Counted from the first letter of the stretch, positions 1-64,000 are shown. The stretch is 64,000 nt of DNA from an uncultured Acidobacteriota bacterium (GCA_963776495.1 CAVZMW010000006.1:1045629-1109628), one strand, 5' to 3'. Numbers and translations: made by a program. Notes: generated by a model from the sequence alone, not told the origin.

Positions 1-503
1 GCGACGAGATCCGCAAGGACCCGGATGCCGCGCTGGCGAAGACGACGAAGAAGCACGTGCCGTTGCTCTACTACACCGGCGCCGCGTGGGCCGCGGCCTT
101 CGCCATCGACGTGACCGACTCGGACCTGTCGGTCCACCAGACGGCGATGGAGAAGATGATGCGCCGGGCGCTCGCGCTCGACGAGACGTGGGAGCTGGGA
201 TCTTTGCACGATTTCTTCATCTCGTGGGAGGCGGGCCACGCGTCGGCCGGCGGGTCGATGGAGAAGGCCCGCGAGCACTACTCCCGCGCGATGCAGATCT
301 CGGCCGGCGCGCGCGTGTCGCCCATGGTGACCTACGCCGAATCGGTGCTCGTGCCGGAGCAGAAGAAGCAGGAGTTCGAGACACTGTTGAAGGGGGCGCT
401 GGCCGTCGACCTGAGCAAGACGCCGCCCGAGCAGACGCTGGCCAACGTGCTGGCGCAGCGCCGCGCCAAGTGGCTGCTGTCGCGGGTGGACGAGCTGTTC
501 TAG
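1..503 (+). CDS. TRAP-associated TPR protein (TatT-like), 5' end cut by window edge
   Basis: Frame 3 is open from nt 3 to the stop at 501-503; the track ORF 57..503 only begins at an internal GTG. Helical Ala/Leu-rich C-terminus. Lies directly upstream of DctP and fused DctQM genes, as in TatT-type TRAP loci. Family call from memory, not a search. Confidence 0.55.
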   Translation, partial: DEIRKDPDAALAKTTKKHVPLLYYTGAAWAAAFAIDVTDSDLSVHQTAMEKMMRRALALDETWELGSLHDFFISWEAGHASAGGSMEKAREHYSRAMQISAGARVSPMVTYAESVLVPEQKKQEFETLLKGALAVDLSKTPPEQTLANVLAQRRAKWLLSRVDELF

Positions 504-589
504 GCGGCGCGCCGCCCCTGCCCGTCGACAAGCTCAGGGCACCCCGAGCGACGCCGAGGGGTGAAGGGGACGGCCTACAGCTGGAGTAC

Positions 590-613
590 GTAGGCCGGGC
601 CTTCAGGCCCGGC
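590..613 (+). repeat. REP-like GTAG-headed hairpin, copy a
   Basis: gtaggccgggccttcaggcccggc: GTAG head, 8-bp stem gccgggcc/ggcccggc, loop ttca. Related copies at 3666, 39350 and 39396, and inverted at 55605. Confidence 0.6.
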
Positions 614-630
614 AATGGAGATAGCGAATC

Positions 631-1686
631 ATGATGTCGCAAGCAGCTACGCGTCGTCCGCGCTGGGTCGCGCTCACCCTTGCCTTGTCACTTGTCGCCG
701 CCGTGTGCGCGTTCCCGGCGACCGCCGCCGCGCAGACGGTAACGATCAAGATGGCCACGGTCGTGCCGACCAACTCGTCGTGGTTCCTCGTGCTCAAAGA
801 GGTCGCCGACAAGTGGAACAAGCTGTCGAACGGCCGCGTGCGGGTGATCCTCTACGGGGGCGGGACCAAGGGCGACGACCCGGAAGTCGTGCAGGCGATG
901 CGGCTGGGCGAGTTGCAGGGGGCGGTCCTGAGCTCGGTGGGGATCGCGCAGATCGACCCATCGGTGTACGCGCTCAGCATCCCGATGGCCTACGACTCGT
1001 ACGACGAGGTCTACTACGTCCTCGACAAGATGAAGCCGCGGCTCGAGGCGTCGATCGCGTCCAAGGGGTTCGTCGTGCTCAACTGGGCCGACGGGGGCTG
1101 GCTCAGGTTCTTCACCACGAGCCCGGTGACGACGCCGGACGACCTGAAGAAGCTGACGCTGTTCCAGTGGGCGGGCGACGCCAAGTCGCTCGAGATCTGG
1201 AAGACGGCCGGCTTCAAGGTGCGCCCCGCCGCGCTGAGCGACCTGCCGATGGGCCTGTCCACGGGCCTGTTCCAGGCGTGCGCGCTGTCTCCGCAGGTGG
1301 CGCAGATCGGGCGCTACTACGAGCGGGCGAAGTTCATGACCGACGTGCAGTGGGCGCTGCTGCTCGGCGCGACGGTGATCAAGAACGAGACCTGGGCGCA
1401 GGTGCCGGCCGACATCAAGCCGGCGCTGCTGAAGGCGATGCAGGAAGCCGGTACGAAGCTGCAGGCCGACATCCGGCAGAGCGGCGAGAAGGATCTCGTC
1501 GCCATGAAGGGCGCCGGGTTGACGGTCGTGCCGGTGGACGCGAAGACGAAGGCGCTGTGGCTGAAGACGGCGGAGAGCGCCTACGGGAAGATCCGCGGCG
1601 AGTTCGTGCCGGCCGACGCGTTCGACGAGGCGATGAAGTACCGCGACGAGTACCGGAAGGCGCACGCCACCGCTCCGAAGAAGTAG
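631..1686 (+). CDS. TRAP transporter solute-binding protein, DctP family
   Basis: 351 aa ORF with signal peptide (ALTLALSLVAAVCAFPATAAAQ), GGAG 11 nt upstream and typical DctP-like length and sequence. Followed by the TRAP permease. Confidence 0.85.
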   Translation: MMSQAATRRPRWVALTLALSLVAAVCAFPATAAAQTVTIKMATVVPTNSSWFLVLKEVADKWNKLSNGRVRVILYGGGTKGDDPEVVQAMRLGELQGAVLSSVGIAQIDPSVYALSIPMAYDSYDEVYYVLDKMKPRLEASIASKGFVVLNWADGGWLRFFTTSPVTTPDDLKKLTLFQWAGDAKSLEIWKTAGFKVRPAALSDLPMGLSTGLFQACALSPQVAQIGRYYERAKFMTDVQWALLLGATVIKNETWAQVPADIKPALLKAMQEAGTKLQADIRQSGEKDLVAMKGAGLTVVPVDAKTKALWLKTAESAYGKIRGEFVPADAFDEAMKYRDEYRKAHATAPKK

Positions 1687-1699
1687 CCGGGCCGCCGCC

Positions 1700-3565
1700 A
1701 TGATCGAAACCACTCCGGAACCGACCGCCGCCGGGGGCGGATGGCTCACCAGGCTCGCCAACTTCACCGAGGAGACGATCCTCACGGCGACCCTCGCGCT
1801 GGTGACCGTGCTCCTGCTCTTCGATCCCATCGGTCGCCTGGTGGGCGGCATTCACATTCCCGGCAAGGACGAGTACGTCAAGCAGCTGACGCTCTGGCTG
1901 GCGTTCGTCGGCGGTCTGGCCGCGGCGAGGCAGGGCAAGCACCTGACGCTGTCGACCTCGGAGTTCTTCGGCGACGGCCTGGCGCGGCGCCTCACGCGCC
2001 TGTTCGCGTTCTCGGTGGCGGCGGCCGTCGTGGCCGTTCTCGCCAAGGGCGCGCTCGACATCGTGCTCGTGAACCGCACGTTCCCCGACACCGGGGCGAT
2101 GCCCATCGGCATCCCGGAGTGGGTCTCCGAGTCGATCATGCCGCTGGCGCTCGGGCTGATGGCGCTCACCTTCGCCTACCAGGCGTCGAATCGCTGGTGG
2201 GGCCGGCTGGTGGCCGTCCTGGCGATCCCGACGGCGTTCTCGCTGGGGCTGTTGCCCCAGAGCATGGCCGCCCACGTCTGGCCCCTCACGCTGGTCGTGC
2301 TCCTCGCGGCGCTGGTCGGCGCGCCGGTGTTCGTCGCGATGGGCGGCATCGCGGCCGTGCTGTTCTTCACCGAGGGGACGCCGGTGTCGGCCGTCACGCG
2401 CCGGGTGTACGACCTGATCGCGTCGCCGACGCTGCCGGCCATCCCGCTGCTGACGGTCGCCGGCTACGTGCTGGCCGAGAGCGCCGCGGCCGAGCGGCTC
2501 GTGCGCTTCTTCCGCTCGGTGTTCGGCTGGATGCCGGGCGGCCTCGCCGTCATGGTGGCCGCCGTCTGCGCGCTGTTCACGACCTTCACGGGCGGGTCGG
2601 GCGTGACGATCATCGCGCTCGGCGGGCTGGTCTACCCGATCCTCCGCAAGGACGGGTACTCGGAAGGCTTCTCGCTCGGCCTGGTCACCGCGGCCGGATC
2701 GCTCGGCCTGCTGTTCCCGCCGAGCCTGCCGGTGGTGCTCTACTCGGTCGTCGCCAGCTCGCGCGACCAGGTGGTCGGGCTCGACCAGCTCTACATCGCC
2801 GGGTTCCTGCCGGGCCTCCTCCTCGTCGTCCTGACGGCGGCGTACGGAATCCTCGTCGGCCGGCACGTCGCCCGCGCGCGGCAGGCCTTCAAGTGGAAGG
2901 AACTGTTCGTCGCCACGTGGAAGGCCAAGTGGGAACTGGCCCTCCCCTTCGTCGTCATCGGCATGTACGCCAGCGGCTGGCTCACGATGCTGGAGACGGC
3001 GGCGGCGGCCGTGGCCTACACGGTCATCGTCGAGTGCTTCATCACGCGCGACCTGCACGTGTTCAAGACGCTGCCGGGGGTGCTGCTGAAGGCGGCGGGC
3101 CTGATGGGCGCGGTGCTCATTCTGCTCAGCATCGCGATGGGGTTGACCAACTACCTCGTGGACGCGCAGGTCCCCGACCTGGTGCTCGCGTGGGTGCAGG
3201 CGCACATCCACTCGAAGGAAGTGTTCCTGCTGGCGCTCAACGTGTTCCTGCTCGTGGTGGGCAGCGTGGTCGAAATCTACGCGGCGATCGTGATCCTGGC
3301 GCCGCTCGTCGTGCCGCTGGGGATCGCCTACGGCGTGAACCCGATCCACCTGGGCGTAATCTTCCTGTCGAACCTGGAACTGGGGTTCCTGTTCCCGCCG
3401 GTCGGGCTGAACCTCTTCCTGTCTTCGTCGCGGTTCGGCACGTCGCTGCCGAAGCTGTACCGCCACGTGATCCCGTTCCTGATCATTCTCGCGATCGGCG
3501 TGCTGCTCATCACCTACGTCGACGCGATGTCGCTCGGGCTGTTGAGGCTGATGGGGAAGAGCTAG
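1700..3565 (+). CDS. TRAP transporter fused small/large permease (DctQ-DctM fusion)
   Basis: 621 aa polytopic membrane protein. The N-terminal ~170 aa are DctQ-like and the remainder DctM-like. Starts 14 nt after the DctP stop. Confidence 0.85.
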   Translation: MIETTPEPTAAGGGWLTRLANFTEETILTATLALVTVLLLFDPIGRLVGGIHIPGKDEYVKQLTLWLAFVGGLAAARQGKHLTLSTSEFFGDGLARRLTRLFAFSVAAAVVAVLAKGALDIVLVNRTFPDTGAMPIGIPEWVSESIMPLALGLMALTFAYQASNRWWGRLVAVLAIPTAFSLGLLPQSMAAHVWPLTLVVLLAALVGAPVFVAMGGIAAVLFFTEGTPVSAVTRRVYDLIASPTLPAIPLLTVAGYVLAESAAAERLVRFFRSVFGWMPGGLAVMVAAVCALFTTFTGGSGVTIIALGGLVYPILRKDGYSEGFSLGLVTAAGSLGLLFPPSLPVVLYSVVASSRDQVVGLDQLYIAGFLPGLLLVVLTAAYGILVGRHVARARQAFKWKELFVATWKAKWELALPFVVIGMYASGWLTMLETAAAAVAYTVIVECFITRDLHVFKTLPGVLLKAAGLMGAVLILLSIAMGLTNYLVDAQVPDLVLAWVQAHIHSKEVFLLALNVFLLVVGSVVEIYAAIVILAPLVVPLGIAYGVNPIHLGVIFLSNLELGFLFPPVGLNLFLSSSRFGTSLPKLYRHVIPFLIILAIGVLLITYVDAMSLGLLRLMGKS

Positions 3566-3580
3566 ACGGGAAGCGGGGCC

Positions 3581-3660
3581 GGCTGACGGCCGATGGCCGA
3601 AGGCTGATGGCCGTGCACGTCTGACACCGCCTTCAGCCGTCGGTCCTCAGCCTTCAGCCC
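3581..3660. repeat. Heptad repeat arrays forming an inverted pair
   Basis: Left arm ggctgac ggccgat ggccgaa ggctgat ggccgtg (3581-3615). Right arm gccttca gccgtcg gtcctca gccttca (3629-3656) is its imperfect reverse complement. Lies between the convergent 3' ends of the TRAP permease and the NmrA gene. Confidence 0.8.
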
Positions 3661-3665
3661 GTTCT

Positions 3666-3690
3666 GTAGGGCGCGGCCTTCAGGCCCGCC
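3666..3690 (+). repeat. REP-like GTAG-headed hairpin, copy b
   Basis: gtagggcgcggccttcaggcccgcc. Its right arm supplies the last codons (W R A stop) of the minus-strand NmrA gene. Confidence 0.6.
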
Positions 3691-4540
3691 ACTCCTGCAC
3701 GAGCTCGGCCGCGTAGGCCTCAAAGCCCCGGGGCGCGTGGCCGAGCAGGGCCTCCTGCGCGGCGAAGTCCCGGCCGCTCGCGTGCAGCCCGAACCGGATG
3801 AAGTAGTCGTACATGATCCGGAAGTCCTCGAGCATCCAGGCCGGGTAGACCGACGCCACCTGCCGCGCCCAGACGTCGAGATCGTCGCCGCCGTACCGGA
3901 TCGTGCGGCCGAGCGCCTCGCTGTAGACGCGCGCCGTGTCGTCGCCCGTGAGTCCGCGCGGTCCGTGGAGCGGGACGATCCCCGCGCCGCCGCCGCGCGA
4001 GAAGGCGTTCACGGCCGCTTCGGCGATGTCGCGCACGTCCACCCGATTGAGCCCGCGCGGACCGATCGGCTGCGGGTAGACGCCGAACTTCGTGATCGCC
4101 TCGCGCGACCAGGCGTCGTTCTGGAAGAAGTTGTTCGGCCGGAGGATGGTCCACGCCGCCCCCGAGGCCTGCACCGCCTGCTCGACCGGCACCTTCGAGG
4201 CGAAATGCGGGATCGCCTCGCAGCCGGGAGCCATGGCGACCGACATGTAGACCAGACGGCCGGTGCGGGCAGCCCTGGCCGCATCGACGGCGGCCAGCCC
4301 CTGGGCCGTTTCGTTCTGGACGACCGGGACGAGCAGGAACACCCCGTCCGCCCCGCGGAAGGCCGCGGGCAGCGTGGCGGGGTTCTCGAGATCGGCGACG
4401 ACGTGCGCGACGCCCGGCGGGAGCCGGCGGGCCTTGTCTGCCGAGCGCGTCATCACGCACGGCTCGTGTCCCCGCGCGAGGAGTTTCGCCACCACCGCCG
4501 AACCGACCGTTCCCGTTCCGCCGATCACCAGCACCTTCAT
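3680..4540 (-). CDS. NmrA-family NAD(P)-binding protein
   Basis: Rossmann N-terminus MKVLVIGGTGTVGSAVV starts at ATG 4540. The track ORF start at 4612 would translate the heptad array and is rejected. NmrA-like length and sequence. Confidence 0.8.
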   Translation of the reverse strand: MKVLVIGGTGTVGSAVVAKLLARGHEPCVMTRSADKARRLPPGVAHVVADLENPATLPAAFRGADGVFLLVPVVQNETAQGLAAVDAARAARTGRLVYMSVAMAPGCEAIPHFASKVPVEQAVQASGAAWTILRPNNFFQNDAWSREAITKFGVYPQPIGPRGLNRVDVRDIAEAAVNAFSRGGGAGIVPLHGPRGLTGDDTARVYSEALGRTIRYGGDDLDVWARQVASVYPAWMLEDFRIMYDYFIRFGLHASGRDFAAQEALLGHAPRGFEAYAAELVQEWRA

Positions 4541-4553
4541 GCCGACGCCTCCC

Positions 4554-4609
4554 TCGAGCCTGAGTCCTGAGCCTTGAGTCTTGAGTCCTGAGCCCCGACC
4601 CCCGAGCCT
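4554..4609. repeat. Heptad repeat array, 8 units
   Basis: tcgagcc tgagtcc tgagcct tgagtct tgagtcc tgagccc cgacccc cgagcct. Lies immediately 5' of the NmrA start codon, in the promoter/5' UTR region. Confidence 0.8.
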
Positions 4610-4703
4610 CATCGTGCCGCATTACGGCCGGGCACTGCAAGGCGCGGGGAGATGTTACAGTAAGGCGAGGTTGCACCCCGACGGTCTCTGAAAGGCGAGC
4701 ACG

Positions 4704-5024
4704 ATGCACATCGAACATCCCCACGCGCTGGGCCGACAGGAAGCCATGTCCCGGCTCGATCACCTGCTCGACGCCCTGGTCAAGGACCCGCCCGGCGGCG
4801 CGGAGATCGGGAACATCGTCACCGAGTGGGACGACAACCGGATGCGGTTCTCGTTCACGGCCTCGAAGGGGGGGTTTGGCACGACCATTCGCGGCACGCT
4901 CGAGGTGACCGACGACCGCGTCGTGGTGGACGCCGACCTGCCGGTGCTCGTCAAGGCCGCCCTTGGCGAGGCGCGCGTGCAGCAGGCCGTTTCGGGCGGC
5001 CTGAAGGACGTGCTGGGGCAGTAG
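4704..5024 (+). CDS. Small polyhydroxyalkanoic-acid-system-family-like protein
   Basis: 106 aa. Its size and pattern (IEHPHALGRQEA...RMRFSF...RGTLEVTDDRVVVDADLP) resemble the small putative PHA system protein family. From recollection only. Confidence 0.45.
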   Translation: MHIEHPHALGRQEAMSRLDHLLDALVKDPPGGAEIGNIVTEWDDNRMRFSFTASKGGFGTTIRGTLEVTDDRVVVDADLPVLVKAALGEARVQQAVSGGLKDVLGQ

Positions 5025-5043
5025 GGAAGGAGACGACCTGTCG

Positions 5044-7140
5044 ATGGCGATTTCCAACTGCCCGCCGAGCGCCTGGGCGATGGCCGAAGGGCTTCCGTCG
5101 CCGCTGGGCGCGTCGTGGAACGAGCGCGCCCGCGCGTGGAACTTCGCGCTCTATTCCAAGCACGCGACGTCGGTCACGCTGCTGCTCTACGCGCCCGGCC
5201 AGGTCGCCGAGCCGGTGCGCCGCGTCCGGTTCGATCCGATCGCCAACAAGTCGGGCCGCGTCTGGCACTGCTGGATCCCGGAGGCCGATCTCCAGGGCGC
5301 GGTCTACTACGCCTACTCGGTGGACGGCCCCCGCGAGCCGTGGGCCGGGCTCCGCTTCGATCCGGACAAGGTGCTGCTCGACCCTTACGCGCGAGCCGTC
5401 TTCTTCCCGCCGGACTTCGACCGCGAGGCCGCCCGGCGGCCGGGCAGCACCGCGGGGCGCGCGCCGCTCGGCGTGCTCGAGGCCAGCCGGCACTCCAACG
5501 GCTGGACGGAGGGCTGCCGTCCGCGCCACGCCTGGGACACGGTGATCTACGAGATGCACGTCCGCGGCTTCACGCGGCGGGCGAACTCGGGTGTGGCGCC
5601 CGAGCGCCGCGGGACGTTCGCCGGCGTCATCGACAAGATCCCCTACCTGCTGGACCTCGGCGTGACGGTCGTCGAGTTGCTGCCCGTCTTCCAGCGCGAT
5701 CCCCAGGAACGAAACTACTGGGGCTACATGCCCCTCAGCTTCTTCGTCCCGCACGCGCAGTACGCGGCCGCCGGCACGCCGGAAGCGGCAATCGACGAGA
5801 TGCGGGAGATGGTCGGCGCGTTGCACGAGGCCGGCATCGAAGTCGTCCTCGACGTCGTCTACAACCATACCGTGGAAGGAAACGAGCACGGGCCGACCTA
5901 CAGCTACCGCGGGATCGACAACCTCGCGTACTACCTGATGCAGGTCGATCGCAGCCAGTACCGCAACGACGCCGGGACCGGGAACGTGCTGCACACGGCG
6001 AACATGGCGGTCCGCAAGATGGTGGTCGACAGCATGCGGTTCTGGGCGCGCGAGATGCACGTCGACGGGTTCCGCTTCGACCTCGCGTCGATCTTCACCC
6101 GGCGGACCGACGGGTCGATCGACCTGCACGACCCGCCGATGATCTCCTCCATCAACGCCGATCCGGACTTCCGCGAACTGCGGCTGATCGCCGAGGCGTG
6201 GGACCTCGAGAGCTACCAGCTCGGGCGGCGCTTCCCCGGCGTCGGGTGGTACCAGTGGAACGACCGGTTCCGCGACGAGGTGCGGGCCTTCGTCCGCGGG
6301 GACCGCGGCACGGTCGGCAACCTCATGACACGGCTCTACGGCAGCGCCGACCAGTTCCCGGACGGGTTGCTCGACGCCTACCACGCCTACCAGAGCGTGA
6401 ACTTCGTCACGGCCCACGACGGGTTCTGCCTGTACGACCTCGTGTCGTACAACGAGAAGCACAACCTGGCCAACGGCGAGGAGAACGCCGACGGGGCGAA
6501 GAACAACCTGAGCTGGAACTGCGGTCACGAGGGCGACGAGGGAGCGCCCCCCGAGGTGCTGGCGCTGCGCCGGCAGCAGGTGAAGAACTTCTGCGCGCTG
6601 CTGTTCCTCTCGAACGGCACGCCGATGCTCCTCGCCGGCGACGAGTTCATGCAGACGCAGGGCGGCAACAACAACCCCTACAACCAGGACAACGAGACCA
6701 CCTGGCTCGACTGGTCCAGGCTCGAACGCCACGCGGACGTCTACCGCTTCTTCAAGATGATGATCGCGTTCCGCAAGGCGCACCCGTCGATCGGACGGAG
6801 CCGTTTCTGGCGCGACGACATCAGCTGGTACGGCGTCGGGCCCAAGGTGGACTGGAGCGACGAGTCGCGCCAGCTCGCCTGCTGCCTGCACGGGGCGTCG
6901 CAGGGGGACCGCGACCTCTACGTGATGTTCAACGCCGGCGCCGCGGACCTGAAGTTCCGGGTGCAGGAGGGAAGCGCGGCCGAGTGGGTGCGCGTCGTGG
7001 ACACCGCGCAGCCCTCGCCGCAGGACATCGTGCCCGAGGACCAGGCCGCCAGGATGAAGTCGATGACCTGCCCGGTCCGCGCGCGGTCCGTCGTCGCGCT
7101 CGTGCGCAACCGCGGCACGGCGCCTCAAACCGGCCGTTAG
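5044..7140 (+). CDS. glgX: Glycogen debranching enzyme (isoamylase-type GH13)
   Basis: 698 aa with GH13 signatures: VILDVVYNHT, GFRFDLASI, EAWD, FVTAHDGF. The N-terminal region is typical of GlgX. An alternative start at M13 (5080) is possible. Confidence 0.9.
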   Translation: MAISNCPPSAWAMAEGLPSPLGASWNERARAWNFALYSKHATSVTLLLYAPGQVAEPVRRVRFDPIANKSGRVWHCWIPEADLQGAVYYAYSVDGPREPWAGLRFDPDKVLLDPYARAVFFPPDFDREAARRPGSTAGRAPLGVLEASRHSNGWTEGCRPRHAWDTVIYEMHVRGFTRRANSGVAPERRGTFAGVIDKIPYLLDLGVTVVELLPVFQRDPQERNYWGYMPLSFFVPHAQYAAAGTPEAAIDEMREMVGALHEAGIEVVLDVVYNHTVEGNEHGPTYSYRGIDNLAYYLMQVDRSQYRNDAGTGNVLHTANMAVRKMVVDSMRFWAREMHVDGFRFDLASIFTRRTDGSIDLHDPPMISSINADPDFRELRLIAEAWDLESYQLGRRFPGVGWYQWNDRFRDEVRAFVRGDRGTVGNLMTRLYGSADQFPDGLLDAYHAYQSVNFVTAHDGFCLYDLVSYNEKHNLANGEENADGAKNNLSWNCGHEGDEGAPPEVLALRRQQVKNFCALLFLSNGTPMLLAGDEFMQTQGGNNNPYNQDNETTWLDWSRLERHADVYRFFKMMIAFRKAHPSIGRSRFWRDDISWYGVGPKVDWSDESRQLACCLHGASQGDRDLYVMFNAGAADLKFRVQEGSAAEWVRVVDTAQPSPQDIVPEDQAARMKSMTCPVRARSVVALVRNRGTAPQTGR

Positions 7141-7225
7141 CTGGCAACTGGCAGCGGAAGGGCAGCCAGCAGGTGATTCCCGCCGGCTGCCCCCGAAGGT
7201 GAAATCCGCTGTCAACCATCCCGGT

Positions 7226-7260
7226 CCCCGACTACGGACCGTGATCCGCTGACCGCTGAC
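7226..7260. repeat. Heptad repeat array, 5 units
   Basis: Read on the minus strand: gtcagcg gtcagcg gatcacg gtccgta gtcgggg. Lies at the 3' end of the BNR gene, between convergent genes. Confidence 0.55.
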
Positions 7261-10200
7261 TACTGTCCAAACTCATCCTCGAGCACCTCGACCTTCGTGG
7301 CGTAGGTCTTCCCGCCCACCGACAGCGTGGCGAGATAGGCCCCCGGCTCGACGACCTGCCCGCCGAACCCTCCGCGCCCGCCGCCGCCTCCGCGCCCCTG
7401 GCCGCCGGCGACCGGGGTGAGGCGGAAGTCCCACTGCACGCGGTTGAGGCCGGCGGTCTTCGGGGCCTCGAACGTCCTGATCACCTTGCCGGAGTAATCG
7501 CTGATGGTGAGCTTGACGTCGCCGGCCGCCGCGGCCTTCAGGTAGTAGCTGATGGCCACGCCCGGGGCCGGGTTCTCGCCGGCGAAATTCTTCGCGCCGC
7601 CGATCGACCGGCTCAGCGTGATGTCGGTCTTCCACTCGGTCCCCGGCCGCACGTCGAACAGGTGGGCGTCCTCCTTCATCACCTCGTCGCTGAGATCCTG
7701 GAGCGCCGTGATGTCGTCGAGGATGTAGATGCTCCGCCCGTGGGTCGCGACGATGAGGTCGTTGTCCCTCGGGTGCACCATGACGTCGTCGATGCGGACG
7801 GTGGGCATCCCGTTCATGAACCGCTTCCACTCGGCGCCGCCGTTCAGCGAGACGTAGAAGCCGTACTCGGTGCCCAGGTAGAGCAGGTTCTTGCTCTTCG
7901 GGTCTTCCTTGATGACGTTGACGTTGCCGACCGCCGGCAGGTTGCTCGCGAGCGCCTTCCACGTCTGCCCGTAGTCGCGCGTCACGAAGACGTAGGGCTT
8001 CATGTCGTCGGTCCGGTGGCCGTCGAAGGAGACGTAGCAGGTGGCGGCGTCGAAGTGCGAGGCCTCCACGCGCGAAACGTGGGTCTCCTTGGGCACGCCG
8101 GGCACGTTGTCGACCACGTTCTTCCACGTCTGGCCGCCGTCGCGCGACACCTGGACGTTGCCGTCGTTGGTGCCGACCCAGATCACGCCGGGCATGGCCG
8201 CCGACTCGCTGATCGTGACTATGCTGCTGAAGGCGCCGGCGCCGTCGTGCTTGGACGCCATCGGCGCGTCGCCGGGGACGCCCATGATCGGCCGCACGAA
8301 GCGGCTGATGTTCTTCGTCAGGTCGGGCGAGCCCAGGTAGGTGTCGCCCCGGTCGTACGACCGGAACAACTCGTTGGCGCCGATGTAGACCGTCCTGGGG
8401 TTGAACGGCGACAGGAGGATCGGCGTGTTCCAGAAGAACCGGTACTGCGTGCCTTCGGGCGGCGCGGGCAGGATGTTCCCGCGCTGCGCCATGGCGAACG
8501 CCGCCGTCGCCGGGCCGGCCGGTGCGACGGCCGGGGCCTGACCGGCTGTCGCGGCGCCTCCCGCCTGGCCGCGCTGGCCCTGCGGCGGCCGTGCTGCCGC
8601 GGCCGCGCGCGGCTTGATGCTGGTCGGCCGCCCGCCGCGCAGGTCGACGCGCTGCACGGCGCCGTCCTGCGACTCGACGTAGATCGTCGACCAGTCGGTC
8701 GGGTCCGCCTGCGTGTAGAATCCGTCGCCGCCGCCGACGCGGAACCACTCGGCGTTGGTGATCCCCTCGCTGCTTCGCGTGGCGCTCGGGCCGCCCCACG
8801 TGCCGTTGTCCTGCAGGCCGCCGTACACGTAGTACGGCTTCCGCATGTCGGCGCTGATGGCGTAGAACTGGCCGACCGGCACCGTGTTGACGAACTCCCA
8901 GGTGTCGGCCTGGTCGTAGCTGACGTCGAGGCCGCCGTCGTTGCCGATGATGATGTGCTTCGGGTTCTTCGGATCGATCCACAGGGCGTGGTGGTCGGTG
9001 TGTGCGATCCCCTGCACCACCTTGAACGTCTTGCCGCCGTCAACCGACTTGTGGAAGGGCGCGCCGCACGTGTAGACGATCTGGTCGTTGGTCGGGTCGA
9101 CCCGAATCTGGCTGTAATACATCGGCCGATCGTTGTTGTTGCTCATCAGCTTCCAGGTCTTGCCCCGATCGTCCGACCGCCACACGCCGCTCTTCTTGGG
9201 GTCGGGAGGCGGAGGCGGCTGGCCGGCTGCGGCGCCGCGCTGGCCGCCGCCCCCACCACCACCGCCGCCGCCGCGCGCGCCGGCCACCGCTTCCTTGCCG
9301 TCGGGCCCGACGTTCGCGCCGGTGCCGGGCGAGGCGCCGACCTCGATCTGCGCGTAGAGCACGCCGGCCTTCGAGCGGGCCGCCGAGAGGCCGATCCGCC
9401 CGAGCATCCCCTCGGGGAAGCCGTTGCCGGCGATCCGCGTCCAGGACTTGCCGGCGTCCGCGCTCTTCCACACGCCGCTGCCCGGGCCGCCGCCGTTGAA
9501 GCCCCACGGCACGCGGCGCCGCTGGTAGGACGCGGCGTACAGCGTCTTCGAGTCGAACGGGTCGATCACGATGTCGGTGAACCCCGTGTCGGCGTCGATC
9601 ACCTTGACCGCGGTCCACGTCTTGCCGCCGTCGACCGTCTTGTAGACGCCCCGCTCGGGGTTCGGCCCGAACAGGTGGCCGAGGACCGCGACGTAGACGA
9701 TGTTCGAGTCCTTCGGGTCGATGACGATGCGGGCGATCGACTGCGAGTCCTCGAGGCCCATGTGGGCGAACGTCTTGCCGCCGTCGACCGACTTGTAGAT
9801 GCCGTCGCCGAACGACGAGCTCTGGCGGTTGTTCGCCTCACCGGTGCCGACCCACAGGATGTCCGGGTTGCGCTGATCGACGGCGAGCGCGCCGATCGAG
9901 CAGACCGGGTAGGTGTCGAAGATCGGCGTCCACGTGGTGCCGTTGTTGGTGGTCTTCCAGACGCCGCCGGTGGCGAAGCCGATGTAGATGGTCGAGGGGT
10001 CCGACTCGACCACCGCGAAGTCGTCGATGCGCCCGCCCATGCTGGCGGGGCCGATCGAACGGAACCTGAACGCCTTGAGCAGCGGGTCGTCCGACTGGTT
10101 GATCACCGGGCGGGCGGCGGGCGCGGCCTGTGCGGGCGCCGCGGCCTGTGCGGTCGGCGGCGCCTGTGTCGGACGCTGCGGGGCCTGCGCCGCGGTCCCC

Positions 10201-10265
10201 ACCCAGAACAGGGCGAGGCACGAGGCGGTGGCCACGAGCAAGCGGATACGCAATCGTGGAGTCAT
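7260..10265 (-). CDS. Secreted BNR/Asp-box repeat, sortilin (VPS10)-like glycosyl-hydrolase-like protein
   Basis: About 1000 aa with signal peptide (LLVATASCLALFWVGTAAQA). Multiple Asp-box motifs (S.DGG.TW / S.D.G.TW) and a Gly/Pro low-complexity linker. ATG at 10265 is preferred over the TTG at 10292. Confidence 0.8.
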   Translation of the reverse strand: MTPRLRIRLLVATASCLALFWVGTAAQAPQRPTQAPPTAQAAAPAQAAPAARPVINQSDDPLLKAFRFRSIGPASMGGRIDDFAVVESDPSTIYIGFATGGVWKTTNNGTTWTPIFDTYPVCSIGALAVDQRNPDILWVGTGEANNRQSSSFGDGIYKSVDGGKTFAHMGLEDSQSIARIVIDPKDSNIVYVAVLGHLFGPNPERGVYKTVDGGKTWTAVKVIDADTGFTDIVIDPFDSKTLYAASYQRRRVPWGFNGGGPGSGVWKSADAGKSWTRIAGNGFPEGMLGRIGLSAARSKAGVLYAQIEVGASPGTGANVGPDGKEAVAGARGGGGGGGGGGQRGAAAGQPPPPPDPKKSGVWRSDDRGKTWKLMSNNNDRPMYYSQIRVDPTNDQIVYTCGAPFHKSVDGGKTFKVVQGIAHTDHHALWIDPKNPKHIIIGNDGGLDVSYDQADTWEFVNTVPVGQFYAISADMRKPYYVYGGLQDNGTWGGPSATRSSEGITNAEWFRVGGGDGFYTQADPTDWSTIYVESQDGAVQRVDLRGGRPTSIKPRAAAAARPPQGQRGQAGGAATAGQAPAVAPAGPATAAFAMAQRGNILPAPPEGTQYRFFWNTPILLSPFNPRTVYIGANELFRSYDRGDTYLGSPDLTKNISRFVRPIMGVPGDAPMASKHDGAGAFSSIVTISESAAMPGVIWVGTNDGNVQVSRDGGQTWKNVVDNVPGVPKETHVSRVEASHFDAATCYVSFDGHRTDDMKPYVFVTRDYGQTWKALASNLPAVGNVNVIKEDPKSKNLLYLGTEYGFYVSLNGGAEWKRFMNGMPTVRIDDVMVHPRDNDLIVATHGRSIYILDDITALQDLSDEVMKEDAHLFDVRPGTEWKTDITLSRSIGGAKNFAGENPAPGVAISYYLKAAAAGDVKLTISDYSGKVIRTFEAPKTAGLNRVQWDFRLTPVAGGQGRGGGGGRGGFGGQVVEPGAYLATLSVGGKTYATKVEVLEDEFGQ

Positions 10266-10507
10266 CGATTGGCCCTTTCGGTAGAGAGACAACGCTCGGT
10301 TGGCAACTGATATTAGGCGGCATCATACCGCAAGGCCTGGCGACGCGCGCTCCCAGTTCCTCGAGCGCGCACCGGCGGTTGATGGCGCCGTCCACCGCCG
10401 GAAATCCGGCAGCGATCGTGCGCCGCGGGCCGGTCCAGCCAGCCCGGCCGGCGGCGATCCGCTGAATTGGGCTGGATTATCCACGGATTCTCGCGCGGGC
10501 CGGTCGC

Positions 10508-10523
10508 TGGCAACGTGATTGCT
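10508..10523 (+). promoter_or_regulatory. Candidate sigma-54 (-24/-12) promoter
   Basis: TGGCAA-cgtga-TTGCT matches TGGCAC-N5-TTGCW with exact spacing. Lies 109 nt upstream of the cytochrome c start. Confidence 0.45.
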
Positions 10524-10631
10524 TGCAAGTGCTGTCGGACTTCATTACATTCTCGGCATCCAGCTGGACCAGCCGTCCCGTGACCATCCGGACGCCCGGT
10601 CGTCTTCCGGGCGTCGGTGGAGGAATTCTCG

Positions 10632-11093
10632 ATGAGCGGTGCGCTCAAGAACAAGGGGCACCTCGCCCGCATGGCGGGGCTGTTCGTCGTCGGCATCGTG
10701 GCGTTCCTGGTCCTCAGGTGGTGGATGGTGCCGGCCAGTTTCGGCACCTACGGCCATTACCGGGCCGCGGCGCTCGACGACATCCGCGCGCGGCCGATGC
10801 ACTACGCCGGGCGCGCCGCCTGCGAGGACTGCCACGCCGACATCGTCGCCCAGCGCAAGGGAAGCCGGCACGAGCGGATCGGCTGCGAGGCCTGCCACGG
10901 GCCGCTGCTGGCGCACGTGGAGGCCGGCGGCGAGAAGAAGCCGGCGCTGCCCGATACCCGCGTGCTGTGTCCGCGGTGCCATGCCGCCAGCCCGTGGAAG
11001 CCGAAGGGGTTCCCGCAGGTCGTGGTGGCCGAGCACAGCCCCGAGGGACCCTGCACCGCGTGCCACAAGGCGCACGCGCCGAAGATCTCCTGA
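10632..11093 (+). CDS. Membrane-anchored tetraheme cytochrome c
   Basis: Four CxxCH motifs (CEDCH, CEACH, CPRCH, CTACH) and an N-terminal TM helix (LFVVGIVAFLVLRWWMV). ATG 10632 is preceded by ggtggagga. Confidence 0.85.
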   Translation: MSGALKNKGHLARMAGLFVVGIVAFLVLRWWMVPASFGTYGHYRAAALDDIRARPMHYAGRAACEDCHADIVAQRKGSRHERIGCEACHGPLLAHVEAGGEKKPALPDTRVLCPRCHAASPWKPKGFPQVVVAEHSPEGPCTACHKAHAPKIS

Positions 11094-11106
11094 GCCCGGA
11101 GCAGCC

Positions 11107-11877
11107 ATGAATCCCGACCGACGGAAGTTCCTGTTCGACACCGGCAAGCTCCTCGTCCTCACGGCCTCGGCGTCGGTGGCGTGGGAGGCCATCCTCGCCG
11201 GCACGCCCGAGACGGCGCCCAACTACACGATGACCGACCACTGGTGGGGCATGGTCGTCGACATCGAGCAGTGCATCGGCTGCGGCAACTGCGTGCGCGC
11301 GTGCAAGGCCGAGAACGGCGTGCCCCTCGACCCCCGGTTCTTCCGGACGTGGGTGGAGCGGTACCGCGTGGTGCCGGAGGATCTCGAGCACCCGACCGTG
11401 GATTCGCCGAACGGCGGCTACGACGGGTTCCCCGACAAGGGGGGCGCCGACGCCGATCCGACCGCGAAGCACTTCTTCGTGCCCAAGCTGTGCAACCACT
11501 GCGCGGAGTCGCCGTGCACGCAGGTCTGCCCGGTCGGCGCCACCTTCATGAGCCCCGACGGCGTCGTGCTGATCGACCGGGAATACTGCCTGGGCTGCCG
11601 CTACTGCGTGCAGGCGTGCCCGTACGGCTGCCGGTTCATCGACCCGAGGACCGAGACGGCCGACAAGTGCACGCTGTGCTACCAGCGCATCACCAGGGGA
11701 CTGACGACCGCGTGCTGCGAGACCTGCCCGACCGGCGCGCGTCAGCTCGGCGACCTGAAGAATCCGAAGGACCCGATCCACAGGTTCCTGCGCGAGCACC
11801 ACGTGCTCGTGCTGAAGCCGCAGATGGCGACGGGCGCCAAGATCTACTACAACGGCCTCGACGGCTCGGTGAGGTAG
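11107..11877 (+). CDS. Tat-exported 4Fe-4S ferredoxin-type subunit (NrfC/PsrB/DsrO-like)
   Basis: Twin-arginine signal MNPDRRKFLF. Several Cys clusters (CIGCGNCVRAC, CNHCAESPC, CLGCRYCVQACP, CTLC). ATG at 11107 lies inside the longer track ORF 10639..11877. Confidence 0.85.
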   Translation: MNPDRRKFLFDTGKLLVLTASASVAWEAILAGTPETAPNYTMTDHWWGMVVDIEQCIGCGNCVRACKAENGVPLDPRFFRTWVERYRVVPEDLEHPTVDSPNGGYDGFPDKGGADADPTAKHFFVPKLCNHCAESPCTQVCPVGATFMSPDGVVLIDREYCLGCRYCVQACPYGCRFIDPRTETADKCTLCYQRITRGLTTACCETCPTGARQLGDLKNPKDPIHRFLREHHVLVLKPQMATGAKIYYNGLDGSVR

Positions 11878-11893
11878 GAGGCGGAGGACACCG

Positions 11894-13081
11894 ATGGGAA
11901 GCGTGTTGCCGGCGGTCCAGGGGTTCATGTACCCCAACGAGGTGGAGCTCCAGTGGAGCGTCCTCATCGTGCTCTACCCGTACATCACGGGCCTCGTCGC
12001 GGGCGCGTTCATCCTGGCGTCGCTCGAGCGCGTCTTCAACGTCGAGGCGGTCAAGCCGACCTACCGCCTGGCGCTGCTGACCGCCCTGGCGTTCCTCCTG
12101 GTGGCGCCGCTGCCGCTGCAGCTGCACCTCGGCCACCCGGAGCGGTCGCTCGAGATGTACCTGACGCCGCACACCACGTCGGCGATGGCGATGTTCGGCT
12201 TCGTGTACCTCTGGTACCTGATGGTCGTGCTCGTCCTCGAGATCTGGCTCGACTACCGGAAGGAGATCGTGCTGACCTGGCGCGAGTCGCGCGGCGCGAA
12301 GCGCGCGCTCTACGGGGCGATGGCCCTCTGGTACGACAACATCAGCCCCGAGGCGCTCGCGATCGACGACCGGGTGGGCAAGGCGATCACCGTCATCGGG
12401 ATCCCGTCGGCGTTCATGCTGCACGGCTACGTCGGGTTCATCTTCGGGTCGATCAAGGCGAACCCGTGGTGGTCCACGCCGCTGATGCCGATCGTCTTCC
12501 TGTTCTCGGCCATCGTGTCGGGCATCGCGGCCGTCATGCTCGTCTACATGGTGACGGCCTGGTGGCGCGAGCGCCGGTTCGACATGGCGTGCCTCGACAC
12601 GATCGGGCGGTACCTGTTCTACGCGTTCGTCATCGACTTCTCGCTCGAGATGCTCGACCTCATCCACCGCATCTACGAGGCCGACGAGTCGTTCCGCGCG
12701 CTCGACTTCATGGTGCACACCCAGCTGTGGGTGTCGCAGGTGATCGTGCAGATCCTGGTGGGCACGCTCGTGCCGATCTTCATGCTCGGCGCGGTGCAGC
12801 TGCTCCGGATGAGCGAGACGGTCAGGCGGCGGATCTACGCCGTGGCCGGCACGCTGACGCTCATCGGCATCTTCGCGATGCGCTGGAACGTCGTCATCGG
12901 CGGGCAGCTGTTCTCGAAGAGCTTCCTCGGCTACACGGCGTACAAGATGACGTGGGCGACGCGCGAGGGGCTGCTGCCGGCCATCTTCCTGATGATCCTG
13001 CCGCTCGGGATCCTCTACGTGCTCGTGAAGCTGCTGCCGCCGTGGCGGTCGGGGCGACGCGGCGACGTTTCGGTCATGTAG
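11894..13081 (+). CDS. NrfD/PsrC-family integral membrane quinone-interacting subunit
   Basis: 395 aa polytopic membrane protein. It follows the FeS subunit, matching the classic three-gene cytochrome/FeS/NrfD architecture. Confidence 0.8.
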   Translation: MGSVLPAVQGFMYPNEVELQWSVLIVLYPYITGLVAGAFILASLERVFNVEAVKPTYRLALLTALAFLLVAPLPLQLHLGHPERSLEMYLTPHTTSAMAMFGFVYLWYLMVVLVLEIWLDYRKEIVLTWRESRGAKRALYGAMALWYDNISPEALAIDDRVGKAITVIGIPSAFMLHGYVGFIFGSIKANPWWSTPLMPIVFLFSAIVSGIAAVMLVYMVTAWWRERRFDMACLDTIGRYLFYAFVIDFSLEMLDLIHRIYEADESFRALDFMVHTQLWVSQVIVQILVGTLVPIFMLGAVQLLRMSETVRRRIYAVAGTLTLIGIFAMRWNVVIGGQLFSKSFLGYTAYKMTWATREGLLPAIFLMILPLGILYVLVKLLPPWRSGRRGDVSVM

Positions 13082-13089
13082 TCGCCGCG

Positions 13090-13138
13090 GCGATCGGCCT
13101 TCGGCTATCGACCTTCGGCGATCGGCTCTCGACTTTCG
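13090..13138. repeat. Heptad repeat array, 7 units
   Basis: gcgatcg gccttcg gctatcg accttcg gcgatcg gctctcg actttcg, starting 9 nt after the NrfD stop. Confidence 0.8.
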
Positions 13139-13505
13139 GTCGTGCCACGTGTCCACCGGTGGGGCACGGCTTCACCCCTCGACGACGGTCGCGGTGCCCT
13201 GAGCATGTCGAAGGGCGCCGGCCGGGAAGAACGGCCTGCCCGGTCGGCGTGCCGACGCGAACCATCCGTCCCGACCAGCTCGTCAGTTGGGCGGGCGGCC
13301 AGGGGGCGATTTCTGGGCCGAACGGCCCTCGTATCCCTTTACAATCGAAAGTACCTCAAGAGTGCGAGCCCCCACTCGTGGCCAGAGCGTTGGCTCGGGC
13401 ACGAGCGGGTCGTTTGAGCGCGTCCCGTGTCGGTCAGGGGCGTGCTCCGATCGACCGCGCTGCGGGCTCGTATTCCGCTGGCTTCGCGCCGACAGGCTGA
13501 GCCAT

Positions 13506-16500
13506 GTGAAGACGCGCGTTCCCGCCCTGCTCGTCGCCCTGCTGACGGTGGCCGTCGTCGCGGCCCAACCGCGACGCCCGTCCGGGCTTTCGTCCGGGCC
13601 GGGGCGTTCGCCATCGCCGATGCCCGCCCCGCTGGCGCGCGCCCGTGAGGCAGGACGTCCCTTCATCCGCTTCTATACGCCGAGTGATTACGGCGCGAGG
13701 GAGCAGAACTGGGCCGTCGCGCAGGACGATCGCGGGGTCATGTACGTCGGCAACAACCTCGGTGTGCTCGAATACGACGGGGTGACGTGGCGGCTCATCA
13801 AGGTACCCAACGAATCGGTCGTGCGCTCGCTGGCGAAGGACGCTCATGGCCGCATCTACGTGGGCGCGGTCGGTGAATTCGGCTACCTGCAGCAGGACGC
13901 CTCCGGCCGGACGCATTTCGTCTCGCTGCTCTCGCACGTGCCGGCCGGGAACCGCGCCTTCGGCGACGTCTGGCGCACGCTGCTGACGCCGGAGGGCGTC
14001 TATTTCCAGTCGCAGCAGTACCTGTTTCGCTGGGCGGACGGCGGGGTCCGCGTCTGGAAGCCGCGGACGCGCTTCTACCGGGCCGGCGTCGCGCACGGCG
14101 TGCTCTACATCGGCGAACCCGAGACCGGACTGATGCGGATGGTTGGCGACACGCTGCGGGCGGTCCCCGGCGGCAGGCCGTTCGTCGATGAGGGCTACCC
14201 TGTCATCCTGCCCTACGACGGCGGCAAGGTCCTCGTCGGCACGCACGCCAACGGCCTCTTCCTCCTCGGCGACACCTCGGCAACGCCGTTCCCGACCGAG
14301 ATCGACGAGTGGCTGCGCACGATGAATCTGTATCGCGGAGCCGCTCTGCCGGATGGGACCTACGCGCTCTCGAGCACCAGCGGCGGCATCGCGATCATCG
14401 ATCGGCAGGGGCGGTTGCAGCAGGCCCTCAATGCGTCCACGGGGCTGGAGCAGCAGGCCTACTACGTCACGGCCGACCGGCAGGGCGCGTTGTGGCTGGC
14501 CCTCGACGACGGGATCGCCAGGGTCGAAACGCCTTCGCCCTTCTCCGTCTTCGACCGGACGTCCGGTCTGGTCGGCACGGTGGGGTTCATCCGCCGTCAC
14601 CGCGGCACGCTGTACGCGGCGACGACCAAGGGCGTGTTCTACCTGGCGCCGGCGGGATCCACACTGGGCCCGACCGGCGCGCGGCGGACGACCGCGGGCT
14701 TCGTCCCGGTCGACGGCATCGGGTCGAACGTGCAGTCGTGGTGGCTGCTCACCTTCGACGATCCGTCCGGGCGGACGCCGCCGCAGCTTCTGGCGGCGAC
14801 CAGCGACGGCGTGTACCGCATCGACGGGCACGTGGCGGTCCCCATTCGCCGGTCGGTCGACGGATCGCTTCAGGCCGGAGCCCTGTACGTCTCGAAGACG
14901 AATCCCAGCCGGGTCTTCGTCGGGTTGTTCGATGGCCTCGCGTCGATGCGCTTCGCGGGCGGCAGGTGGGTCTTCGAGGGGAGGATTGCGGGCGTCGGCG
15001 ACGAGATCCGCACGATTGCAGACGCGGGCGACGGCCGGCTGTGGCTGGGGACGGCGGCCAACGGTGTCCTGCGGCTCACCTTCCGCGCGCCCGCAGCCGG
15101 CGATCGAAGCGGCGCCCTGCGGCCGAATCCCCGCGTCGAGCGCTTCGGTGCCGCGAGCGGCCTGCCGCCCACGGGCATCATGGTCTCGACGGCGGCCGGC
15201 AGGCAGTACTTCGCCTCGGAAGAGAGCTTCTACCGCTTCGAGTCTTCGACCAGCCGCTTCGTGCGCGATGACACGTTCAAGCTCGTGAGCGTCAATCCAA
15301 CCGGCTACGGCGGCAATCTCTCGGAGGACGCGCAGGGAAACGTGTGGGTCGGCTTCGGGGGCGAGTGGGCGCTCGAACGGCGACAGCCCGACGGCACCTA
15401 CAAGCTGGAGAAGCAGCCGTTCCTGCGGCTGGCGGGCATCGAGACCGAGGACAACTATGCCGACGCCGACGGCGTCGCCTGGTTCGGTGGCCGCGACGGG
15501 ATCGTCCGCTACGACCCCGCCGTGCACAGGGCTGACGCCGCGAACTTCTCCACGCTGATCCGGCGCATCGTCGTCAGCCGTGTCGGCGCCCCGCCCGTGG
15601 CCGCCGGACCGGGCGGCGTTCCCCGGTTGAAGTACAAGGACGACGCGGTTCGCATCGAGTTCGCCGCGCCGAGCTTCGACGACGATGCCGACAACCGGTT
15701 CCAGGTACTACCTCGAAGGCCTCGAGACGGGGTGGTCCGCGTGGGGACTCGAAACCAGCCGCGACTACACCAACCTGCCGCCGGGCGACTACCGCTTTCG
15801 CGTGCGGGCGCGGAACGTCTACGACCAGGTCGGGCGCGAGGCGGTGTATTCCTTCACGATCCTCCCCCTTGGTACCGCACCTGGACGGCCTACGGGTTCT
15901 ATGTCCTCGCGTTCGCCCTCGGAGTCTTCGGCGTCGACCGCCTGCAGCGGCGGCGGCTCATCAAGCGCGAACGCGACCGCGCGGACCTGCGCGAGGCCCA
16001 ACTGCGCGCCGACTCCGCCGAGGCGCTGGCGCGGGCCGAAGGGGAGCGCACCCGCAACGTCGAGTTGCTGAGCGAGATCGGCAAGGAGATCACCGCGTCG
16101 CTCGACTTCGACACGATCTTCCTCCGGCTCTACGAGTGGGTGAACCAGTTCGCCGACGCCGCCGTGTTCGGCGTCGGCCTCTACGACGAGGGAAGGCAGG
16201 TCATCGACTACCGCCTCGCGATCGAGGACGGAAAGCACTACGCGCCCTACACGCGGGACATGGCCGACAAGGACCAGTTCCCGGTATGGTGCATCGAGCA
16301 CCGCAGGCCGGTGTTCGTCAACGACGTGGCCACCGAGTACCTCGCGGTACCTGTCGCGGCGCGACGACGCCCAGCGCCCGCTCGAGGACGGTTCGATGTC
16401 GCGCGCCCCGGCCTCGCTCATCTGCCTGCCGCTCATGAGCCAGGACCGGGTGATGGGCGTCATTACGGTTCAGAGCTTCAGGCGGCACGCCTACACCGAG

Positions 16501-17913
16501 TACCACCTCAACCTGCTGCAGAACCTGGCGGCCTACACGAGCATCGCGCTCGACAACGCCGGCGCCTACCGGCAGCTGAACGAGCAGGCGCGCGAGATCC
16601 GGCAGCGGGCGGCCGAGCTGGCCACGATCGACAACATCAGCCGCGCCCTCGCCTCCGAGCTGGAGGTCGGCGCGCTGATTCCGCTCGTCGGCGACCAGGT
16701 CCGGCGGGTGTTCGACGCGCAAATCGCCTACGTGGCGATCTACGACAAGGCGACGAGCACGATCTGCTTCCCATACGGGTACGGGGACGAGTTCCCCTCC
16801 CTGCCGCTCGGCGTCGGCATGACGTCGCGGATCATCCAGACGGGCGAGCCGCTGCTCATCAACGAGGACCTCGGCGCGCGCGCCGCGCAGCTGAACATCC
16901 AGCGCACGGGGGCCGCGGCCAAGTCGTACCTCGGGGTGCCCATCCCGGTCGGCACCGAGGTCATCGGCGTGCTCAGCGTCCAGAGCACCGAGGCCGAGGG
17001 GCGGTTCACCGAGGCCGATCTCCGGCTCCTCACGACGATCGCCGCCAACGTCGGCGTGGCGATTCACAACGCGCGGTTGTTCGAGGAGACTCGGACGGCC
17101 AGGGCCGCGGCCGAGGAAGCCGACGCCGCCAAGAGCGCCTTCCTCTCGACCGTCAGCCACGAGCTGCGCACGCCGCTCACCTCGGTCCTCGGCTTTGCGA
17201 AGGTCATCAGGAAGCGGCTCGACGACCGCGTCTTCAAGGCCGTGGCCACCGACGACGCGAGGCTGCGGCAGACGATCCGGCAGATCGGCGAGAACCTGGA
17301 CGTCGTCGTCAGCGAGGGGGAGCGGCTCACCCATCTCATCGACGACGTCCTCGACCTCGCGAAGATCGACGCGGGGAAACTCGAGTGGCACATGGAGAAC
17401 GTCGCGATCGCGGACATCATCGACCGCGCCGCCGCGGTCACCTCGTCGCTGTTCGAGCAGAAGGCGTTCGCGCTCGTCAAGGACGTCGCCCCGGGCCTGC
17501 CCGCCGTCGTCGGCGACGCCGACCGGCTGCTGCAGGTGGTCATCAACCTGATCTCGAACTCGGTGAAGTTCACCGACGCCGGGTCGGTGACCTGCCGCGC
17601 CAGGCTGCGGGAAGACGGAATCGTCGTCAGCGTGATCGACACCGGGTCTGGCATCGCGGCGGCCGATCAGCCGAAGGTGTTCGAGAAGTTCAAGCAGGTG
17701 GGCGACACGCTCACCGACAAGCCGAAGGGCACGGGGCTCGGCCTGCCCATCTGCAAGGAGATCGTCGAGCACCACGGCGGGTGCCTCTGGGTGGAGAGCG
17801 AGCTGGGCAGAGGCAGCACGTTCTCGTTCCTGCTGCCGGCGCAGGCGCAGCCGGCCGCCGGGAAGGGGCCGCCGGCGATCGACCTCGTCGTCCGCCAGCT
17901 CCGCGACCCATAG
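13506..17913 (+). pseudogene. Hybrid-architecture sensor histidine kinase (beta-propeller repeats, Y_Y_Y, TM, GAF, HisKA, HATPase) with three apparent frameshifts
   Basis: GTG 13506 begins the signal peptide VKTRVPALLVALLTVAVVAAQP. The propeller region is in frame 0. The Y_Y_Y segment (YYLEGLETGWSAWG...YRFRVRARN) is in frame 1 between ~15701 and the C5 run at 15864-15868. TM and GAF return to frame 0. From ~16340 the GAF/HisKA (VSHELRTPL)/HATPase part is in frame 1 (track ORF 16396..17913). May be intact if these are sequencing errors. Confidence 0.75.
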
Positions 17914-17953
17914 CCGCGTCGCCGATCGCGCGCGTTTCCCGAGGGAGGGTCGG

Positions 17954-18331
17954 ATGCCCCAGAGAATCCTGATCGTGGACGACGAAGCGCACCTGCGGAT
18001 GCTCATCCGGCAGACGCTGGAGGAACTGGAGGACGAAGGCGTCGAGTTGCTGACGGCGGCCGACGGTGAGGAGGCGCTCGCCGCCATCCAGGCCGGCATG
18101 CCGCAGCTCGTGTTCCTCGACGTGATGATGCCCAAGCTGAGCGGGTTCGACGTGTGCCGCCGCGTGAAGAGAACGCTCGGGCTGAAGGACGTGCACGTCG
18201 TCCTGCTCACGGCGAAGGGCCAGGAGTTCGACAAGCAGAAGGGAGCGGAGGTCGGCGCCGACCAGTACATGACCAAGCCGTTCGACCCGGACGCACTGCT
18301 GGCCAAGGCCAGGTTGGTGCTGGGGCTGTGA
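17954..18331 (+). CDS. Single-domain response regulator (CheY-like receiver)
   Basis: 125 aa with ILIVDDE, phospho-acceptor context FLDVMMP, and TAKG...K-P motif. Confidence 0.9.
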   Translation: MPQRILIVDDEAHLRMLIRQTLEELEDEGVELLTAADGEEALAAIQAGMPQLVFLDVMMPKLSGFDVCRRVKRTLGLKDVHVVLLTAKGQEFDKQKGAEVGADQYMTKPFDPDALLAKARLVLGL

Positions 18332-18338
18332 GGCCGGC

Positions 18339-19946
18339 ATGACGAGAACGACCCTCGGCACGCTGATGCGGAAGCGGCAGGACGTCGCCTCGGTGGTCGG
18401 GTCGCTCGTCCGCGGGATCGACGCCGGGATCGCCATCGAGGATGCCAACGGCCAGCTCCTGCTGGGCGAGCGGAACGGGGGGTCGCGCGTCGCCGTGACG
18501 CTCGACGGCGAGCCGCTCGGGTGGGTGCTCGGCGGGGCCCTGGCGACGGTGGTGGCCGCCCTGCTCGGGCACCTGGCGGCGGCGGAGGCCGAGCGCAGGA
18601 CGCTCGCCAACGAGGTCCTGCACCAGTATCGCGAGATCAACCTGATCTACCGCTTCTCCGAGAAGCTGGCCGCGACGCTGGACGTCGAGAAGGTGGCGTG
18701 GCTGACGCTCGATGAGGCGCGGCACCTGATCGCCGCGACCGACGGCGCGGTCATGGTGATCGACGACGCGGCCGCGCCGCTTCGGCAGGTGGCGGCGTTC
18801 GGTGACGCGTTCGCGACCTCCGCGCTCGACGGCCTGCTGGCCTCGATCGCGGCCGGCGGGCAGGGGGAGATCGTCAACGACGTGCGCGCTGACGGGCTCG
18901 GCGCGGGCGGTGGGCGGCCGGTCGCGTCGATGATCTGCACGCCGCTCAGGGTGAAGGAGCGCGTCGCGGGGCTGATCGCGCTTGCCAGCTCGACGCCGGT
19001 GACCTACGCGGCGGCCGACCTCAAGCTGCTCAACACGCTCGCGCTGCAGGCCGCGTCGGCCGTCGAGAACGCTCAGCTGTTCGCGCGGACCGTGCAGGCG
19101 GCGCGCGACCGCGAACGGCTGGCCGCGCTGCGCAAGGAGCTCGAGGTCGCCAGCCGGATCCAGCGGGCGATGGTGCCGAGCACGTTTCCGACCTTTTCCG
19201 ATCGGGTCGAGTTCGCCGTGCACGCCAGCATGACGCCGGCAAGGGTGGTCGGCGGCGACTTCTACGACTGTTTCCTGCTCGACGGGGACCGCCTGGGCTT
19301 CGTCATCGGCGACGTGTCCGGCAAGGGCATCCCCGCGGCGCTCTTCATGGCGGTCAGCCGGACGCTCATCAAGGCGACCGCCCGCACGGCGGTCTCGCCG
19401 GAGATCTGCATCGAGCGGGTGAACCGAGTGCTGGCCTCGGAGGCGGTGCCGAGCATGTACGTCACGGTGTTCTACGGCGTGCTCGACACGCGCACCGGCC
19501 ACGTGGCGTACTGCAACGCCGGGCACAATCCGCCGTGCGTGCTGCGCGCCGACGGGTCGGTGACGCCGCTCGCCCAGACGGGCGGGACGGTCGTCGGGCT
19601 CTTCGAGCAGACGCCCTACGAGGCCGGCCACCTCGATCTCGCGGCCGGCGATGGACTCTTCGCCTACACGGACGGCGTCACCGAAGCCTCGAATCTCGCG
19701 GAGGAGGAGTTCACGCTCGTCCGCCTGCAGCAGTGCCTGGGGCGGTGCGGCCGGCTCGACCTCGACCAGGTCATCCGCGCCGTCGGCGAGGAGGTCGCGG
19801 CCTTCGTGGGTGACGCGCCCCAGGCCGACGACATCACCATGCTGGCGCTCCGATACCTGGCGCCGCACGGGACGGTGTCCGAGGTGGGCAGGGGCGCGCG
19901 CGGGGCTGGAGACGTCTGGAACGGCTCGTCGACAATCGACACGTGA
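18339..19946 (+). CDS. GAF-domain PP2C-type serine phosphatase (SpoIIE/RsbU family)
   Basis: 535 aa. The C-terminal half carries PP2C/SpoIIE motifs (GGDFYD, GDVSGKG, FYG..D, NAGH, YTDG, DDIT). Confidence 0.85.
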   Translation: MTRTTLGTLMRKRQDVASVVGSLVRGIDAGIAIEDANGQLLLGERNGGSRVAVTLDGEPLGWVLGGALATVVAALLGHLAAAEAERRTLANEVLHQYREINLIYRFSEKLAATLDVEKVAWLTLDEARHLIAATDGAVMVIDDAAAPLRQVAAFGDAFATSALDGLLASIAAGGQGEIVNDVRADGLGAGGGRPVASMICTPLRVKERVAGLIALASSTPVTYAAADLKLLNTLALQAASAVENAQLFARTVQAARDRERLAALRKELEVASRIQRAMVPSTFPTFSDRVEFAVHASMTPARVVGGDFYDCFLLDGDRLGFVIGDVSGKGIPAALFMAVSRTLIKATARTAVSPEICIERVNRVLASEAVPSMYVTVFYGVLDTRTGHVAYCNAGHNPPCVLRADGSVTPLAQTGGTVVGLFEQTPYEAGHLDLAAGDGLFAYTDGVTEASNLAEEEFTLVRLQQCLGRCGRLDLDQVIRAVGEEVAAFVGDAPQADDITMLALRYLAPHGTVSEVGRGARGAGDVWNGSSTIDT

Positions 19947-19981
19947 CCCATTCGCAACGACGGTGGCCGTTCAAGACGTCT
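19910..19981. repeat. 72-bp palindromic (MITE-like) element, copy 1
   Basis: Terminal inverted repeats agacgtctggaacggc / gccgttcaagacgtct. The internal segment gacccattcgcaacgac is the reverse complement of a segment in the copy at 61802-61876. Overlaps the last 12 codons of the phosphatase ORF and the stop of the hydrolase gene. Confidence 0.7.
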
Positions 19982-21092
19982 AGCGGTGCTGGGGCGCGTG
20001 TGTCTTCTCGATCCCCGCGAGAAAGTCCTTCAGATACCCCTGCCAGATCGCGGGCCACGAGTGCGTGCCGTGGCCGCGCGTTTCGGACGTGATGGGCAGC
20101 AGCACGTACTTGCCGCGCGCGACGCGCGGCATCAGCTTCTCCATCAGGCCGAGCTCCGGCGGGTTGATGAGGTCGTCTGCCGAGTTGATGGCGAGAAGCG
20201 GCGCCGTGATCTTCTCGAGCGCGACCGACGGGTCGTACTCCCGTGACGAGTCGAACTGGTAGAGCATGTCGTTGGCGTCCACGCCGTTGCCTCGCGATCG
20301 GAGCTGCTGGACGAGGAGCGCGTCGGCGGCGTCGCGGGTGGGCGCGTCCTTCTGCGCCTGCACGGTGGAGCCGGCCATCAGGGTGAGGATCTTGACCGCG
20401 CACTGGAGGCCGGGCGGCTGGGCCGTGTAGTCGCCGCCGTTCCACGCCGGGTCGTTGCGGACAGCGTCCATGAGCATCTTGCGCCACATCCGGTTGCGGC
20501 CCGCGATCTGCGTGGGCACGCTCGCGAGCGGCACCAGGCCGTCCATGAAGTCCGGGTAGGCCTCGCCCCACATCCACGTCTGCATGCCGCCCATCGACGT
20601 GCCCATCACGAGCTCGAGGTGGTTGACCTTCAGCCCCTCGGTCACCAGCCGGTACTGCGCCGTCACCATGTCGGCGTAGGTGTAGCGAGGGAAATGAGCG
20701 TGCAGGCCGTCGCTCGGCTTGCTGCTCTTGCCGTGGCCGATCCCGTCGGGCAGGATCAGGTAGTGCGTCCGCGCGTCGAGCAGCTGCCCGGGCCCGAACA
20801 GCACGTCAGCGAAGTTCCGGCTCAGGAACTGCTGCCCGGTCCCGCCGGTGCCGTGGAGGATGATCACGGCGTTCCGGACGACGCCGCTGGCATCGCGCCG
20901 GGGCTCGCCGAGCGTGACGTAGTGGAGCTTCAGCTCCGGCAGCGTCTCGCCGGTCGTGAGGTGGAAGTCGTGGATGACGAAATCGCCGGCCACCGGCGCG
21001 GGCCGCGCGGCAGGCGCCGGCTGGGCCTGGGCGGAGCCGACACCGGCGGACAGGGCAACGGCGAAAGACAGCGCTGCGAGGAGGTGCTTCAT
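19980..21092 (-). CDS. Secreted alpha/beta hydrolase (homoserine O-acetyltransferase-like fold)
   Basis: 370 aa with signal peptide, nucleophile elbow GTSMGG, and length and sequence typical of the family. Confidence 0.75.
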   Translation of the reverse strand: MKHLLAALSFAVALSAGVGSAQAQPAPAARPAPVAGDFVIHDFHLTTGETLPELKLHYVTLGEPRRDASGVVRNAVIILHGTGGTGQQFLSRNFADVLFGPGQLLDARTHYLILPDGIGHGKSSKPSDGLHAHFPRYTYADMVTAQYRLVTEGLKVNHLELVMGTSMGGMQTWMWGEAYPDFMDGLVPLASVPTQIAGRNRMWRKMLMDAVRNDPAWNGGDYTAQPPGLQCAVKILTLMAGSTVQAQKDAPTRDAADALLVQQLRSRGNGVDANDMLYQFDSSREYDPSVALEKITAPLLAINSADDLINPPELGLMEKLMPRVARGKYVLLPITSETRGHGTHSWPAIWQGYLKDFLAGIEKTHAPQHR

Positions 21093-21136
21093 CCCCGCAG
21101 CGTAGCTGCAGGGCGCGCCGAAATCAATGCTCGCGA

Positions 21137-21185
21137 GCCGGCTTCGGGCTCCCGGCTTCGGGCTTCGGGCTCCCGGCTTCGGGCC
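21137..21185. repeat. Heptad repeat array, 7 units
   Basis: gccggct tcgggct cccggct tcgggct tcgggct cccggct tcgggcc. Lies between the hydrolase 5' end and the permease 3' end. Confidence 0.8.
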
Positions 21186-21188
21186 GGC

Positions 21189-23495
21189 TCACTCCTCACG
21201 CAGCAGCATCAGAACATCCGCCCGCCCGGCCGCTCTTGCCGGAATGAACGACGAAATCGCACCAGCGGCCGTCAATATACCCATGACGCTCAGCGCGGCC
21301 ATCCAGTCGATGGGTCGAACACCCGTCACGAGTGCTGCCGCGAGCTTCGCAGTGGCCACGCCGAAACCCAGTCCGACCGCGCCGCCGACGGCTACGCGGC
21401 GAACAGTCGTCATCACGACGCCCACGACGAGCACCTGCGGTGAAGCGCCCAGCGTGGCGCGGACCGCGGCATCGCGGGCACCTCGACGGACGCTCTCACT
21501 TGTCAGGCAGAACACCCCGAAAGTGCCGAGACAGAAGCTGGACAGGGAGAGGAGGGTCAGTAGCGTTGCCTGCGAGCGAACCTGCGCCGTCGTCTCGGAA
21601 TACCGCTCACGTGCGAGCGTGACTTGCAGTGGGCCCTTTACGCCGGTTGTCCGTCGTATGACGTCAACAATCGCCCGAATCTTCGAGCCGGCTGAATGTG
21701 GGGTGCGCACGACTACCGAGGACAGGTTCTCGCGGTCAGGCCTGTAAATGTAAGGTGTGGGACCAGCCGCCCCTGGGCCATCGCCCCAGATATTGGAAAC
21801 AATCCCGATGACCGAGGCGCGCACCCCGTTCACGTAGACACTGGTTCCCACCGCGCTGGAGCGATCGATGCCCAGCATCTGGGACAGTCGGAGGCTCAAC
21901 AGGACAACGTTGCGCTGGGTCGCGAGCTCCTCGTCACTGCCAGACAGAATGCGACATCCGACGGTCCGGAAGTAACCTCGTGAAACTTCAAGCTCAACGC
22001 CGTTGCAATCCCGCATCTCGTCTAGGTTCCTGGGAGCGTGCGCCAGAACCGACACAACGGCCTTGCCGACCCCGACCGGCACATCACCCCGAGCGACATC
22101 CACGACGAACGGCATCTGTCCCAGGCCTCGTCTCATCAACTCGAAATCGCTCGGGCCGAAGCGCCGTACGTCAGTCGGAAGCGCTACCCCCACCACCTGT
22201 TCCGTATCGATGCCGATGTCGAGAGCCTTCGCATCTGCCAACGCGTGAACGGTGACAGCCGCCAAGTACAGCAACCCGCCTACCAGGGCGACCTGCGCGA
22301 CGAGCATCGCCGAGCGGAGCCCGGAGTAGCTGAGCCCACCCACGACGGGGAGTCGTCCCCTCAGGCCTGCCATCAGGTCGTGCCGCCGGAGGAGCAGCAG
22401 CGGACCCGCAGCCAGACAGGCAGAGCCGGCGACGGTCAACGCCCCCAGGTAGAGGACGGCGCGATGGTCGACCACGATAGGCTGGCCACGTGTGACTTCC
22501 GGCGGGAGCAGGCGAGCAAAGATTCGCACGGCAGGTTCGAGGACGACCAGCGCAATCAGAGCTGCGCCCGCGCTCAGGAGGGAGGTCTGAAACAGCCAGC
22601 AGAGCGCAAGACGCCGTTGACCTGCCCCGAGAGCCGCTCGGAGAGTGAGGCTCCGCCAGGAGTCTCCGGCTTGGGCGGTCTGCAGTGCGGCGAGGTGCAC
22701 CCACCCGATAAGGAGCGTCAGGGCTGTGGCGATGAATAGCGCTACCACCCCTCCCGTACCCGAGGGCCGGAAGTACTGCCGCAGTGGGCTTGCGAGCAGC
22801 GAGACGGCTGGCGGACCTGGCAAGAACAGGGGCGCTGTGCGGTCGACTCGAACGATTGCCTGCAGATACTCCATGTGCAGACCGGCCGCGGGGTGCGGCG
22901 TATCTGGAACCCACACGTTCGTGCCCCTGGGCAGGTCGAAACCGCGCGGTGCGACACCAACGACCTGCACTGACCGTCCGCCCAGCAGAAGTGTCTTGCC
23001 AACCACGTCTCTCGATCGGCCGAACCGAGCGCCCCAGAGTGCATCGCTTATGACGACGGGGTACGGATCGACGGCGAGCGCGTCAGTCTTCGCGAGGGTT
23101 CGACCAGCTTGAGCAGCGACCCCTAACGTTTGGAAGAACCGAGCGGTGACCGCTGTCGGGCGGAGCGCTTCCGCTTCGCTGAATCGCCGCTCGAAGAAGC
23201 CGCCCTCGGTATAGGCGGCCGCCGACCGCACCCCCGAGAGCTCCGACAACTGCTCGAACTGGTCAGAGGCGATCGTGCCGGGTCGGTTTGGCACGACGAC
23301 CGATCGGGGCCCGACGACGAAGAGTTGCTCGGGCTGACGGACCGGATACTCCCTGAGCAGGACGCCGTCCGCGATCACAAAGAGCCCCGCCGTGATGGCC
23401 AAGCCGACAGCCAGCGTTCCCGCCACGGCCAGCGACGACAGCCACCGACGACGAAGGAACCGGACGGCGAGCCGAAGATCGATTGGCATCAACAT
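21189..23495 (-). CDS. Duplicated FtsX/MacB-type ABC permease (ADOP-family-like)
   Basis: 768 aa. Has the N-terminal RFLRRRW motif, two FtsX-type 4-TM modules and two periplasmic MacB-like domains. Visibly lower GC than the flanks. Confidence 0.8.
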   Translation of the reverse strand: MLMPIDLRLAVRFLRRRWLSSLAVAGTLAVGLAITAGLFVIADGVLLREYPVRQPEQLFVVGPRSVVVPNRPGTIASDQFEQLSELSGVRSAAAYTEGGFFERRFSEAEALRPTAVTARFFQTLGVAAQAGRTLAKTDALAVDPYPVVISDALWGARFGRSRDVVGKTLLLGGRSVQVVGVAPRGFDLPRGTNVWVPDTPHPAAGLHMEYLQAIVRVDRTAPLFLPGPPAVSLLASPLRQYFRPSGTGGVVALFIATALTLLIGWVHLAALQTAQAGDSWRSLTLRAALGAGQRRLALCWLFQTSLLSAGAALIALVVLEPAVRIFARLLPPEVTRGQPIVVDHRAVLYLGALTVAGSACLAAGPLLLLRRHDLMAGLRGRLPVVGGLSYSGLRSAMLVAQVALVGGLLYLAAVTVHALADAKALDIGIDTEQVVGVALPTDVRRFGPSDFELMRRGLGQMPFVVDVARGDVPVGVGKAVVSVLAHAPRNLDEMRDCNGVELEVSRGYFRTVGCRILSGSDEELATQRNVVLLSLRLSQMLGIDRSSAVGTSVYVNGVRASVIGIVSNIWGDGPGAAGPTPYIYRPDRENLSSVVVRTPHSAGSKIRAIVDVIRRTTGVKGPLQVTLARERYSETTAQVRSQATLLTLLSLSSFCLGTFGVFCLTSESVRRGARDAAVRATLGASPQVLVVGVVMTTVRRVAVGGAVGLGFGVATAKLAAALVTGVRPIDWMAALSVMGILTAAGAISSFIPARAAGRADVLMLLREE

Positions 23496-23513
23496 GGTCC
23501 GGGGAGCGACCGG

Positions 23514-24288
23514 CTATCGCTGCACGAAGTCAGCGGGTCCGACCCCTTCGTTCACCCGCGTGTCCTGGAACTCGTATACGAAGTCCCCATGCATCCCCAC
23601 TTGACGCATGGTGAGGCGGCGGGGAAGACGTAGCCCATCCAGCTCACGGTAGTCATCGATCGAGACCCGCCGTGTGCTCTGGCCAATCGTCGTGGCGCCC
23701 TGCGTGAGCACGGTGGTCGATCGGGTACTCAAGCGGTCGGTGGGTAACGGGGTCGAAGACCACGACCCGCCTGAAGCCGTCCGGTCCCTCGAAGAGGACC
23801 TCCTGCGTGCCAGGAGCAGCGTCGGCGGCCCAAGACGCCTTTAGGGGATATTCCGCGGGAGCCCGCATCAACCAAACGAGGCAGATCTCGATGAATGTCG
23901 ACCTCGTGGCCTTGTGGGCCCTCTCCCTTATCGGAAGAGTCGGCTCGGGGCGTTGCCAGTAGTCCCTTCCCGCGAGCGTGAACGTGATGCCACCGCGGAT
24001 TTCCTTGAAGGAGTCGGGCAGGAGCAGCAGGCGCTCCAGTGAGTCGTTTGGAATCCCGCCGATTGTGAGGGTGCCCTTCACGTGGATCGACCGCACTCGC
24101 TGAAGGCGGTCTCGCCCGCCCAACGCGCGCCTGGCGGCTGCCAAAACCGCCTGAACGTCGTTGGCCGCCGTAATGCCGAAGATGGTGTCGCCGGTCTTGA
24201 CCTGCTGGTCACCAACCGCCTGCACCATCGCAGCGGTCTGAACCTCAACCGGCCAAATACAGGACAGGGTCGACACGGCCAATACTGC
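23514..24288 (-). pseudogene. Exported hypothetical protein gene, split by IS66 insertion and internally frameshifted (3' portion)
   Basis: Track ORFs 23653..24282 and 23514..23732 overlap in different frames and read as one protein (...VVFDPVTHRPLEY / ...TTVLTQGATTIGQSTRRVSIDDYRELDGLRLP...). The 5' end continues across the IS into 27557-27588. Confidence 0.7.
24281..24288. repeat. 8-bp target site duplication, left (aatactgc)
   Basis: Identical octamer at 27557-27564, directly abutting both IS ends. Confidence 0.85.
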
Positions 24289-24347
24289 GTAAGCGGTAAG
24301 CCAGGTGCATCTGGCGCGGGCCGCGAGAGCCGGATAGGCTGGCGCTC

Positions 24348-24704
24348 ATGCCTATCGCTGACACGTCCTCGTCGCTCCCTGCGCGCCGCCGCCGTGACGA
24401 ATCGCCCCAGGAGACACTGTCCCAGTTTCGCCAGAGCGGCTTGACGCAGCGCGCCTTCTGCGAGCAGATCGGCCTTCCTGTCTCGACCCTGCAGTGGTGG
24501 CTGTCCCGAGTGCGGCGCGAGGCCGTCGCGGCCCGGCCCGTCGCGTTCGCCGAAATCACGATCCCGGCGATGGCGCAGCCGGCTCGCGCGATCGGTCCGG
24601 AGTGGGCCGTCGAGATCGTGACGGCGGCGGGGGTCACGGTCCGGCTGCGTGAGCCGCTACGGCCGGCGGCGGTGGGCGCCCTGCTCCGCGGCCGGCGATG
24701 CTGA
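24348..24704 (+). CDS. tnpA: IS66 accessory protein TnpA (orf1)
   Basis: 118 aa HTH-like protein (LTQRAFCEQIGLPVSTLQWW). It is the first ORF inside the IS and overlaps tnpB by 7 nt. Confidence 0.8.
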   Translation: MPIADTSSSLPARRRRDESPQETLSQFRQSGLTQRAFCEQIGLPVSTLQWWLSRVRREAVAARPVAFAEITIPAMAQPARAIGPEWAVEIVTAAGVTVRLREPLRPAAVGALLRGRRC

Positions 24705-25033
24705 GCCTGTCGCCCGCGACGCGCATCTTCGTCGCGATCGAGCCGGTGGACATGCGGCAATCGTTCAATGGCCTGTCCGCCGCGGTGCAGGCGGTGCTGG
24801 CGCAGGATGTCCTGAGCGGCCATCTCTTCGTGTTCACCAATCGGCGGAAGACGCGCGTCAAGGCGATCTACTGGGACGGCACCGGGTTGGTGGTCTATGC
24901 GAAACGCCTGGAGCGGGGCCGATTCGGCTGGCCCGGCGGCGACGGCGCGAGCCGCACGCTGCGTCCCGAGGAGTTGACCCTGCTGCTGCACGGCTGGGAG
25001 GGGCGCCCGCGAGCCCACTGGTATCGACGGTGA
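24698..25033 (+). CDS. tnpB: IS66 accessory protein TnpB (orf2)
   Basis: 111 aa with the typical IS66 Orf2 sequence: VDMRQSFNGLSAAV, LFVFTNRRKTRVKAIYWDGTGLVVYAKRLERGRF. Confidence 0.9.
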   Translation: MLSLSPATRIFVAIEPVDMRQSFNGLSAAVQAVLAQDVLSGHLFVFTNRRKTRVKAIYWDGTGLVVYAKRLERGRFGWPGGDGASRTLRPEELTLLLHGWEGRPRAHWYRR

Positions 25034-25087
25034 GCGCGGCGTACTTTTCACTGGACTCCATGCGCGCGTTCAGGCACACTGACGGCC

Positions 25088-25963
25088 ATGACAGACTCGC
25101 GGTGTGTGCAGGGCCGCCACGTGACCGCCGTCGACCTCGCGCACATCCGCGCGCTGATCACCGACCATCCCGCGTGGAGTCGGCGCCATCTGTCCGAGGT
25201 CCTCTGTGCGGACTGGGACTGGCGCACGAGTGCGGGCCGACTCAAGGACATGGCCACGCGGGCCCTGCTGCTGAAGCTCGAGGCGCAGGGCCTGCTCCAG
25301 CTCCCGCCGCGGCGACGCGTGGCCTCGAATCGGATGGCGCGACGCGAGCCGGCGGCGCGGGCCTGGGATCGCGCGCCGATCGCCGCGCCGTTGGCCGCGC
25401 TCGGTCCGCTCACGCTCGCCGAGGTGAGTGGCGACCGCACGGCCCGCGCCGAGTTCGGGGCGGCGCTCGCCGCGTGGCATTACCTCGGCTACCGCGGCCC
25501 GGTCGGCGAGAATCTGCAATACACCGTGCGCGACGCGCAGGGGCGGCTCGTGGCCTGCCTGCTGTTTGGCGCCGCCGCCTGGGCCTGTCGGCCGCGGGAC
25601 ACGTTCATTGGCTGGGCACGCGAGCAGCGGGCCGCCCGGCTCGCCTGGGTGACGAATAACACGCGATTCCTGATCCTGCCCTGGGTGCGCGTGCCGCACC
25701 TGGCGAGTTGGATCCAGGGACGCGTGTTGCGCCGTCTCGCCGCGGACTGGCAGCGCAAATACGGACACCCGATTGTCCTCGTCGAGACGTTTGTCGAGCG
25801 CGACCGCTTCGCCGGCACGAGCTATCGCGCCGCGAATTGGCAGGTGGTCGGCTCGACCACCGGGCGCAGTCGGCAGGATCGGTACACGACGCTCCACGTA
25901 CCGGTCAAAGACGTCTATGTCTATCCGCTGGCCGCCGACTTCCGGGAGGTCCTCGCGGCATGA
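25088..25963 (+). CDS. DUF4338-like (DruA-like) protein carried inside the IS66 element
   Basis: 291 aa. Motifs WHYLGY, NLQY, NNTRFLILPWVRV, ETFV...F.GT.YRAANW match my recollection of DUF4338. The stop overlaps the tnpC start (ATGA). Confidence 0.6.
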   Translation: MTDSRCVQGRHVTAVDLAHIRALITDHPAWSRRHLSEVLCADWDWRTSAGRLKDMATRALLLKLEAQGLLQLPPRRRVASNRMARREPAARAWDRAPIAAPLAALGPLTLAEVSGDRTARAEFGAALAAWHYLGYRGPVGENLQYTVRDAQGRLVACLLFGAAAWACRPRDTFIGWAREQRAARLAWVTNNTRFLILPWVRVPHLASWIQGRVLRRLAADWQRKYGHPIVLVETFVERDRFAGTSYRAANWQVVGSTTGRSRQDRYTTLHVPVKDVYVYPLAADFREVLAA

Positions 25964-27540
25964 GCGGCGCGCGCGATCGCCACGCGGCGTCCGAGGCGGC
26001 GGCGGCGCCGCCGGCCGAGTTCGCGAGACTGCAGGCGGAGGCCACGGCGCTCCAGGCCGAGACCGCCGTACTGCGCAGGGAGAATGCGCGCCTGCAGGCG
26101 GCGCTGGCCGAGGCGCACGCCGTCATCGCCGGCTTGCAGCGCCAGCTGTTTGGCGCGAAGGCCGATCGGCTCACGCCTGAGCAGGAAGCCCAGCTCCTGG
26201 CCCTGCAGCGGGACGTCGTCGACCAGGTCCAGCGACCGCGCCCGACCAGCGATGAGGTCCTCACGGAGGACCGGCCCGTCGAGCGCACGCGGCCGCCGCG
26301 GCGCGCCCGACAGCCGGTGCCCGACCATCTCGAGACGGAAACCGTCGTGCTCGAGCCCGACGACACGCGGTGCCCGGGCTGCGGGCAGCCGAGTCGGCGC
26401 ATCGGCGAGGAGGTCACCGAAGAGATCGACCTCGTCCCGGCGAAGCTGATTCGGCGTCGGATCGTGCGGCCGAAATACGCCTGCACGTGCGGCACGGCCG
26501 GCGTCGCCATCGCCACGCTCCCGCCGCGCCTGATTCCCCAGAGTACCCTCGGGTTGGGCTTGGCCGTCCACATCCTGTTGACGCGCTACGACGACCATCT
26601 CTCGTTCTATCGCCTCGAGCAGCAGTTCCGCGAGCGGCACCACGTCCGCGTCCCGCGCCAGCAGATGGTGCAGTGGGTCGAGCACCTCGCCGACTGGCTC
26701 CGCCCGATCACCGACGCCATGTGGACCCAGATGCGGGCCACCGGCTACCTCCAGGTCGATGAGACGCCCGTGCGCGTGCTCGACCCCGACGTCACGGGCA
26801 AGGCGGCGCGCGGCTACCTCTGGTTCTACGCCGTGCCCGGCGGCGACGTCTTCCTCGAGTTCGACCGCCACCGCAGTCTCGAGCCGGTGGGCCGCCGCCT
26901 CGCGGGCTTCACCGGCACGATCCAGACCGACGCCTACCAGGTGTATCAGGCCCTGGCGCGTCGCGAAACGGGCCTCGCCCGCATCGGGTGCCTCGCGCAT
27001 CTGCGCCGGCGGTTCTACGCCGCGCTGGCGGATCACGTCCCCGAGGCCGTCTGGTTCATCGGCGAGATCCGGCGGCTCTATCGGATCGAGGACGAGGGAC
27101 GCCCGCTCAGCCCGGGCGCGCGCCACGCGCTCCGCCAGGACCGAGCGCCCGCGCTCTGGGCGGCGCTGCGCACGAAGGCGGCCGGCCTGCAGCCCAGCGT
27201 CCTGCCCCAGAGCTCGCTGGGCAAGGCCCTGTCGTACCTGCTCGACGAATACGACGCGCTGACCGGCTATCTGCGCGACGGCCGGTTCGAGATCGACAAC
27301 AACCTGGTGGAGAATGACATCCGGCCCACGGCCGTGGGCCGAAAACGGTGGCTCTTCATCGGCCATCCGGATGCCGGCTGGCGCAGTGCCGTCGCCTACA
27401 CGCTCATCGTCAGCTGTCGTCGGCGCGGGATCAACCCGCAGGACTACCTGACGGATATCTTGCGGCGGCTGCCCACCACGAAGATCACCGACATCAGGAC
27501 GCTCATGCCAGCCCACTGGCAGCCGGCCCGCGACCTGTAG
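25960..27540 (+). CDS. tnpC: IS66-family transposase TnpC
   Basis: 526 aa. Has an N-terminal leucine-zipper-like coiled coil, a CPGCG zinc motif, a DDE region (LQVDETP...; IQTDAYQVY; FEIDNNLVENDIR) and the C-terminal INPQDYLTDIL motif. Confidence 0.9.
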   Translation: MSGARDRHAASEAAAAPPAEFARLQAEATALQAETAVLRRENARLQAALAEAHAVIAGLQRQLFGAKADRLTPEQEAQLLALQRDVVDQVQRPRPTSDEVLTEDRPVERTRPPRRARQPVPDHLETETVVLEPDDTRCPGCGQPSRRIGEEVTEEIDLVPAKLIRRRIVRPKYACTCGTAGVAIATLPPRLIPQSTLGLGLAVHILLTRYDDHLSFYRLEQQFRERHHVRVPRQQMVQWVEHLADWLRPITDAMWTQMRATGYLQVDETPVRVLDPDVTGKAARGYLWFYAVPGGDVFLEFDRHRSLEPVGRRLAGFTGTIQTDAYQVYQALARRETGLARIGCLAHLRRRFYAALADHVPEAVWFIGEIRRLYRIEDEGRPLSPGARHALRQDRAPALWAALRTKAAGLQPSVLPQSSLGKALSYLLDEYDALTGYLRDGRFEIDNNLVENDIRPTAVGRKRWLFIGHPDAGWRSAVAYTLIVSCRRRGINPQDYLTDILRRLPTTKITDIRTLMPAHWQPARDL

Positions 27541-27556
27541 CTCGCTTACCGCTTAC

Positions 27557-27564
27557 AATACTGC
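27557..27564. repeat. 8-bp target site duplication, right (aatactgc)
   Basis: Matches 24281-24288. Confidence 0.85.
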
Positions 27565-27588
27565 TGTCGCGAGGAGCTTCGTGTTCAC
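27557..27588 (-). pseudogene. 5' fragment (start codon and first signal-peptide codons) of the IS66-disrupted gene
   Basis: Removing the IS and one TSD copy restores GTG-AAC-ACG-AAG-CTC-CTC-GCG-ACA-GCA-GTA-TTG-GCC..., which reads MNTKLLATAVLAVSTLSCIWPVE, a signal peptide. Confidence 0.65.
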
Positions 27589-27762
27589 CGAAGGGTCTCC
27601 ATTGAAGACAGCGCACTCAACACAGGACTGCCGTGGTAAAGGGCGGCGACAGGGCACGATGCGCCGCGACGAAGCGTTTGAGGCAGACCGCACGGAAGGC
27701 GGCTCGCGGCCCCCGGCGGTGCGACGAGCGTCACGCCAACACTCGCCCGCGACACCGCCAAG

Positions 27763-27797
27763 AGCCTGAAGCCCGAAGCCTTGAGCCTGGAGCCCGG
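27763..27797. repeat. Heptad repeat array, 5 units
   Basis: agcctga agcccga agccttg agcctgg agcccgg, ending 1 nt before the blaR1-like stop codon. Confidence 0.75.
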
Positions 27798-27798
27798 A

Positions 27799-29622
27799 TT
27801 ACAGCTGCCGGGCGATCTCGAACTTCACCGTCACCGTCATGTCCACCGGGACCGCCACGCCATCGAGGCGCACCGGGGAGAACCGCCAGAGCCGAATCGC
27901 GTCGATCGCGGCGGCCGACAGGTCCGCGTCCGCGCCCGGTTCGGGCTGCAGGTCGCCGACCGAGCCGTCGGCGAGCACGCGCGCGTGGATGACCACGGAG
28001 CCCGAGACGCCTGCCGCAGCGGACGCCGCCGGGTAGCGGGGCGCCGCATCGACCAGCTTCCGCGGCGGCGTCACGCAGCCGCCTTCCTGGGAGTCAGCGC
28101 ACGGATCGCTCGCCGGCGGCTGGCCGACCTGCCGGGGCACCGGGGCCGTCGGGCCGGGCGGCGCCACGCCGGCCGCCGCGGTGACCGCCACGACTTCCTG
28201 CAGTGAGCCAAGGGCCAGCACCGCCCGCACTTCCGACGGATTGCCCGCCTCGAGCGGCATGGCCACGCGAGCCGTCTTGAATCCCGGCTTGCTGACCGAG
28301 ACGGTGTACGCGCCAGCCGCCAGGCCCGAGGCCGAGAACTGGCCGTCTCCTCCCGTGCGTCCTTCGGCGTTGAGACCGGTGGCGGTGTTCGACAGGGCGA
28401 CGGCCGCCTTCGGCACGGTCCGTCCGAGCTGGTCCACGACCGTGACGACAATCCCGGCGGGCCCACCCGCCTGCGGGCTGGGCGACGTTGACCGCGGCGC
28501 CGCGACGGCCACCTGTCTGGGCGCCGGTCCGGCGCTCGCTGGCGCAGCCGTGACCGGTACGGGCGAAGGCGCGGGAGTGGCGGCAGTGGCGGCTGCCGGG
28601 CTCGGCGACGCCGAGGCCGCCGGAATGGCCGGGCCGGCCTGCGGCACGCTCGCCGCGGTGAGCGAAAGCCCGGCCAGGGTGACCGTCAGGGCGACGCAGG
28701 CCAGGAGCACGATGAGTGCGGGAATGCGGCCGACCGGGGAACGATCCAGTTGAGGGGTCAACATGATGCGGATCCTCCGTTCGAGATCGGATGAGCGCGC
28801 CATCGCCGGCGCGGGAAGCAGGGCGCGGCGGCTACGCCGAAACAGCCGCGCGAGGTCGAGCAACTCGGTGGCGTAGGCCGGCGCCGCCACCCCAAGGCTC
28901 AGCACGGCGTCGTCGCACGCGTGTTCGCTCTCCAGGCGGAGGCGGTGACACGCGAACCACGCGAGGGGATTGAACCAGTAGACCGATCGGACGCACTCGG
29001 CCACCAGGTGCACGGCCCAATCGCCGCGGGCGATGTGCGCCAGTTCGTGGCCGAGGACGACGCGGATGCGTTCCTCGGACCACGCGCCCGCCCCGGCGGG
29101 CAGCAGCACCATCGGGCGCCGAAGTCCCCAGGTGAACAACAGCGACGGGTGGGTCGTCTCCAGGATGGCCGGCGGTCTGCCGAGCCCGCAGCGGGCGGCG
29201 AGGTCGGCCGCCACGTTGGCCCATCGCGCGTCGCCGACCGGACGGGCCGCGCGCGCGATCCGCACCACCCGCGCCAGGCCGACGGCCAGGATCAACAGGC
29301 TGGCGCCGGCGCCGAGGCCCCAGGCCGTCGGAAGGCTGGAGACCAGCCGGGCGAGGGTCGTCCGGTTCGCCTCCGCCGACACGGCCGTCGGCCGGCCGGA
29401 CTGGTCCGCCGCCTCGGTCAGCGCGAGAGGCGTCGCGGGTCCCACGCGGGGCGCCTCGAAGACCGGCACGTGCCAGGCGGGCACCAGGGGTTCGGCGAGC
29501 GGCACCAGCGCGGCGCAGCCGATGGCCGCCGCGAGGATCCGATGGCGCAGCGCGGCCGAGCGCCGGCGGAGAAGCAGGACGGCAACCAGCGCGAGGCAGA
29601 GGACGACGGTGCCCTTGATCAT
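27799..29622 (-). CDS. BlaR1/MecR1-type M56 peptidase sensor fused to carboxypeptidase-regulatory-like and TonB C-terminal domains
   Basis: 607 aa. N-terminal TM region with the zinc motif HELAHIARGD, an Ala/Pro-rich linker, and a C-terminal TonB-like segment (PRYPAASAAAGVSGSVVIHARVLADGSV). Confidence 0.8.
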   Translation of the reverse strand: MIKGTVVLCLALVAVLLLRRRSAALRHRILAAAIGCAALVPLAEPLVPAWHVPVFEAPRVGPATPLALTEAADQSGRPTAVSAEANRTTLARLVSSLPTAWGLGAGASLLILAVGLARVVRIARAARPVGDARWANVAADLAARCGLGRPPAILETTHPSLLFTWGLRRPMVLLPAGAGAWSEERIRVVLGHELAHIARGDWAVHLVAECVRSVYWFNPLAWFACHRLRLESEHACDDAVLSLGVAAPAYATELLDLARLFRRSRRALLPAPAMARSSDLERRIRIMLTPQLDRSPVGRIPALIVLLACVALTVTLAGLSLTAASVPQAGPAIPAASASPSPAAATAATPAPSPVPVTAAPASAGPAPRQVAVAAPRSTSPSPQAGGPAGIVVTVVDQLGRTVPKAAVALSNTATGLNAEGRTGGDGQFSASGLAAGAYTVSVSKPGFKTARVAMPLEAGNPSEVRAVLALGSLQEVVAVTAAAGVAPPGPTAPVPRQVGQPPASDPCADSQEGGCVTPPRKLVDAAPRYPAASAAAGVSGSVVIHARVLADGSVGDLQPEPGADADLSAAAIDAIRLWRFSPVRLDGVAVPVDMTVTVKFEIARQL

Positions 29623-30011
29623 CGCCGGCCGTCCTTCCGGGCCTTGGCGACGAGGTCCTCGATCCGCGCCAGGTCGTCGTCGGACAGGCGCGAGGTGTCG
29701 CCGCCGAGCAGCGCGACCACCACCTGCTCGGGCGACCCGTCGTAGAAGGTGTCCACCAGGTGCTTGAGCGCCGACTTGCGCGCCGAGTGCCGGGGGACGG
29801 CCGGGGTGTAAACGTAGCGCAACCCTTGTTCCTCGTGCCGGACGTGCCCCTTCTCCTCGAGGACGCGGAGCTGCGTGCGGACGGTCGAGTAGTGCGGGTC
29901 GCCGGGCATCTCGCCCATCACCTCGGCGGCGGTCGCCCGCCCGCGGCGGTAGAGGATGTCCATGATCTGGCGTTCGCGGCGGGTCAGGGCGGCGTGCGGG
30001 GTGGTCGGCAT
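29619..30011 (-). CDS. BlaI/MecI/CopY-family transcriptional repressor
   Basis: 130 aa winged-helix protein (LTRRERQIMDILYRRGRATAAEV). Overlaps the sensor gene by 4 nt. Confidence 0.9.
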   Translation of the reverse strand: MPTTPHAALTRRERQIMDILYRRGRATAAEVMGEMPGDPHYSTVRTQLRVLEEKGHVRHEEQGLRYVYTPAVPRHSARKSALKHLVDTFYDGSPEQVVVALLGGDTSRLSDDDLARIEDLVAKARKDGRR

Positions 30012-30012
30012 G

Positions 30013-30047
30013 TGTTAGCTCAGTAGCAGAACGTTATAAAACTAACA
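30013..30047. promoter_or_regulatory. Candidate operator/promoter of the blaI-blaR1-like operon
   Basis: AT-rich island in a GC-rich context with the inverted repeat tgttag-N23-ctaaca, immediately upstream of the blaI start. No canonical TACA/TGTA box seen. Confidence 0.3.
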
Positions 30048-30107
30048 TCACGCCGCCAGGGCGTCAAGAGGTAATGTGCGGACCCCTTCCGCCGGCACGC
30101 CTGACGC

Positions 30108-30156
30108 GGCCTTCAGCCGTCAGCCTTCGGCCGTCAGCCCTCCGCCTTCAGCCTTC
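30108..30156. repeat. Heptad repeat array, 7 units
   Basis: ggccttc agccgtc agccttc ggccgtc agccctc cgccttc agccttc. Overlaps and encodes the C-terminal tail and stop of the symporter gene. Confidence 0.8.
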
Positions 30157-31637
30157 GGTTGGCCCGGGCCCGGGAAGATCAGGCTCGTGCCGTACCCGAC
30201 GGCCACGCAGACGATGGTGCCGGCCAGCACGTACCACGTCCAGGCGAGCGGCGTGTACGCCTTGACGAGCAGCATGCAGACGAGCGAGACGCCGATCCCG
30301 GCCACCGCCCCGGTCTGGTTCGCGCGCCTGGTCAGGATGCCCAGCAGGAAGGCCCCGAGCATCGGGCCGTAGACGAGCGAGGCGATCGACAGGCCCGCCG
30401 TGAACACCGACCCCCAGCCGCGCGCCACGATCGCGATCCCGATGAGCACGACGCCCCAGCCGGCCGTGCACCAGCGCGAAAGCGCCAGCAACTGCGCCTC
30501 GGTGCGACCGGCGCCCGCCAGCGGCCGGTAGAAGTCGAGCACGGTCGTCGAGGCCAGCGAGTTGAGCGACCCGCTCAGGTTCGACATCGCGGCCGCGAAG
30601 ACGGCGGCGATCACGAGGCCCGCGATCCCGCGCGGCAGGCTGTGGACGATGAAGACGGGGAAGATCTCGTCGTTGGTCGTGATGGGGGGCAGCGGCGCGT
30701 GCTGGTAGTAGGCGTAGAGCATCACGCCGATGGTCAGGAACAGCGCGAACTGGAACAGCACGATGAAGCCGCTCGTGATGAGCGCCTTCTGGCTGTCCCG
30801 CTGGTTGCGGCAGGTGAGCAGGCGCTGCACGAGCAGTTGATCGGTGCCGTGCGAGGCCATCGTCAGGAACGTGCCGCCGATGAGGCCGGCCCAGAAGGTG
30901 AACGGCAGCCGCGGGTCCCACGAGAACGACAGCCACTCGAACTTGTGCGCGGCCTCCGCGTGCGCGGCGATCGCCGGCCACCCGCCCGGCACCATGTGCA
31001 GCAGTTGCCAGGCGGCGAGCAGCGATCCGCCGATGTAGATCACCAGCTGGATCAGGTCGGTCCAGATGACGGCCGCGATCCCCCCTTCGAACGTGTAGAC
31101 GAGGGTGAGCAGGCCGACCAGCACGATCGACCACAGCCACAGGTTCGGCAGGCCGGGCAGGCTCGAACTGATGACCGCCGCCAGCACGAGCGAGGCCGCG
31201 AACACCCGCACCCCCTCGGCGAGCGCCCTCATCGTCAGGAACAGCGAGGCCGCGAAGTGCTTGGTGGTCTCGCCGAAGCGCCGGGCGAGCAGCGCGTAGG
31301 CCGTCAGCATCTCCCCCTGGAAGTAGGCGGGGATGAACAGCAGGCTGATAACGAATCGCGCGACGATGTAGCCGAGGACGACCTGGAGGTAGGTGAACGC
31401 GCCGCCCTGTTCCGGCCGGGCGTAGACCGTATAGGCCAGCGCCGGCACGCCGATGAGCGTCAGCGTGCTGGTCTCGGTCGCGACGATCGACAGGCTGATG
31501 ACCAGCCAGTGCGTCCGCCGCGCGCCGACGAAGTAGTCCTTCACCGAGTGGTGGGACTTGCGGAACAGCGTCCCGAAGACGGTGATGCCCACCAGGTAGA
31601 CGATCAGGACGGCGTAGTCGATGGAGGAGAAGCCCAT
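30120..31637 (-). CDS. Sodium:solute symporter family (SSF) transporter
   Basis: About 505 aa polytopic protein starting MGFSSIDYAVLIVYLVGITVFG at ATG 31637. The track start at 31727 would translate a heptad array and is rejected. Confidence 0.85.
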   Translation of the reverse strand: MGFSSIDYAVLIVYLVGITVFGTLFRKSHHSVKDYFVGARRTHWLVISLSIVATETSTLTLIGVPALAYTVYARPEQGGAFTYLQVVLGYIVARFVISLLFIPAYFQGEMLTAYALLARRFGETTKHFAASLFLTMRALAEGVRVFAASLVLAAVISSSLPGLPNLWLWSIVLVGLLTLVYTFEGGIAAVIWTDLIQLVIYIGGSLLAAWQLLHMVPGGWPAIAAHAEAAHKFEWLSFSWDPRLPFTFWAGLIGGTFLTMASHGTDQLLVQRLLTCRNQRDSQKALITSGFIVLFQFALFLTIGVMLYAYYQHAPLPPITTNDEIFPVFIVHSLPRGIAGLVIAAVFAAAMSNLSGSLNSLASTTVLDFYRPLAGAGRTEAQLLALSRWCTAGWGVVLIGIAIVARGWGSVFTAGLSIASLVYGPMLGAFLLGILTRRANQTGAVAGIGVSLVCMLLVKAYTPLAWTWYVLAGTIVCVAVGYGTSLIFPGPGQPKAEGGGLTAEG

Positions 31638-31649
31638 AGAGACATCTTG

Positions 31650-31768
31650 CGAAGTACGAAGTACGAAGTACGAAGTGTGAAGTACGAAGTACGACGTCCA
31701 GTCCCTCGTCCACGCCGTCATTCGCACTTCTTACTTCTTACGTCGTACTCTGTACTTCGTATTTCTTA
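31650..31768. repeat. Inverted pair of AT-richer heptad arrays (7 + 7 units)
   Basis: Left: cgaagta x3, cgaagtg, tgaagta, cgaagta, cgacgtc (31650-31698). Right: attcgca cttctta cttctta cgtcgta ctctgta cttcgta tttctta (31720-31768). The arms are imperfect reverse complements with a 21-nt spacer. Confidence 0.85.
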
Positions 31769-31813
31769 CTTGGCGCGTTTCGACCCTTCCGGTCGCCGCG
31801 TTTGTCACGACGC

Positions 31814-32656
31814 TCACCGGTTCGCATCCTCGATCCGCTGTCCTCGCCGCAGCATCCACTCGCGGACGTCCGGCCGCGCACGGGCGAGCCAGGTCATGAC
31901 CTCGTCGTTCTTCACCGTTCGGCGGATCGTCTCGAGCGCCTGGTCTTCGTCACCCAGCAGCGACGCGAGTGCGAAGACACCGAGAGCCGAGCCCTTGGCG
32001 TAATCCAACGTGCGAGGGTGCATTCGCAGTTCCACTTTCAACTGATCCTGGAAACGCGACATCTCGCGACGGAGGTACGTGGGGAACCTGACGGTGCAGT
32101 CCTGGAAACCCTTGTTGGAGAGACACGCAACGATCGGCAAGATCGGCGAGCAGGCAAAGCAGATATCGTGGTAGTAGGCGAAAGATGGGTCGCCCAGCAC
32201 GAGTTCCTTGCGTCGGTCGCCGCCAAGATCTCGCAGTTCGAAGCCGCTGGCGTCGCCAGCCTGGTACACCAGAATCTCGCGGGGCTCGGCTGCGTCCATC
32301 GTCCAGACGTGCAGGGTCTCGCAGCAATGCGCTGCGCCGCTGTACGAACTCACCAGGAGTTCGAAGGTCTTGTCCCCGTTGAGGTCCGCGCATTCCACTC
32401 GCGTGATCCCCCAATCGGCGATCTCGCGCAGGACGCGGCCCTGTCTCTCGATTCTCAGCCGGTTTGGCCAGTAAGTGCTCCAGTCGCCCGACGGATCGGC
32501 GGGCTCGATCCGGCTCGGCACCGCCTCGTACGCCCCGCAGGTCAGCGGGGAGTCAGGAGGTGTTCGGGCCTGCGCGCGGGCAGAGCCGTCGAGGAGGACA
32601 AAGGCCAGCGCCGCCATGACGGCTGACGACAAACGGTGCGCCGCAAGACTCGTCAT
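31814..32656 (-). CDS. Hypothetical exported protein
   Basis: Signal peptide MTSLAAHRLSSAVMAALAFVLLDGSARA from ATG 32656. Cys-rich, with one FG-GAP-like DLNGDKTFELLV motif. No confident family. Confidence 0.55.
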   Translation of the reverse strand: MTSLAAHRLSSAVMAALAFVLLDGSARAQARTPPDSPLTCGAYEAVPSRIEPADPSGDWSTYWPNRLRIERQGRVLREIADWGITRVECADLNGDKTFELLVSSYSGAAHCCETLHVWTMDAAEPREILVYQAGDASGFELRDLGGDRRKELVLGDPSFAYYHDICFACSPILPIVACLSNKGFQDCTVRFPTYLRREMSRFQDQLKVELRMHPRTLDYAKGSALGVFALASLLGDEDQALETIRRTVKNDEVMTWLARARPDVREWMLRRGQRIEDANR

Positions 32657-32680
32657 ACAGCCCCCGTGGGTCGCGTCCGC

Positions 32681-32722
32681 CACTTCGGTACTTCGCACTT
32701 CGTACGTCGCAACTTCTTACTT
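32681..32722. repeat. Heptad repeat array (gtacttc type), about 6 units
   Basis: cacttcg gtacttc gcacttc gtacgtc gcaactt cttactt. Same unit family as 31720-31768, and lies 5' of gene 31814-32656. Confidence 0.7.
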
Positions 32723-32940
32723 GTCCCGGCGCCCGCCATTATTGCGCCGAACTCCCCCCTTACCAAGGCCGTGGTAGAAGGGCCGGCGAATATGCCACAG
32801 TATTGGGAGGGGGACCGCTCATGCCGGAACACGTGCCGCAGATCTCGAAGGAACTCGTCGAGTGCGAGGCCCGAGGCGCCGAGTGGTTGCATGAGGTCCG
32901 GTGCGCGGACTGCCTCGGCTGTGAGGTCGAGAGCAAGGTC

Positions 32941-34086
32941 ATGCGGGCCGACCTCGAACGGTTCGTGATCGGCGTGCTGGCGCGGCACGGCGTCTCCGAG
33001 CAGGAGGGCGCCGTCACGGCCCGCGTCCTGGTGTCGGCCGACCTTCGCGGCATCGCCAGCCACGGCGTCGCGCGCCTCGGCCGCTACGTCAAGGGGCTGA
33101 AGGCCGGCTACATCGTGCCCGGCGTGCGCGCCGACGTCCGTGAGCCGATCCCGGCCATCGGCGTCATCGACGCGCGGAACGGCATCGGGCAGGTCGTGAG
33201 CGAGTTCGCCATGGACCTCGCCGTCTCGAAGGCGAAGGCGAACGGCGTCGGCGTCGTGACGGTCAGGAACAGCAACCACTTCGGGATCGCCGGCTACTAC
33301 GTGCAGAAGGCCATCGACGCCGGGATGGTGGGGATCTGCATGACCAACGCGGCCCCCCTGGTCGTGCCGACCAACGGGGCCGACGCCATCCTGGGCACCA
33401 ACCCGATCGCGTTCGGCGCGCCGGGCGCGGGCGGGCTCGACTTCCTGCTCGACATGGCCACCAGTGTCGTGCCGCGGGGCAAGTTGGAGGTGTACGACCG
33501 GAACCGGAAGCAGATGCCGACCGGCTGGGCGGTGGACGAGCACGGCTACGATTCGAAGAACCCCGGCCTGGTGCTGGCGAACCTCCTGAAGCGGGCCGGC
33601 GGCGGCATCCTCCCGCTTGGCGGGCGCGGCGAGGAGTTCAGCGGCCACAAGGGCTACGGCCTGGCGCTGATGGTGGACGTGCTGTGCGGCGTGCTCTCGG
33701 GATCGGCGTTCGGTCTCGACGTGAGCAACCTGCAGCGGACGCCGCGGCCCGGCGAGACGGTCGCGCCGCGCGTCGGCCACTTCTTCCTGGCGATGGACAT
33801 CGCCCCGTTCATGCCGGTCGCCGAGTTCCGCGAGCGGTTGGCCGAGCTGGCCCGGATGCTCAAGGACTCGCCGAAGGCCCTCGACCGGTCCACCATCTAC
33901 ATCCACGGCGAGAAGGAGCAGACGCGGGCCGGGCTCCACGAGCGGTCCGGGATCCCGCTGGCGTCCAACGTCCTGGACTCGCTTCGGAAGATCGGCGCCG
34001 ACTGCGGTCTCCCGGGCCCGGTGACCGTCGCCGACCACCTGCAGAGGCAGGCGGCGGGCGACGAGGAAGGCCCGCTCCGCTCATGA
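32941..34086 (+). CDS. Ldh_2-family oxidoreductase (malate/L-lactate dehydrogenase family 2)
   Basis: Motifs GIASHGV, NSNHFG, GTNPIAFGAP, GHKGYGLA. ATG 32941 gives a 381 aa protein of typical size. Confidence 0.75.
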   Translation: MRADLERFVIGVLARHGVSEQEGAVTARVLVSADLRGIASHGVARLGRYVKGLKAGYIVPGVRADVREPIPAIGVIDARNGIGQVVSEFAMDLAVSKAKANGVGVVTVRNSNHFGIAGYYVQKAIDAGMVGICMTNAAPLVVPTNGADAILGTNPIAFGAPGAGGLDFLLDMATSVVPRGKLEVYDRNRKQMPTGWAVDEHGYDSKNPGLVLANLLKRAGGGILPLGGRGEEFSGHKGYGLALMVDVLCGVLSGSAFGLDVSNLQRTPRPGETVAPRVGHFFLAMDIAPFMPVAEFRERLAELARMLKDSPKALDRSTIYIHGEKEQTRAGLHERSGIPLASNVLDSLRKIGADCGLPGPVTVADHLQRQAAGDEEGPLRS

Positions 34087-35288
34087 GCCACACGTTCGAC
34101 GTCGCGATCATCGGCGGCGGCATCGTCGGGGCGGCGACGGGGAAGGCTCTCGTGAGCCGGCCGGGCGTGCGCGTGGTCATCCTCGAAGCCGAGCCGGAGC
34201 TGGCGGCGCACCAGACGGGGCACAACAGCGGCGTCATCCACTCGGGTCTCTACTACAAGCCGGGTTCCCTCAAGGCGACCAACTGCGTCGAGGGGCGGCA
34301 GGCGATGTACCGGTTCTGCGAGGAGCACGGGATCGCCCACGACCGCTGCGGCAAGCTGGTGGTGGCCGCCGGGCCGGCGCAACTCGCCGCGCTCGACGAA
34401 CTCGAGCGGCGGGGCCACGCCAACGGCCTGGCGGGCCTTCGGCGCCTGCGGGCGGAAGAACTGAAGGACTACGAGCCGGCCGTCGCCGGCGTGGCCGGGC
34501 TCCTCGTCCCCCAGACCGGGATCGTGGACTACACGGCGGTCACGCAGGCGTTCGCCCGCATCGTGTCCGACGCGGGCGGCGAGGTGTGGACCTCGGCGCG
34601 CGTGTCCCGCGTGACGTCGAACAACGGGGGACTGGTCCTCGAGACGCTCCAGGGGCCGGTCGAGGCGCGGGCGCTCATCAACTGCGCGGGGCTGCAGTCG
34701 GACCGGGTGGCGCGGATGTGCGGCGTCGAGCCGGGCGTCCAGATCGTGCCGTTCCGCGGCGAGTACTACGAGCTGGTGCCCGAGCGCCAGAAGCTCGTGC
34801 GGAACCTGATCTACCCGGTGCCCGACCCGCGGTTCCCGTTCCTGGGCGTGCATTTCACGCGGATGATCGCCGGCGGGGTCGAGGCCGGGCCGAATGCCGT
34901 GCTGGCCTTCAAGCGGGAAGGCTACACCCGGACCAGCTTCTCGGCGTCGGATTCGGCCGAGATGTTCACCTACCCGGGGTTCTGGCGGATGGCGGCCAGG
35001 TATTGGCCGATGGCCATCGGCGAGTGGCACCGGTCGTTCAGCAAGCGGGCGTTCGTCAAGGCGCTGCGGGGACTGGTCCCGGAACTGCGTGGCGAGGACG
35101 TGCACCGGAGCGGGGCGGGGGTCAGGGCCCAGGCGCTCGACCCCCACGGCGCCCTGCTCGACGACTTCCGCATCGTCGAGGCGGACCGGATGGTCCACGT
35201 GCTCAACGCCCCCTCCCCGGCGGCCACGGCCTCGATCAGCATCGGCGAGACGATTGCCGGCATGGCGAGGCGGTCGTTCGGGCTCTGA
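34083..35288 (+). CDS. lhgO: L-2-hydroxyglutarate oxidase (FAD-dependent)
   Basis: 401 aa. FAD motif DVAIIGGGIVGAA, HNSGVIHSGLYY, and a C-terminus typical of LhgO. The start overlaps the upstream stop (ATGA). Confidence 0.8.
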   Translation: MSHTFDVAIIGGGIVGAATGKALVSRPGVRVVILEAEPELAAHQTGHNSGVIHSGLYYKPGSLKATNCVEGRQAMYRFCEEHGIAHDRCGKLVVAAGPAQLAALDELERRGHANGLAGLRRLRAEELKDYEPAVAGVAGLLVPQTGIVDYTAVTQAFARIVSDAGGEVWTSARVSRVTSNNGGLVLETLQGPVEARALINCAGLQSDRVARMCGVEPGVQIVPFRGEYYELVPERQKLVRNLIYPVPDPRFPFLGVHFTRMIAGGVEAGPNAVLAFKREGYTRTSFSASDSAEMFTYPGFWRMAARYWPMAIGEWHRSFSKRAFVKALRGLVPELRGEDVHRSGAGVRAQALDPHGALLDDFRIVEADRMVHVLNAPSPAATASISIGETIAGMARRSFGL

Positions 35289-35407
35289 ACGGGCGGCGGC
35301 GTGGCGCGGAACCCCAATCGGCGTGGGCCGGGGCGGCCGTTTTCGATTTAGAATGAACGGGTTCACCCAAAGGGCCGGGGACAATCTTAGCGAAGGGGAA
35401 GCACTCT

Positions 35408-36748
35408 ATGTCCGAGACGGCGACACTCCAGGTGCAGGGCAAGACATACAACCTGCCGATCGTGATCGGGACGGAGAACGAGGTAGCGGTCAACATCTCC
35501 AAGCTCCGGGCCGAGTCTGGTGTCATCACCCTCGACGACGGCTACAGCAATACCGGATCGTGCAAGTCGTCGATCACCTTCATTGACGGCGAGCGCGGGA
35601 TCCTGCGGTACCGCGGCATCCCGATCGAGCAGATCGCCGAGCACAGCACCTTCCTCGAGACGGCGTGGCTGCTCATCTATGGCGAGCTGCCGACGTCCGA
35701 CCAGCTGGCGTGCTGGAGCAGCATGCTCACCCGCCACGAGATGCTGCACGAGGGGCTCTACAAGCACTACGACGGGTTCCCGTCGCAGGGGCACCCGATG
35801 GCGATCCTCTCCGCGATGGTGAACGCGGTGAGCTGCTACGACCCGGACGTCATCAAGATCGAGAGCCCGGAGACGTTCCAGAGCGCGGCGGCGCGGCTGC
35901 TGAGCAAGACGCGGACGATCGCGGCGGCCGCCTACAAGACGTCGATCGGCCAGCCGCTGGTCTACCCGAAGCCCGACCTGGACTATTGCTCGAACTTCCT
36001 GCACATGATGTTCTCGATCCCGTTCAAGGAGTACGAGCCGGACCCGGACATCGTGAACGCGCTGCAGCTCATCCTCGTCCTCCACGCCGATCACGAGCAG
36101 AACTGCTCGACCAGCACCGTCCGCATGGTGGCCTCGTCGGGCGCGAACCTGTTCGCGAGCTGCGCGGCGGGTGTGTGCGCGCTGTGGGGGCCGCTGCACG
36201 GCGGCGCCAACGCGGCGGTCATCGACATGCTGAAGTACATCCACGACAGCGGCATGACGGTGAAGGATTATGTCGCGAAGGTGAAGGACAAGTCGTCGCA
36301 CATCAAGCTGATGGGGTTCGGTCACCGCGTCTACAAGAACTACGATCCGCGCGCGCGGATCATCAAGCAGGCGGCCGACCGGGTGCTCAACAAGCTGCAG
36401 ATTCACGACCCGATGCTCGACCTCGCCCGCGCGCTCGAAGAGGCCGCGCTCAGCGACGACTACTTCAAGGAGAAGAAGCTCTACCCGAACGTGGACTTCT
36501 ACTCCGGGATCATCTTGAGGGCCATCGGGATCCCGGTCGAGATGTTCACCGTCATGTTCGCGATCGGCCGGATGCCGGGCTGGATCGCCAACTGGAAGGA
36601 AGTGTGGGAAGGCGAGACCCGGATCTACCGGCCGCGCCAGGTTTACGTGGGGCAGACCGAGCGCGAGTACGTGCCGGCCGGCCAGCGCAAGGCGGTGCCG
36701 ATTCCCGGGATGAGCGGGGAGGCGGCGCTCAAGGGAGGCTGCAGCTAA
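35408..36748 (+). CDS. gltA: Citrate synthase (type II hexameric-like)
   Basis: 446 aa with GPLHGGAN, HRVYKNYDPRA and DFYSGI motifs. Confidence 0.95.
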   Translation: MSETATLQVQGKTYNLPIVIGTENEVAVNISKLRAESGVITLDDGYSNTGSCKSSITFIDGERGILRYRGIPIEQIAEHSTFLETAWLLIYGELPTSDQLACWSSMLTRHEMLHEGLYKHYDGFPSQGHPMAILSAMVNAVSCYDPDVIKIESPETFQSAAARLLSKTRTIAAAAYKTSIGQPLVYPKPDLDYCSNFLHMMFSIPFKEYEPDPDIVNALQLILVLHADHEQNCSTSTVRMVASSGANLFASCAAGVCALWGPLHGGANAAVIDMLKYIHDSGMTVKDYVAKVKDKSSHIKLMGFGHRVYKNYDPRARIIKQAADRVLNKLQIHDPMLDLARALEEAALSDDYFKEKKLYPNVDFYSGIILRAIGIPVEMFTVMFAIGRMPGWIANWKEVWEGETRIYRPRQVYVGQTEREYVPAGQRKAVPIPGMSGEAALKGGCS

Positions 36749-36760
36749 GGCTGCCGTCCC

Positions 36761-37315
36761 ATGTTGCTCTGGGACATCTTCTTCGTCTTCACGCGCGTCG
36801 CGCTCTTCTCGTGGGGGGGCGGTCCCGCGTCGCTGGCGCTCATGCAGCGCGAGGTGACCGGCCACCGCTGGACCACGGCCTCGGAGTTCGCCGACGCGGT
36901 GGCGCTCGGCAACGCCTTGCCCGGTCCGATTGCGCCGCAGGTGTCGGCCTACGTAGGCTACAAGCTGGCGGGGACGCCCGGGGCGATTGCCGCCGCCTCG
37001 GGCACGGTCCTCCCGACCACGGTCCTGATGCTCGTGATGGTGGTGGTGTTCTTCGCCGTGAAGGACGCGCCGCTCGTCAGGTCGATGCTCACCGCCGTTC
37101 GGCCGGTCGTCATCGGCCTGCTGATCTGGACGGCCTACGACATGGCGCGGTCCGTGTTCGGGGCGGGCAAGGTCGGCTGGACCGCCGCCCTCGCCGCGCG
37201 CTGGGACGGCGTGCTGCTGGCCCTGGCGTCGTTCGCGATCCTCACCTTCACCAGCGTCAATCCCGTCTGGGTGATCCTCGGGGCCGCCGCCTGCGGCCTG
37301 CTTTTCTACCGCTGA
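36761..37315 (+). CDS. Chromate transporter (CHR) family protein, single half-size unit
   Basis: 184 aa membrane protein with SWGGGPASLALMQREV, ALPGPIAP. No partner half-gene is adjacent. Confidence 0.7.
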   Translation: MLLWDIFFVFTRVALFSWGGGPASLALMQREVTGHRWTTASEFADAVALGNALPGPIAPQVSAYVGYKLAGTPGAIAAASGTVLPTTVLMLVMVVVFFAVKDAPLVRSMLTAVRPVVIGLLIWTAYDMARSVFGAGKVGWTAALAARWDGVLLALASFAILTFTSVNPVWVILGAAACGLLFYR

Positions 37316-38457
37316 CGCCGCCCGAACTCCTCGACCGCGTCCACCATGGCGACGATGTTCTCGGGCGGGACGTCGTCCATCATCGTGTGGACCGAGGAGA
37401 CCAGGTAGCCGCCGCCCGGGCCCATGATCTCGATGACGCGCCGCACTTCCTCCCGCACCTCGGCGGGGGTGCCGGACGGCAGGACGCGGTGCGTGTCGAT
37501 GGCGCCGCAGAAGGAGAGCCGCGAGCCGTAGCGGCGCTTGAGCGCGGGGAGGTCGGCCATTCGCCCCGCTGAAGTCTGGACCGGGTTCAGGATGTCGACG
37601 CCGATCTCGACGAAGTCGTCGAGAAGATCGAAGACGTCGCCGTCGGTGTGAAAGAACACGCGCGCCTTCGTGCGCTCGCGGATGAAGGCGATGTAGTCGG
37701 CGTGGATCGGCTTGAGGACCGACCGGTACATCGTCGGCGACATGAGCAGCCGGTCCTGCGTGCCGAGGTCGTCGCCGATCTTGATGACGTCGAGCAGGTC
37801 GCCGCACTCGTGGAGGAAGTGGCCCATGAGCCGCTTGCAGAGCGCCGCGATCCGCTCGAGCAGGGCGCGCGCGAAATCGGGCGCGAGCACCAGCCGCATC
37901 AGGAACGCGTCCATGCCCTGCAGGGCGAAGGCCCGCTCGAGCGGGAAGAGCAGCCATGGCGTCCCGATGACGGCGAACTCGTTCTCGCCGCGCAGCTGCG
38001 CCGCCTCGGCGCGCACGTGGGCCACGCGCGAGGGGGCGTCCATGTCGGGCCACGGGTAGCGCTCGATGTCGTCGAGCGTTCGCGCGTCCTTCATCGGGTG
38101 CACGCCGGGGAACCACGAGCCCGGCGAGACCTCCACCTGCCCCGTGCCCCAGTCGTCCACGAACGGGTCGTGCGGCGGCCGGGCCTGGTTGCGGCGGTAC
38201 ACGTCGGCGGGGTAGCGGTCCAGCACGCCGCGGGCGTCGCTGCCGAGCTGCCGGAGCGTCTCCTCGTCCAGCGCCGCGGTGCCGAGTTCCGGCCAGTCGT
38301 AGATGTAGCGGTCGGGCGCCGTGACGCCCAGGTGCGCCTTCAGCGCGCGATAGGCGCCCATCTTGATGCCGGTGGTGTTGCTGGTGCCGATGACGATGGG
38401 GACGCGGTCGGGCCGTTCGTGCGCCAGGGCGGCGAGGACGCGCTCGCGTGAGGTCAT
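37306..38457 (-). CDS. Uroporphyrinogen decarboxylase (URO-D) family protein
   Basis: 383 aa. N-terminus RERVLAALAHERPDRVP and overall pattern resemble the URO-D/MtaA-like family. Function not assignable. Confidence 0.6.
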   Translation of the reverse strand: MTSRERVLAALAHERPDRVPIVIGTSNTTGIKMGAYRALKAHLGVTAPDRYIYDWPELGTAALDEETLRQLGSDARGVLDRYPADVYRRNQARPPHDPFVDDWGTGQVEVSPGSWFPGVHPMKDARTLDDIERYPWPDMDAPSRVAHVRAEAAQLRGENEFAVIGTPWLLFPLERAFALQGMDAFLMRLVLAPDFARALLERIAALCKRLMGHFLHECGDLLDVIKIGDDLGTQDRLLMSPTMYRSVLKPIHADYIAFIRERTKARVFFHTDGDVFDLLDDFVEIGVDILNPVQTSAGRMADLPALKRRYGSRLSFCGAIDTHRVLPSGTPAEVREEVRRVIEIMGPGGGYLVSSVHTMMDDVPPENIVAMVDAVEEFGRRQR

Positions 38458-38467
38458 GGACGGGATG

Positions 38468-38659
38468 CTACTTCGGGACGTTCCGGCCGGCGACCGGGAA
38501 CGTCCCGTCGAGCCTGGCCAGCATGGCGTCGTAGCGGCGCTCGAGTTCTTCGACGGCCTTGTCGGCGGCGTCCGGCGCCAGCTCGCCGGTCCGCCGCTGC
38601 ATCTCCACGCGCAGGCGCTCGTTCTCGAGCCACTTGTCGGGGTCGAAGTTGTAGGTCAT
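38468..38659 (-). CDS. Small hypothetical protein
   Basis: 63 aa with non-shadow-like composition (MTYNFDPDKWLENERLRVEMQRR...). Lies 10 nt downstream of the URO-D-like gene. Confidence 0.4.
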   Translation of the reverse strand: MTYNFDPDKWLENERLRVEMQRRTGELAPDAADKAVEELERRYDAMLARLDGTFPVAGRNVPK

Positions 38660-38663
38660 ATCC

Positions 38664-38719
38664 GGCCGACGGCCGACGGCTGGCGGCCGACGGTCGTCAG
38701 CCGTCAGTCGTCAGCCGGT
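38664..38719. repeat. Self-complementary heptad array, 8 units
   Basis: ggccgac ggccgac ggctggc ggccgac | ggtcgtc agccgtc agtcgtc agccggt. The unit sequence inverts at the centre, giving hairpin potential. Confidence 0.8.
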
Positions 38720-38720
38720 C

Positions 38721-39230
38721 CTAGAACGGCGAAAATCCGCTCTTCTCCCAGAAGTCGCCGCGGATCGTGTCGGAGAGCGCCTGCAGCGCGTCGAGGTGCT
38801 GCTGCTCCCAGTTGGCGAGGAATTCGTAGAAGCCGCGAACCTGGGCTTCGTCGGCCGTCCGCGCGGCGCCGGAGAAGTGGGCGACGGCATTCTTCTCGAG
38901 CGTCATGCCCACCGAGAGCGCGGCCATCTCGAAGGCGGCGCCCTCGGCCTGCTCGCGGAACCGGTCGGTGAAGAGCTTGTTGGAGAAGGCGCGGAGGTCG
39001 GGCACGACGATGCCCACCGAGAAGGCTTCGACCCCCTTGTCGTGGTAGTTCTTGAGGACGCTGCGCAGGAACGCCTGGTGCTGCACCTCGTCCTGCGCGA
39101 GCTTGCCGAACAGGTCCTGGACGGCGGGCTTGTCGGCGCGGTCGGCGGTCATCGAGTAGAACGTGTAGCCGTCCACCTCGATCTGGTACGCCTTCCGCAG
39201 GATGTCGAGAATCTGATTAGGCGCGGTCAT
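38721..39230 (-). CDS. Ferritin-like/rubrerythrin-type four-helix-bundle protein
   Basis: 169 aa from ATG 39230. Paired E..H motifs (QDEVQHQ, EKNAVAH, WEQQH). Confidence 0.65.
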   Translation of the reverse strand: MTAPNQILDILRKAYQIEVDGYTFYSMTADRADKPAVQDLFGKLAQDEVQHQAFLRSVLKNYHDKGVEAFSVGIVVPDLRAFSNKLFTDRFREQAEGAAFEMAALSVGMTLEKNAVAHFSGAARTADEAQVRGFYEFLANWEQQHLDALQALSDTIRGDFWEKSGFSPF

Positions 39231-39265
39231 GGATAAGGCCTCCGATGGTTGCCTAACATCATAAC

Positions 39266-39300
39266 CGAATCGACCCGCGACTGGCGGCCGACGGCGGCAC
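39266..39300. repeat. Heptad repeat array, 5 units (weak)
   Basis: cgaatcg acccgcg actggcg gccgacg gcggcac, in the 5' region of the ferritin-like gene. Confidence 0.5.
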
Positions 39301-39349
39301 GGTCCATCGCTGTTGCTGCGGTCCTCAATCGTCGCCATAATCCGTCCTC

Positions 39350-39426
39350 GTAGGGCGGGCCTTCAGGCCCGCCGGCCGGGTGGCCATCTGTCGTCGTAGG
39401 GCGGGCCTTCAGGCCCGCCGGCCGGG
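39350..39426 (+). repeat. Two identical direct copies of the REP-like element (copies c, d)
   Basis: The 31-nt gtagggcgggccttcaggcccgccggccggg occurs at 39350-39380 and 39396-39426. Confidence 0.8.
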
Positions 39427-39431
39427 TTACC

Positions 39432-40076
39432 ATGAGAACACTGCGACCGCACGTCGCGACTCCGTGGTTCTTCTGCCTGTTGCTTCTTCCTGTTCTCCTG
39501 GCGGCGGGACAACAGCGGGGTCCGGGCGCCAGCTACGACGGCCACTGGTGGTTGTCGGCCGGCGGGGACGAGCGCTTCGGCTTCCTGAACGGCTTCTTCG
39601 ACTGCTATACCCACGAGTTCGAGGGGCCGGACCGCTACACGAGCCTGGCGACGACCTACCGGACTGCGATCACCGAGTTCTACCAGAACGGCTCGGCGGC
39701 TGAACGGGACCTCCCGGTCTCGAATCCACTACACCGACTCCGCGATACCTCGCCGCCGGTCGCGATCGATCGCTACGGCGGGCACTCGAAGGAGCCGCAC
39801 GGGCGCCACGACGGGCTCTACTGGCGGGAGATCAGCGCCAGGGGCGGACCCGAGCTTGAACAGCGCGGCTTCGCCGAGGGCTACCTGGCGTGTCACGCCG
39901 AACTCAATCTCGGCAGAGGCGGAACCTTCTCGAAGCCGGCCTCCGTATACGTCAGCTCGATCACCGGATGGTACGGATTCAACGCCGAGACTGGCGACCT
40001 CGACCGGAAGCGGGAGCCCACGCCGATTGCGGACGTGCTGTTCACATTCAAAGACCAGGCCGGGTCCGCCAAGTAG
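39432..40076 (+). CDS. Hypothetical secreted protein
   Basis: 214 aa with signal peptide (WFFCLLLLPVLLAAG). Composition unlike shadow ORFs. No family recognised. Confidence 0.55.
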   Translation: MRTLRPHVATPWFFCLLLLPVLLAAGQQRGPGASYDGHWWLSAGGDERFGFLNGFFDCYTHEFEGPDRYTSLATTYRTAITEFYQNGSAAERDLPVSNPLHRLRDTSPPVAIDRYGGHSKEPHGRHDGLYWREISARGGPELEQRGFAEGYLACHAELNLGRGGTFSKPASVYVSSITGWYGFNAETGDLDRKREPTPIADVLFTFKDQAGSAK

Positions 40077-40263
40077 CGCCGGCGGTGCCATACACTGCCC
40101 GTTGCCGCCCCGGGGGCCACGAGTCTGCGGCGTCAACAGGGCCGGGCGCCTCGCTCGTCCTCCCTCCGCGCAGAGGCGAGCGATTCTCCTCGACGTGGTA
40201 ACCTCCGTCGGCCTTCGCTTCAGGATGGTGGTGGCTGAGTGTGCACGTTGCTGACGACGGAGT

Positions 40264-40452
40264 ATGTGCATGGTCATGGAACCGAAGGCATCACATAGAT
40301 CGGGCCTGGCGCGGAAGATGGCGATTGCGGGCATTGTGGTGGGGCTCGCATTCATGTCCTTCCACTGGTTTGACCTGACCTTCAATCCATTTCACCTGCC
40401 GAGTTCGAACGAGGCTCCGGCCAACTACAGCCAGCCGAGGTTCCGCGGGTGA
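40264..40452 (+). CDS. Possible small membrane protein
   Basis: 62 aa ORF with one hydrophobic helix (MAIAGIVVGLAFMSF) in a lower-GC patch. Weak support. Confidence 0.25.
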   Translation: MCMVMEPKASHRSGLARKMAIAGIVVGLAFMSFHWFDLTFNPFHLPSSNEAPANYSQPRFRG

Positions 40453-40527
40453 AGCTATCGAGACGCTCCTGAGAAGTAGACAGCGGTCTGGAACAACCCC
40501 AAGATGAGCGCCCGGCACAGGACTCGC

Positions 40528-40640
40528 GGCTGAACCGGGGGCTGAAGGGCTGACAGCCGGCGGTCGACAGCCGCTCGCCGGTCGCCCAAAGCCCATCCGC
40601 GCCGCCAGCCGCGAGTCGCAAGTCGCCAGCCGAGCAGGAG
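40528..40640. repeat. Degenerate heptad-periodic tract, about 15 units
   Basis: ggctgaa ccggggg ctgaagg gctgaca gccggcg gtcgaca gccgctc gccggtc gcccaaa gcccatc ... cgccagc cgcgagt cgcaagt cgccagc. Lies in the 370-nt non-coding region upstream of ptb. Confidence 0.55.
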
Positions 40641-40821
40641 TGTCTCCGCCTTGACAGTGCAGACCTGCCGAGAGAGACTAGATCGCCCTGTTTTCGTGCC
40701 CCTGCCACGCGCGCCACGGCGAGTTCCCCGGAGTCAACCGCCGAACGGATCGCCGGCTTTCCTGGGCAAGCTGGCCGCCCGAGGCGCGTCCGTGGTTTCA
40801 TCCGACTGACGGACCGCTGAA

Positions 40822-41724
40822 ATGTCACCTGTGACCACCATCCGTCAAGTCCACGATCTGGCGAAGCAGGGCACCCCGCGCACGATCGCGGTGGTCTGCC
40901 CGCACGACGATGACGTCCTGCTGTCGCTGGACAGAGCGACCAAGGCCGGTGTGGTGCGCCCGCTGCTCTTCGGCCGCCGCGCCCTCATCGAGTCGCTGTG
41001 CGCGAAGCTCCACCTCGACGCGTTCAAGCCCGAGATCGTCGAATGCCCCGACGATGCGGCCGCAGTGGGACTGGCGGTCGGCGCGGTGCGGAGCGGCGAA
41101 GCCCAGATGCTGATGAAGGGAATGGTGTCGAGCGGCACCTTCCTCAAGGGCATCCTCAACAAGGAGCTCGGCCTCAGGGACCGCCCGCTGCTGAGCCACG
41201 TGGCGGTGTTCGAGGCCGCCGACCCCGAGCGGCTGGTCCTGTTCACCGACGTCGCGATGAACATCGCCCCCGACCTCGACCAGAAGAGGCAGATCCTCGA
41301 GAACGCCGTCGGCCTGGCGCGGCGGCTCGGGATCGACAAGCCGAAAGTCGCGGTCATCGCGGCCGTCGAGACGGTCAACGCCGACATGCCCGCCACGCTC
41401 GACGCGGCGGCGTTGGCCAAGATGGCGGACCGGGGCCAGATCAAGGGCTGCGTGGTGGACGGGCCGCTCGCGCTCGACAACGCCCTGTCGGTCGAGGCGG
41501 CGCGTCACAAGGGGATCGTCAGCCCGGTGGCCGGCGTGGCGGACGTGCTGCTGCTGCCGGACATCGAGGCCGGCAACGTGCTCTACAAGGCGATTGGCCT
41601 GGTGGCCAGGTGCCCGCTCGCGGCCGTCATCGTCGGGGCGAGCGCGCCCGTGGTGCTGACGTCGCGGGCCGACTCGGACGAGACGAAGTTCAACTCGATC
41701 GCGCTGGCGGCGGCGATTTCGTGA
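40822..41724 (+). CDS. ptb: Phosphate acyl(butyryl/acetyl)transferase
   Basis: 300 aa. The PTA_PTB family pattern runs throughout (MLMKGMVSSGTFLKGILNKE, DVAMNIAPDL, PDIEAGNVLYK, TSRADS). Confidence 0.85.
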   Translation: MSPVTTIRQVHDLAKQGTPRTIAVVCPHDDDVLLSLDRATKAGVVRPLLFGRRALIESLCAKLHLDAFKPEIVECPDDAAAVGLAVGAVRSGEAQMLMKGMVSSGTFLKGILNKELGLRDRPLLSHVAVFEAADPERLVLFTDVAMNIAPDLDQKRQILENAVGLARRLGIDKPKVAVIAAVETVNADMPATLDAAALAKMADRGQIKGCVVDGPLALDNALSVEAARHKGIVSPVAGVADVLLLPDIEAGNVLYKAIGLVARCPLAAVIVGASAPVVLTSRADSDETKFNSIALAAAIS

Positions 41725-42446
41725 AGGCGACGCTCGACGGCGGCCCGCGGCTCACGGTCATCAGCGGCGCCTTCGGCACCGGCAAGACCGAGATCGCGAT
41801 CAACCTCGCCCTGAAGCTGCGCGAGGCGGGGGCCGACCCCGTCACCCTCGTCGATCTCGACATCGTGAACCTGTACTTCCGGTCGCGGCAGAAGGCGTAC
41901 GAGCTCGAGCAGAAGGGGATCCGGGTGGTGTCGAGCGTTGAAGGGATGGAGAACGCCGACCTGCCGGCGCTCTCGCCCGCGATCAACGCCTGCTTCGATC
42001 GGAAGGACGGCCCGGTGGTGTTCGACCTCGGCGGCAGCGACCTCGGCGGGACCGTCGCGGCCTACCTGCACCGGGGGTTCGCCGGCGAACCGACGCGCCA
42101 CTGGCTGGTCGTCAACCCCTACCGGCCGTTCAACCAGACGGCCGAGGCGACGATCGAGATGGCCGAGATGATCGCGGCGCGCTCGCGCCTGCCGATCACG
42201 GGGATGATCGCGAACCCGCACATGATGACCGAGACGACACCCGAGATCATCCGCGAGGGGTTCGCGCGGGTGAGGGCGATCACGCGGTATCCGCTGGTCT
42301 CGCTGGCGGTGATGGACGAGTACTATCGCGAGGGGGCGTTCGACGACCTCGGCGTGCCCGTGCTGGTGATCGGCAAGCAGATGAAACAGCCGTGGGAACC
42401 TGGAGGTATCATGATGGCCGGAAAAAGGGGGAAGCGATGCCCATGA
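41721..42446 (+). CDS. P-loop NTPase (MinD/CooC-like) of unknown role
   Basis: GTG 41721 overlaps the ptb stop. Walker A GAFGTGKT and a hydrophobic strand plus Asp (VTLVDLD). 241 aa. Confidence 0.6.
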   Translation: MKATLDGGPRLTVISGAFGTGKTEIAINLALKLREAGADPVTLVDLDIVNLYFRSRQKAYELEQKGIRVVSSVEGMENADLPALSPAINACFDRKDGPVVFDLGGSDLGGTVAAYLHRGFAGEPTRHWLVVNPYRPFNQTAEATIEMAEMIAARSRLPITGMIANPHMMTETTPEIIREGFARVRAITRYPLVSLAVMDEYYREGAFDDLGVPVLVIGKQMKQPWEPGGIMMAGKRGKRCP

Positions 42447-42637
42447 TCGCAATCAACGAGGACAGGTGCAAGGGGTGCGCGCTGTGCGTCCGCGTCTGTC
42501 CCACGCACGTGATCGAGATCGGGAAGAAGCTGAACGTGAAGGGGTTCTACGCGGCGGCCTATACCGGGGGGAAGTGCACGGCCTGCAAGGCGTGCGGGTT
42601 GATCTGCCCCGATATCTGCATCGAGATCTTCAGGTAA
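42437..42637 (+). CDS. 2x[4Fe-4S] ferredoxin (OFOR delta subunit)
   Basis: 66 aa with CKGCALCVRVCP and CTACKACGLICP. RBS aaaagggggaag upstream. Confidence 0.85.
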   Translation: MPMIAINEDRCKGCALCVRVCPTHVIEIGKKLNVKGFYAAAYTGGKCTACKACGLICPDICIEIFR

Positions 42638-42638
42638 T

Positions 42639-42722
42639 GGTTCATGGCTCAGGGCTGAAGGCTCAGGCACGATGGGTTGTCGACCTTGTGCTTGAGCCGT
42701 GAGCCCTGGGCCCTGGGCCCAT
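42639..42722. repeat. Heptad inverted pair inside the OFOR operon
   Basis: ggttcat ggctcag ggctgaa ggctcag ... cttgagc cgtgagc cctgggc cctgggc. The arms match 18 of 22 as reverse complements. Fills the gap between the ferredoxin and alpha subunit genes. Confidence 0.75.
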
Positions 42723-42736
42723 GGAGTGGCACTCAT

Positions 42737-43784
42737 ATGAAAGTGCTGATGAAGGGGAACGAGGCCCTGTCGGAGGCGGCGATCCGCGCCGGGGCCACGC
42801 TGTACTTCGGGTATCCGATCACCCCGCAGAACGAAGTCGGCGAGTACATGTCGCGGCGCCTGCCGACGATCCCGGGTGGCGCCTACATCCAGGCCGAGAC
42901 CGAGGTGGCGTCGATCAACATGGTCTACGGCGCGGCCTCCGCGGGGCGGCGGGCGCTGACCAGCTCGTCGTCGCCCGGGATCAGCCTGATGCAGGAAGGC
43001 ATCTCCTACCTGGCCGGCGCGGAGCTGCCGGCCGTGGTGGTCAGCATCATGCGGGGCGGACCGGGCCTCGGGAACATCAACCCCGAGCAGGCCGACTACT
43101 TCCAGGCCACCAAGGGCGGCGGCCACGGCAGCTACCGGATGATCGTCCTCGCCCCGGCCTCGGTGCAGGAGATGGCCGACCTGACGGTGCTCGCCTTCGA
43201 TCTGGCCGACAAGTACCCGGAACCCGGTCATGGTGGCCGCCGACGGCAACCTCGGCCAGATGATGGAGCCGGTCGATCTGCAGGAGAGCTACCCGAACAC
43301 CCACGACCACTCGTCGTGGGCGCTCACGGGCGCGAAGGACCGGAAGGGGCACACGATCACCTCCATTTACCTCGACGCCGACGAGATGGAGGACTACATC
43401 AAGAAGCTCTACGTGAAGTACGGCGAGATCGAGCGCACCGAGACGCGGTACGAGGAGTTTCTGACCGCCGACGCCGAAGTGGTGATCGTCGCCTACGGGA
43501 TCGTCTCGCGCGTCGTCCGGTCGGCCGTCGAGGAGCTGCGCGCGGAGGGCATCAAGGCCGGGATGGTCCGCCCGATCACCCTGTGGCCGTATCCCTCGGC
43601 GGTGCTGCAACGGCTCGCGGGCCAGGCGAAGTTCTTCCTGGCATCCGAGATGTCGATGGGGCAGATGGTCGAGGACGTCCGGCTCGCCGTCAACGGGCAG
43701 CGTCCGGTCTACTTCTACGGCAGGTCCGGCGGCAACGTCCCGGCGCCCTCGGAGATCGTGGCGGCCGTCAAGCAGCGGATGTAG
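42737..43784 (+). pseudogene. 2-oxoacid:ferredoxin oxidoreductase alpha subunit with one apparent +1 frameshift
   Basis: The N-terminal part ([19 protein letters not shown]...DLADKY) is in the frame of 42737. The C-terminal part ([16 protein letters not shown]...AAVKQRM) is in the frame of track ORF 43230..43784. Deleting one C from the CCC at 43216-43218 restores [13 protein letters not shown]. Confidence 0.8.
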
Positions 43785-43793
43785 GGGGAACCG

Positions 43794-44546
43794 ATGCAGA
43801 AGGTATTCGAGCGGCCCAAGTCGCTCAACGACAAGCCATTTCACTACTGCCCCGGCTGCGGCCACGGGATCGTCCACCGCATGGTCGCTGAGGCGATCGA
43901 CGAACTCGGTCTGTTCGACCGGACCGTCATGATCTCGCCGGTCGGGTGCTCGGTGTTCGCGTACTGGTATTTCGAGACCGACAACGTGCAGGCGGCGCAC
44001 GGGCGCGCGCCGGCGGTCGGCACGGGCCTCAAGCGCGCCAACCCGGACTCGATCGTCATCAGCTACCAGGGCGACGGCGACCTCGCCTCGTCGGGCACCG
44101 CGGAGATCATCCACGCGGCCGCCCGCGGCGAGAACTTCACCGTCATCTTCATCAACAACGCGATCTACGGGATGACCGGCGGCCAGATGGCGCCGACGAC
44201 GCTCGTGGGCCAGATGAGCTCGACCTCGCCGTACGGGCGCGACCCGAAGTTCGCCGGGTACCCGGTGCACGTGAGCGAGATGCTCGCCACGCTCAAGGCG
44301 CCGCGCTACATCGAGCGGACCTCGCTCAACAACGTGGCCAACCTGAGCCGGACCAAGAGGGCCATCAAGAAGGCGCTCGATCTCCAGAACAAGGGCCAGG
44401 GATTCACCTTCGTCGAGGTGCTGTCGCCCTGCCCGACCAACTGGGGCGTGGACCCGAACGAGGCGATCGACTGGATGGAGTCGAGCCTGATGCCGGAGTT
44501 CCCGCTGGGCGTGTTCCGCGATGTGACGGCGGCGGAGGTGAAGTGA
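43794..44546 (+). CDS. 2-oxoacid:ferredoxin oxidoreductase beta subunit (TPP-binding)
   Basis: 250 aa with CPGCGHG and GDGD...NN..YGMTGGQ motifs. Confidence 0.9.
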
Positions 44547-45091
44547 TGACCTACGACATCGTGCTCGCGGGCTTCGGCGGCCAGGGCATTCTCTTCCTCG
44601 GGAAGATGATCGCGCTCGCCGGCATGGTCGACGGCAAGGAAGTCTCGTGGATCCCATCCTACGGTCCCGAGATGCGCGGCGGCACGGCGAACTGCTCGGT
44701 CGTCGTCTCCGACCGGCGGATCGGCACGCCGGTCGTCAGTCACCCGAACGTGCTGGTGGCGATGAACCGGCCGTCGCTCGAGAAGTTCGAGTCGAAGATG
44801 GAGCCGGGCGGCCACCTGTTCATCAACAAGACGCTCATCGAGATCCCGCACACGCGCCAGGACGTCACGGTGACCTACCTGGAGATGACGGGCATCGCGG
44901 GCGAGCTGGGCAACCCCCGGCTGGCCAACATCGTGGCGCTCGGCGGGCTGGTGGGCCGCGTGGGACTGGTGAGCCGCGACGCGGTCATCAAGGCGCTGAA
45001 CAAGGAGCTGTCGGGCAAGAAGGCGGCGCTGCTGGATCTGAACCTGCAGGCGCTCGATCTGGGGGCGCAGGCGGCGCTGGTGTCGGCGTAG
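44546..45091 (+). CDS. 2-oxoacid:ferredoxin oxidoreductase gamma subunit
   Basis: 181 aa with GFGGQGIL and GPEMRGG motifs. The start overlaps the beta subunit stop. Confidence 0.9.
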   Translation: MTYDIVLAGFGGQGILFLGKMIALAGMVDGKEVSWIPSYGPEMRGGTANCSVVVSDRRIGTPVVSHPNVLVAMNRPSLEKFESKMEPGGHLFINKTLIEIPHTRQDVTVTYLEMTGIAGELGNPRLANIVALGGLVGRVGLVSRDAVIKALNKELSGKKAALLDLNLQALDLGAQAALVSA

Positions 45092-45185
45092 GCCGCGCTC
45101 AGGGCTTCCGCCTCCGCCAAGGCTACGGCGGACCCGCCGGAGCCCGCCGTCGCCCTTCGGGCTGTGGCGGGGCGAAGGCGGGCAG

Positions 45186-45262
45186 GGCTCAAGGCTCAGG
45201 ACTCAAGCCCGGAGGCTCAAGACTCAGGGCTCACGGCTTACGACTCACGCCTCACGACTTGC
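45186..45262. repeat. Heptad repeat array, 11 units
   Basis: ggctcaa ggctcag gactcaa gcccgga ggctcaa gactcag ggctcac ggcttac gactcac gcctcac gacttgc. Lies between the OFOR operon and the intI 3' end. Confidence 0.85.
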
Positions 45263-45327
45263 GGCCGCCGGTAGCAACCCGCCGGCGGCCGTTTTCACAT
45301 CACCCGTTCTTCCGCTCCGGCGCCGCC

Positions 45328-46650
45328 TCAGAGGTCGTCGCTTGGCGAGGTTCTGCCATCCGGCCCGGCACGGTGGAGCATGTCGAGCGGGCTTCGCGGC
45401 GGATTGCGCAACTCCTTGACGACGTGCGTGTAGATCATCGTCGTCTCGACGTTTGCGTGGCCGAGGTATTCCTGGATCTGGCGGATATCGACACCGCTCA
45501 GGAGCAGGTGCGTCGCGAAACAGTGTCGCAGAGTGTGGACGGACACCGGCTTGTGGAGTCTCGCCCGAGCGGCGGCGGCCTTGACCGCCTTCTGGAGAAC
45601 GGATTCGGACAGGTGATGGCGGCGCACCACTCCGGCCCGCGGGTCTGTTGACAGCGTCTGGCTCGGAAAGACCCAGAACCACCCCCATTCGCGGCTGGCG
45701 TTCGGGTACTTCCGGTCAAGGGCTTCCGGCATCCACACGCCTGCCAGGCCGGCCTTGCGATCGGCCCGGTGGAGCGATTCGTTGGCGCGCAGGTGGGCGC
45801 GGAGGGGCTCCCGGCCGGCCTGGGCGAGGAGCGTCGACCGGTCCTTGTCGCCCTTCCCCGCGCGCACGAACACCAGTCCCTGATCGAAGTCGACGTCCTT
45901 TACCCGGAGTTCACAACACTCCGACACGCGGAGGCCGCCGCCGTAGATCAGCCCGGCCATGATTTGTGGGATGCCTCGCATCGCCTGCAGCAAGGCCGCG
46001 GTTTCGGGGACGCTCAGCACGACGGGCAGGCGGTCGCCGCGTTTTGCCCGTGGCGTGAGCGAGAGCCCTTCGGGGGTCAGTCCGACGACCTCCCGGCAGA
46101 GGAACAAGACGGCGCACATGGCCTGGTTTTGCGTGCTGGCCGAGACGTGCCGGTGTGTCGCGAGGTGGGTGAGGAAATCGCGAGCTCCTTCCGGGAGGAT
46201 CTGCGGCTGGGGGCTGTGCTGCTGGCCGCCGAGGTAGTCGAGAAAACGGCGCGCCCAGTCGATGTAAGTGCACTCCGTCCGGTAGGAGTAGTGCCGGGCC
46301 CGGATGCGCGACCGCATCTGCTCCAGCATGGCGAGTGGACCGGCGTGCGCCGGCCCGGCCGCGGCGTCGCGCGCCGTCTGTCGGTGCCAGTCGGTTCGCT
46401 GGAGGAAGTTGACGAAGTAAACCCGGAGCGCCTGTTCGGCTTGTTGGACCTGCCAGTCGGGAACCGCTCCCGACCGCTCCAGGTCGTCGCAGAAGTGGCG
46501 CACCTGGTCGGCGACTGGCTCGTCCACGGCCTGACGAGAGAGGAACTGCCGTACCCACCGGACGAAGTAGGGTGCGGCACTTGGACGCGCCAACTGGCGC
46601 TTCAGGAGGAACTCGGCGAACTGCTGCAGTTGCGACTCGGTTTCCCGCAC
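45328..46650 (-). CDS. intI: Integron integrase with N-terminal extension
   Basis: 440 aa. Tyrosine recombinase motifs GLRVSE, HTLRH.FATHLL, LGH....TMIYTHV. Carries the integron-specific insertion ALDRKYPNASREWGWFWVFPS. About 100 extra N-terminal residues relative to typical IntI. Confidence 0.9.
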   Translation of the reverse strand: MRETESQLQQFAEFLLKRQLARPSAAPYFVRWVRQFLSRQAVDEPVADQVRHFCDDLERSGAVPDWQVQQAEQALRVYFVNFLQRTDWHRQTARDAAAGPAHAGPLAMLEQMRSRIRARHYSYRTECTYIDWARRFLDYLGGQQHSPQPQILPEGARDFLTHLATHRHVSASTQNQAMCAVLFLCREVVGLTPEGLSLTPRAKRGDRLPVVLSVPETAALLQAMRGIPQIMAGLIYGGGLRVSECCELRVKDVDFDQGLVFVRAGKGDKDRSTLLAQAGREPLRAHLRANESLHRADRKAGLAGVWMPEALDRKYPNASREWGWFWVFPSQTLSTDPRAGVVRRHHLSESVLQKAVKAAAARARLHKPVSVHTLRHCFATHLLLSGVDIRQIQEYLGHANVETTMIYTHVVKELRNPPRSPLDMLHRAGPDGRTSPSDDL

Positions 46651-47035
46651 GGCGACCCGTCAGCCAGATGCTGTGCAGACTGGCGGCCGCCCCTCATCCG
46701 ATCGCCCAGGCCCCTGTCCGCACAAGGGTTGTGTCGCAGGGCAGCAGATGAGGCGCGCGCGCCTCCCGTTGCGACGAGGGCGGAGCGCCAACTCCAATTG
46801 CAAGGCGACCGTGCAATAGCCGCCGACTGGCCAACGACGGCAACTGGCGCACTGGGCCGCCGGCGCGATTCCGGCGTCCCGACGACATCCGCCCCTCGCA
46901 ACGTCTTCTTCAGAAAGGCACTTGCTTCTCGGGCTCCCTCGCAGGAGAATCCCCCTCGCCAGGCGTGTCCGGCGTCGCATGGAAACTGCGATTGCCCACC
47001 TGGAACCTGCGGTTCCCGCGTTCTACCTATTGGAT

Positions 47036-47042
47036 GTTAGGC
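47036..47042 (+). other. Candidate attI core (GTTAGGC)
   Basis: This is the first GTTRRRY-type core between intI and the first cassette ORF. It is identical to the R' core of attC 1. Confidence 0.45.
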
Positions 47043-47097
47043 CGTCGAACGTGATGCATTGCGTTCTGTAAATACAGCGTGCATACTTATTACTGCG

Positions 47098-47391
47098 ATG
47101 CGCGACATCCGGTTTGAGTGGGACCCGGCGAAAGCGGCCGCGAACGCCCGCAAGCACGGCGTGACCTTCGAAGAAGCGCAGACTGCGTTCTTCGACGATT
47201 TGGCTCTCGTGATTGACGACCCCGAACATTCGGAAGCCGAGACGAGGTTCGTTCTGTTGGGTCTGAGCGCCGCCGCTCGGATCCTCGTTGTCGTGCATGC
47301 CCACCGTTCGGCTCCCGACACAATTCGGATTATCTCGGCTCGCAAGGCCAGCAGGGCGGAGCGGGTCGGCTACGTGAAGAGGTTCCGATGA
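47098..47391 (+). CDS. brnT: BrnT-family toxin (DUF497)
   Basis: IRFEWDPAKAAANARKHGVTFEEA...IRIISARKA matches the BrnT pattern. ATG 47098 is preferred over the TTG at 47059. Confidence 0.85.
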   Translation: MRDIRFEWDPAKAAANARKHGVTFEEAQTAFFDDLALVIDDPEHSEAETRFVLLGLSAAARILVVVHAHRSAPDTIRIISARKASRAERVGYVKRFR

Positions 47392-47618
47392 GGAAGGAAT
47401 ATGACTTCAGCCGTGCACGACCAAATCCGTATGCGAAACGGCTCAAACGGCCCGTGACGATTCGCCTCGACCAAGCGACTGTCGCGTACTTCAAGGAGCT
47501 CGGAACGGAAACCGGGATTCCGTATCAAACGCTGATCAACTGGTACTTGCGCGACTGCGCGGCATCGAGGCGTCGTCCGACAATGCAATGGGTCGAACCC
47601 AAGAAGGGCGCGGCCTAA
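47388..47618 (+). CDS. brnA: BrnA-family antitoxin
   Basis: YDFSRARPNPYAKRLKRPVTIRLDQATVAYFK...GIPYQTLINWYLRDCA. Overlaps brnT by 4 nt. The stop TAA lies in the attC R'' core. Confidence 0.85.
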   Translation: MRKEYDFSRARPNPYAKRLKRPVTIRLDQATVAYFKELGTETGIPYQTLINWYLRDCAASRRRPTMQWVEPKKGAA

Positions 47619-47685
47619 CAAGCGCTTGCACCCGACGGCGCTCGCTGCGTTGGTCAGGCGCCGCGGGTGAAGCGCATCGTTAGGC
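47613..47685 (+). other. attC site 1 (73 bp)
   Basis: R'' gcctaac and R' gttaggc are perfectly complementary. The inner arms gcgcttgcaccc / gggtgaagcgc pair with one unpaired base. Confidence 0.85.
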
Positions 47686-47707
47686 GGTGCATCGAAGGGC
47701 ATCTGAT

Positions 47708-48445
47708 ATGCCAACTGCTGGAACACCGGGTCGCAAGGCTGTCGAAGCGGCACACATGGGGCGCTTCGAGGCGAACCTAGCCGACGTGGAACGATTGCTG
47801 GCAATCCACCGGGAGATTGCGGGCGGCAGCAAGGGCCGGAAGCACAATGTCGAGGTCCTCAACAAGAGCGGCATCGTGTTGCTTGTCGCCTGCTGGGAGG
47901 CGTTCATTGAGGACTTGGCTGAAGCAGCGTTCGATGCTCTTCTCGAGCACGTGTCGGACCCCGCGACGTTGCCGCCGAAACTACAGACGCAAGCCTCAGC
48001 AGAGTTGAAGTCATCATCGGATGACCGCCGCGTTTGGGAGCTCGCCGGCGACGGGTGGAAGGAAGTTCTGAAACGGCATCGCAGAGAAACATTGAAGCGC
48101 CATCTAAGCTCTTTCAATACGCCAAAGCCTGAACAGATCGATACACTGTTCGAGGATCTCCTCGGCCTTCGCAGCCTGTCGCAGTCCTGGAAATGGCCGC
48201 GGAGCTCGCCTTCGCGGGGAGCAACCACATTGCGCGAACTTGTGGCCCTTCGTGGTTCCATCGCGCATCGGGTGTGCGCCGCCAAAGCAGTCAAGAAGCG
48301 TGATGTGTGGCGAGCCGGCATGTTCCTGATTCGCCTTTCGGTGTGCTCCCACAATCGAGTATTGGAACACCTGAAGCCGTTCACTGGGTTTGCGCCATGG
48401 GACGAGTACGCTCAGCCGAATGAACGTTCAGAGCCTGCCGCCTAA
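47708..48445 (+). CDS. Standalone HEPN-like protein (RiboL-PSP-HEPN-like), putative RNase
   Basis: 245 aa. LNKSGIVLLVACWEAFIEDL and the C-terminal R-x4-H motif (LRGSIAHR) fit my recollection of this HEPN clade. It is the single ORF of cassette 2. Confidence 0.5.
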   Translation: MPTAGTPGRKAVEAAHMGRFEANLADVERLLAIHREIAGGSKGRKHNVEVLNKSGIVLLVACWEAFIEDLAEAAFDALLEHVSDPATLPPKLQTQASAELKSSSDDRRVWELAGDGWKEVLKRHRRETLKRHLSSFNTPKPEQIDTLFEDLLGLRSLSQSWKWPRSSPSRGATTLRELVALRGSIAHRVCAAKAVKKRDVWRAGMFLIRLSVCSHNRVLEHLKPFTGFAPWDEYAQPNERSEPAA

Positions 48446-48511
48446 CCGGCGATTGCAGCCGACGGCGGATGGTGAACCATGGGCCGTCGCGGCTGAATCG
48501 CGATGTTCGGC
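48440..48511 (+). other. attC site 2 (72 bp)
   Basis: R'' gcctaac, central ttgcagccgacggcgg, R' gttcggc. Confidence 0.8.
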
Positions 48512-48574
48512 GGACTGAGCGCGACGCAGAGGCCATGACAGACCACACGACTAAGCGCACGATCTGAAAGACCT

Positions 48575-49375
48575 ATGGACCGCCCGCTCCGGATCTACCT
48601 GTGGCTTGCGTTCGGGATCACGTGGGGCGCCGGCGGCCTGGCGCTGCTCGCCGGCGCCTTCCGGCCGGGTGTGGCGGGTCGGCCGCTGCACCCGCTCCAC
48701 TACGTCGCCGCTTTCGGCCCCTCCATCGCCGGCGTCATCATGGCGGCGGTCACCCGGGGCTGGGCTGGCGTCCGGCACCTCGTCGCCCGCGTCATTCCGA
48801 CCTGGGCCGGCGTGCCGTGGTACGTCGTCGTGCTCGCAGGGTTTCCAGCCGCGAACTTCGTGGCCACTTGGCTCTTCGGATCGGACGCCCTCACGAGACT
48901 TCCATCGTGGGATCGGCTCCTCTGGCTCCTGCCACTCACCTTCGTCGCCGACACGGGGCCGCTTGGAGAAGAGTTCGGATGGCGGGGATTCGCTCTGCCG
49001 CGGTTGCTCAATCGCTGGCGCCCGCTGAACGCTGCGTTGATCCTTGGCGCCATCTGGTTCGCCTGGCACTTGCCCACGTTCTTCATCTCGACGCTGTCGC
49101 AGAGCCAGCTTTCGATCCCGCTCTTCTTCGTGAACAGCTTGGCGCTCAGCATCGTGATGACCTGGCTGTACCTTCGAACCATGGGTGACCTGTTCGCCAT
49201 GATCCTGGTTCACACCATGGCGAACTACTGCGGCGGCATCGGGATCCCGTTCATCGCCGAAGTGAGCGCGGAAGCGGCGCTGGCGGCACTGATCGTGGCG
49301 TGCGGGGGGCTGCGGCCGCCGAACAAGCGTTTGCAGCCGACGGCGGCTGGTGCAATCATGAGCCGCCGCGGCTGA
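48575..49375 (+). CDS. CPBP-family intramembrane glutamic endopeptidase (CAAX/Abi-type)
   Basis: 266 aa polytopic protein with motifs EEFGWRGF, FAWHL and HTMAN. The last ~19 codons read into attC 3. Confidence 0.75.
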   Translation: MDRPLRIYLWLAFGITWGAGGLALLAGAFRPGVAGRPLHPLHYVAAFGPSIAGVIMAAVTRGWAGVRHLVARVIPTWAGVPWYVVVLAGFPAANFVATWLFGSDALTRLPSWDRLLWLLPLTFVADTGPLGEEFGWRGFALPRLLNRWRPLNAALILGAIWFAWHLPTFFISTLSQSQLSIPLFFVNSLALSIVMTWLYLRTMGDLFAMILVHTMANYCGGIGIPFIAEVSAEAALAALIVACGGLRPPNKRLQPTAAGAIMSRRG

Positions 49376-49390
49376 AACGGCACGTTAGAC
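49318..49390 (+). other. attC site 3 (73 bp)
   Basis: R'' gccgaac, central ttgcagccgacggcgg, R' gttagac. Confidence 0.75.
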
Positions 49391-49412
49391 AGACGAAGAA
49401 GAGACACTTTCC

Positions 49413-49853
49413 GTGGAATGGCACCTTCGATCGGCCTCAGCGTCGGATCGCGATTTCCTGTACGCGCTTCATGGCACGACCATGCGCGAGGTTATCGAGA
49501 AGACATGGGGCTGGGACGAGGCGTGGCAACGAACAGACTTCGAGAGGCGCCTTGCTGCATACATGGTATCGATCATCGAAACCAAAAATCGCGCTGCGGG
49601 AAGCCTTTGGCTTGAATGGAAACCAGACTCCTTGTACATCCACGAGATCCAGATCCTACCGGAATTCCAGGGCAAGGGCCTCGGCACGGCAGTCGTCAAA
49701 GGCGTTCTCGAGCAAGGCGCTCGGCGCACGCTTCCTGTCACGCTCTCGGTCGTTCCAGCCAATTCCGGCGCCAAGCGTCTCTACGAGCGACTTGGGTTCG
49801 AGGTAACAAGCGTTGAACCGCCATTCATTCGCATGCGACACCAAGCCCTATAA
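49413..49853 (+). CDS. GNAT-family N-acetyltransferase
   Basis: 146 aa with acetyl-CoA motif Q.KGLG (EFQGKGLGTAVV) and RLYERLGF. Confidence 0.8.
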   Translation: MEWHLRSASASDRDFLYALHGTTMREVIEKTWGWDEAWQRTDFERRLAAYMVSIIETKNRAAGSLWLEWKPDSLYIHEIQILPEFQGKGLGTAVVKGVLEQGARRTLPVTLSVVPANSGAKRLYERLGFEVTSVEPPFIRMRHQAL

Positions 49854-49862
49854 GAAGGTGCT

Positions 49863-49946
49863 GTCTAACCTCGGCTTGGAGTCGTCGCGCCCAGGGTCCT
49901 GTGCGATCATGTCGCCGAAGCGCGCGGCTCAAGCCGGACGTTAGAC
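49863..49946 (+). other. attC site 4 (84 bp)
   Basis: R'' gtctaac and R' gttagac are perfectly complementary. Confidence 0.8.
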
Positions 49947-49972
49947 CGCTGAACCGGCATTGAGATTCGTCG

Positions 49973-50335
49973 ATGGACAATCTGGAAGCAATCGAGATCT
50001 TGGAGCGGGAGTTGGATCTGCTCCGACGGGAGTCGTACGCGGAGTTGACGGGTCGGATCGATCTCCCACCGGTTGTGTGTGACCGCCCCGGGACCGGCGG
50101 CCGGAAGTATCAACTGGAGATTCAGTTCTTCTGGGACGGGAATCGTGGTGGTCACGTTCGGGTGATGGGCTCGATTGACGATGGCGGCTGGCGCGCGTTC
50201 GTTCCAATCACGAGGAGCTTCATCAAGGCGGCCGATGGCTCATTCGTTGGTGAGCAGCACGACTCGAGGCACGACACGCGGTCTAACACGCGGCTGCACC
50301 CGACGGGCGGCAACAACGTGAGCGGCCGCGGGTGA
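49973..50335 (+). CDS. Hypothetical cassette protein
   Basis: 120 aa with no recognised family. The last ~18 codons lie inside attC 5. Confidence 0.5.
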   Translation: MDNLEAIEILERELDLLRRESYAELTGRIDLPPVVCDRPGTGGRKYQLEIQFFWDGNRGGHVRVMGSIDDGGWRAFVPITRSFIKAADGSFVGEQHDSRHDTRSNTRLHPTGGNNVSGRG

Positions 50336-50350
50336 GCCGCAACGTTAGCC
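50281..50350 (+). other. attC site 5 (70 bp)
   Basis: R'' gtctaac, central ctgcacccgacgggcgg, R' gttagcc. Confidence 0.8.
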
Positions 50351-50403
50351 AGCGGAGTGACAGCCTTGCCCGATGCGAGCATCGTGATTACAATGTAGTC
50401 ACT

Positions 50404-50661
50404 ATGGCTACGACAGCACGAATCGTCCGGATCGGGAACTCCCGCGGTATTCGCGTTCCTAAGGCGTTGCTCGAGCAGGCGCAACTGCCCGAAGAGGTGG
50501 AATTGCAGGCCGAGCCGGGGCGGCTGATTGTGCGCGCTGCTCGCCGCACGCGGGCTGGCTGGACGGCGGCCGCAGCGCAGATGCACGCGCGCGGCGATGA
50601 TTCGCCGCTCGACCCCGCAGGCGGGAATCGTTTTGACACAGAGGACTGGGAATGGCGATAG
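50404..50661 (+). CDS. mazE: MazE/AbrB-SpoVT-type antitoxin
   Basis: ATG 50404. IVRIGNSRGIRVPKALLEQAQL is a swapped-hairpin AbrB-type motif. Confidence 0.8.
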   Translation: MATTARIVRIGNSRGIRVPKALLEQAQLPEEVELQAEPGRLIVRAARRTRAGWTAAAAQMHARGDDSPLDPAGGNRFDTEDWEWR

Positions 50662-50990
50662 CGCGCTCCCTGTTCGCGCGCGGCGCAGTCCACCTGGTTG
50701 CCCTCGATCCGACCAAGGGCAGCGAGATCCGCAAGACCAGACCCTGCCTCATCGTGTCCCCGAACGAACTGAACCAGCACCTCCGCACCGTCATCGTCGC
50801 CCCGATGACGACGGGGGGCCATGCGTACCCATGGCGGGTGCCGTGCCGCTTCCAGCGTCGCGCCGGTTATGTGGCGGTCGATCAGCTTCGTACGGTCGAT
50901 ACCGAGCGTCTCGTGAAGCGCCTGGGGAATCTCGATCCAGAAACCGTGAACGAAGTCTTACGTGTTCTGCAGGAGATGTTCGCGGAGTGA
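50652..50990 (+). CDS. mazF: MazF/PemK-family endoribonuclease toxin
   Basis: VHLVALDPTKGSEIRKTRPCLIVSPNELN...VIVAPMTT. Overlaps the antitoxin by 10 nt. Confidence 0.85.
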   Translation: MAIARSLFARGAVHLVALDPTKGSEIRKTRPCLIVSPNELNQHLRTVIVAPMTTGGHAYPWRVPCRFQRRAGYVAVDQLRTVDTERLVKRLGNLDPETVNEVLRVLQEMFAE

Positions 50991-51000
50991 ATCCGACGCA

Positions 51001-51073
51001 GGCTAACACCGCGCTGCACCCGACCGGCGCAGGCGCTGTGGGGAGCGCCGGCGGGTGAGCGCGATCGTTAGAC
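51001..51073 (+). other. attC site 6 (73 bp)
   Basis: R'' ggctaac, central ctgcacccgaccggcgc, R' gttagac. Confidence 0.8.
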
Positions 51074-51080
51074 GCACACG

Positions 51081-51551
51081 ATGGAAGACGAGATCACTCC
51101 GATCCGAAAAGCGGAATCCCTCATGGAGGCTGGCGGCCCGGTCGACGAGTGTCGCGCGACGCTGGCGATCTACGGTGCTGACCTGAGTCCCGATGCTGTG
51201 TCCGGCATACTTGGCTGTTCGCCTTCCCACGCGCACAGGCAGGGTGATCGCAAGAGCCCCACGTCGCCGCCATTTGAGACTGGGGCCTGGCTGCTGACGG
51301 TAGAGACAAAGTCTCCGAAGGGACCGCAGGAGGCAATCTCGGCGCTTCTTGCTCGGTTCCCAGCAACTTCCGAGTTGTGGCAGCCGATTGTCGCCAAGTT
51401 TCGCGTTTCCATTCGGGTTGGAATCCACACCGCTGGCTGGAATCGTGGTTTCGGGCTTTCCCCGGAGCTCCTGAACGCGGTCGGGGGAATTGGAGCTGGA
51501 ATTGACTTCGACTTGTACTTCTATGCTGATGAAACCGACGGTGGCGTCTAA
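51081..51551 (+). CDS. DUF4279-like cassette protein
   Basis: 156 aa. ATLAIYGADLSPDAVSGILGCSPSHAHRQGD fits the DUF4279 N-terminal pattern (L.I.G..L.PD.....LG..P......G) from memory. Confidence 0.5.
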   Translation: MEDEITPIRKAESLMEAGGPVDECRATLAIYGADLSPDAVSGILGCSPSHAHRQGDRKSPTSPPFETGAWLLTVETKSPKGPQEAISALLARFPATSELWQPIVAKFRVSIRVGIHTAGWNRGFGLSPELLNAVGGIGAGIDFDLYFYADETDGGV

Positions 51552-51616
51552 CATGCCGTTGAAGCGGATGGTCGGCCGCAGACGGCCGTCCACCGCTTAA
51601 CGGCAAGGCGTTGGGC
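51546..51616 (+). other. attC site 7 (71 bp)
   Basis: R'' gtctaac, R' gttgggc, inner arms gaagcggatgg / ccaccgcttaac. Confidence 0.75.
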
Positions 51617-51623
51617 GTACACC

Positions 51624-52037
51624 ATGTCATGCGTTATTCGAATAGGCGGAATAGACCTCGACCCGGATGCCTTGCTCGAAGCCTCCGGTCTCTCCGCGTA
51701 TCGAGTCGACCGGAAAGGTGAAATAGACCGGATCAAGAGCCGTGGGCCGATGACCAAGTCGTCCGTCCACGTCGACGTGAGTTCCGCTGGCTTCGACAAG
51801 CTTGGGAACCAGATCAAGGACGCCATGGATTTTCTAGGTGCGAATCGATCCCAGTTGCAGAGCGCGATGGCGTTTCCCGGAGTGGAATGGGCGACGCTTG
51901 ACTTCGCAGTTGAACACGCTGACGTGGCCATCGACTGCAAGTACTTCAACCCTGACTTCCTAGCCGCCGCTGGCAACCTAGGATTGGGCATCGAGATCTC
52001 GATCTATCCGCAGCCAGTGCCACCGGGGGAGAGGTGA
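51624..52037 (+). CDS. Second DUF4279-like cassette protein
   Basis: 137 aa. CVIRIGGIDLDPDALLEASGLSAYRVDRKGE follows the same pattern as the preceding cassette protein. Confidence 0.45.
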   Translation: MSCVIRIGGIDLDPDALLEASGLSAYRVDRKGEIDRIKSRGPMTKSSVHVDVSSAGFDKLGNQIKDAMDFLGANRSQLQSAMAFPGVEWATLDFAVEHADVAIDCKYFNPDFLAAAGNLGLGIEISIYPQPVPPGER

Positions 52038-52038
52038 C

Positions 52039-52101
52039 GCCGAACAAGGCGTTGCAGCGGACGGCGCTTGCGCGCCCCCGCTGAACGCCATACCGTTGGG
52101 C
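52039..52101 (+). other. attC site 8 (63 bp)
   Basis: R'' gccgaac, central ttgcagcggacggcgc, R' gttgggc. Confidence 0.75.
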
Positions 52102-52109
52102 GGACACAA

Positions 52110-52412
52110 CTAGCGCCGACGCCTCCAGTAACCCGGACGCCGCTTGGTATGCGCCACGGCGACGACAATGATCTCGGCCGGCGCTGATCGGTAGACGATC
52201 TGGTAGGGGAAGCGAGGCAACAACAGGCGACGGGTCCGACGGTCGGCCGAAAGCGGAGTCCCCATCTCGGCGGTCGTGGGCAGGCTCTCAATGGACTCCA
52301 CGACGGCTTCGAACAACTCGCGCCCCAATCCCCGACGCCGAGCCTCGTACCATTCGACCGCCTCGGCAAGTTCCTCCGAGGCGTCTGCGTGAATACGAAG
52401 CGTTCGTGTCAC
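52110..52412 (-). CDS. RelE/ParE-family toxin (cassette in inverted orientation)
   Basis: GTG 52412. LRIHADASEELAEAVEWYE...FPYQIVYR...IIVVAVAHTKRRPGYW is typical of the family. Confidence 0.8.
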   Translation of the reverse strand: MTRTLRIHADASEELAEAVEWYEARRRGLGRELFEAVVESIESLPTTAEMGTPLSADRRTRRLLLPRFPYQIVYRSAPAEIIVVAVAHTKRRPGYWRRRR

Positions 52413-52645
52413 TGGCGGCCGAGGCCTCGCTCGACCCGTCGTTTGACCTCTTCCCAAGGCTCGAGTTGGGCAGTGCCTTCCTCGATTTCGGCAACCCGAC
52501 GTTCAATCTCCTGCGCCCACGCAGCTTCCGCGCCGGGATCGCCGGGGCCGTCAAGGCTCGCCAGGAGTTCTGCCGCCAGCTCGGCGCGGGCATCGACCTC
52601 GAGCTTGAGGGCCTCTGCCAGCACGGCCTGTGCTGCTCTGGTCAT
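52409..52645 (-). CDS. Addiction-module antitoxin component
   Basis: 78 aa. L.VDARAELAAELLASLD...AWAQEIERRVAEIEEG pattern. Overlaps the toxin start by 4 nt (GTGA). Confidence 0.75.
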   Translation of the reverse strand: MTRAAQAVLAEALKLEVDARAELAAELLASLDGPGDPGAEAAWAQEIERRVAEIEEGTAQLEPWEEVKRRVERGLGRQ

Positions 52646-52671
52646 GGGACGATTCTACGCTGCAAGTAGCC

Positions 52672-52747
52672 TCCCAACCAACGGCTGCGCCCGACGGCCG
52701 CCGGATTCTGACGCCGCGCGGCCGCGGCTGAACCGCATTCGTTCGCG
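52672..52747 (+). other. attC site 9 (76 bp)
   Basis: R''-like tcccaac, central ctgcgcccgacggccgc, R'-like gttcgcg. More degenerate than the other sites. Confidence 0.6.
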
Positions 52748-52785
52748 CGCATGACCGAGACCCGCCTCACGAGAGGAGTGCGTCC

Positions 52786-53456
52786 ATGAGGAAACTCATC
52801 GTATCGACGTTCGCGTCGCTTGACGGAATCATGCAAGCACCCGGCGGACCGGAAGAAGACCCCACTGGCGGGTTTGCCCTTGGCGGGTGGATGTTCGGCT
52901 ACGCGGACGAGAGCATGGACATCTCCGCATCGGGTTTCGACGGCAAGGACCGCGAATTGGTGCTCGGGCGCCGGACCTATCAGATATTCGAGGCGTACTG
53001 GCCCTATCAGCCGGACGACCACCCGATCGCGAAGACGCTGAATGCCGCGAAGAAGTATGTGGCGTCGCGCACGTTGACGATGCTCCATTGGAACAACTCG
53101 ACCCTGCTCCACGGCGATGTCGTCTCGGCAATCAACGCTCTCAAGGGCCAACCGGGCCCCGACCTGCAACTGATTGGCAGCGGCGATCTGATTCACACAC
53201 GCTTCAGGCCGCCTCGCTGATCGACGAGTACAACGTGTGGACGTTTCCAGTGGTACTCGGGCGGGGCAAGCGCCTCTTCAGCGAAACTGCCAGGCCATCG
53301 GCGCTGCGACTCGTTCGCTCTCAGGTGTCGCCCACCGGCGTGGTGATGAGTACCCATGTACCAGGCGGCGATATCCAGCCCGGTTCGTTTGCGAGTGCCG
53401 AGCCGAGCGAGAGGGAGTTGGCCCGACGCAAGCAGATGGCGGATGAGCTGTGGTGA
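52786..53456 (+). pseudogene. Dihydrofolate-reductase-family (RibD C-terminal-like) cassette gene with apparent frameshift
   Basis: The N-terminal part MRKLIVSTFASLDGIMQAPGG...GSGDLIH is in one frame. The remainder TLQAASLIDEYNVWTFPVVLGRGKRLF... is in the frame of track ORF 52887..53456. The junction is at the (CA)3 tract at 53194-53200. Confidence 0.75.
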
Positions 53457-53469
53457 TGTGAAGAGGACA

Positions 53470-53540
53470 GTGCGCGCGGACGCGCTGCACCCGACCGGCG
53501 CACGTGTCATCGTGAGCGGCGGCGGGAATGAGCGCCGCCC
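53470..53540 (+). other. Degenerate terminal attC-like remnant
   Basis: Contains the conserved attC centre gcgctgcacccgaccggcgc and a partly complementary ggcgggaatgagcgcc. No recognisable RYYYAAC/GTTRRRY cores. Abuts the stop of the next chromosomal gene. Confidence 0.45.
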
Positions 53541-53541
53541 T

Positions 53542-55530
53542 TCACTTCACCAGGGGCAACTCCACGAAGCTCGCCTCGCCAGGCGCGTGGTAGATGCGCT
53601 GGACCGCCTTCTTGTAGTCCCCCGGCTTCGCCCAGAAGATGTTCGGGACGAACGTCTGCGGATTCCTGTCGTAGAGCGGGAACCAGCTCGACTGCACCTG
53701 CACCATGATGCGATGGCCGGGCAGGAAGACGTGGTTGACGTTCGGGAGGGCGAACGTGTAGTTCAGCGGCACGTCGGGCGTGATCGCCTTCGGCGTCTCG
53801 AAACTCTCGCGGTACCGGCCGCGGAAGATGTCCATCGCGACGGCCAGCTGATACCCGCCCATCGCCGGCTGCATCGGCACCTCGTCCGGGTACACGTCGA
53901 TGAGCTTCACCACCCAGTCCGAGTCGGTGCCGGTCGTCGAGGCGACCAGGTTGACGACCGGCTCGCCGCTCAGCTTCACCGGCGCCGTCAGCGTGTCCGA
54001 GACGAACGTCAGCACGTCGGTGCGGCCCGACGCCTCGCGCTGGTCCGTCGTGAGCCATTCCGACCACCGCGGGCCGCTCGACGGCCGGTTGGGCCGCGGC
54101 GTGTAGGGCACCGGCTTCGACGGGTCGGAGACGTACTCGTCGAACGGGGAGTCGCCCGCCTTCGGCGCGGTGAAGCCGGCCGTCAGGCCGGCGCCCAGAT
54201 AGAGCGGCGTCGGCACGATGGAGCACCCGGCGGCGCACCCCGCCGGCCACGCGGTGAGCCTGCGCCAGGTATTGGTGCCCGTCTCGAACGCCGTCACCGG
54301 CGCGACGTCGGCCTTCGGCGCGCCGTCCTTCAGGTACTGCGCCAGGAACGGCGCCAGGATGTCGCGCCGGAACTGCAGCGCCGTGTCCGCGTCGAACTTG
54401 ACCGGGCCGAGCGCGCTGCCGTCGTGGATCTCCTGCCCGTGATACCAGGGACCGAGCACGAGGAACACCTTGTCGTTCGCCGTGTCCTTCGGCTCGATCG
54501 CCTTGTAGACGGCGGGCGCGCCGTACATGTCCTCCTGGTCCCAGAGCCCGGCGACCAGCATCACCGGTACGCTCAGCGGCTGCGCGGCCAGCACCTTGTC
54601 CATCGCCTGCTGCTGCCAGAAGGCGTCGTAGGCGGGGTGCTCCGTCAGCTTGCGCCAGAAGCCAAGCTGCTCCATCCCGTGCTGGCGCCCGAGTTCGCCG
54701 GCCGAGCCGGCCTTCAGGTACTCGTCGTAGTCGTCGTAACAGGACGACCACCACTGCGCCGACGAATCCCGTGTCGCTTCCTGACCGTAGATGTAGGGGA
54801 GATTCTGCTGCCGGAATGCGCCGTTGTGGAACCAGTCGTCGCCGCGCCAGCCGTCCACCATCGGGTTCATCGGGACCGACACCTTGAGCGCCGGGTGCGG
54901 GTTGACGAGCGCCATCAGCGGCAGGAACCCGTCGTACGAGATGCCGAGAATCCCGACCTTGCCGTTGGTCTCCGGGACGTTCTTCACCAGCCAGTCGATG
55001 GTGTCGTAGGTGTCGGTGGCGTGATCGACGGCGGTCGGGTTGAGCGGGCCACGCAGGGGGCGGTTCATCACGTAGTCGCCCTCGGAGCCGTACTTGCCGC
55101 GCACGTCCTGCACGACGCGGATGTAGCCGCCGTCCACGATGACGTCCACGGCGTTGTCGTAGCCGTCGAGCACCGGGCCGAGGTGCGAGCTATTGGCGTG
55201 GCTCGTCAGGGCGGTCGCGTTGTATGGCGTGCGGGTGAGCAGGATGGGCGCATGCGCCGCGCCCCGGGGCACGAGGATCACGGTGTGCAGCCGCACGCCG
55301 TCGCGCATCGGGACCATGACCTCGCGACGGACGTAGTCGAACGAGGTCGTGACCGGGGCGAACTTCGCCGGCGTCTCGCTCCCGAGCGCGGCCGGCGAGG
55401 CGGGGCGCTGCGGTTGAGCCTGCGCCCGCAGGTCGGGCGCGGCGGTCGCCAGGAGCACGGTTGTCGCTCCGGCAAGAACGACGCCCCCAAGCCGCCAGAA
55501 TCCCTGCCCCCGCCGTTCCTGCGTCGTCAT
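53542..55530 (-). CDS. CocE/NonD-family hydrolase (X-Pro dipeptidyl-peptidase S15-like)
   Basis: 662 aa with signal peptide, GISYDG nucleophile motif and the C-terminal beta-sandwich domain pattern. Confidence 0.85.
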   Translation of the reverse strand: MTTQERRGQGFWRLGGVVLAGATTVLLATAAPDLRAQAQPQRPASPAALGSETPAKFAPVTTSFDYVRREVMVPMRDGVRLHTVILVPRGAAHAPILLTRTPYNATALTSHANSSHLGPVLDGYDNAVDVIVDGGYIRVVQDVRGKYGSEGDYVMNRPLRGPLNPTAVDHATDTYDTIDWLVKNVPETNGKVGILGISYDGFLPLMALVNPHPALKVSVPMNPMVDGWRGDDWFHNGAFRQQNLPYIYGQEATRDSSAQWWSSCYDDYDEYLKAGSAGELGRQHGMEQLGFWRKLTEHPAYDAFWQQQAMDKVLAAQPLSVPVMLVAGLWDQEDMYGAPAVYKAIEPKDTANDKVFLVLGPWYHGQEIHDGSALGPVKFDADTALQFRRDILAPFLAQYLKDGAPKADVAPVTAFETGTNTWRRLTAWPAGCAAGCSIVPTPLYLGAGLTAGFTAPKAGDSPFDEYVSDPSKPVPYTPRPNRPSSGPRWSEWLTTDQREASGRTDVLTFVSDTLTAPVKLSGEPVVNLVASTTGTDSDWVVKLIDVYPDEVPMQPAMGGYQLAVAMDIFRGRYRESFETPKAITPDVPLNYTFALPNVNHVFLPGHRIMVQVQSSWFPLYDRNPQTFVPNIFWAKPGDYKKAVQRIYHAPGEASFVELPLVK

Positions 55531-55604
55531 CGCATGTCCTCCCCGCCGCTCGGGGCCACGGGTTCCGGACTACAAGCGTCGGGCGGTACGACGTCTGACC
55601 TCGC

Positions 55605-55628
55605 GCCGGGGCTGAAGCCCCGGCCTAC
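55605..55628 (-). repeat. REP-like GTAG-headed hairpin, copy e (inverted)
   Basis: The reverse complement reads gtaggccggggcttcagccccggc. Confidence 0.55.
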
Positions 55629-55659
55629 GTACGAGGTGCAGCGTGACATGCGTGACACC

Positions 55660-55701
55660 GCCTGAAGCCTGAAGTCCGGAGCCTGGAGCCTGGAGCCGAG
55701 C
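55660..55701. repeat. Heptad repeat array, 6 units
   Basis: gcctgaa gcctgaa gtccgga gcctgga gcctgga gccgagc, ending 5 nt before the ahcY stop. Confidence 0.8.
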
Positions 55702-55706
55702 AATCG

Positions 55707-57118
<1,412 letters not shown>

Positions 57119-57122
<4 letters not shown>

Positions 57123-57856
57123 TCTGGTCTCCTTGGCTCGTAGATCGTCAATGCGTCACTCATGCCGGCCACCATTACCCGTCCGCACTCGGCGCCCGCG
57201 GCGCCTTCCGACAGCTCTTCGACCACGGGCCCCGTGATGCCGATCCCGCCACGACAGTGAGCCGCCACGAACGGCATCGTGAGGAACGCCGTGTTCACCG
57301 TCTGCCCGATGATGTCGGTGCGCGCGTACTCGGGATGGCCGGCGGATCCGAGGAAGATCTCGCCGCCGTGCAGCACGACAACCAGTTCGGGCACCTCGAA
57401 GAGCTGCTTGGCCTGCCGGGCCGCGTTCAGCGCGCGGTCGGCCTTCCCGGGCCCGGCGAAGAAGCCGAGAAAGCCGTCGCCCACGCACTTCACCGGCACC
57501 CCGTCGAACCGCAGCACCGCCTCGGTCACCGCGTAATGGATCGTATTCGACCAGGCCGCGAGGTCGGCAGGCGCCATCCGCGCCGCCCGCTCGGCGAACC
57601 CGTTCAGGCTGGTGCAGAGCACGACCGCGGGAAACGTCCCGGGCGCCTCCTGCCGTCCCGTGAGGATCCACTCCACGCTGACGCCCAGCAGGCGCGCCAG
57701 GTCCAGCAGCACCGCGATGTCGGGCGCGTTCTCGCCCCGTTCCCACTTCGACACGGCCTGAGACGTCAGGCGCAGCGCGCTCGCAATATCCGACTGGCGC
57801 AGCTGCCTGCGCTCGCGCTGCTGCTTGATCCGCTGGCCGAGCTTGCCGAGGTCCAT
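57119..57856 (-). CDS. XRE-family HTH regulator fused to a class III nucleotidyl-cyclase-like domain
   Basis: N-terminal HTH ([27 protein letters not shown]). C-terminal CHD-like motifs ([21 protein letters not shown]). The first metal-binding Asp position reads LCTSLNGF, so the Asp is absent. The stop overlaps the ahcY start by 4 nt. Confidence 0.6.
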
Positions 57857-58072
57857 GGAACGTCAAAGCGTACCGTGTTCGGAAGGGCAGCACAATGGCG
57901 CAGTGGTTGCGGCGGGTGACGAAGTGGTTGGCTGAAGTTGCCGCACCGCCCGGCGCCGACCCTGGCAACCAGTGCACGCCAGGCGAGTGATGGCGCGCCA
58001 TGCGAAGGCTCAGGGCGCCAGAAGCCATTGAAAACGAACCGGTTATCTTTGCGATAACTCCCCGTGTTCCGG

Positions 58073-58088
58073 TGGCAGCACGATTGCA
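58073..58088 (+). promoter_or_regulatory. Candidate sigma-54 (-24/-12) promoter of the pilin gene
   Basis: TGGCAG-cacga-TTGCA with consensus spacing, 36 nt upstream of ATG 58124. Confidence 0.55.
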
Positions 58089-58123
58089 AACCACCCCTCC
58101 CGTGAGGTCGGGGGGAGGCGACA

Positions 58124-58660
58124 ATGCATGGACGGGCGCCAGGCGGCTTCACGCTCATCGAGCTGCTCATCGTCGTCGCGATCATCGGCATCATCGCCGC
58201 GATCGCCGTGCCGGGCCTGATGCGGGCCCGGATGGCCGGAAACGAGGCGTCGGCCATCGGATCGCTGCGCGCCATCAACGCCGCCGAGGCGAGCTACGCC
58301 TCGAGCTGCGGCCAGGGAGCCTACGCGGGCACGCTGGCGGACCTGGGCAAGCCGCCGCAGGCCGGGTCGGAGGGGTTCATCGGGCCCGACCTGACGAACG
58401 ACCCGGCCACCAAGAGCGGCTACACGCTGACGATGTCGGCCGGGGATGCGGCTGCCGGTGGGGTGACGGGGTGCAACAGCCCTTCGTCGCTCGCGCAGGC
58501 CTACTTCGTGGCCGCGGACCCGCTCGTCGCCAACTCGACCGGGACGCGGCGCTTCGGCACCAACCAGGGTGGCACGATCTACCAGTCCACGGCCGACCCG
58601 CCGGCCACGCTGGCGGTCACGCTGGTGGGCGCGCCGGCCGCGGCGGCGCCGATACAGTGA
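58124..58660 (+). CDS. Type IV pilin / T2SS pseudopilin-like protein
   Basis: Prepilin leader and cleavage/methylation motif MHGRAPGG|FTLIELLIVVAIIGIIAAIAVP. 178 aa. Confidence 0.85.
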   Translation: MHGRAPGGFTLIELLIVVAIIGIIAAIAVPGLMRARMAGNEASAIGSLRAINAAEASYASSCGQGAYAGTLADLGKPPQAGSEGFIGPDLTNDPATKSGYTLTMSAGDAAAGGVTGCNSPSSLAQAYFVAADPLVANSTGTRRFGTNQGGTIYQSTADPPATLAVTLVGAPAAAAPIQ

Positions 58661-58667
58661 TCACGGG

Positions 58668-58737
58668 GGCCGACGGCTGACGGCCGACGGCTGAGGGTTG
58701 AAGGCTCGCGGTTGGCGGCTCGCGACTGGAGGCCGCG
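58668..58737. repeat. Heptad repeat array, 10 units
   Basis: ggccgac ggctgac ggccgac ggctgag ggttgaa ggctcgc ggttggc ggctcgc gactgga ggccgcg. Lies between convergent pilin and grpE. Confidence 0.8.
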
Positions 58738-58800
58738 TCACGCGTCCCACGCCGGGAACGGCCGCAAGTCGCACGTCGCGGGCCGCGAGCCGGGAAGCGG

Positions 58801-59403
58801 TCAGGGGGCGATCCGCCCCACGGCCACCGTGGCCGGCCGCAGGACGTCGTCGCCGATCGTGTAGCCGGAGCGGATCACGCTGACCACGCGATCGTCGAGC
58901 GCCGGGTCGGTCACCGGGACGATCGAAACGGCTTCGTGCCGCCGCGGGTCGAACGGCGCGCCGTCGTCGGTAAAGCGGACGACCTGGTACGAGGCTAGCT
59001 TCGAGAGGAACAGATCGCGGACCAGTACCACCCCTTTGAGGAGACCCGGGTCGCCGGCCGCCGCAGACGCCCCGGCGGCGATGGCGCGGTCGAGGTTGTC
59101 GGCCACGTCCAGCAGGTCGTCCAGCAGCGCCCTGCGGGCCCGGTCGACCTCCTTGTCCACGTCGCGGCGGAGGCGCGCGCGGACCTGCTCGAACTCCGTC
59201 GCGCTGTCGCGGTACCGCTGCGCGTGGGCCTGGATGGCCTTGTCCTTCTCGGCAAGCTGCTGCTCCAGGTCTTCGAGGTAGCTCGGCTTCCGGGGCCGCC
59301 CGGCCTCGGCGGTCACGCCGGTGTCGCCGTGCGTCCACCAGCGACGATCGACCACCTTGACCGGGCCGTCGGGGTTCGTGTCGTGCGTGTCGTCTCTGTC
59401 CAT
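58801..59403 (-). CDS. grpE: Nucleotide exchange factor GrpE
   Basis: 200 aa from ATG 59403. Coiled-coil region (LEDLEQQLAEKDKAIQAHAQRYRDSATEFEQVRARLRRD) and C-terminal beta domain. It is only the 3' part of the 943 aa track ORF. Confidence 0.85.
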   Translation of the reverse strand: MDRDDTHDTNPDGPVKVVDRRWWTHGDTGVTAEAGRPRKPSYLEDLEQQLAEKDKAIQAHAQRYRDSATEFEQVRARLRRDVDKEVDRARRALLDDLLDVADNLDRAIAAGASAAAGDPGLLKGVVLVRDLFLSKLASYQVVRFTDDGAPFDPRRHEAVSIVPVTDPALDDRVVSVIRSGYTIGDDVLRPATVAVGRIAP

Positions 59404-59420
59404 GGCGTCGGTGCGGCGGA

Positions 59421-61769
59421 TCACGCCACCGGTGTTGCGGCCTTGAAGCCGAACGTCAGGCGGTCCTGCTCGAGCCCGATCGACACCGTGCCGCCGTGCT
59501 CGAGTTGCCCGAACAGGATCTCGTCGGTCAGCCGGTCGCGCACCTCGGCCTGCACGACGCGCGCGAGCGGACGGGCCCCGTACACCGGGTCGAAGCCGCG
59601 GACGGCCAGCCACGCGCGCGCCGACGGCTCGAGCGTGATCGCGATCTTCCGCTCGGCCAGCTGCGATTCGAGCTGGAGGATGAACTTCTCGACGATCGTC
59701 TCCATCACCGACGGGCTGAGCGGGGCGAAGTTGACGATCGCGTCGAGGCGGTTGCGGAACTCGGGGCTGAACATCCGGTCGATGGCCGACTTGGCGCGGC
59801 TCTTCGCCGTCTGCCCGCGCAGGTCGAGCGCCTCGCTGAACTCGCCCGAGAGGCCGGTCGGGCTGAAGCCGATCGCGCCCGTGCTCATCTCGCGCGACCC
59901 CGCGTTGGAGGTCATGATGACGACCACCTGGCGGAAGTCGGCGCGCCGCCCGTTGTTGTCGGTCAGCGTCGCGTGGTCCATCACCTGCAGGAGGATGTTG
60001 AAGATGTCGGGGTGCGCCTTCTCGATCTCGTCGAGCAGCACCACGCTGTAGGGATGCGTCCGCACGGCGTCCACGAGCAGGCCGCCCTGCTCGAAGCCGA
60101 CGTACCCCGGCGGGGCGCCGATCAGCCGCGACACGGCGTGCTTCTCCATGTACTCGCTCATGTCGTAGCGCAGGAACTCGTTCCCGAGGTGGATGGCGAG
60201 CTGCTTGGCGAGCTCCGTCTTGCCGACGCCGGTCGGCCCGGTGAAGAGGAAGCAGCCGGCGGGGCGGTCGGGCTGCGACAGCCCGGCGCGCGACCGCTTG
60301 ATGGCGCCGGTGACGATGTGCACCGCCTCGTCCTGGCCGAAGACCACGCGCCGGAGCGACTCCTCGAGCGTCCGCAGCCGCTCCTTGTCGGACGCGGTCG
60401 CCTGCTTGTCGGGGATGCGAGCCATCCGCCCCACGATCCGCTCGACCTCGGCCGGCGTCACCACGCGCCGCGGCGCCGGCGTCGCCGCCGCGTCGCCGGT
60501 CCCGGCGGGCTCCGCCGCCGGCTGCAGCCTCAGCATCGCCCCCGCCTCGTCCAGGATGTCGATGGCGCTGTCGGGCAGCCGGTAGTCGCGCAGGAACCGC
60601 TTGGCGAGCTTCGCGGCCACCTCGAGCGCGGAGTCCGAGTAGTCCACCTGGTGGTGCTCCTCGTACCGCGCGCGCAGCCCCTGGAGGATCTTGATCGTCT
60701 CCTCGACCGACGGTTCCTCGACCACCACCTTCTGCAGCCGCCGCGCCAGGGCGCGGTCCTTCTCGATCTGCTTGAACTCCTCGAACGTCGTGGAACCGAC
60801 AATGCGCAGCTCGCCGGCGGTGAGCACCGGCTTGATGAGCGTCGCCAGGTCCATCGTGCCGCCGGTGGTAGCGCCGGCGCCGATGGTGGCGTGGATCTCG
60901 TCGATGAACAGGATCGGCAGGCGGCGGCTCTTGAGCGCGGCCAACACCGTCTTGAAGCGCTCCTCGAAGTCGCCGCGGAACCTCGTGCCCGCCAGCAGGG
61001 CGGCCGTGTCGAGGCTGAAGATCTCGGCCCCCTTCAGGATCTCGGGCACGTCGTCGTCGAGCAGGCGGATCGCGAGCCCCTCGGCGAGCGCGGTCTTGCC
61101 GACGCCAGCGTCGCCGACGAACACCGGGTTGTTCTTGCGCCGGCGGCAGAGGATCTCGAGCGTGCGCTGCAGCTCGACGGTCCGGCCGATGAGCGGGTCG
61201 AGCACGCCGGCGCGGGCGCGCTCGGTCAGGTTCGCCGCGAAGGTCCCGAGCGGGTCGCGCTGGGCCTGCGGCGCCTCGCCGGCGGGCGAGGCCGCGGACC
61301 GCCGGCGCGCGTCGTCGCCCGGGAGGGCCGGCGGCGGCACCTTCGCGATGCCGTGGGAGATGAAGTTCAGCACGTCGAGCCGCGTCACGCTCTGCGCCTC
61401 GAGCAACTGGCAGGCGTACGAGTTGGTCTGCTGGAGGATGGCCGCGATGATGTCGCCGGCGCTGACCTCGGGCTTCCCGGCGCTCTGGACGTGGAGCACG
61501 GCCGTCTGGAGCACGCGGCGGAAGGCGCGCGTCTGTTCCGGCTCCTTCTCGAGGCCGCGGGGGTACTGCTCGACCGAGTTCGCCAGGAAGGCGTCGAGCT
61601 CGCGGCGGAGCCGCGGCAAGTCCGTGCCGCACGCGGCGAGGATCCGCTCGCCGTCCATGTCGTGCGTGAGGACGTAGAGCAGGTGCTCGAGCGTCAGCGT
61701 GGTGTGCCGGCGGGAGACCGCCTCCCGGTAGGCAATGTGCAGCAGCATCTCGACGGCGGCGCTGAACAT
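59421..61769 (-). CDS. clpA: ATP-dependent Clp protease ATP-binding subunit ClpA
   Basis: 782 aa. Clp N-domain and two AAA+ modules with Walker A GDAGVGKT and GPTGVGKT. No ClpB-type middle domain. Confidence 0.95.
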   Translation of the reverse strand: MFSAAVEMLLHIAYREAVSRRHTTLTLEHLLYVLTHDMDGERILAACGTDLPRLRRELDAFLANSVEQYPRGLEKEPEQTRAFRRVLQTAVLHVQSAGKPEVSAGDIIAAILQQTNSYACQLLEAQSVTRLDVLNFISHGIAKVPPPALPGDDARRRSAASPAGEAPQAQRDPLGTFAANLTERARAGVLDPLIGRTVELQRTLEILCRRRKNNPVFVGDAGVGKTALAEGLAIRLLDDDVPEILKGAEIFSLDTAALLAGTRFRGDFEERFKTVLAALKSRRLPILFIDEIHATIGAGATTGGTMDLATLIKPVLTAGELRIVGSTTFEEFKQIEKDRALARRLQKVVVEEPSVEETIKILQGLRARYEEHHQVDYSDSALEVAAKLAKRFLRDYRLPDSAIDILDEAGAMLRLQPAAEPAGTGDAAATPAPRRVVTPAEVERIVGRMARIPDKQATASDKERLRTLEESLRRVVFGQDEAVHIVTGAIKRSRAGLSQPDRPAGCFLFTGPTGVGKTELAKQLAIHLGNEFLRYDMSEYMEKHAVSRLIGAPPGYVGFEQGGLLVDAVRTHPYSVVLLDEIEKAHPDIFNILLQVMDHATLTDNNGRRADFRQVVVIMTSNAGSREMSTGAIGFSPTGLSGEFSEALDLRGQTAKSRAKSAIDRMFSPEFRNRLDAIVNFAPLSPSVMETIVEKFILQLESQLAERKIAITLEPSARAWLAVRGFDPVYGARPLARVVQAEVRDRLTDEILFGQLEHGGTVSIGLEQDRLTFGFKAATPVA

Positions 61770-61801
61770 GGGACTCCTCGACCCCTCGACCAGGGGGACT
61801 A

Positions 61802-61876
61802 GACGTCTTGAAGGGCCAAAGTCGTTGCGAATGGGTCAGGTTCTTTCGCGATCACTCGTGCCCTTCAAGACGTCTG
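61802..61876. repeat. 75-bp palindromic (MITE-like) element, copy 2
   Basis: Perfect 15-bp terminal inverted repeats agacgtcttgaaggg / cccttcaagacgtct. The first 38 nt are about 90% identical to the reverse complement of 19944-19981. Lies in the clpS-clpA intergenic gap. Confidence 0.75.
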
Positions 61877-61898
61877 TAGCCCCGCGCACGCGCGGGGC
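61877..61898 (+). repeat. GTAG-headed GC hairpin
   Basis: gtag ccccgcgc ac gcgcgggg. It immediately follows the palindromic element and has a different stem from the other REP-like copies. Confidence 0.45.
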
Positions 61899-61979
61899 CA
61901 GCCAACAGCGTTCCTGGGCCTGGCGAGGGGCGCCACGAAACCGCCGCTCCACGCTCTCGGCGGTCCGAGGCGCGCCTCG

Positions 61980-62294
61980 CTAGGCCTCTTCGATGCTCGC
62001 CCTCAGCGGGAACCCGCGCTCGCGGGCCAGGCCGTGCACGAGGCCGACCTTGGTCTCGGCGATCTCGTGGGGGTAGATGCCGGCGGTGCCCCGCCCGTGG
62101 CAGTGCACCTCCATCATCACGCCGTACGCCTCGGCCGGCTGCATCAGGAAGACCGTCTCGAGCACCGAGACGACGAAGTCCATCGTCGTGTAGTCGTCGT
62201 TGTGGAGCACGACCCGGAACAGGGAGGACTGGCGCACCTCCTGCTCGGGCCGCTCGATGACTTCCGTGCCGCGCGCTGGGCGTTGATCCGGCAT
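61980..62294 (-). CDS. clpS: ATP-dependent Clp protease adaptor ClpS
   Basis: 104 aa with FRVVLHNDDYTTMDFVV...VH..G. Confidence 0.95.
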   Translation of the reverse strand: MPDQRPARGTEVIERPEQEVRQSSLFRVVLHNDDYTTMDFVVSVLETVFLMQPAEAYGVMMEVHCHGRGTAGIYPHEIAETKVGLVHGLARERGFPLRASIEEA

Positions 62295-62493
62295 CCGTTC
62301 ACCAGGCGCGGCCCGCCGCCGCGCCGGTCATCCTCCGAGATGGACCGTGGGACAAGTGCCTTCAGTATAAGCCTTCCCGGTTTCGGGGCGCAGGCGGGCG
62401 GGGCGCTCCCCGCGTACGGTATACTGACCTTTCAGTCATTCAACTGACCCGACGGGCCACACGCCCGGCGGCGAGAGGAGCCGACCCACGCCT

Positions 62494-63102
62494 ATGGCCC
62501 GGACCAAGAAGGACGTCGTCGCCGAGTTCCGCAGGGCCGAGATCCTCGACGCCGCCCACCGGGTGTTCGCCGAGCGGGGCTTCGAGCAGGCGACCATGGC
62601 GGAGATCGCGGCCGCCGCCGGCGTGGCGAAGGGCACGCTCTACCTCTACTACCCCTCGAAGCAGGACATCTACGACGCGGCGCTCCGGCGGAGCGTCGTG
62701 GACGTGGACGCGCGCACGCGGGCGGCGCTCGGCGGCGGCCGCACGGTCGCCGAGAAGATCCGGGCGTTCATCGAGACCAAGCTGCGGTACTTCGAGGAGC
62801 ACCGGGACTTCTTCCGCATCGTGGAGCGGGAGTTCGGCTACCCGGCCTGCGGGCGCGGCCAGCACGCGAGGCACGTGGACGAGGTGCGCCTCGAGCAGGT
62901 GAAGCTGCTCGACCAGATCCTGCAGCAGGCGGTGCGGCGCAGGGCGATCCGGGCGATCCGCACCGAGGCGGCCGCCTCGGCGATCTTCGACCTGACGCGA
63001 AGCATCGTGACCGAGCGCCTGCGCGGCGCGGGCAAGGCCACGCTCGACGAAGACATCGAGTTCGCGTTCGACCTGACGTGGAAAGGAATCGGACACCGAT
63101 GA
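62494..63102 (+). CDS. TetR/AcrR-family transcriptional regulator
   Basis: 202 aa with N-terminal HTH ILDAAHRVFAERGFEQATMAEIAAAAGVAKGTLYLYYPSK. Confidence 0.9.
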   Translation: MARTKKDVVAEFRRAEILDAAHRVFAERGFEQATMAEIAAAAGVAKGTLYLYYPSKQDIYDAALRRSVVDVDARTRAALGGGRTVAEKIRAFIETKLRYFEEHRDFFRIVEREFGYPACGRGQHARHVDEVRLEQVKLLDQILQQAVRRRAIRAIRTEAAASAIFDLTRSIVTERLRGAGKATLDEDIEFAFDLTWKGIGHR

Positions 63103-64000
63103 ACACGAGGCTGACGGGCAGGGGGCGACGGGTGGCCGTGCTCACCATGGCCGGGCTGGTCGCGCTGGCCGGCACCGGTCGCGGGCAGGGGCCGGTCGGA
63201 GAGCCGCAATTGCCGCGGCAGGGGGGCACGCCGCTCCCCGCGGCGTCGAGCGCGCTGGTCATCTCGCCGGCCGCCCTCATGGGCGGCGTGCCGTCGGGGC
63301 AGGCGACGGCGGGCGTCATGCCGCTCTCGCTCTCCGACGCCATCGCCAGGGGGCTCAAGCAGAACCTGGGCGTCGTGCTGGGCGAGCAGTCGGTCCGGTC
63401 GGCCCACGGCACGCGCTGGCAGGCGCTGAGCGGCTTGCTGCCGAACGCCGGGGTGACGGTCGGCCAGGCGCGCGAGGAAATCAACCTCGAGGAGTACGGC
63501 TTTCCCGTGGCGCCCGGGCAGTCGCCGATCATCGGCCCCTTCAACGTGTCGTCGATCCACCTCACGGCCACGGCGCCGATCTTCGACTACGCGGCGCTCC
63601 AGCGGGCGAGGGCGGGCGCCGACGCGGCGACGGCCGCGACGCACACCTTCCGCGACGTGCGGGACATGGTGGTCTTCGTGACGGCGAACCTCTACCTCCA
63701 GGCGGTCACCGGCGCGAGCCGGATCGAGGCCGCGCGCGCCCAGCTCGCCACCGCCCAGGCGCTCTACGACCGGGCCGTCGTCCAGAAGCAGGCCGGCGTC
63801 ATCGCCGGCATCGAGGTGCTGCGGGCCGAGGTCCAGCTGCAGTCGCAGCACGAGCGCGTCATCTTCTTCGAGAACGAGTTCGCCAAGCAGAAGCTGGCGC
63901 TGGCCCGGGCCATCGGGGTCCCGCTCGGCCAGCCGATCGACCTGACCGACCGGATGCCGTACGCCGCGCTCGCGGCGCAGACGCTCGACGAGAGCCTGAA
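63099..64000 (+). CDS. TolC-family outer membrane efflux protein, 3' end beyond window
   Basis: My own translation from ATG 63099 (ATGA overlap with tetR) gives a signal peptide, then LSLSDAIARGLKQNLGVVLGEQSVRSAHGTRWQALSGLLPN and coiled-coil repeats. Open to the window edge and absent from the ORF track because there is no stop. Confidence 0.8.
   Translation, partial: MNTRLTGRGRRVAVLTMAGLVALAGTGRGQGPVGEPQLPRQGGTPLPAASSALVISPAALMGGVPSGQATAGVMPLSLSDAIARGLKQNLGVVLGEQSVRSAHGTRWQALSGLLPNAGVTVGQAREEINLEEYGFPVAPGQSPIIGPFNVSSIHLTATAPIFDYAALQRARAGADAATAATHTFRDVRDMVVFVTANLYLQAVTGASRIEAARAQLATAQALYDRAVVQKQAGVIAGIEVLRAEVQLQSQHERVIFFENEFAKQKLALARAIGVPLGQPIDLTDRMPYAALAAQTLDESL

Follow-up and report, generated by a model that had tools for sequence, protein, structure and literature searches.

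Tandem heptanucleotide arrays at gene 3' ends in a chromosome segment of a soil acidobacterium

Period-7 arrays and their position

The window, a 64,000-nucleotide stretch of the chromosome of an uncultured soil acidobacterium, is 82% coding according to our gene map and carries, among others, genes for DctM-type and SSF transporters, a rubrerythrin, a ferredoxin subunit, an oxidoreductase alpha subunit and an S-adenosylhomocysteine hydrolase, as well as an IS66 element (24.3–27.6 kb) and an integrase-adjacent block (46.3–53.5 kb). The nearest named homologues belong to Vicinamibacterales and other Acidobacteriota, and the host is probably a member of the Vicinamibacterales. Tandem Repeats Finder (TRF) and lag-7 self-match detect 14–16 arrays of 4–12 head-to-tail units of 7 nt (Table 1). 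The original prediction had listed 16 such loci: 14 of them are robust, with a TRF period-7 array at or beside the predicted start, and the other two (7226 and 39266) are marginal.

Self-match at lag p over the whole window, with a threshold of 75% in 28 nt, gives 14 arrays (649 nt) for period 7, seven for period 14 and 0–1 for each other period from 3 to 15, and about 0 period-7 arrays are obtained in 20 dinucleotide shuffles, which bears out the claim that the period is specific. At a looser threshold (70% in 21 nt), there are 16 arrays of period 7, none of periods 5 and 10, two of period 8 and three of period 11; the 11–12 runs found for periods 6 and 9 are probably due to codon periodicity (multiples of three). 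The excess is also found outside the window, in unrelated loci totalling 1.4 Mb (16 period-7 arrays versus 0–2 for periods 4, 5, 8, 10 and 11), in relatives and, after masking, in heptad-bearing contigs. Identical arrays occur in four independent metagenome assemblies of one related strain, which rules out an assembly artefact. The period-7 arrays are thus real, and both their existence and their period specificity are established.

The units differ from locus to locus and widely between species (for example ACGAAGT and GGCTGAC). Most fit G-[GA]-C-[TC]-N-N-N, in agreement with the loose template first proposed, with G1 and C3 nearly invariant and position 7 most variable; as the units were aligned by their G-R-C-Y core, the apparent conservation of positions 1–4 is inflated. 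TRF also reveals super-periods of 14 and 21 nt with up to 100% identity, indicating recent duplication of multi-unit blocks. Many unrelated units co-occur on contigs that carry one heptad family. These locus-specific units and multiple families per contig support the proposal that the arrays belong to the host backbone rather than to a single mobile sequence. As predicted, the IS66 element and the integrase-adjacent block are devoid of arrays, an absence of little statistical power, since the density of the backbone would predict only about three arrays in them.

The arrays avoid coding sequences, as had been stated: 16 of 17 runs are non-coding, the sole exception being a borderline run at 12278–12306. 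A stop codon lies at most 10 nt away at 11 of 14 loci. Among the 27 gene 3' ends followed by a spacer of at least 40 nt, 12–15, i.e. about half, show a period-7 signal and none shows a signal of period 5, 6, 8, 9 or 10, which establishes the position of the arrays in the window.

Table 1. Heptad arrays and hairpins of the window, with folding z (folded interval in brackets where specified)
Position	Strand	Robust coordinates	Feature	Context	Folding z
3575–3615	+	3575–3615	Heptad arm GGCYGAN x5	9 nt past DctM-type transporter stop (3565); 5' arm of hairpin, convergent genes	−3.4 (3566–3679, convergent DctM-type/NmrA-like spacer)
3629–3660	−	3629–3660	Inverted arm, GGCTGAN on − strand	19 nt from NmrA-like gene stop (3680)	
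4556–4611	−	4556–4611	Single array GRCTCAR x7	Divergent spacer; 15 nt 5' of NmrA-like start, just upstream of ribosome-binding site GGGAGG; unstructured	+0.84
7226–7260			Weak run GACYNNN x about 5	Abuts BNR-protein stop; TRF score 32, with indels	
13088–13139	+	13088–13139	Single array GRCYNTC, 14/21-nt super-period	6 nt past NrfD stop	−1.9
21137–21186	+	21137–21186	Single array GGCTTCG/GGCTCCC, exact 21-nt super-period (100% match, TRF period 21)	2 nt from MacB-type permease stop; antisense relative to both neighbouring genes	
27761–27804	−	27761–27804	Single array GGCTYNN	Overlaps BlaR1-like gene stop	−0.4
30105–30159	−	30105–30159	Single array GGCTGAN x7	Overlaps final 40 nt of SSF transporter gene, provides its stop codon	−0.7
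31642–31772	−	31642–31701/31716–31772	Long hairpin, arms (ACGAAGT)n and (ACTTCKT)n	Occupies 176-nt spacer between gene X (31814–32656) and SSF gene	−5.5 (31640–31780)
32681–32720	+	32681–32720	Single array ACTTCGN	Divergent spacer between gene X and Ldh_2 gene	+1.2
38659–38720		38659–38720	Compact hairpin, (GGCCGAC)x4 then directly (GTCAGCC)x3	Fills entire 61-nt spacer after rubrerythrin stop	−6.0 (38655–38725)
39266–39298			Marginal heptad-like run, about 4 loose units	Upstream of rubrerythrin gene; TRF calls period 10; not clearly above chance	
40520–40645		40597–40634	Loose inverted pair, GGCTGAA-type then GCNAGYC x4	Outer 12-bp stem clear, heptad register irregular	−2.4
42633–42727	+	42633–42667/42688–42727	Intercistronic hairpin, arm GGCTCAG/GGCTGAA then arm YTGAGCC/CTGGGCC	From ferredoxin subunit stop to oxidoreductase alpha-subunit ribosome-binding site and start	−5.7 (42625–42730)
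45178–45265	+	45178–45265	Longest single array, GRCTCAN x about 12	Flanked by backbone gene stop (45091) and integrase gene stop (45328)	−0.1
55659–55703	−	55659–55703	Single array GRCTYCN x5	3 nt past S-adenosylhomocysteine hydrolase stop	+2.2
58662–58804		58662–58724/58760–58804	All-heptad spacer: GGCYGAN array, then GRCTSGC hairpin pair	Between convergent pilin-like and GrpE genes	−2.05 (58661–58800)

Folding and evolutionary turnover

The loci display two architectures, an array followed by its inverted copy or a single array. About one third of the arrays have such a copy and can form hairpins with periodically mismatched stems of 20–45 bp, in which 6-bp helices alternate with 1-nt mismatches at heptad position 7 (z −2 to −6 in the window); the five loci originally described as inverted arms all fold in this way or more loosely, and a sixth was added at the pilin-like/GrpE spacer. 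Hairpins from relatives and from loci of Verrucomicrobiota reach z −4.1 to −7.3, and hairpin potential is thus established. Roughly one array in two lacks a partner and does not surpass shuffled sequence in folding (z −0.7 to +2.2), so that a hairpin function is unable to account for these arrays. Comparison of the window hairpins revealed no common loop or terminal sequence. A scan of positions 1–20,000 and 27,000–46,000 for consensus terminators found six sites, no more than by chance (6.3 and 6.5 expected), all within genes according to our map; in these two stretches, none coincides with an array and the stems have no U-tract. Besides the arrays, the window holds a separate family of GTAGG hairpins that matches the REP/BIME type (one imperfect palindrome with a GTAG-type 5' tetranucleotide), and the spacer of the weak run at 7226–7260 contains an extra, non-heptad hairpin separate from the run (z −3.8).

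In relatives, arrays are found at matching gene junctions with other units and copy numbers, and some junctions carry REP-like hairpins instead or have no spacer. At the S-adenosylhomocysteine hydrolase/peptidase junction, three species have pairs of arms whose units differ between species but whose complementarity is kept within each, whereas the window has one array at the 3' end of the hydrolase gene. The ferredoxin subunit/oxidoreductase alpha-subunit junction harbours heptad hairpins in the window and one relative (L082) and GTAGG/REP-like hairpins in two others (L081 and L086); as REP-like elements are mobile, this sharing of a site could simply reflect permissive DNA. In another relative (L208), genes overlap, as gene X and the SSF gene do, or are separated by only 15–26 nt where the window has heptad hairpins of 61–176 nt. 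This comparison indicates that the arrays make the spacer, and the lack of a spacer at several junctions of this genome indicates that the elements are dispensable there. Evolutionary turnover is therefore established between species; among four contigs of a relative of the window strain that are 99.95–99.97% identical, there are no indels and the number of units does not vary, i.e. no direct sign of slippage still under way.

The wide occurrence of heptad arrays is established by a metagenome set of 120 loci, in which 12 arrays lie in convergent spacers and only one in a divergent spacer (p = 0.003). A stop codon is found within 10 nt on 32 of the 81 stop-adjacent sides, and for 23 of 94 arrays (24%) an inverted partner lies no more than 150 nt away, versus 2–4 for control probes. 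Overlap with an ORF was scored for 20 of 124 by a crude gene caller. This set displays neither orientation bias (11 sense versus 14 antisense) nor more stable hairpins on the transcribed strand (four versus six), and thus gives no overall indication that selection acts on the RNA.

Proposed origin and possible roles of the arrays

With slightly better than even confidence, we favour the view that heptad arrays grown by slippage would be tolerated only downstream of genes and that their hairpin forms would act like REP or terminator hairpins. The process may be pictured as follows: a locus-specific 7-nt unit, mostly G-R-C-Y-N-N-N, would be amplified in tandem by replication slippage, with blocks of 2–3 units being duplicated too, and the arrays would afterwards decay through point mutation. 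They would persist only in the least constrained DNA, right past stop codons, where they would lengthen or create the spacer, and between related species they would appear, change in length and disappear. An array and its inverted copy, as RNA or as single-stranded DNA, could form the long hairpins of 6-bp helices mismatched at position 7. In a segment whose scanned stretches have no canonical hairpin-plus-U terminators, these hairpins would most likely act as REP and intercistronic stem-loops do elsewhere: transcription would end or pause where genes end, the mRNA upstream would be shielded against 3' exonucleases and, within operons, neighbouring cistrons would be coupled or their ratio set. 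The bidirectional-terminator function initially put forward is plausible. Single arrays would probably be non-functional or half-decayed partners. We infer both the slippage origin and the terminator or stabiliser function; slippage alone fails to account for the enrichment of period 7 only.

The main rival, distinctly less probable in our opinion but a serious possibility, is that the arrays are a neutral or selfish by-product of a replication or repair bias for 7-nt slippage, combined with inverted duplication by template switching, and survive, without any function, only in the least constrained DNA just past stop codons. Relatives that lack arrays or have replaced them at matching junctions, where genes even overlap, the unstructured half of the arrays and the lack of orientation bias or of sense-strand folding gain in the broad sample all point in this direction. 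Moreover, the unrelated heptad units found together on the same contigs suggest a mutational propensity at the genome level, and promoter constraint alone would deplete divergent spacers. However, a by-product would not readily explain why variability is uneven along the unit, position 7 being both the most variable and the mismatched base of the stems whereas G1 and C3 hardly change, or why arms that differ between species remain complementary within each. In addition, the inverted partners of 24% of the arrays call either for selection or for a mechanism of their own, one type of hairpin or another is found in four species at the ferredoxin subunit/oxidoreductase alpha-subunit junction, and the arrays are very dense, about one in two gene 3' ends with sufficient spacer having one.

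It is unlikely that the arrays are, as the original prediction also considered, sites for a protein, in this case docking platforms on which one heptad is bound per subunit. The protein could be a single-strand binder of the unstructured single arrays, for example one with a cold-shock domain, or else a regulator that binds DNA. The TAACTGA repeats were discussed as heptamers of which cold-shock proteins can bind one per unit (PMC4679880), the single arrays have remarkably little structure (z up to +2.2), and a conserved core combined with variable positions recalls the spaced triplets to which RNA-binding proteins attach. Nevertheless, units as different as ACGAAGT and GGCTGAC would have to be recognized, the broad sample has no orientation bias relative to transcription, no candidate protein emerged and relatives manage without arrays.

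Still less probable is an origin from mobile elements, the arrays being MITE-like palindromes or 7-bp target-site duplications left by an inserting or excising element and amplified by slippage. The hairpin loci do resemble palindromes inserted into otherwise minimal spacers, the unit is locus-specific as expected of target duplications, and arrays lie at three of the four edges of the additional gene blocks that distinguish the window from L208; this coincidence is, however, expected when about half of the 3' spacers carry arrays anyway. Furthermore, the hairpins share no loop or terminal sequence, the units are not copies of one another and no candidate transposase is linked to them. The IS66 element is itself devoid of arrays; target duplications of IS66 elements are 8 bp long. 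The least probable reading, put forward in the original prediction and not supported as a general role, is that of contingency loci, in which changes of unit number near promoters or 5' UTRs would switch or tune the downstream gene: three loci do lie in 5' regions (4556, 32681 and 39266), the array at 4556 ending 15 nt from a start codon, and heptamers tune promoters elsewhere (for example the TTTTGAT repeats of ctxAB), but contingency SSRs are perfect, polymorphic repeats in promoters or reading frames, whereas the present arrays are imperfect, lie mostly at stop codons, are strongly depleted in divergent spacers of the broad sample and display no unit change in the four near-identical contigs of the relative.

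Relationships with known repeats

STRRs (short tandemly repeated repetitive sequences), the analogue chosen in the original prediction, have units such as CCCCAGT, TTGGTCA and CAACAGT, none of which is found even twice in tandem in the window. The analogue is nonetheless the right one: STRRs are made of 7-bp repeats, fold into hairpins between genes, hupS-hupL being an example, and were proposed to act in transcript stability or translational coupling (PMC2670836). Like the window arrays, they consist of tandem 7-nt units, with several families per genome, are intergenic or intercistronic and often form hairpins (PMC2670836, PMC4692102). They differ by their host phylum, as they belong to heterocyst-forming cyanobacteria and not to Acidobacteriota, and the window arrays are short (4–12 units), degenerate, with one hypervariable position, and much denser locally.

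More generally, according to a 2007 survey as reported in PMC4679880 and PMC4692102, heptanucleotide repeats are the commonest class of long SSRs in most prokaryotic genomes; period 7 is over-represented relative to its neighbours, outside coding sequences and in a phylogenetically scattered way, and a slippage origin was proposed. The window arrays belong to this already described heptanucleotide SSR/STRR class, and the novelty first attributed to them was overstated, as such repeats were known from Xanthomonas, Nostoc, Beggiatoaceae and Geobacter; for Acidobacteria, we found no description in the literature, the 2007 survey being considered through the papers that cite it. The GGGAATC repeats of Xanthomonas and GGGGA(T/C)T repeats of Nostoc are also intergenic heptamers, sometimes in inverted pairs, found between the same gene pairs in related species with highly variable length and sequence, but they have runs of three or four G and were studied as G-quadruplex formers (PMC4692102), whereas the window units contain GG at most, several such as ACGAAGT have none and runs of at least three G are absent. 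The TAACTGA repeats of marine Beggiatoaceae (PMC4679880) and the GGGACCG and MTYCTGA repeats of Geobacter (PMC2700814) are likewise short sets of heptamers at many intergenic sites, some paired or inverted, with a suspected regulatory role. These families have one dominant unit each, whereas the unit varies by locus in the window, and TAACTGA repeats are mostly located directly 5' of start codons (PMC4679880), not at stop codons.

Intrinsic terminators share with the heptad hairpins a stable GC-rich stem-loop directly after the stop codon, also between convergent genes, but the window stems have no U-tract, are far longer (20–45 bp) and are periodically mismatched. REPs protect mRNA 3' ends and cause attenuation; all are copies of a single consensus, which has a conserved GTAG-type 5' tetranucleotide, and RAYT transposases mobilise them. 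Heptad hairpins resemble REP/BIME elements as GC-rich imperfect palindromes located right past stop codons and between cistrons, and would act alike, but they have neither a fixed sequence nor a GTAG motif and appear to grow in place. Taken as a whole, the window provides a dense new example of known heptanucleotide repeats in a soil acidobacterial chromosome segment, and what the analysis adds to the class, as far as the 2007 survey is described by the papers citing it, is the association with stop codons, the bias for convergent over divergent spacers, the inverted pairing of 24% of the arrays and the 6+1 pattern of the stems.

Period-7 arrays and the ends of genes

Fourteen of the 16 loci put forward by the original prediction as arrays of tandem 7-nt units (heptads), the unit varying from locus to locus, lie at or beside period-7 calls of TRF. 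The two others are marginal, one (7226–7260) having a TRF score of 32 and containing indels, and the other (39266–39298) consisting of about four loose units, with a TRF period of 10. A lag-p self-match test that is independent of TRF (28-nt window, 75% identity) gives 14 arrays at period 7, covering 649 nt in total, and seven at period 14 (2 × 7). In this strict form, it returns 0–1 arrays for each of the other periods from 3 to 13 and for period 15, and essentially none in 20 dinucleotide-preserving shuffles. At a looser cut-off, 16 arrays are found at period 7, none at periods 5 and 10, two at period 8 and three at period 11; the 11–12 runs at periods 6 and 9 were attributed to codon periodicity, because both are multiples of three. 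The predicted excess of period 7 over neighbouring periods and shuffles is present in the window by the strict self-match test.

According to a gene map that combines codon-position composition and Pfam matches, 82% of the window (68–70% G+C) is coding. The arrays lie outside the confident coding sequences, as had been claimed: the only run inside a gene is borderline (12278–12306), and the array at 30105–30159 clips a 3' end, its sequence including the final 40 nt of the SSF transporter gene with the stop codon. A stop codon is found within 10 nt of an arm (one array of an inverted pair) at 11 of 14 loci, and contact with start codons is limited to four arms. Among the 27 gene 3' ends that are followed by a spacer of at least 40 nt, 12 are followed within 130 nt by a strong period-7 signal (15 at a slightly lower cut), and no comparable signal exists at periods 5, 6, 8, 9 or 10. 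In the two stretches scanned, consensus hairpin-plus-U terminators are no more frequent than by chance (six found, for 6.3 and 6.5 expected), all six sites falling within genes on the map. Sigma-70 promoters are also at chance level, and neither Rfam nor tRNA searches across the whole window gave a match.

The IS66 element and the block adjacent to the integrase carry no array, which is weak evidence because the expected number there is about three. The block (46.6–53.5 kb) has a lower G+C content (62–65%) and is missing from three contigs of relatives (L081, L082 and L086), each of which has different genes in the interval between the peptidase gene and the oxidoreductase operon. By these sequence comparisons, this junction is a hotspot of variable gene content. 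Two gene blocks of the window are extra relative to L208, a syntenic contig of a relative: one includes genes for a sensor kinase and for a SpoIIE-type phosphatase, the other those for a MacB-type permease, IS66 and a BlaR1/BlaI-like pair. Heptad arrays are located at three of the four edges of these blocks (13088, 21137 and 30105), which may be a coincidence, since arrays are present in about half of all 3' spacers anyway. The two genes in which the reading frame shifts are either pseudogenes or the result of long-read assembly indel errors.

Unit sequence and two architectures

Every locus was folded as RNA on the relevant strand and compared with shuffles (see the table). The six inverted-arm loci are predicted to form long hairpins, in agreement with the original prediction for five of them, 58661–58800 being an additional one. 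For the single arrays, the predicted folding is no better, or even worse, than that of shuffles. The stems formed by inverted arms are regular, with six paired bases followed by an unpaired one, which is the variable base 7 of the unit. G1 and C3 hardly change within arrays, positions 2 and 4 show transitions, and variation is highest at position 7; this tally was phased on the G-R-C-Y core, so that positions 1–4 are biased towards apparent conservation, and the contrast between positions 5–6 and position 7 is independent of the phasing. The loose template proposed for the unit holds for most loci as G-R-C-Y-N-N-N but not for the group at 31642–32720, whose units (ACGAAGT/ACTTCGT) are more AT-rich. 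TRF also detects exact super-periods of 14 and 21 nt in the arrays.

Features of the window (z, folding z-score against shuffles)
Feature	Coordinates	Strand	z	Remark
Inverted arms	3566–3679		−3.4	
Inverted arms	31640–31780		−5.5	
Inverted arms	38655–38725		−6.0	
Inverted arms	42625–42730		−5.7	
Inverted arms	40520–40645		−2.4	
Inverted arms	58661–58800		−2.05	
Single array	4541–4620		+0.8	
Single array	27750–27810		−0.4	
Single array	30090–30165		−0.7	
Single array	32656–32730		+1.2	
Single array	45170–45270		−0.1	
Single array	55655–55710		+2.2	
Intermediate	13082–13150		−1.9	
Intermediate	21094–21188		−1.6	
GTAGG hairpin	590–613	+		Pattern search
GTAGG hairpin	39350–39373	+		Pattern search
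GTAGG hairpin	39396–39419	+		Pattern search
GTAGG hairpin	55605–55628	−		Pattern search
GTAGG hairpin, more divergent fifth copy	3664–3692	+		Found by eye
Tandem duplication of 46 bp	39340–39427			Holds two GTAGG copies
GTGTCACGC-like motif	55630–55655	−		Sometimes duplicated
Extra block relative to L208	13287–19946			
Extra block relative to L208	21189–30011			
Reg_prop-GAF-histidine kinase gene	13287–17913			Frame shifts at ~16400
Oxidoreductase alpha subunit	42721–43784			Frame shifts at ~43240; intact in relatives (348 aa)
Gene X	31814–32656	−		280-aa secreted protein, no Pfam match
Tyrosine integrase	45328–46650	−		Phage_integrase and SAM_4 domains
S15-family peptidase	53542–55530			

The window also contains a second small repeat family, in which GTAGG precedes a GC-rich hairpin with a CTTCAG loop (e.g., GTAGGGCGGGCCTTCAGGCCCGCC). 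The pattern search found four copies versus none in shuffles. With its conserved GTAG-type head, this family looks like REP elements. GTAGG hairpins are also found in spacers of L081, L082 and L086, and in relatives they occupy junctions at which the window has heptad hairpins.

Two further ideas were given up. The G-R-C-Y core is read on the sense strand in eight of the nine single arrays of the window, but a strand bias was rejected as a general rule, as same-direction spacers contain 11 sense and 14 antisense arrays among the metagenome matches listed. A backup role of the units as stop codons in the three frames was also discarded: sense stop triplets were found in 22 of 38 arrays abutting a stop codon versus 25 of 43 distant ones. 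With the asymmetry between G-U and A-C pairs as a gauge of RNA-level selection, the sense strand folds better in five of the seven tandem-spacer hairpins of the lineage; by the same measure, sense-strand folding is favoured in four hairpins and disfavoured in six among the metagenome matches listed.

The same junctions in relatives, and arrays in other phyla

The closest named homologues of the S15-family peptidase belong to Vicinamibacterales and other Acidobacteriota (about 80% identity). Syntenic contigs of relatives (L081, L082–L085, L086 and L208; 86–91% protein identity) bear arrays at the common junctions, with different units and unit numbers. Thus, the units found 3' of the S-adenosylhomocysteine hydrolase gene are GGCTCCA/GACTTCA in the window, GGCTGAG/GGCCGAC in L081, GGCTGAG/GACTGAC in L082 and GACTGGC/GGCTGGC in L086. 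A complementary second arm is present at this position in L082 (z −6.1) and L086 (z −4.9); read by eye, the second array of L081 has no complementarity to the first. A GTCACGC loop recurs at the orthologous hydrolase/peptidase junctions; it is missing from 24 unrelated hairpins and was thus rejected as a shared loop motif. At this junction, the GTGTCACGC-like motif, located just 3' of the first heptad arm, is kept in four species (the window, L081, L082 and L086) as the surrounding arrays change, and could be a regulatory or promoter element of the peptidase gene.

The ferredoxin/alpha-subunit junction of the 2-oxoacid:ferredoxin oxidoreductase is occupied by heptad hairpins in the window and in L082, but by GTAGG-type REP-like hairpins in L081 (one) and L086 (three); the flanking coding end and the ribosome-binding site are conserved in the four species. 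Gene X (between the SSF transporter and Ldh_2 genes) and the SSF gene overlap in L208 versus a 176-nt heptad hairpin between them in the window. Likewise, the GrpE and pilin-like genes overlap in L086 and are separated by 140 nt of heptads in the window, and the spacer between the rubrerythrin gene and a 62-aa gene measures 61 nt in the window versus 26 nt in L208. Judging from these alignments, the arrays create the spacer at these junctions. In L208, a 78-nt spacer between convergent genes (9414–9491), at the position of the extra genes of the window, has as its core an almost perfect non-heptad palindrome (GGATCGGGACGAATTTCAG...CTGAAATTCGTCCCGATC), which implies that plain long hairpins also serve as convergent-gene spacers in this lineage. 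Gene X is, by eye, AT-richer than its neighbours, is flanked on both sides by unusual AT-richer ACTTCGT-type heptads and shares 48% identity with its L208 counterpart, the S15-family peptidase being 86% identical in the same relative's genome (L086). Recombination may have replaced this allele and its flanks together.

The four contigs L082–L085, which come from different samples and are 99.95–99.97% identical, show neither indels nor SNPs in their arrays. The suggested unit-number polymorphism among close strains was thus not found in these near-identical sequences of a relative, and the arrays are neither assembly artefacts nor hypermutable on that timescale.

Arrays are also found far from this lineage. 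In 80 control loci (1.4 Mb) from distant phyla, retrieved as S-adenosylhomocysteine hydrolase protein matches of at most 76% identity, there are 16 period-7 arrays versus 0–2 at each of the periods 4, 5, 8, 10 and 11. They come mostly from Verrucomicrobiota and otherwise from Planctomycetota, Acidobacteriota and Bacteroidales, and include inverted pairs with z-scores of −4.3 and −7.3. A metagenome scan for GGCT(N3) × 5 matched at least 120 contigs with a G+C content of 36–75%, in which genes were called by a crude composition-based caller. Among the matches listed, 12 arrays occupy convergent spacers versus one in a divergent spacer (p = 0.003), the codon faced lies within 10 nt on 32 of 81 stop-facing sides versus 7 of 47 start-facing sides, and 23 of 94 arrays have an inverted partner within 150 nt, versus 2–4 for reversed or complemented control probes. 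After masking of the selected arrays, the contigs listed contain 43 further period-7 arrays with unrelated units, versus one at period 5, 17 at period 8, six at period 10 and 10 at period 11. This indicates a genome-level propensity and bears out the proposal that the arrays are a property of the host backbone rather than one spreading mobile sequence. At four metagenome loci (L095, L135, L148 and L195), hairpins are nested, the outer arms having one unit and the inner arrays another (e.g., GGTGGAC arrays within GGCTATC arms). Many of the matches are at contig ends, suggesting that heptad arrays also break assemblies.

A model for the arrays and known heptanucleotide repeats

Taken together, the observation behind the original prediction is confirmed and its interpretation is supported in part, the best-supported reading being that of STRR-like heptanucleotide SSR arrays. 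The exact 14- and 21-nt super-periods and the differences in unit number between species point to in-register slippage. Arrays would grow by this process, confined to the DNA just past stop codons, and their inverted forms would supply long, periodically mismatched hairpins where the segment is otherwise without recognisable terminators. Since REP elements and intercistronic stem-loops sit at the very same junctions in relatives, the analogy with them suggests that these hairpins end or pause transcription and shield the upstream mRNA. In the predicted fold of the ferredoxin/alpha-subunit hairpin, CUUCA pairs with UGGAG, which may place the upstream stop region next to the downstream ribosome-binding site.

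The main rival is that the arrays are a neutral mutational by-product, as would fit their dispensability in relatives, the lack of structure of many single arrays and the absence of a strand signal in the broad sample. However, variability is uneven along the unit, arms are complementary within a species yet different between species, and inverted partners are in excess, all of which argues for selection or a dedicated mechanism. It seems quite unlikely that the arrays are a distinct class of 3'-end elements that arise de novo, in many phyla, through a dedicated mechanism working in steps of 7 nt and that are functionally interchangeable with REP elements. Such a mechanism (template-switch or hairpin-templated synthesis, or slippage seeded by the duplications of a recombinase or transposase with a 7-nt stagger) would place arrays even between overlapping genes and would build matched inverted arms whose seventh base is deliberately unpaired.

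Records of heptanucleotide repeats in bacteria go back to 1990. This lineage provides a very dense natural sample, in which about every second gene end with a spacer has an array. As relatives carry another array, a REP-like hairpin or nothing at a given junction, gain, loss and co-evolution of arms are directly traceable. The regularities found here (stop abutment, convergent-over-divergent bias, inverted partners for about one quarter of arrays, 6 + 1 stems) yield testable predictions about heptads. In practice, the arrays are of modest use, as possible markers of transcript ends in genomes for which standard terminator prediction comes up empty.

The literature searched gives no description of heptads in Acidobacteria or Vicinamibacteria, and none of the known units STRR1–3, GGGAATC, TAACTGA, GGGGATT and GGGACCG occurs in tandem within the window. 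A 2007 survey, as cited in two papers, found heptanucleotide repeats to be the most abundant category of long SSRs in most prokaryotic genomes and proposed polymerase slippage as their cause (PMC4679880, PMC4692102). Other heptamer cases are the TAACTGA repeats of Beggiatoaceae (PMC4679880) and the GGGACCG/MTYCTGA sets of Geobacter (PMC2700814). The GGGAATC repeats of Xanthomonas are intergenic, sometimes inverted and of variable length at junctions common to related species (PMC4692102). The STRR of heterocystous cyanobacteria have a 7-bp unit and fold into hairpins between, for instance, hupS and hupL; they have been proposed to act in transcript stability or translational coupling (PMC2670836). 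The choice of STRR as analogue stands, as both have 7-nt units and intergenic hairpins, and the arrays described here are an unusually dense case of already described repeats rather than a new kind.

Follow-up and report, generated by a model that had tools for sequence, protein, structure and literature searches.

Introduction

The HEPN_RiboL-PSP family (PF18735), described as "Ribo L-PSP-HEPN", is distantly related to AbiF/AbiD (Anantharaman et al. 2013, PMC3710099). Its name derives from fusions with the L-PSP endoribonuclease, and its members are also found in operons with ParB (PMC3710099); the 2013 description gave no link between this family and integrons (PMC3710099). In the HEPN layout set out in that study, an R-x4-6-H motif ends helix 3, an acidic residue lies in helix 2, and inserts between helices 2 and 3 are frequent (Anantharaman 2013, PMC3710099). 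According to one review, ApeA, PD-T4-2, PD-T4-5, and PD-T7-3 have PF18735 as their HEPN domain (PMC10952713).

Recent work has demonstrated that compact anti-phage genes occur in integron cassettes, and those that have been tested come almost all from Vibrio or from clinical mobile integrons. Defence by a single HEPN cassette of an integron has already been reported, for other HEPN families. Esos, a cassette of the V. cholerae chromosomal integron, is a HEPN-only single gene with anti-phage activity (bioRxiv 10.1101/2024.07.02.601686), and its authors place it with systems having domains for growth arrest or cell death on infection (bioRxiv 10.1101/2024.07.02.601686). HNPBCG_15845, from an integron cassette of V. 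mimicus, is an AbiU2-type HEPN protein, predicted to form a dimer, that gives resistance to T4 and T7 (bioRxiv 10.64898/2026.03.17.712381). Finally, the "Integron cassette HEPN" family (PDB 3JRT) has been proposed to be a stress RNase and is restricted to Gammaproteobacteria (Anantharaman et al. 2013, PMC3710099).

The restraint of single-protein HEPN effectors has been described in two systems of particular relevance here. DARNA (PD-T7-3) is a monogenic HEPN anticodon nuclease with its R-x4-H site at the HEPN dimer interface (bioRxiv 10.64898/2026.02.22.705581). It works without an antitoxin. The site is kept closed by a loop, and once phage SSB-bound ssDNA has activated it, the enzyme cuts tRNA anticodon loops (bioRxiv 10.64898/2026.02.22.705581). 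The protein is 456 aa in length, possesses a large C-terminal ssDNA-sensing domain, and assembles into dodecamers (bioRxiv 10.64898/2026.02.22.705581). AbiF/AbiD (Pfam Abi_2) is a single-protein toxic abortive-infection effector that is paired with an RNA antitoxin, the RCd22/abiF motif (PMC12373285).

Here, we describe a computational analysis of a gene cassette in a 64,000-nucleotide stretch of DNA, hereafter the window, from an uncultured Acidobacteriota bacterium (GCA_963776495.1, CAVZMW010000006.1:1045629-1109628). A sequence-only reading of the window had proposed that this cassette encodes a stand-alone HEPN-like protein, a candidate toxin or anti-phage effector. We present evidence that the gene belongs to the RiboL-PSP-type HEPN family, that it constitutes a complete integron cassette with space for nothing else, and that its relatives recur as one-gene cassettes in many phyla. 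Furthermore, we weigh how the activity of such a protein could be restrained.

Results

A stand-alone HEPN_RiboL-PSP protein

The gene lies at 47708-48445 on the plus strand and is an intact, full-length open reading frame starting at an ATG; its product has 245 aa, as the sequence-only reading had stated. Upstream of it is a 22-nt leader, GGTGCATCGAAGGGCATCTGAT (47686-47707, plus strand), in which an AAGGG located 8 nt before the ATG is a possible Shine-Dalgarno/ribosome-binding site. An alternative GTG start at 47687 would add 7 aa upstream of the ATG; the ATG is preferred, since in homologues 8-15 residues precede the first conserved position and the AAGGG is 8 nt away. An antisense open reading frame at 47680-48384 (234 aa) was rejected as a gene and is read as an antisense reflection of the kind that GC-rich genes commonly show, all homology being on the plus frame. 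The GC content of the HEPN gene is 59% and its GC3 is 67%, compared with a GC3 of 83% for the integrase gene of the same integron (see below), a difference that suggests a foreign origin.

The proposed resemblance to the RiboL-PSP-type HEPN clade was borne out by profile search. The protein matches Pfam HEPN_RiboL-PSP (PF18735) with 60.3 bits (gathering cut-off 28.4; E 3.1e-16), and residues 24-203 align with positions 3-174 of the 191 in the model. The second Pfam match, HEPN_MAE_28990, is weak and sub-threshold. Abi_2 gave no match at E<=1 and AbiU2 gave none, which distinguishes this RiboL-PSP protein from the AbiU2-type HNPBCG_15845; a scan against NCBIfam returned noise only. PADLOC-DB v2 yielded zero families at E<=1, and the catalogued PF18735 systems (ApeA, PD-T4-2, PD-T4-5, and PD-T7-3) are thus not matched here through PADLOC, which may not hold all four.

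The family to which the protein belongs is large. A word-indexed search recovered 335 homologues at E<=1e-3, and among the matches listed PF18735 is a precomputed assignment in all 120 homologues, nearly all of which are 220-245 aa. An exhaustive search recovered 1031 clusters (50% identity) at E<=1e-3, of which 633 reach E<=1e-10; among the 150 clusters listed, most are single-domain proteins of ~215-245 aa, accompanied by some fragments and a few longer proteins. Ten longer members were scanned for fusion partners, and these contained no L-PSP domain and a single Sigma70_r4 tail. On the strength of the Pfam E-value (3e-16), the 335 homologues, and the 1031 clusters, a chance match to HEPN is ruled out at the level of sequence comparison. 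The cassette protein itself is a single domain without an L-PSP fusion. It differs in this respect from the members that gave PF18735 its name: the subfamily described here is stand-alone, ~230 aa in length, and lacks both the L-PSP fusion and the ParB operon. These associations account for the family's name and have no say in Pfam membership.

The gene is the second cassette of an integron array

An integron integrase gene, intI, is located at 45328-46650 on the minus strand, divergent from the cassette array. Its longest open reading frame encodes 440 aa and matches NCBIfam TIGR02249 with 382 bits (cut-off 265) as well as Pfam Phage_integrase and Phage_int_SAM_4. The family model spans residues 107-424; the preceding ~105 aa represent an extension, unless the start was mis-called. 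From the sequence, we read an attI recombination core, GTTAGGC, at 47037-47043 (plus strand), which marks the start of the array and is directly followed by cassette 1.

The boundaries proposed for the HEPN cassette, 47686-48511, were confirmed by the two attC sites that flank it. attC1, which belongs to cassette 1 and forms the upstream bound, extends from 47613 to 47685 on the plus strand (GCCTAAC...GTTAGGC), with a predicted hairpin of -46.8 kcal/mol and a covariance model score of 86 bits. attC2, the site of cassette 2, lies at 48440-48511 on the plus strand (R'' GCCTAAC...GTTCGGC) and scores 74 bits with covariance model R1, which was built from the attC sites of the window. Both sites fold as imperfect hairpins of the attC type, and an alignment of eight attC sites from the window has compensatory changes in 13 of the 19 predicted stem pairs. 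Further sites are found at 49318-49390, 49863-49946, 50281-50350, 51001-51073, 51546-51616, 52039-52101, and 52672-52747, bringing the array between 47613 and 53535 to nine full sites and one partial site (53482-53535).

Cassette 2, the second after attI, is therefore 826 nt long and consists of the 22-nt leader, one open reading frame, and attC2. The TAA stop codon of the HEPN gene (48443-48445) falls inside the R'' core GCCTAAC of attC2. This arrangement leaves no room in the cassette for a partner gene or a non-coding RNA, in agreement with the earlier proposal that no partner lies within the cassette boundaries. The other cassettes encode BrnT/BrnA (cassette 1), a CPBP/Rce1-like membrane protease (cassette 3), a GNAT acetyltransferase (cassette 4), a 120-aa protein without assigned identity (cassette 5), MazE/MazF (cassette 6), a DUF4279 protein (cassette 7), a 137-aa protein without assigned identity (cassette 8), a ParE toxin on the opposite strand (cassette 9), and a RibD_C-like protein (cassette 10). 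The GC content of the array is 62.5% and that of its flanks is 68-70%. A promoter and terminator scan of 46300-48700 detected no promoter-like site, a result of little weight in a GC-rich host.

The composition of the array bears on one explanation of the gene, namely that it is an orphan toxin, constitutively toxic, that is neutralised in trans by an MNT-type nucleotidyltransferase (as in HepT/MntA), by another protein, or by an RNA (as in AbiF). HEPN toxins with protein (HepT/MNT) or RNA (AbiF/RCd22) antitoxins are well documented, and the array carries three toxin-antitoxin cassettes, BrnTA, MazEF, and ParE. Several observations speak against such an arrangement. Apart from attC, only 22 nt of cassette 2 are non-coding. 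Cassette 2 differs from the HEPN-MNT (HepT/MntA) modules in holding one open reading frame, with no adjacent MNT antitoxin gene, and a Pfam scan of the array proteins matched no nucleotidyltransferase family. An Rfam search of the whole window gave no match at the gathering score, and between 47000 and 49000 there was no match at E<=1, including the abiF motif. Thus, while the RiboL-PSP clade is distantly related to AbiF/AbiD in the 2013 classification (PMC3710099), the cassette 2 protein is unlike AbiF/AbiD in having no Abi_2 match, no abiF RNA near its gene or in 11 homologue loci, and no space in the cassette for a non-coding RNA. Moreover, a cassette that moves singly and needs an unlinked antidote would kill its new hosts. 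Together with the neighbourhoods of the relatives (see below), these points make an orphan toxin improbable.

The catalytic motif is invariant across the family

The R-x4-H catalytic motif, R182-G-S-I-A-H187, is encoded at 48251-48268 on the plus strand and is placed at the C-terminal end of a predicted helix (residues 168-187) that corresponds to HEPN helix 3. The protein had been said to end in this motif; LRGSIAHR in fact occupies residues 181-188, and 58 residues follow it before the C-terminus. The other peptide that had been quoted, LNKSGIVLLVACWEAFIEDL, is likewise present, at residues 51-70 (47858-47917, plus strand). It constitutes the helix-2 motif and contains the invariant E64 and the near-invariant E68 and D69, which together represent the conserved acidic position of HEPN helix 2.

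Conservation was assessed in three alignments, of 36 close homologues (A1), of 120 close homologues (A4), and of 57 representatives at 30-43% identity (A5). R182 and H187 are invariant in all three. The invariant set of A4 comprises E64, E68, D69, G116, W117, P139, W163, R182, G183, and H187, and it shrinks in A5 to E64, W117, R182, and H187. Among 80 genomic homologue loci (see below), R-x4-H is kept in 77; one of the three exceptions is frameshifted (L022), and the other two (L041 and L081) are contigs in which the matched region ends before the motif. The conservation of Arg and His among homologues, on which the HEPN assignment had been made to depend, is thus complete in the alignments.

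These data also bear on the idea that the protein is a non-catalytic HEPN binder of RNA or nucleotides, or that the gene is a decaying cassette without current function. Some HEPN families are indeed inactive binders (Table 1, PMC3710099), and the frameshifted homologue L022 is located in an integron. The invariance of R182, H187, and E64 over more than 1000 sequence clusters and down to 30% identity, the full-length open reading frame in the window, and a confidently predicted fold (AlphaFold2 pLDDT 92) argue strongly in the other direction, and we regard an inactive protein as very unlikely. The product of cassette 2 is probably an active, autonomous HEPN RNase.

A predicted helical, tryptophan-rich insert between HEPN helices 2 and 3

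An AlphaFold2 monomer model built on the 120-sequence alignment is all-helical, with a mean pLDDT of 92 and a pTM of 0.89. The modelled helices span residues 15-38, 49-81 (containing E64, E68, and D69), 168-187 (with R182 and H187 at its C-terminal end), and 197-226. This order of helices fits, as far as the model is concerned, a HEPN domain whose helices 2 and 3 are separated by an insert. In the AlphaFold2 secondary structure the insert is helical and comprises ~86 residues, 82-167 (47951-48208, plus strand); residues W110, G116, W117, N137-T138-P139, W161, and W163 within it are conserved in the family. The cassette 2 protein shares with PF18735 a score above the gathering threshold, the R-x4-H motif, the helix-2 acidic residue, and, in the model, a HEPN-like helix order with the helix 2/3 insert. 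We propose, as speculation by analogy with DARNA, that the insert could be an RNA-binding, sensing, or gating module.

The HEPN fold was not confirmed by direct comparison: Foldseek of the model against the PDB gave no match at E<0.001 and nothing below E 0.38, where the matches were non-significant helical noise. The best match in BFVD was weak, to a MAE_28990-like HEPN phage protein (E 0.12, probability 1.00, TM 0.50/0.57). Searches of all PDB chains with the A1 and A5 profiles at E<=10 returned unrelated proteins and no HEPN chain; by this measure, the PDB appears to hold no detectable solved structure related in sequence to the cassette 2 family. While the cassette 2 family and the 3JRT family both include HEPN domains borne by integron cassettes, these searches indicate that they are different families at the sequence level.

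Relatives recur as one-gene integron cassettes in many phyla

The survey of homologue neighbourhoods that had been suggested was carried out on 80 homologue loci, one per species-level genome, from many phyla. The attC covariance model derived from the window (R1) was iterated once to give R2, and all 80 loci were searched. Matches to attC were present in 23 of the 80 loci, and in 19 an attC lies within 160 nt of the HEPN gene, always on the strand of the gene. Over all attC matches, 100 of 102 are on the gene's strand, the other two mirroring strong plus-strand matches; this bias serves as an internal control against false-positive attC. Seven loci (L024, L040, L042, L047, L052, L072, and L073) have attC on both sides of the gene. 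These doubly bounded cassettes are 769-840 nt in length; the part aligned with the query is preceded by 34-44 nt and followed by 6-55 nt, and flanks this short indicate that each holds one gene, as in the window. Integron integrase homologues occur within 6 kb in L042 and L022. In L093, a closer metagenomic relative (55% identity), an attC is found 13 nt past the stop codon.

Cassette-borne members are 35-50% identical to the query, a range which indicates that they are spread across the family rather than confined to one clade. The attC-cassette relatives come from Acidobacteriota, Planctomycetota, Verrucomicrobiota, Lentisphaerota, Thermodesulfobacteriota, Beta- and Gammaproteobacteria, and other groups. 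About a quarter of the species-level relatives thus appear, from their sequences, to be one-gene attC cassettes in the expressed orientation (attC within 160 nt in 19 of 80, on both sides in seven). The absence of any Vibrio locus among the 80 relatives kept argues against a close relationship with Esos; the two resemble each other, when compared by description, in having one gene per integron cassette and a HEPN-like domain as the sole recognisable feature. With HNPBCG_15845 the cassette shares its monogenic HEPN organisation, defence having been shown for HNPBCG_15845.

To identify partners, all open reading frames of at least 60 aa within 4 kb of the gene in the 80 loci were clustered by blastp. 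No cluster of non-overlapping open reading frames is common to more than four of the 80 loci, and an MNT nucleotidyltransferase gene, absent from cassette 2, is no recurrent neighbour either. Similarly, neither an L-PSP nor a ParB partner was seen in cassette 2 or as a conserved neighbour in the 80 loci. Antisense clusters overlapping the HEPN homologues were rejected as neighbours and, as in the window, read as reflections of the sense frame, which is conserved and lies in GC-rich DNA. Small open reading frames adjoining four non-integron homologues were also rejected as partners, each being specific to its locus and without a Pfam match. An Rfam search of 11 non-integron homologue loci found tRNA genes only. 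With respect to the orphan toxin considered above, the fact that neither an MNT gene nor another conserved neighbour appears in the 80 loci, the lack of an abiF motif or other Rfam match near the gene (and, in the 11 homologue loci, of anything except tRNA genes), and the position of attC next to the gene in 19 of 80 species-level loci across many phyla all count against an antidote supplied in trans.

Outside integrons, relatives are found in diverse settings. One homologue (L085) is beside Mrr_cat, PIN, RelE-HTH, and HicA genes; another (L084) shares an island with a tyrosine integrase, AAA_25, and BrnT; a serine recombinase is near a third (L088), and a tRNA gene is 190 nt from a fourth (L020). 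Two homologues, L086 and L090, are among ordinary metabolic genes. In the present analysis, non-integron neighbourhoods of the Mrr_cat/PIN/RelE/HicA type, islands with integrases or recombinases, tRNA-adjacent positions, and plasmids were counted for a role as conflict effector.

These settings bear on a stress-response or dormancy RNase, which would trim or cut host RNAs under stress, for example upon SOS activation of the integron, and slow growth. This role was proposed for integron-cassette HEPN proteins by Anantharaman et al. 2013 (PMC3710099), and it is consistent with the absence of a PADLOC match and with L086 and L090, which are surrounded by housekeeping genes and have no defence or mobile-element neighbours. 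The patchy distribution and foreign base composition, the recurrence in attC cassettes (19 of 80 loci as a raw count), and the defence and toxin-antitoxin-type neighbours in L085 fit conflict systems better, and HEPN-only cassettes tested elsewhere acted against phage. We consider a stress RNase unlikely, though the most serious of the alternatives.

Searches of mobile element collections by tblastn recovered nothing from 50,697 phage records; among 72,556 plasmid records, only 6 had a match. In two P. aeruginosa plasmid copies (on plasmids of 169 and 462 kb) the gene stands alone between genes of the opposite strand, and attC was not found near either of the two copies inspected. No E. coli record is among the plasmid matches, although PD-T4-5 is reported to be plasmid-borne in E. 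coli. The scarcity of phage and plasmid matches was counted for a defence directed against plasmids or other mobile elements rather than phage, in which the RNase would rid the cell of conjugative plasmids or keep them out, for instance by degrading RNA primers or transcripts, as has been proposed for Ishtar. Ishtar is monogenic, bears a HEPN domain, causes plasmid loss, and can occur in integrons. It has other HEPN families (DUF4145 and DUF3644), however, together with a C-terminal domain that is absent here, and the data do not separate a plasmid from a phage target. An anti-plasmid role is in our estimation about as improbable as an orphan toxin.

Discussion

We favour the view that cassette 2 encodes a latent, single-protein HEPN RNase acting as a monogenic defence or conflict effector, and we put the probability of this reading at roughly 55%. 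Under this explanation, a ribonuclease of the RiboL-PSP HEPN clade would be carried by integron recombination as a self-sufficient unit. Two subunits would pair via their HEPN domains, and their two R-x4-H motifs would form one composite RNase site (PMC3710099; bioRxiv 10.64898/2026.02.22.705581). The enzyme would be produced in a latent state and tolerated when expressed from the integron promoter, until a cue from a phage or another mobile element opened the RNase site. Taking DARNA's occluding loop as a guide, we would place the gate, speculatively, in the Trp-rich stretch of 86 residues that separates helices 2 and 3. Once active, the enzyme would cleave tRNA or mRNA, and translation would stop, leading in turn to growth arrest or abortive infection.

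The sequence-only reading had raised the question of how the activity of a lone HEPN protein is restrained. A cassette moves singly into a naive host, where it comes under the control of the integron promoter, and the protein must therefore be tolerated alone. Tolerance of the protein alone favours intrinsic latency over an antitoxin, and restraint would then be by autoinhibition. DARNA may serve as the best working model for the restraint of a lone HEPN protein, with the difference that the cassette 2 protein has 245 aa and an internal insert instead of a C-terminal sensing domain. The published anti-phage HEPN-only cassettes (Esos and the AbiU2-type HEPN of V. mimicus) were counted, along with DARNA, as precedents. 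The points counted against a latent defence RNase were the absence of a PADLOC match, the absence of a significant Foldseek match in the PDB, and the location of L086 and L090 among metabolic genes.

In the searchable literature we found no experimental work on the stand-alone RiboL-PSP HEPN family and no report of a RiboL-PSP HEPN recurring as an integron cassette far outside Vibrio. The finding is solid and testable, and it is somewhat broader than what had been proposed from the window sequence; it will not surprise specialists. If the protein turned out to be no more than a stress RNase, the finding would be of modest interest.

A cassette with one gene is a natural test of self-sufficiency, in that function and restraint must both fit in 245 residues. 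The family of cassette 2 is a candidate addition to the catalogues of defence systems. It is tempting to suppose, although we hold this wider view only tentatively and give it somewhat less than even odds, that stand-alone RiboL-PSP HEPN proteins of ~230 aa are widespread, uncatalogued monogenic immune RNases passed between phyla by integrons, in which the Trp-rich insert is a built-in sensor or gate replacing an antitoxin. If this were true, no smaller HEPN defence unit that regulates itself would yet be on record, and this one would be without a solved structural relative. The cassette 2 gene would offer a small and easily cloned system in which to study the restraint and the triggering of a lone HEPN RNase.

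Contents and limits of the cassette array

The integron array that carries the HEPN gene occupies positions 47038-53535 of the window and comprises approximately ten cassettes, three of which encode toxin-antitoxin components. These are a BrnT/BrnA cassette (47059-47618), a MazE/MazF cassette (~50351-50990), and a cassette encoding a ParE toxin (52110-52457), which is carried on the strand opposite to the array and whose antitoxin is presumably encoded upstream of it on that same strand. Products of the remaining cassettes include a membrane protease of CPBP/Rce1-like type, a GNAT acetyltransferase, a DUF4279 protein, and a RibD_C-like protein; family matches were also sought for two further cassette proteins, and none were found. 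Downstream of the RibD_C-like gene, the covariance model built from the window's attC sites matches a partial site at 53482-53535 (model positions 11-62, 30 bits), which may represent a decayed array terminus. Beyond position ~54000 the GC content of the window returns to 69-70%.

The integron integrase ORF (45328-46650, minus strand) is 440 residues in length, and family models span only residues ~107-424. The first ~105 residues may be a genuine N-terminal extension, or the ORF may have been called too long, in which case a later start would leave a gap of ~700 nt between intI and attI.

Neighbours and a domain fusion among relatives of the HEPN gene

Defence-type genes adjoin homologues of the HEPN gene at two non-integron loci, L094 (3676-5141) and L085 (6751-7890). 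The neighbouring genes at these loci encode a SMODS nucleotidyltransferase together with a DUF6602 protein, a protein with a weak match to GIY-YIG nucleases, and an Mrr_cat restriction enzyme, and both loci look like small defence islands. A longer family member of 312 residues, P0254, carries a Sigma-70 region 4 helix-turn-helix fused C-terminally to its HEPN_RiboL-PSP domain, an arrangement that hints at DNA binding or autoregulation in some relatives.

Integrons at homologue loci

The homologue locus L022 lies on a 986-kb contig (JAUJPC010000001.1) of a MAG labelled Actinomycetota, with regions of note at 1342-2276 and 2644-12435. This locus contains at least eight attC sites and an integron integrase homologue broken across two reading frames, and its HEPN gene is frameshifted. 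Integrons have seldom, if ever, been reported from Actinomycetota in earlier surveys; the locus could be an unusual integron in decay or a binning error.

Dense arrays with uniform attC lengths are typical of large sedentary chromosomal integrons. Two further homologue loci possess such arrays, each surveyed within ~12.6 kb: L073 (CAVVKW010000004.1, Verrucomicrobiae), with 21 attC matches of very uniform length (~126 nt), and L024 (DASVQI010000041.1, Pyrinomonadaceae), with 17 that are likewise very uniform at ~102 nt. Both arrays come from phyla in which integrons have received little attention.
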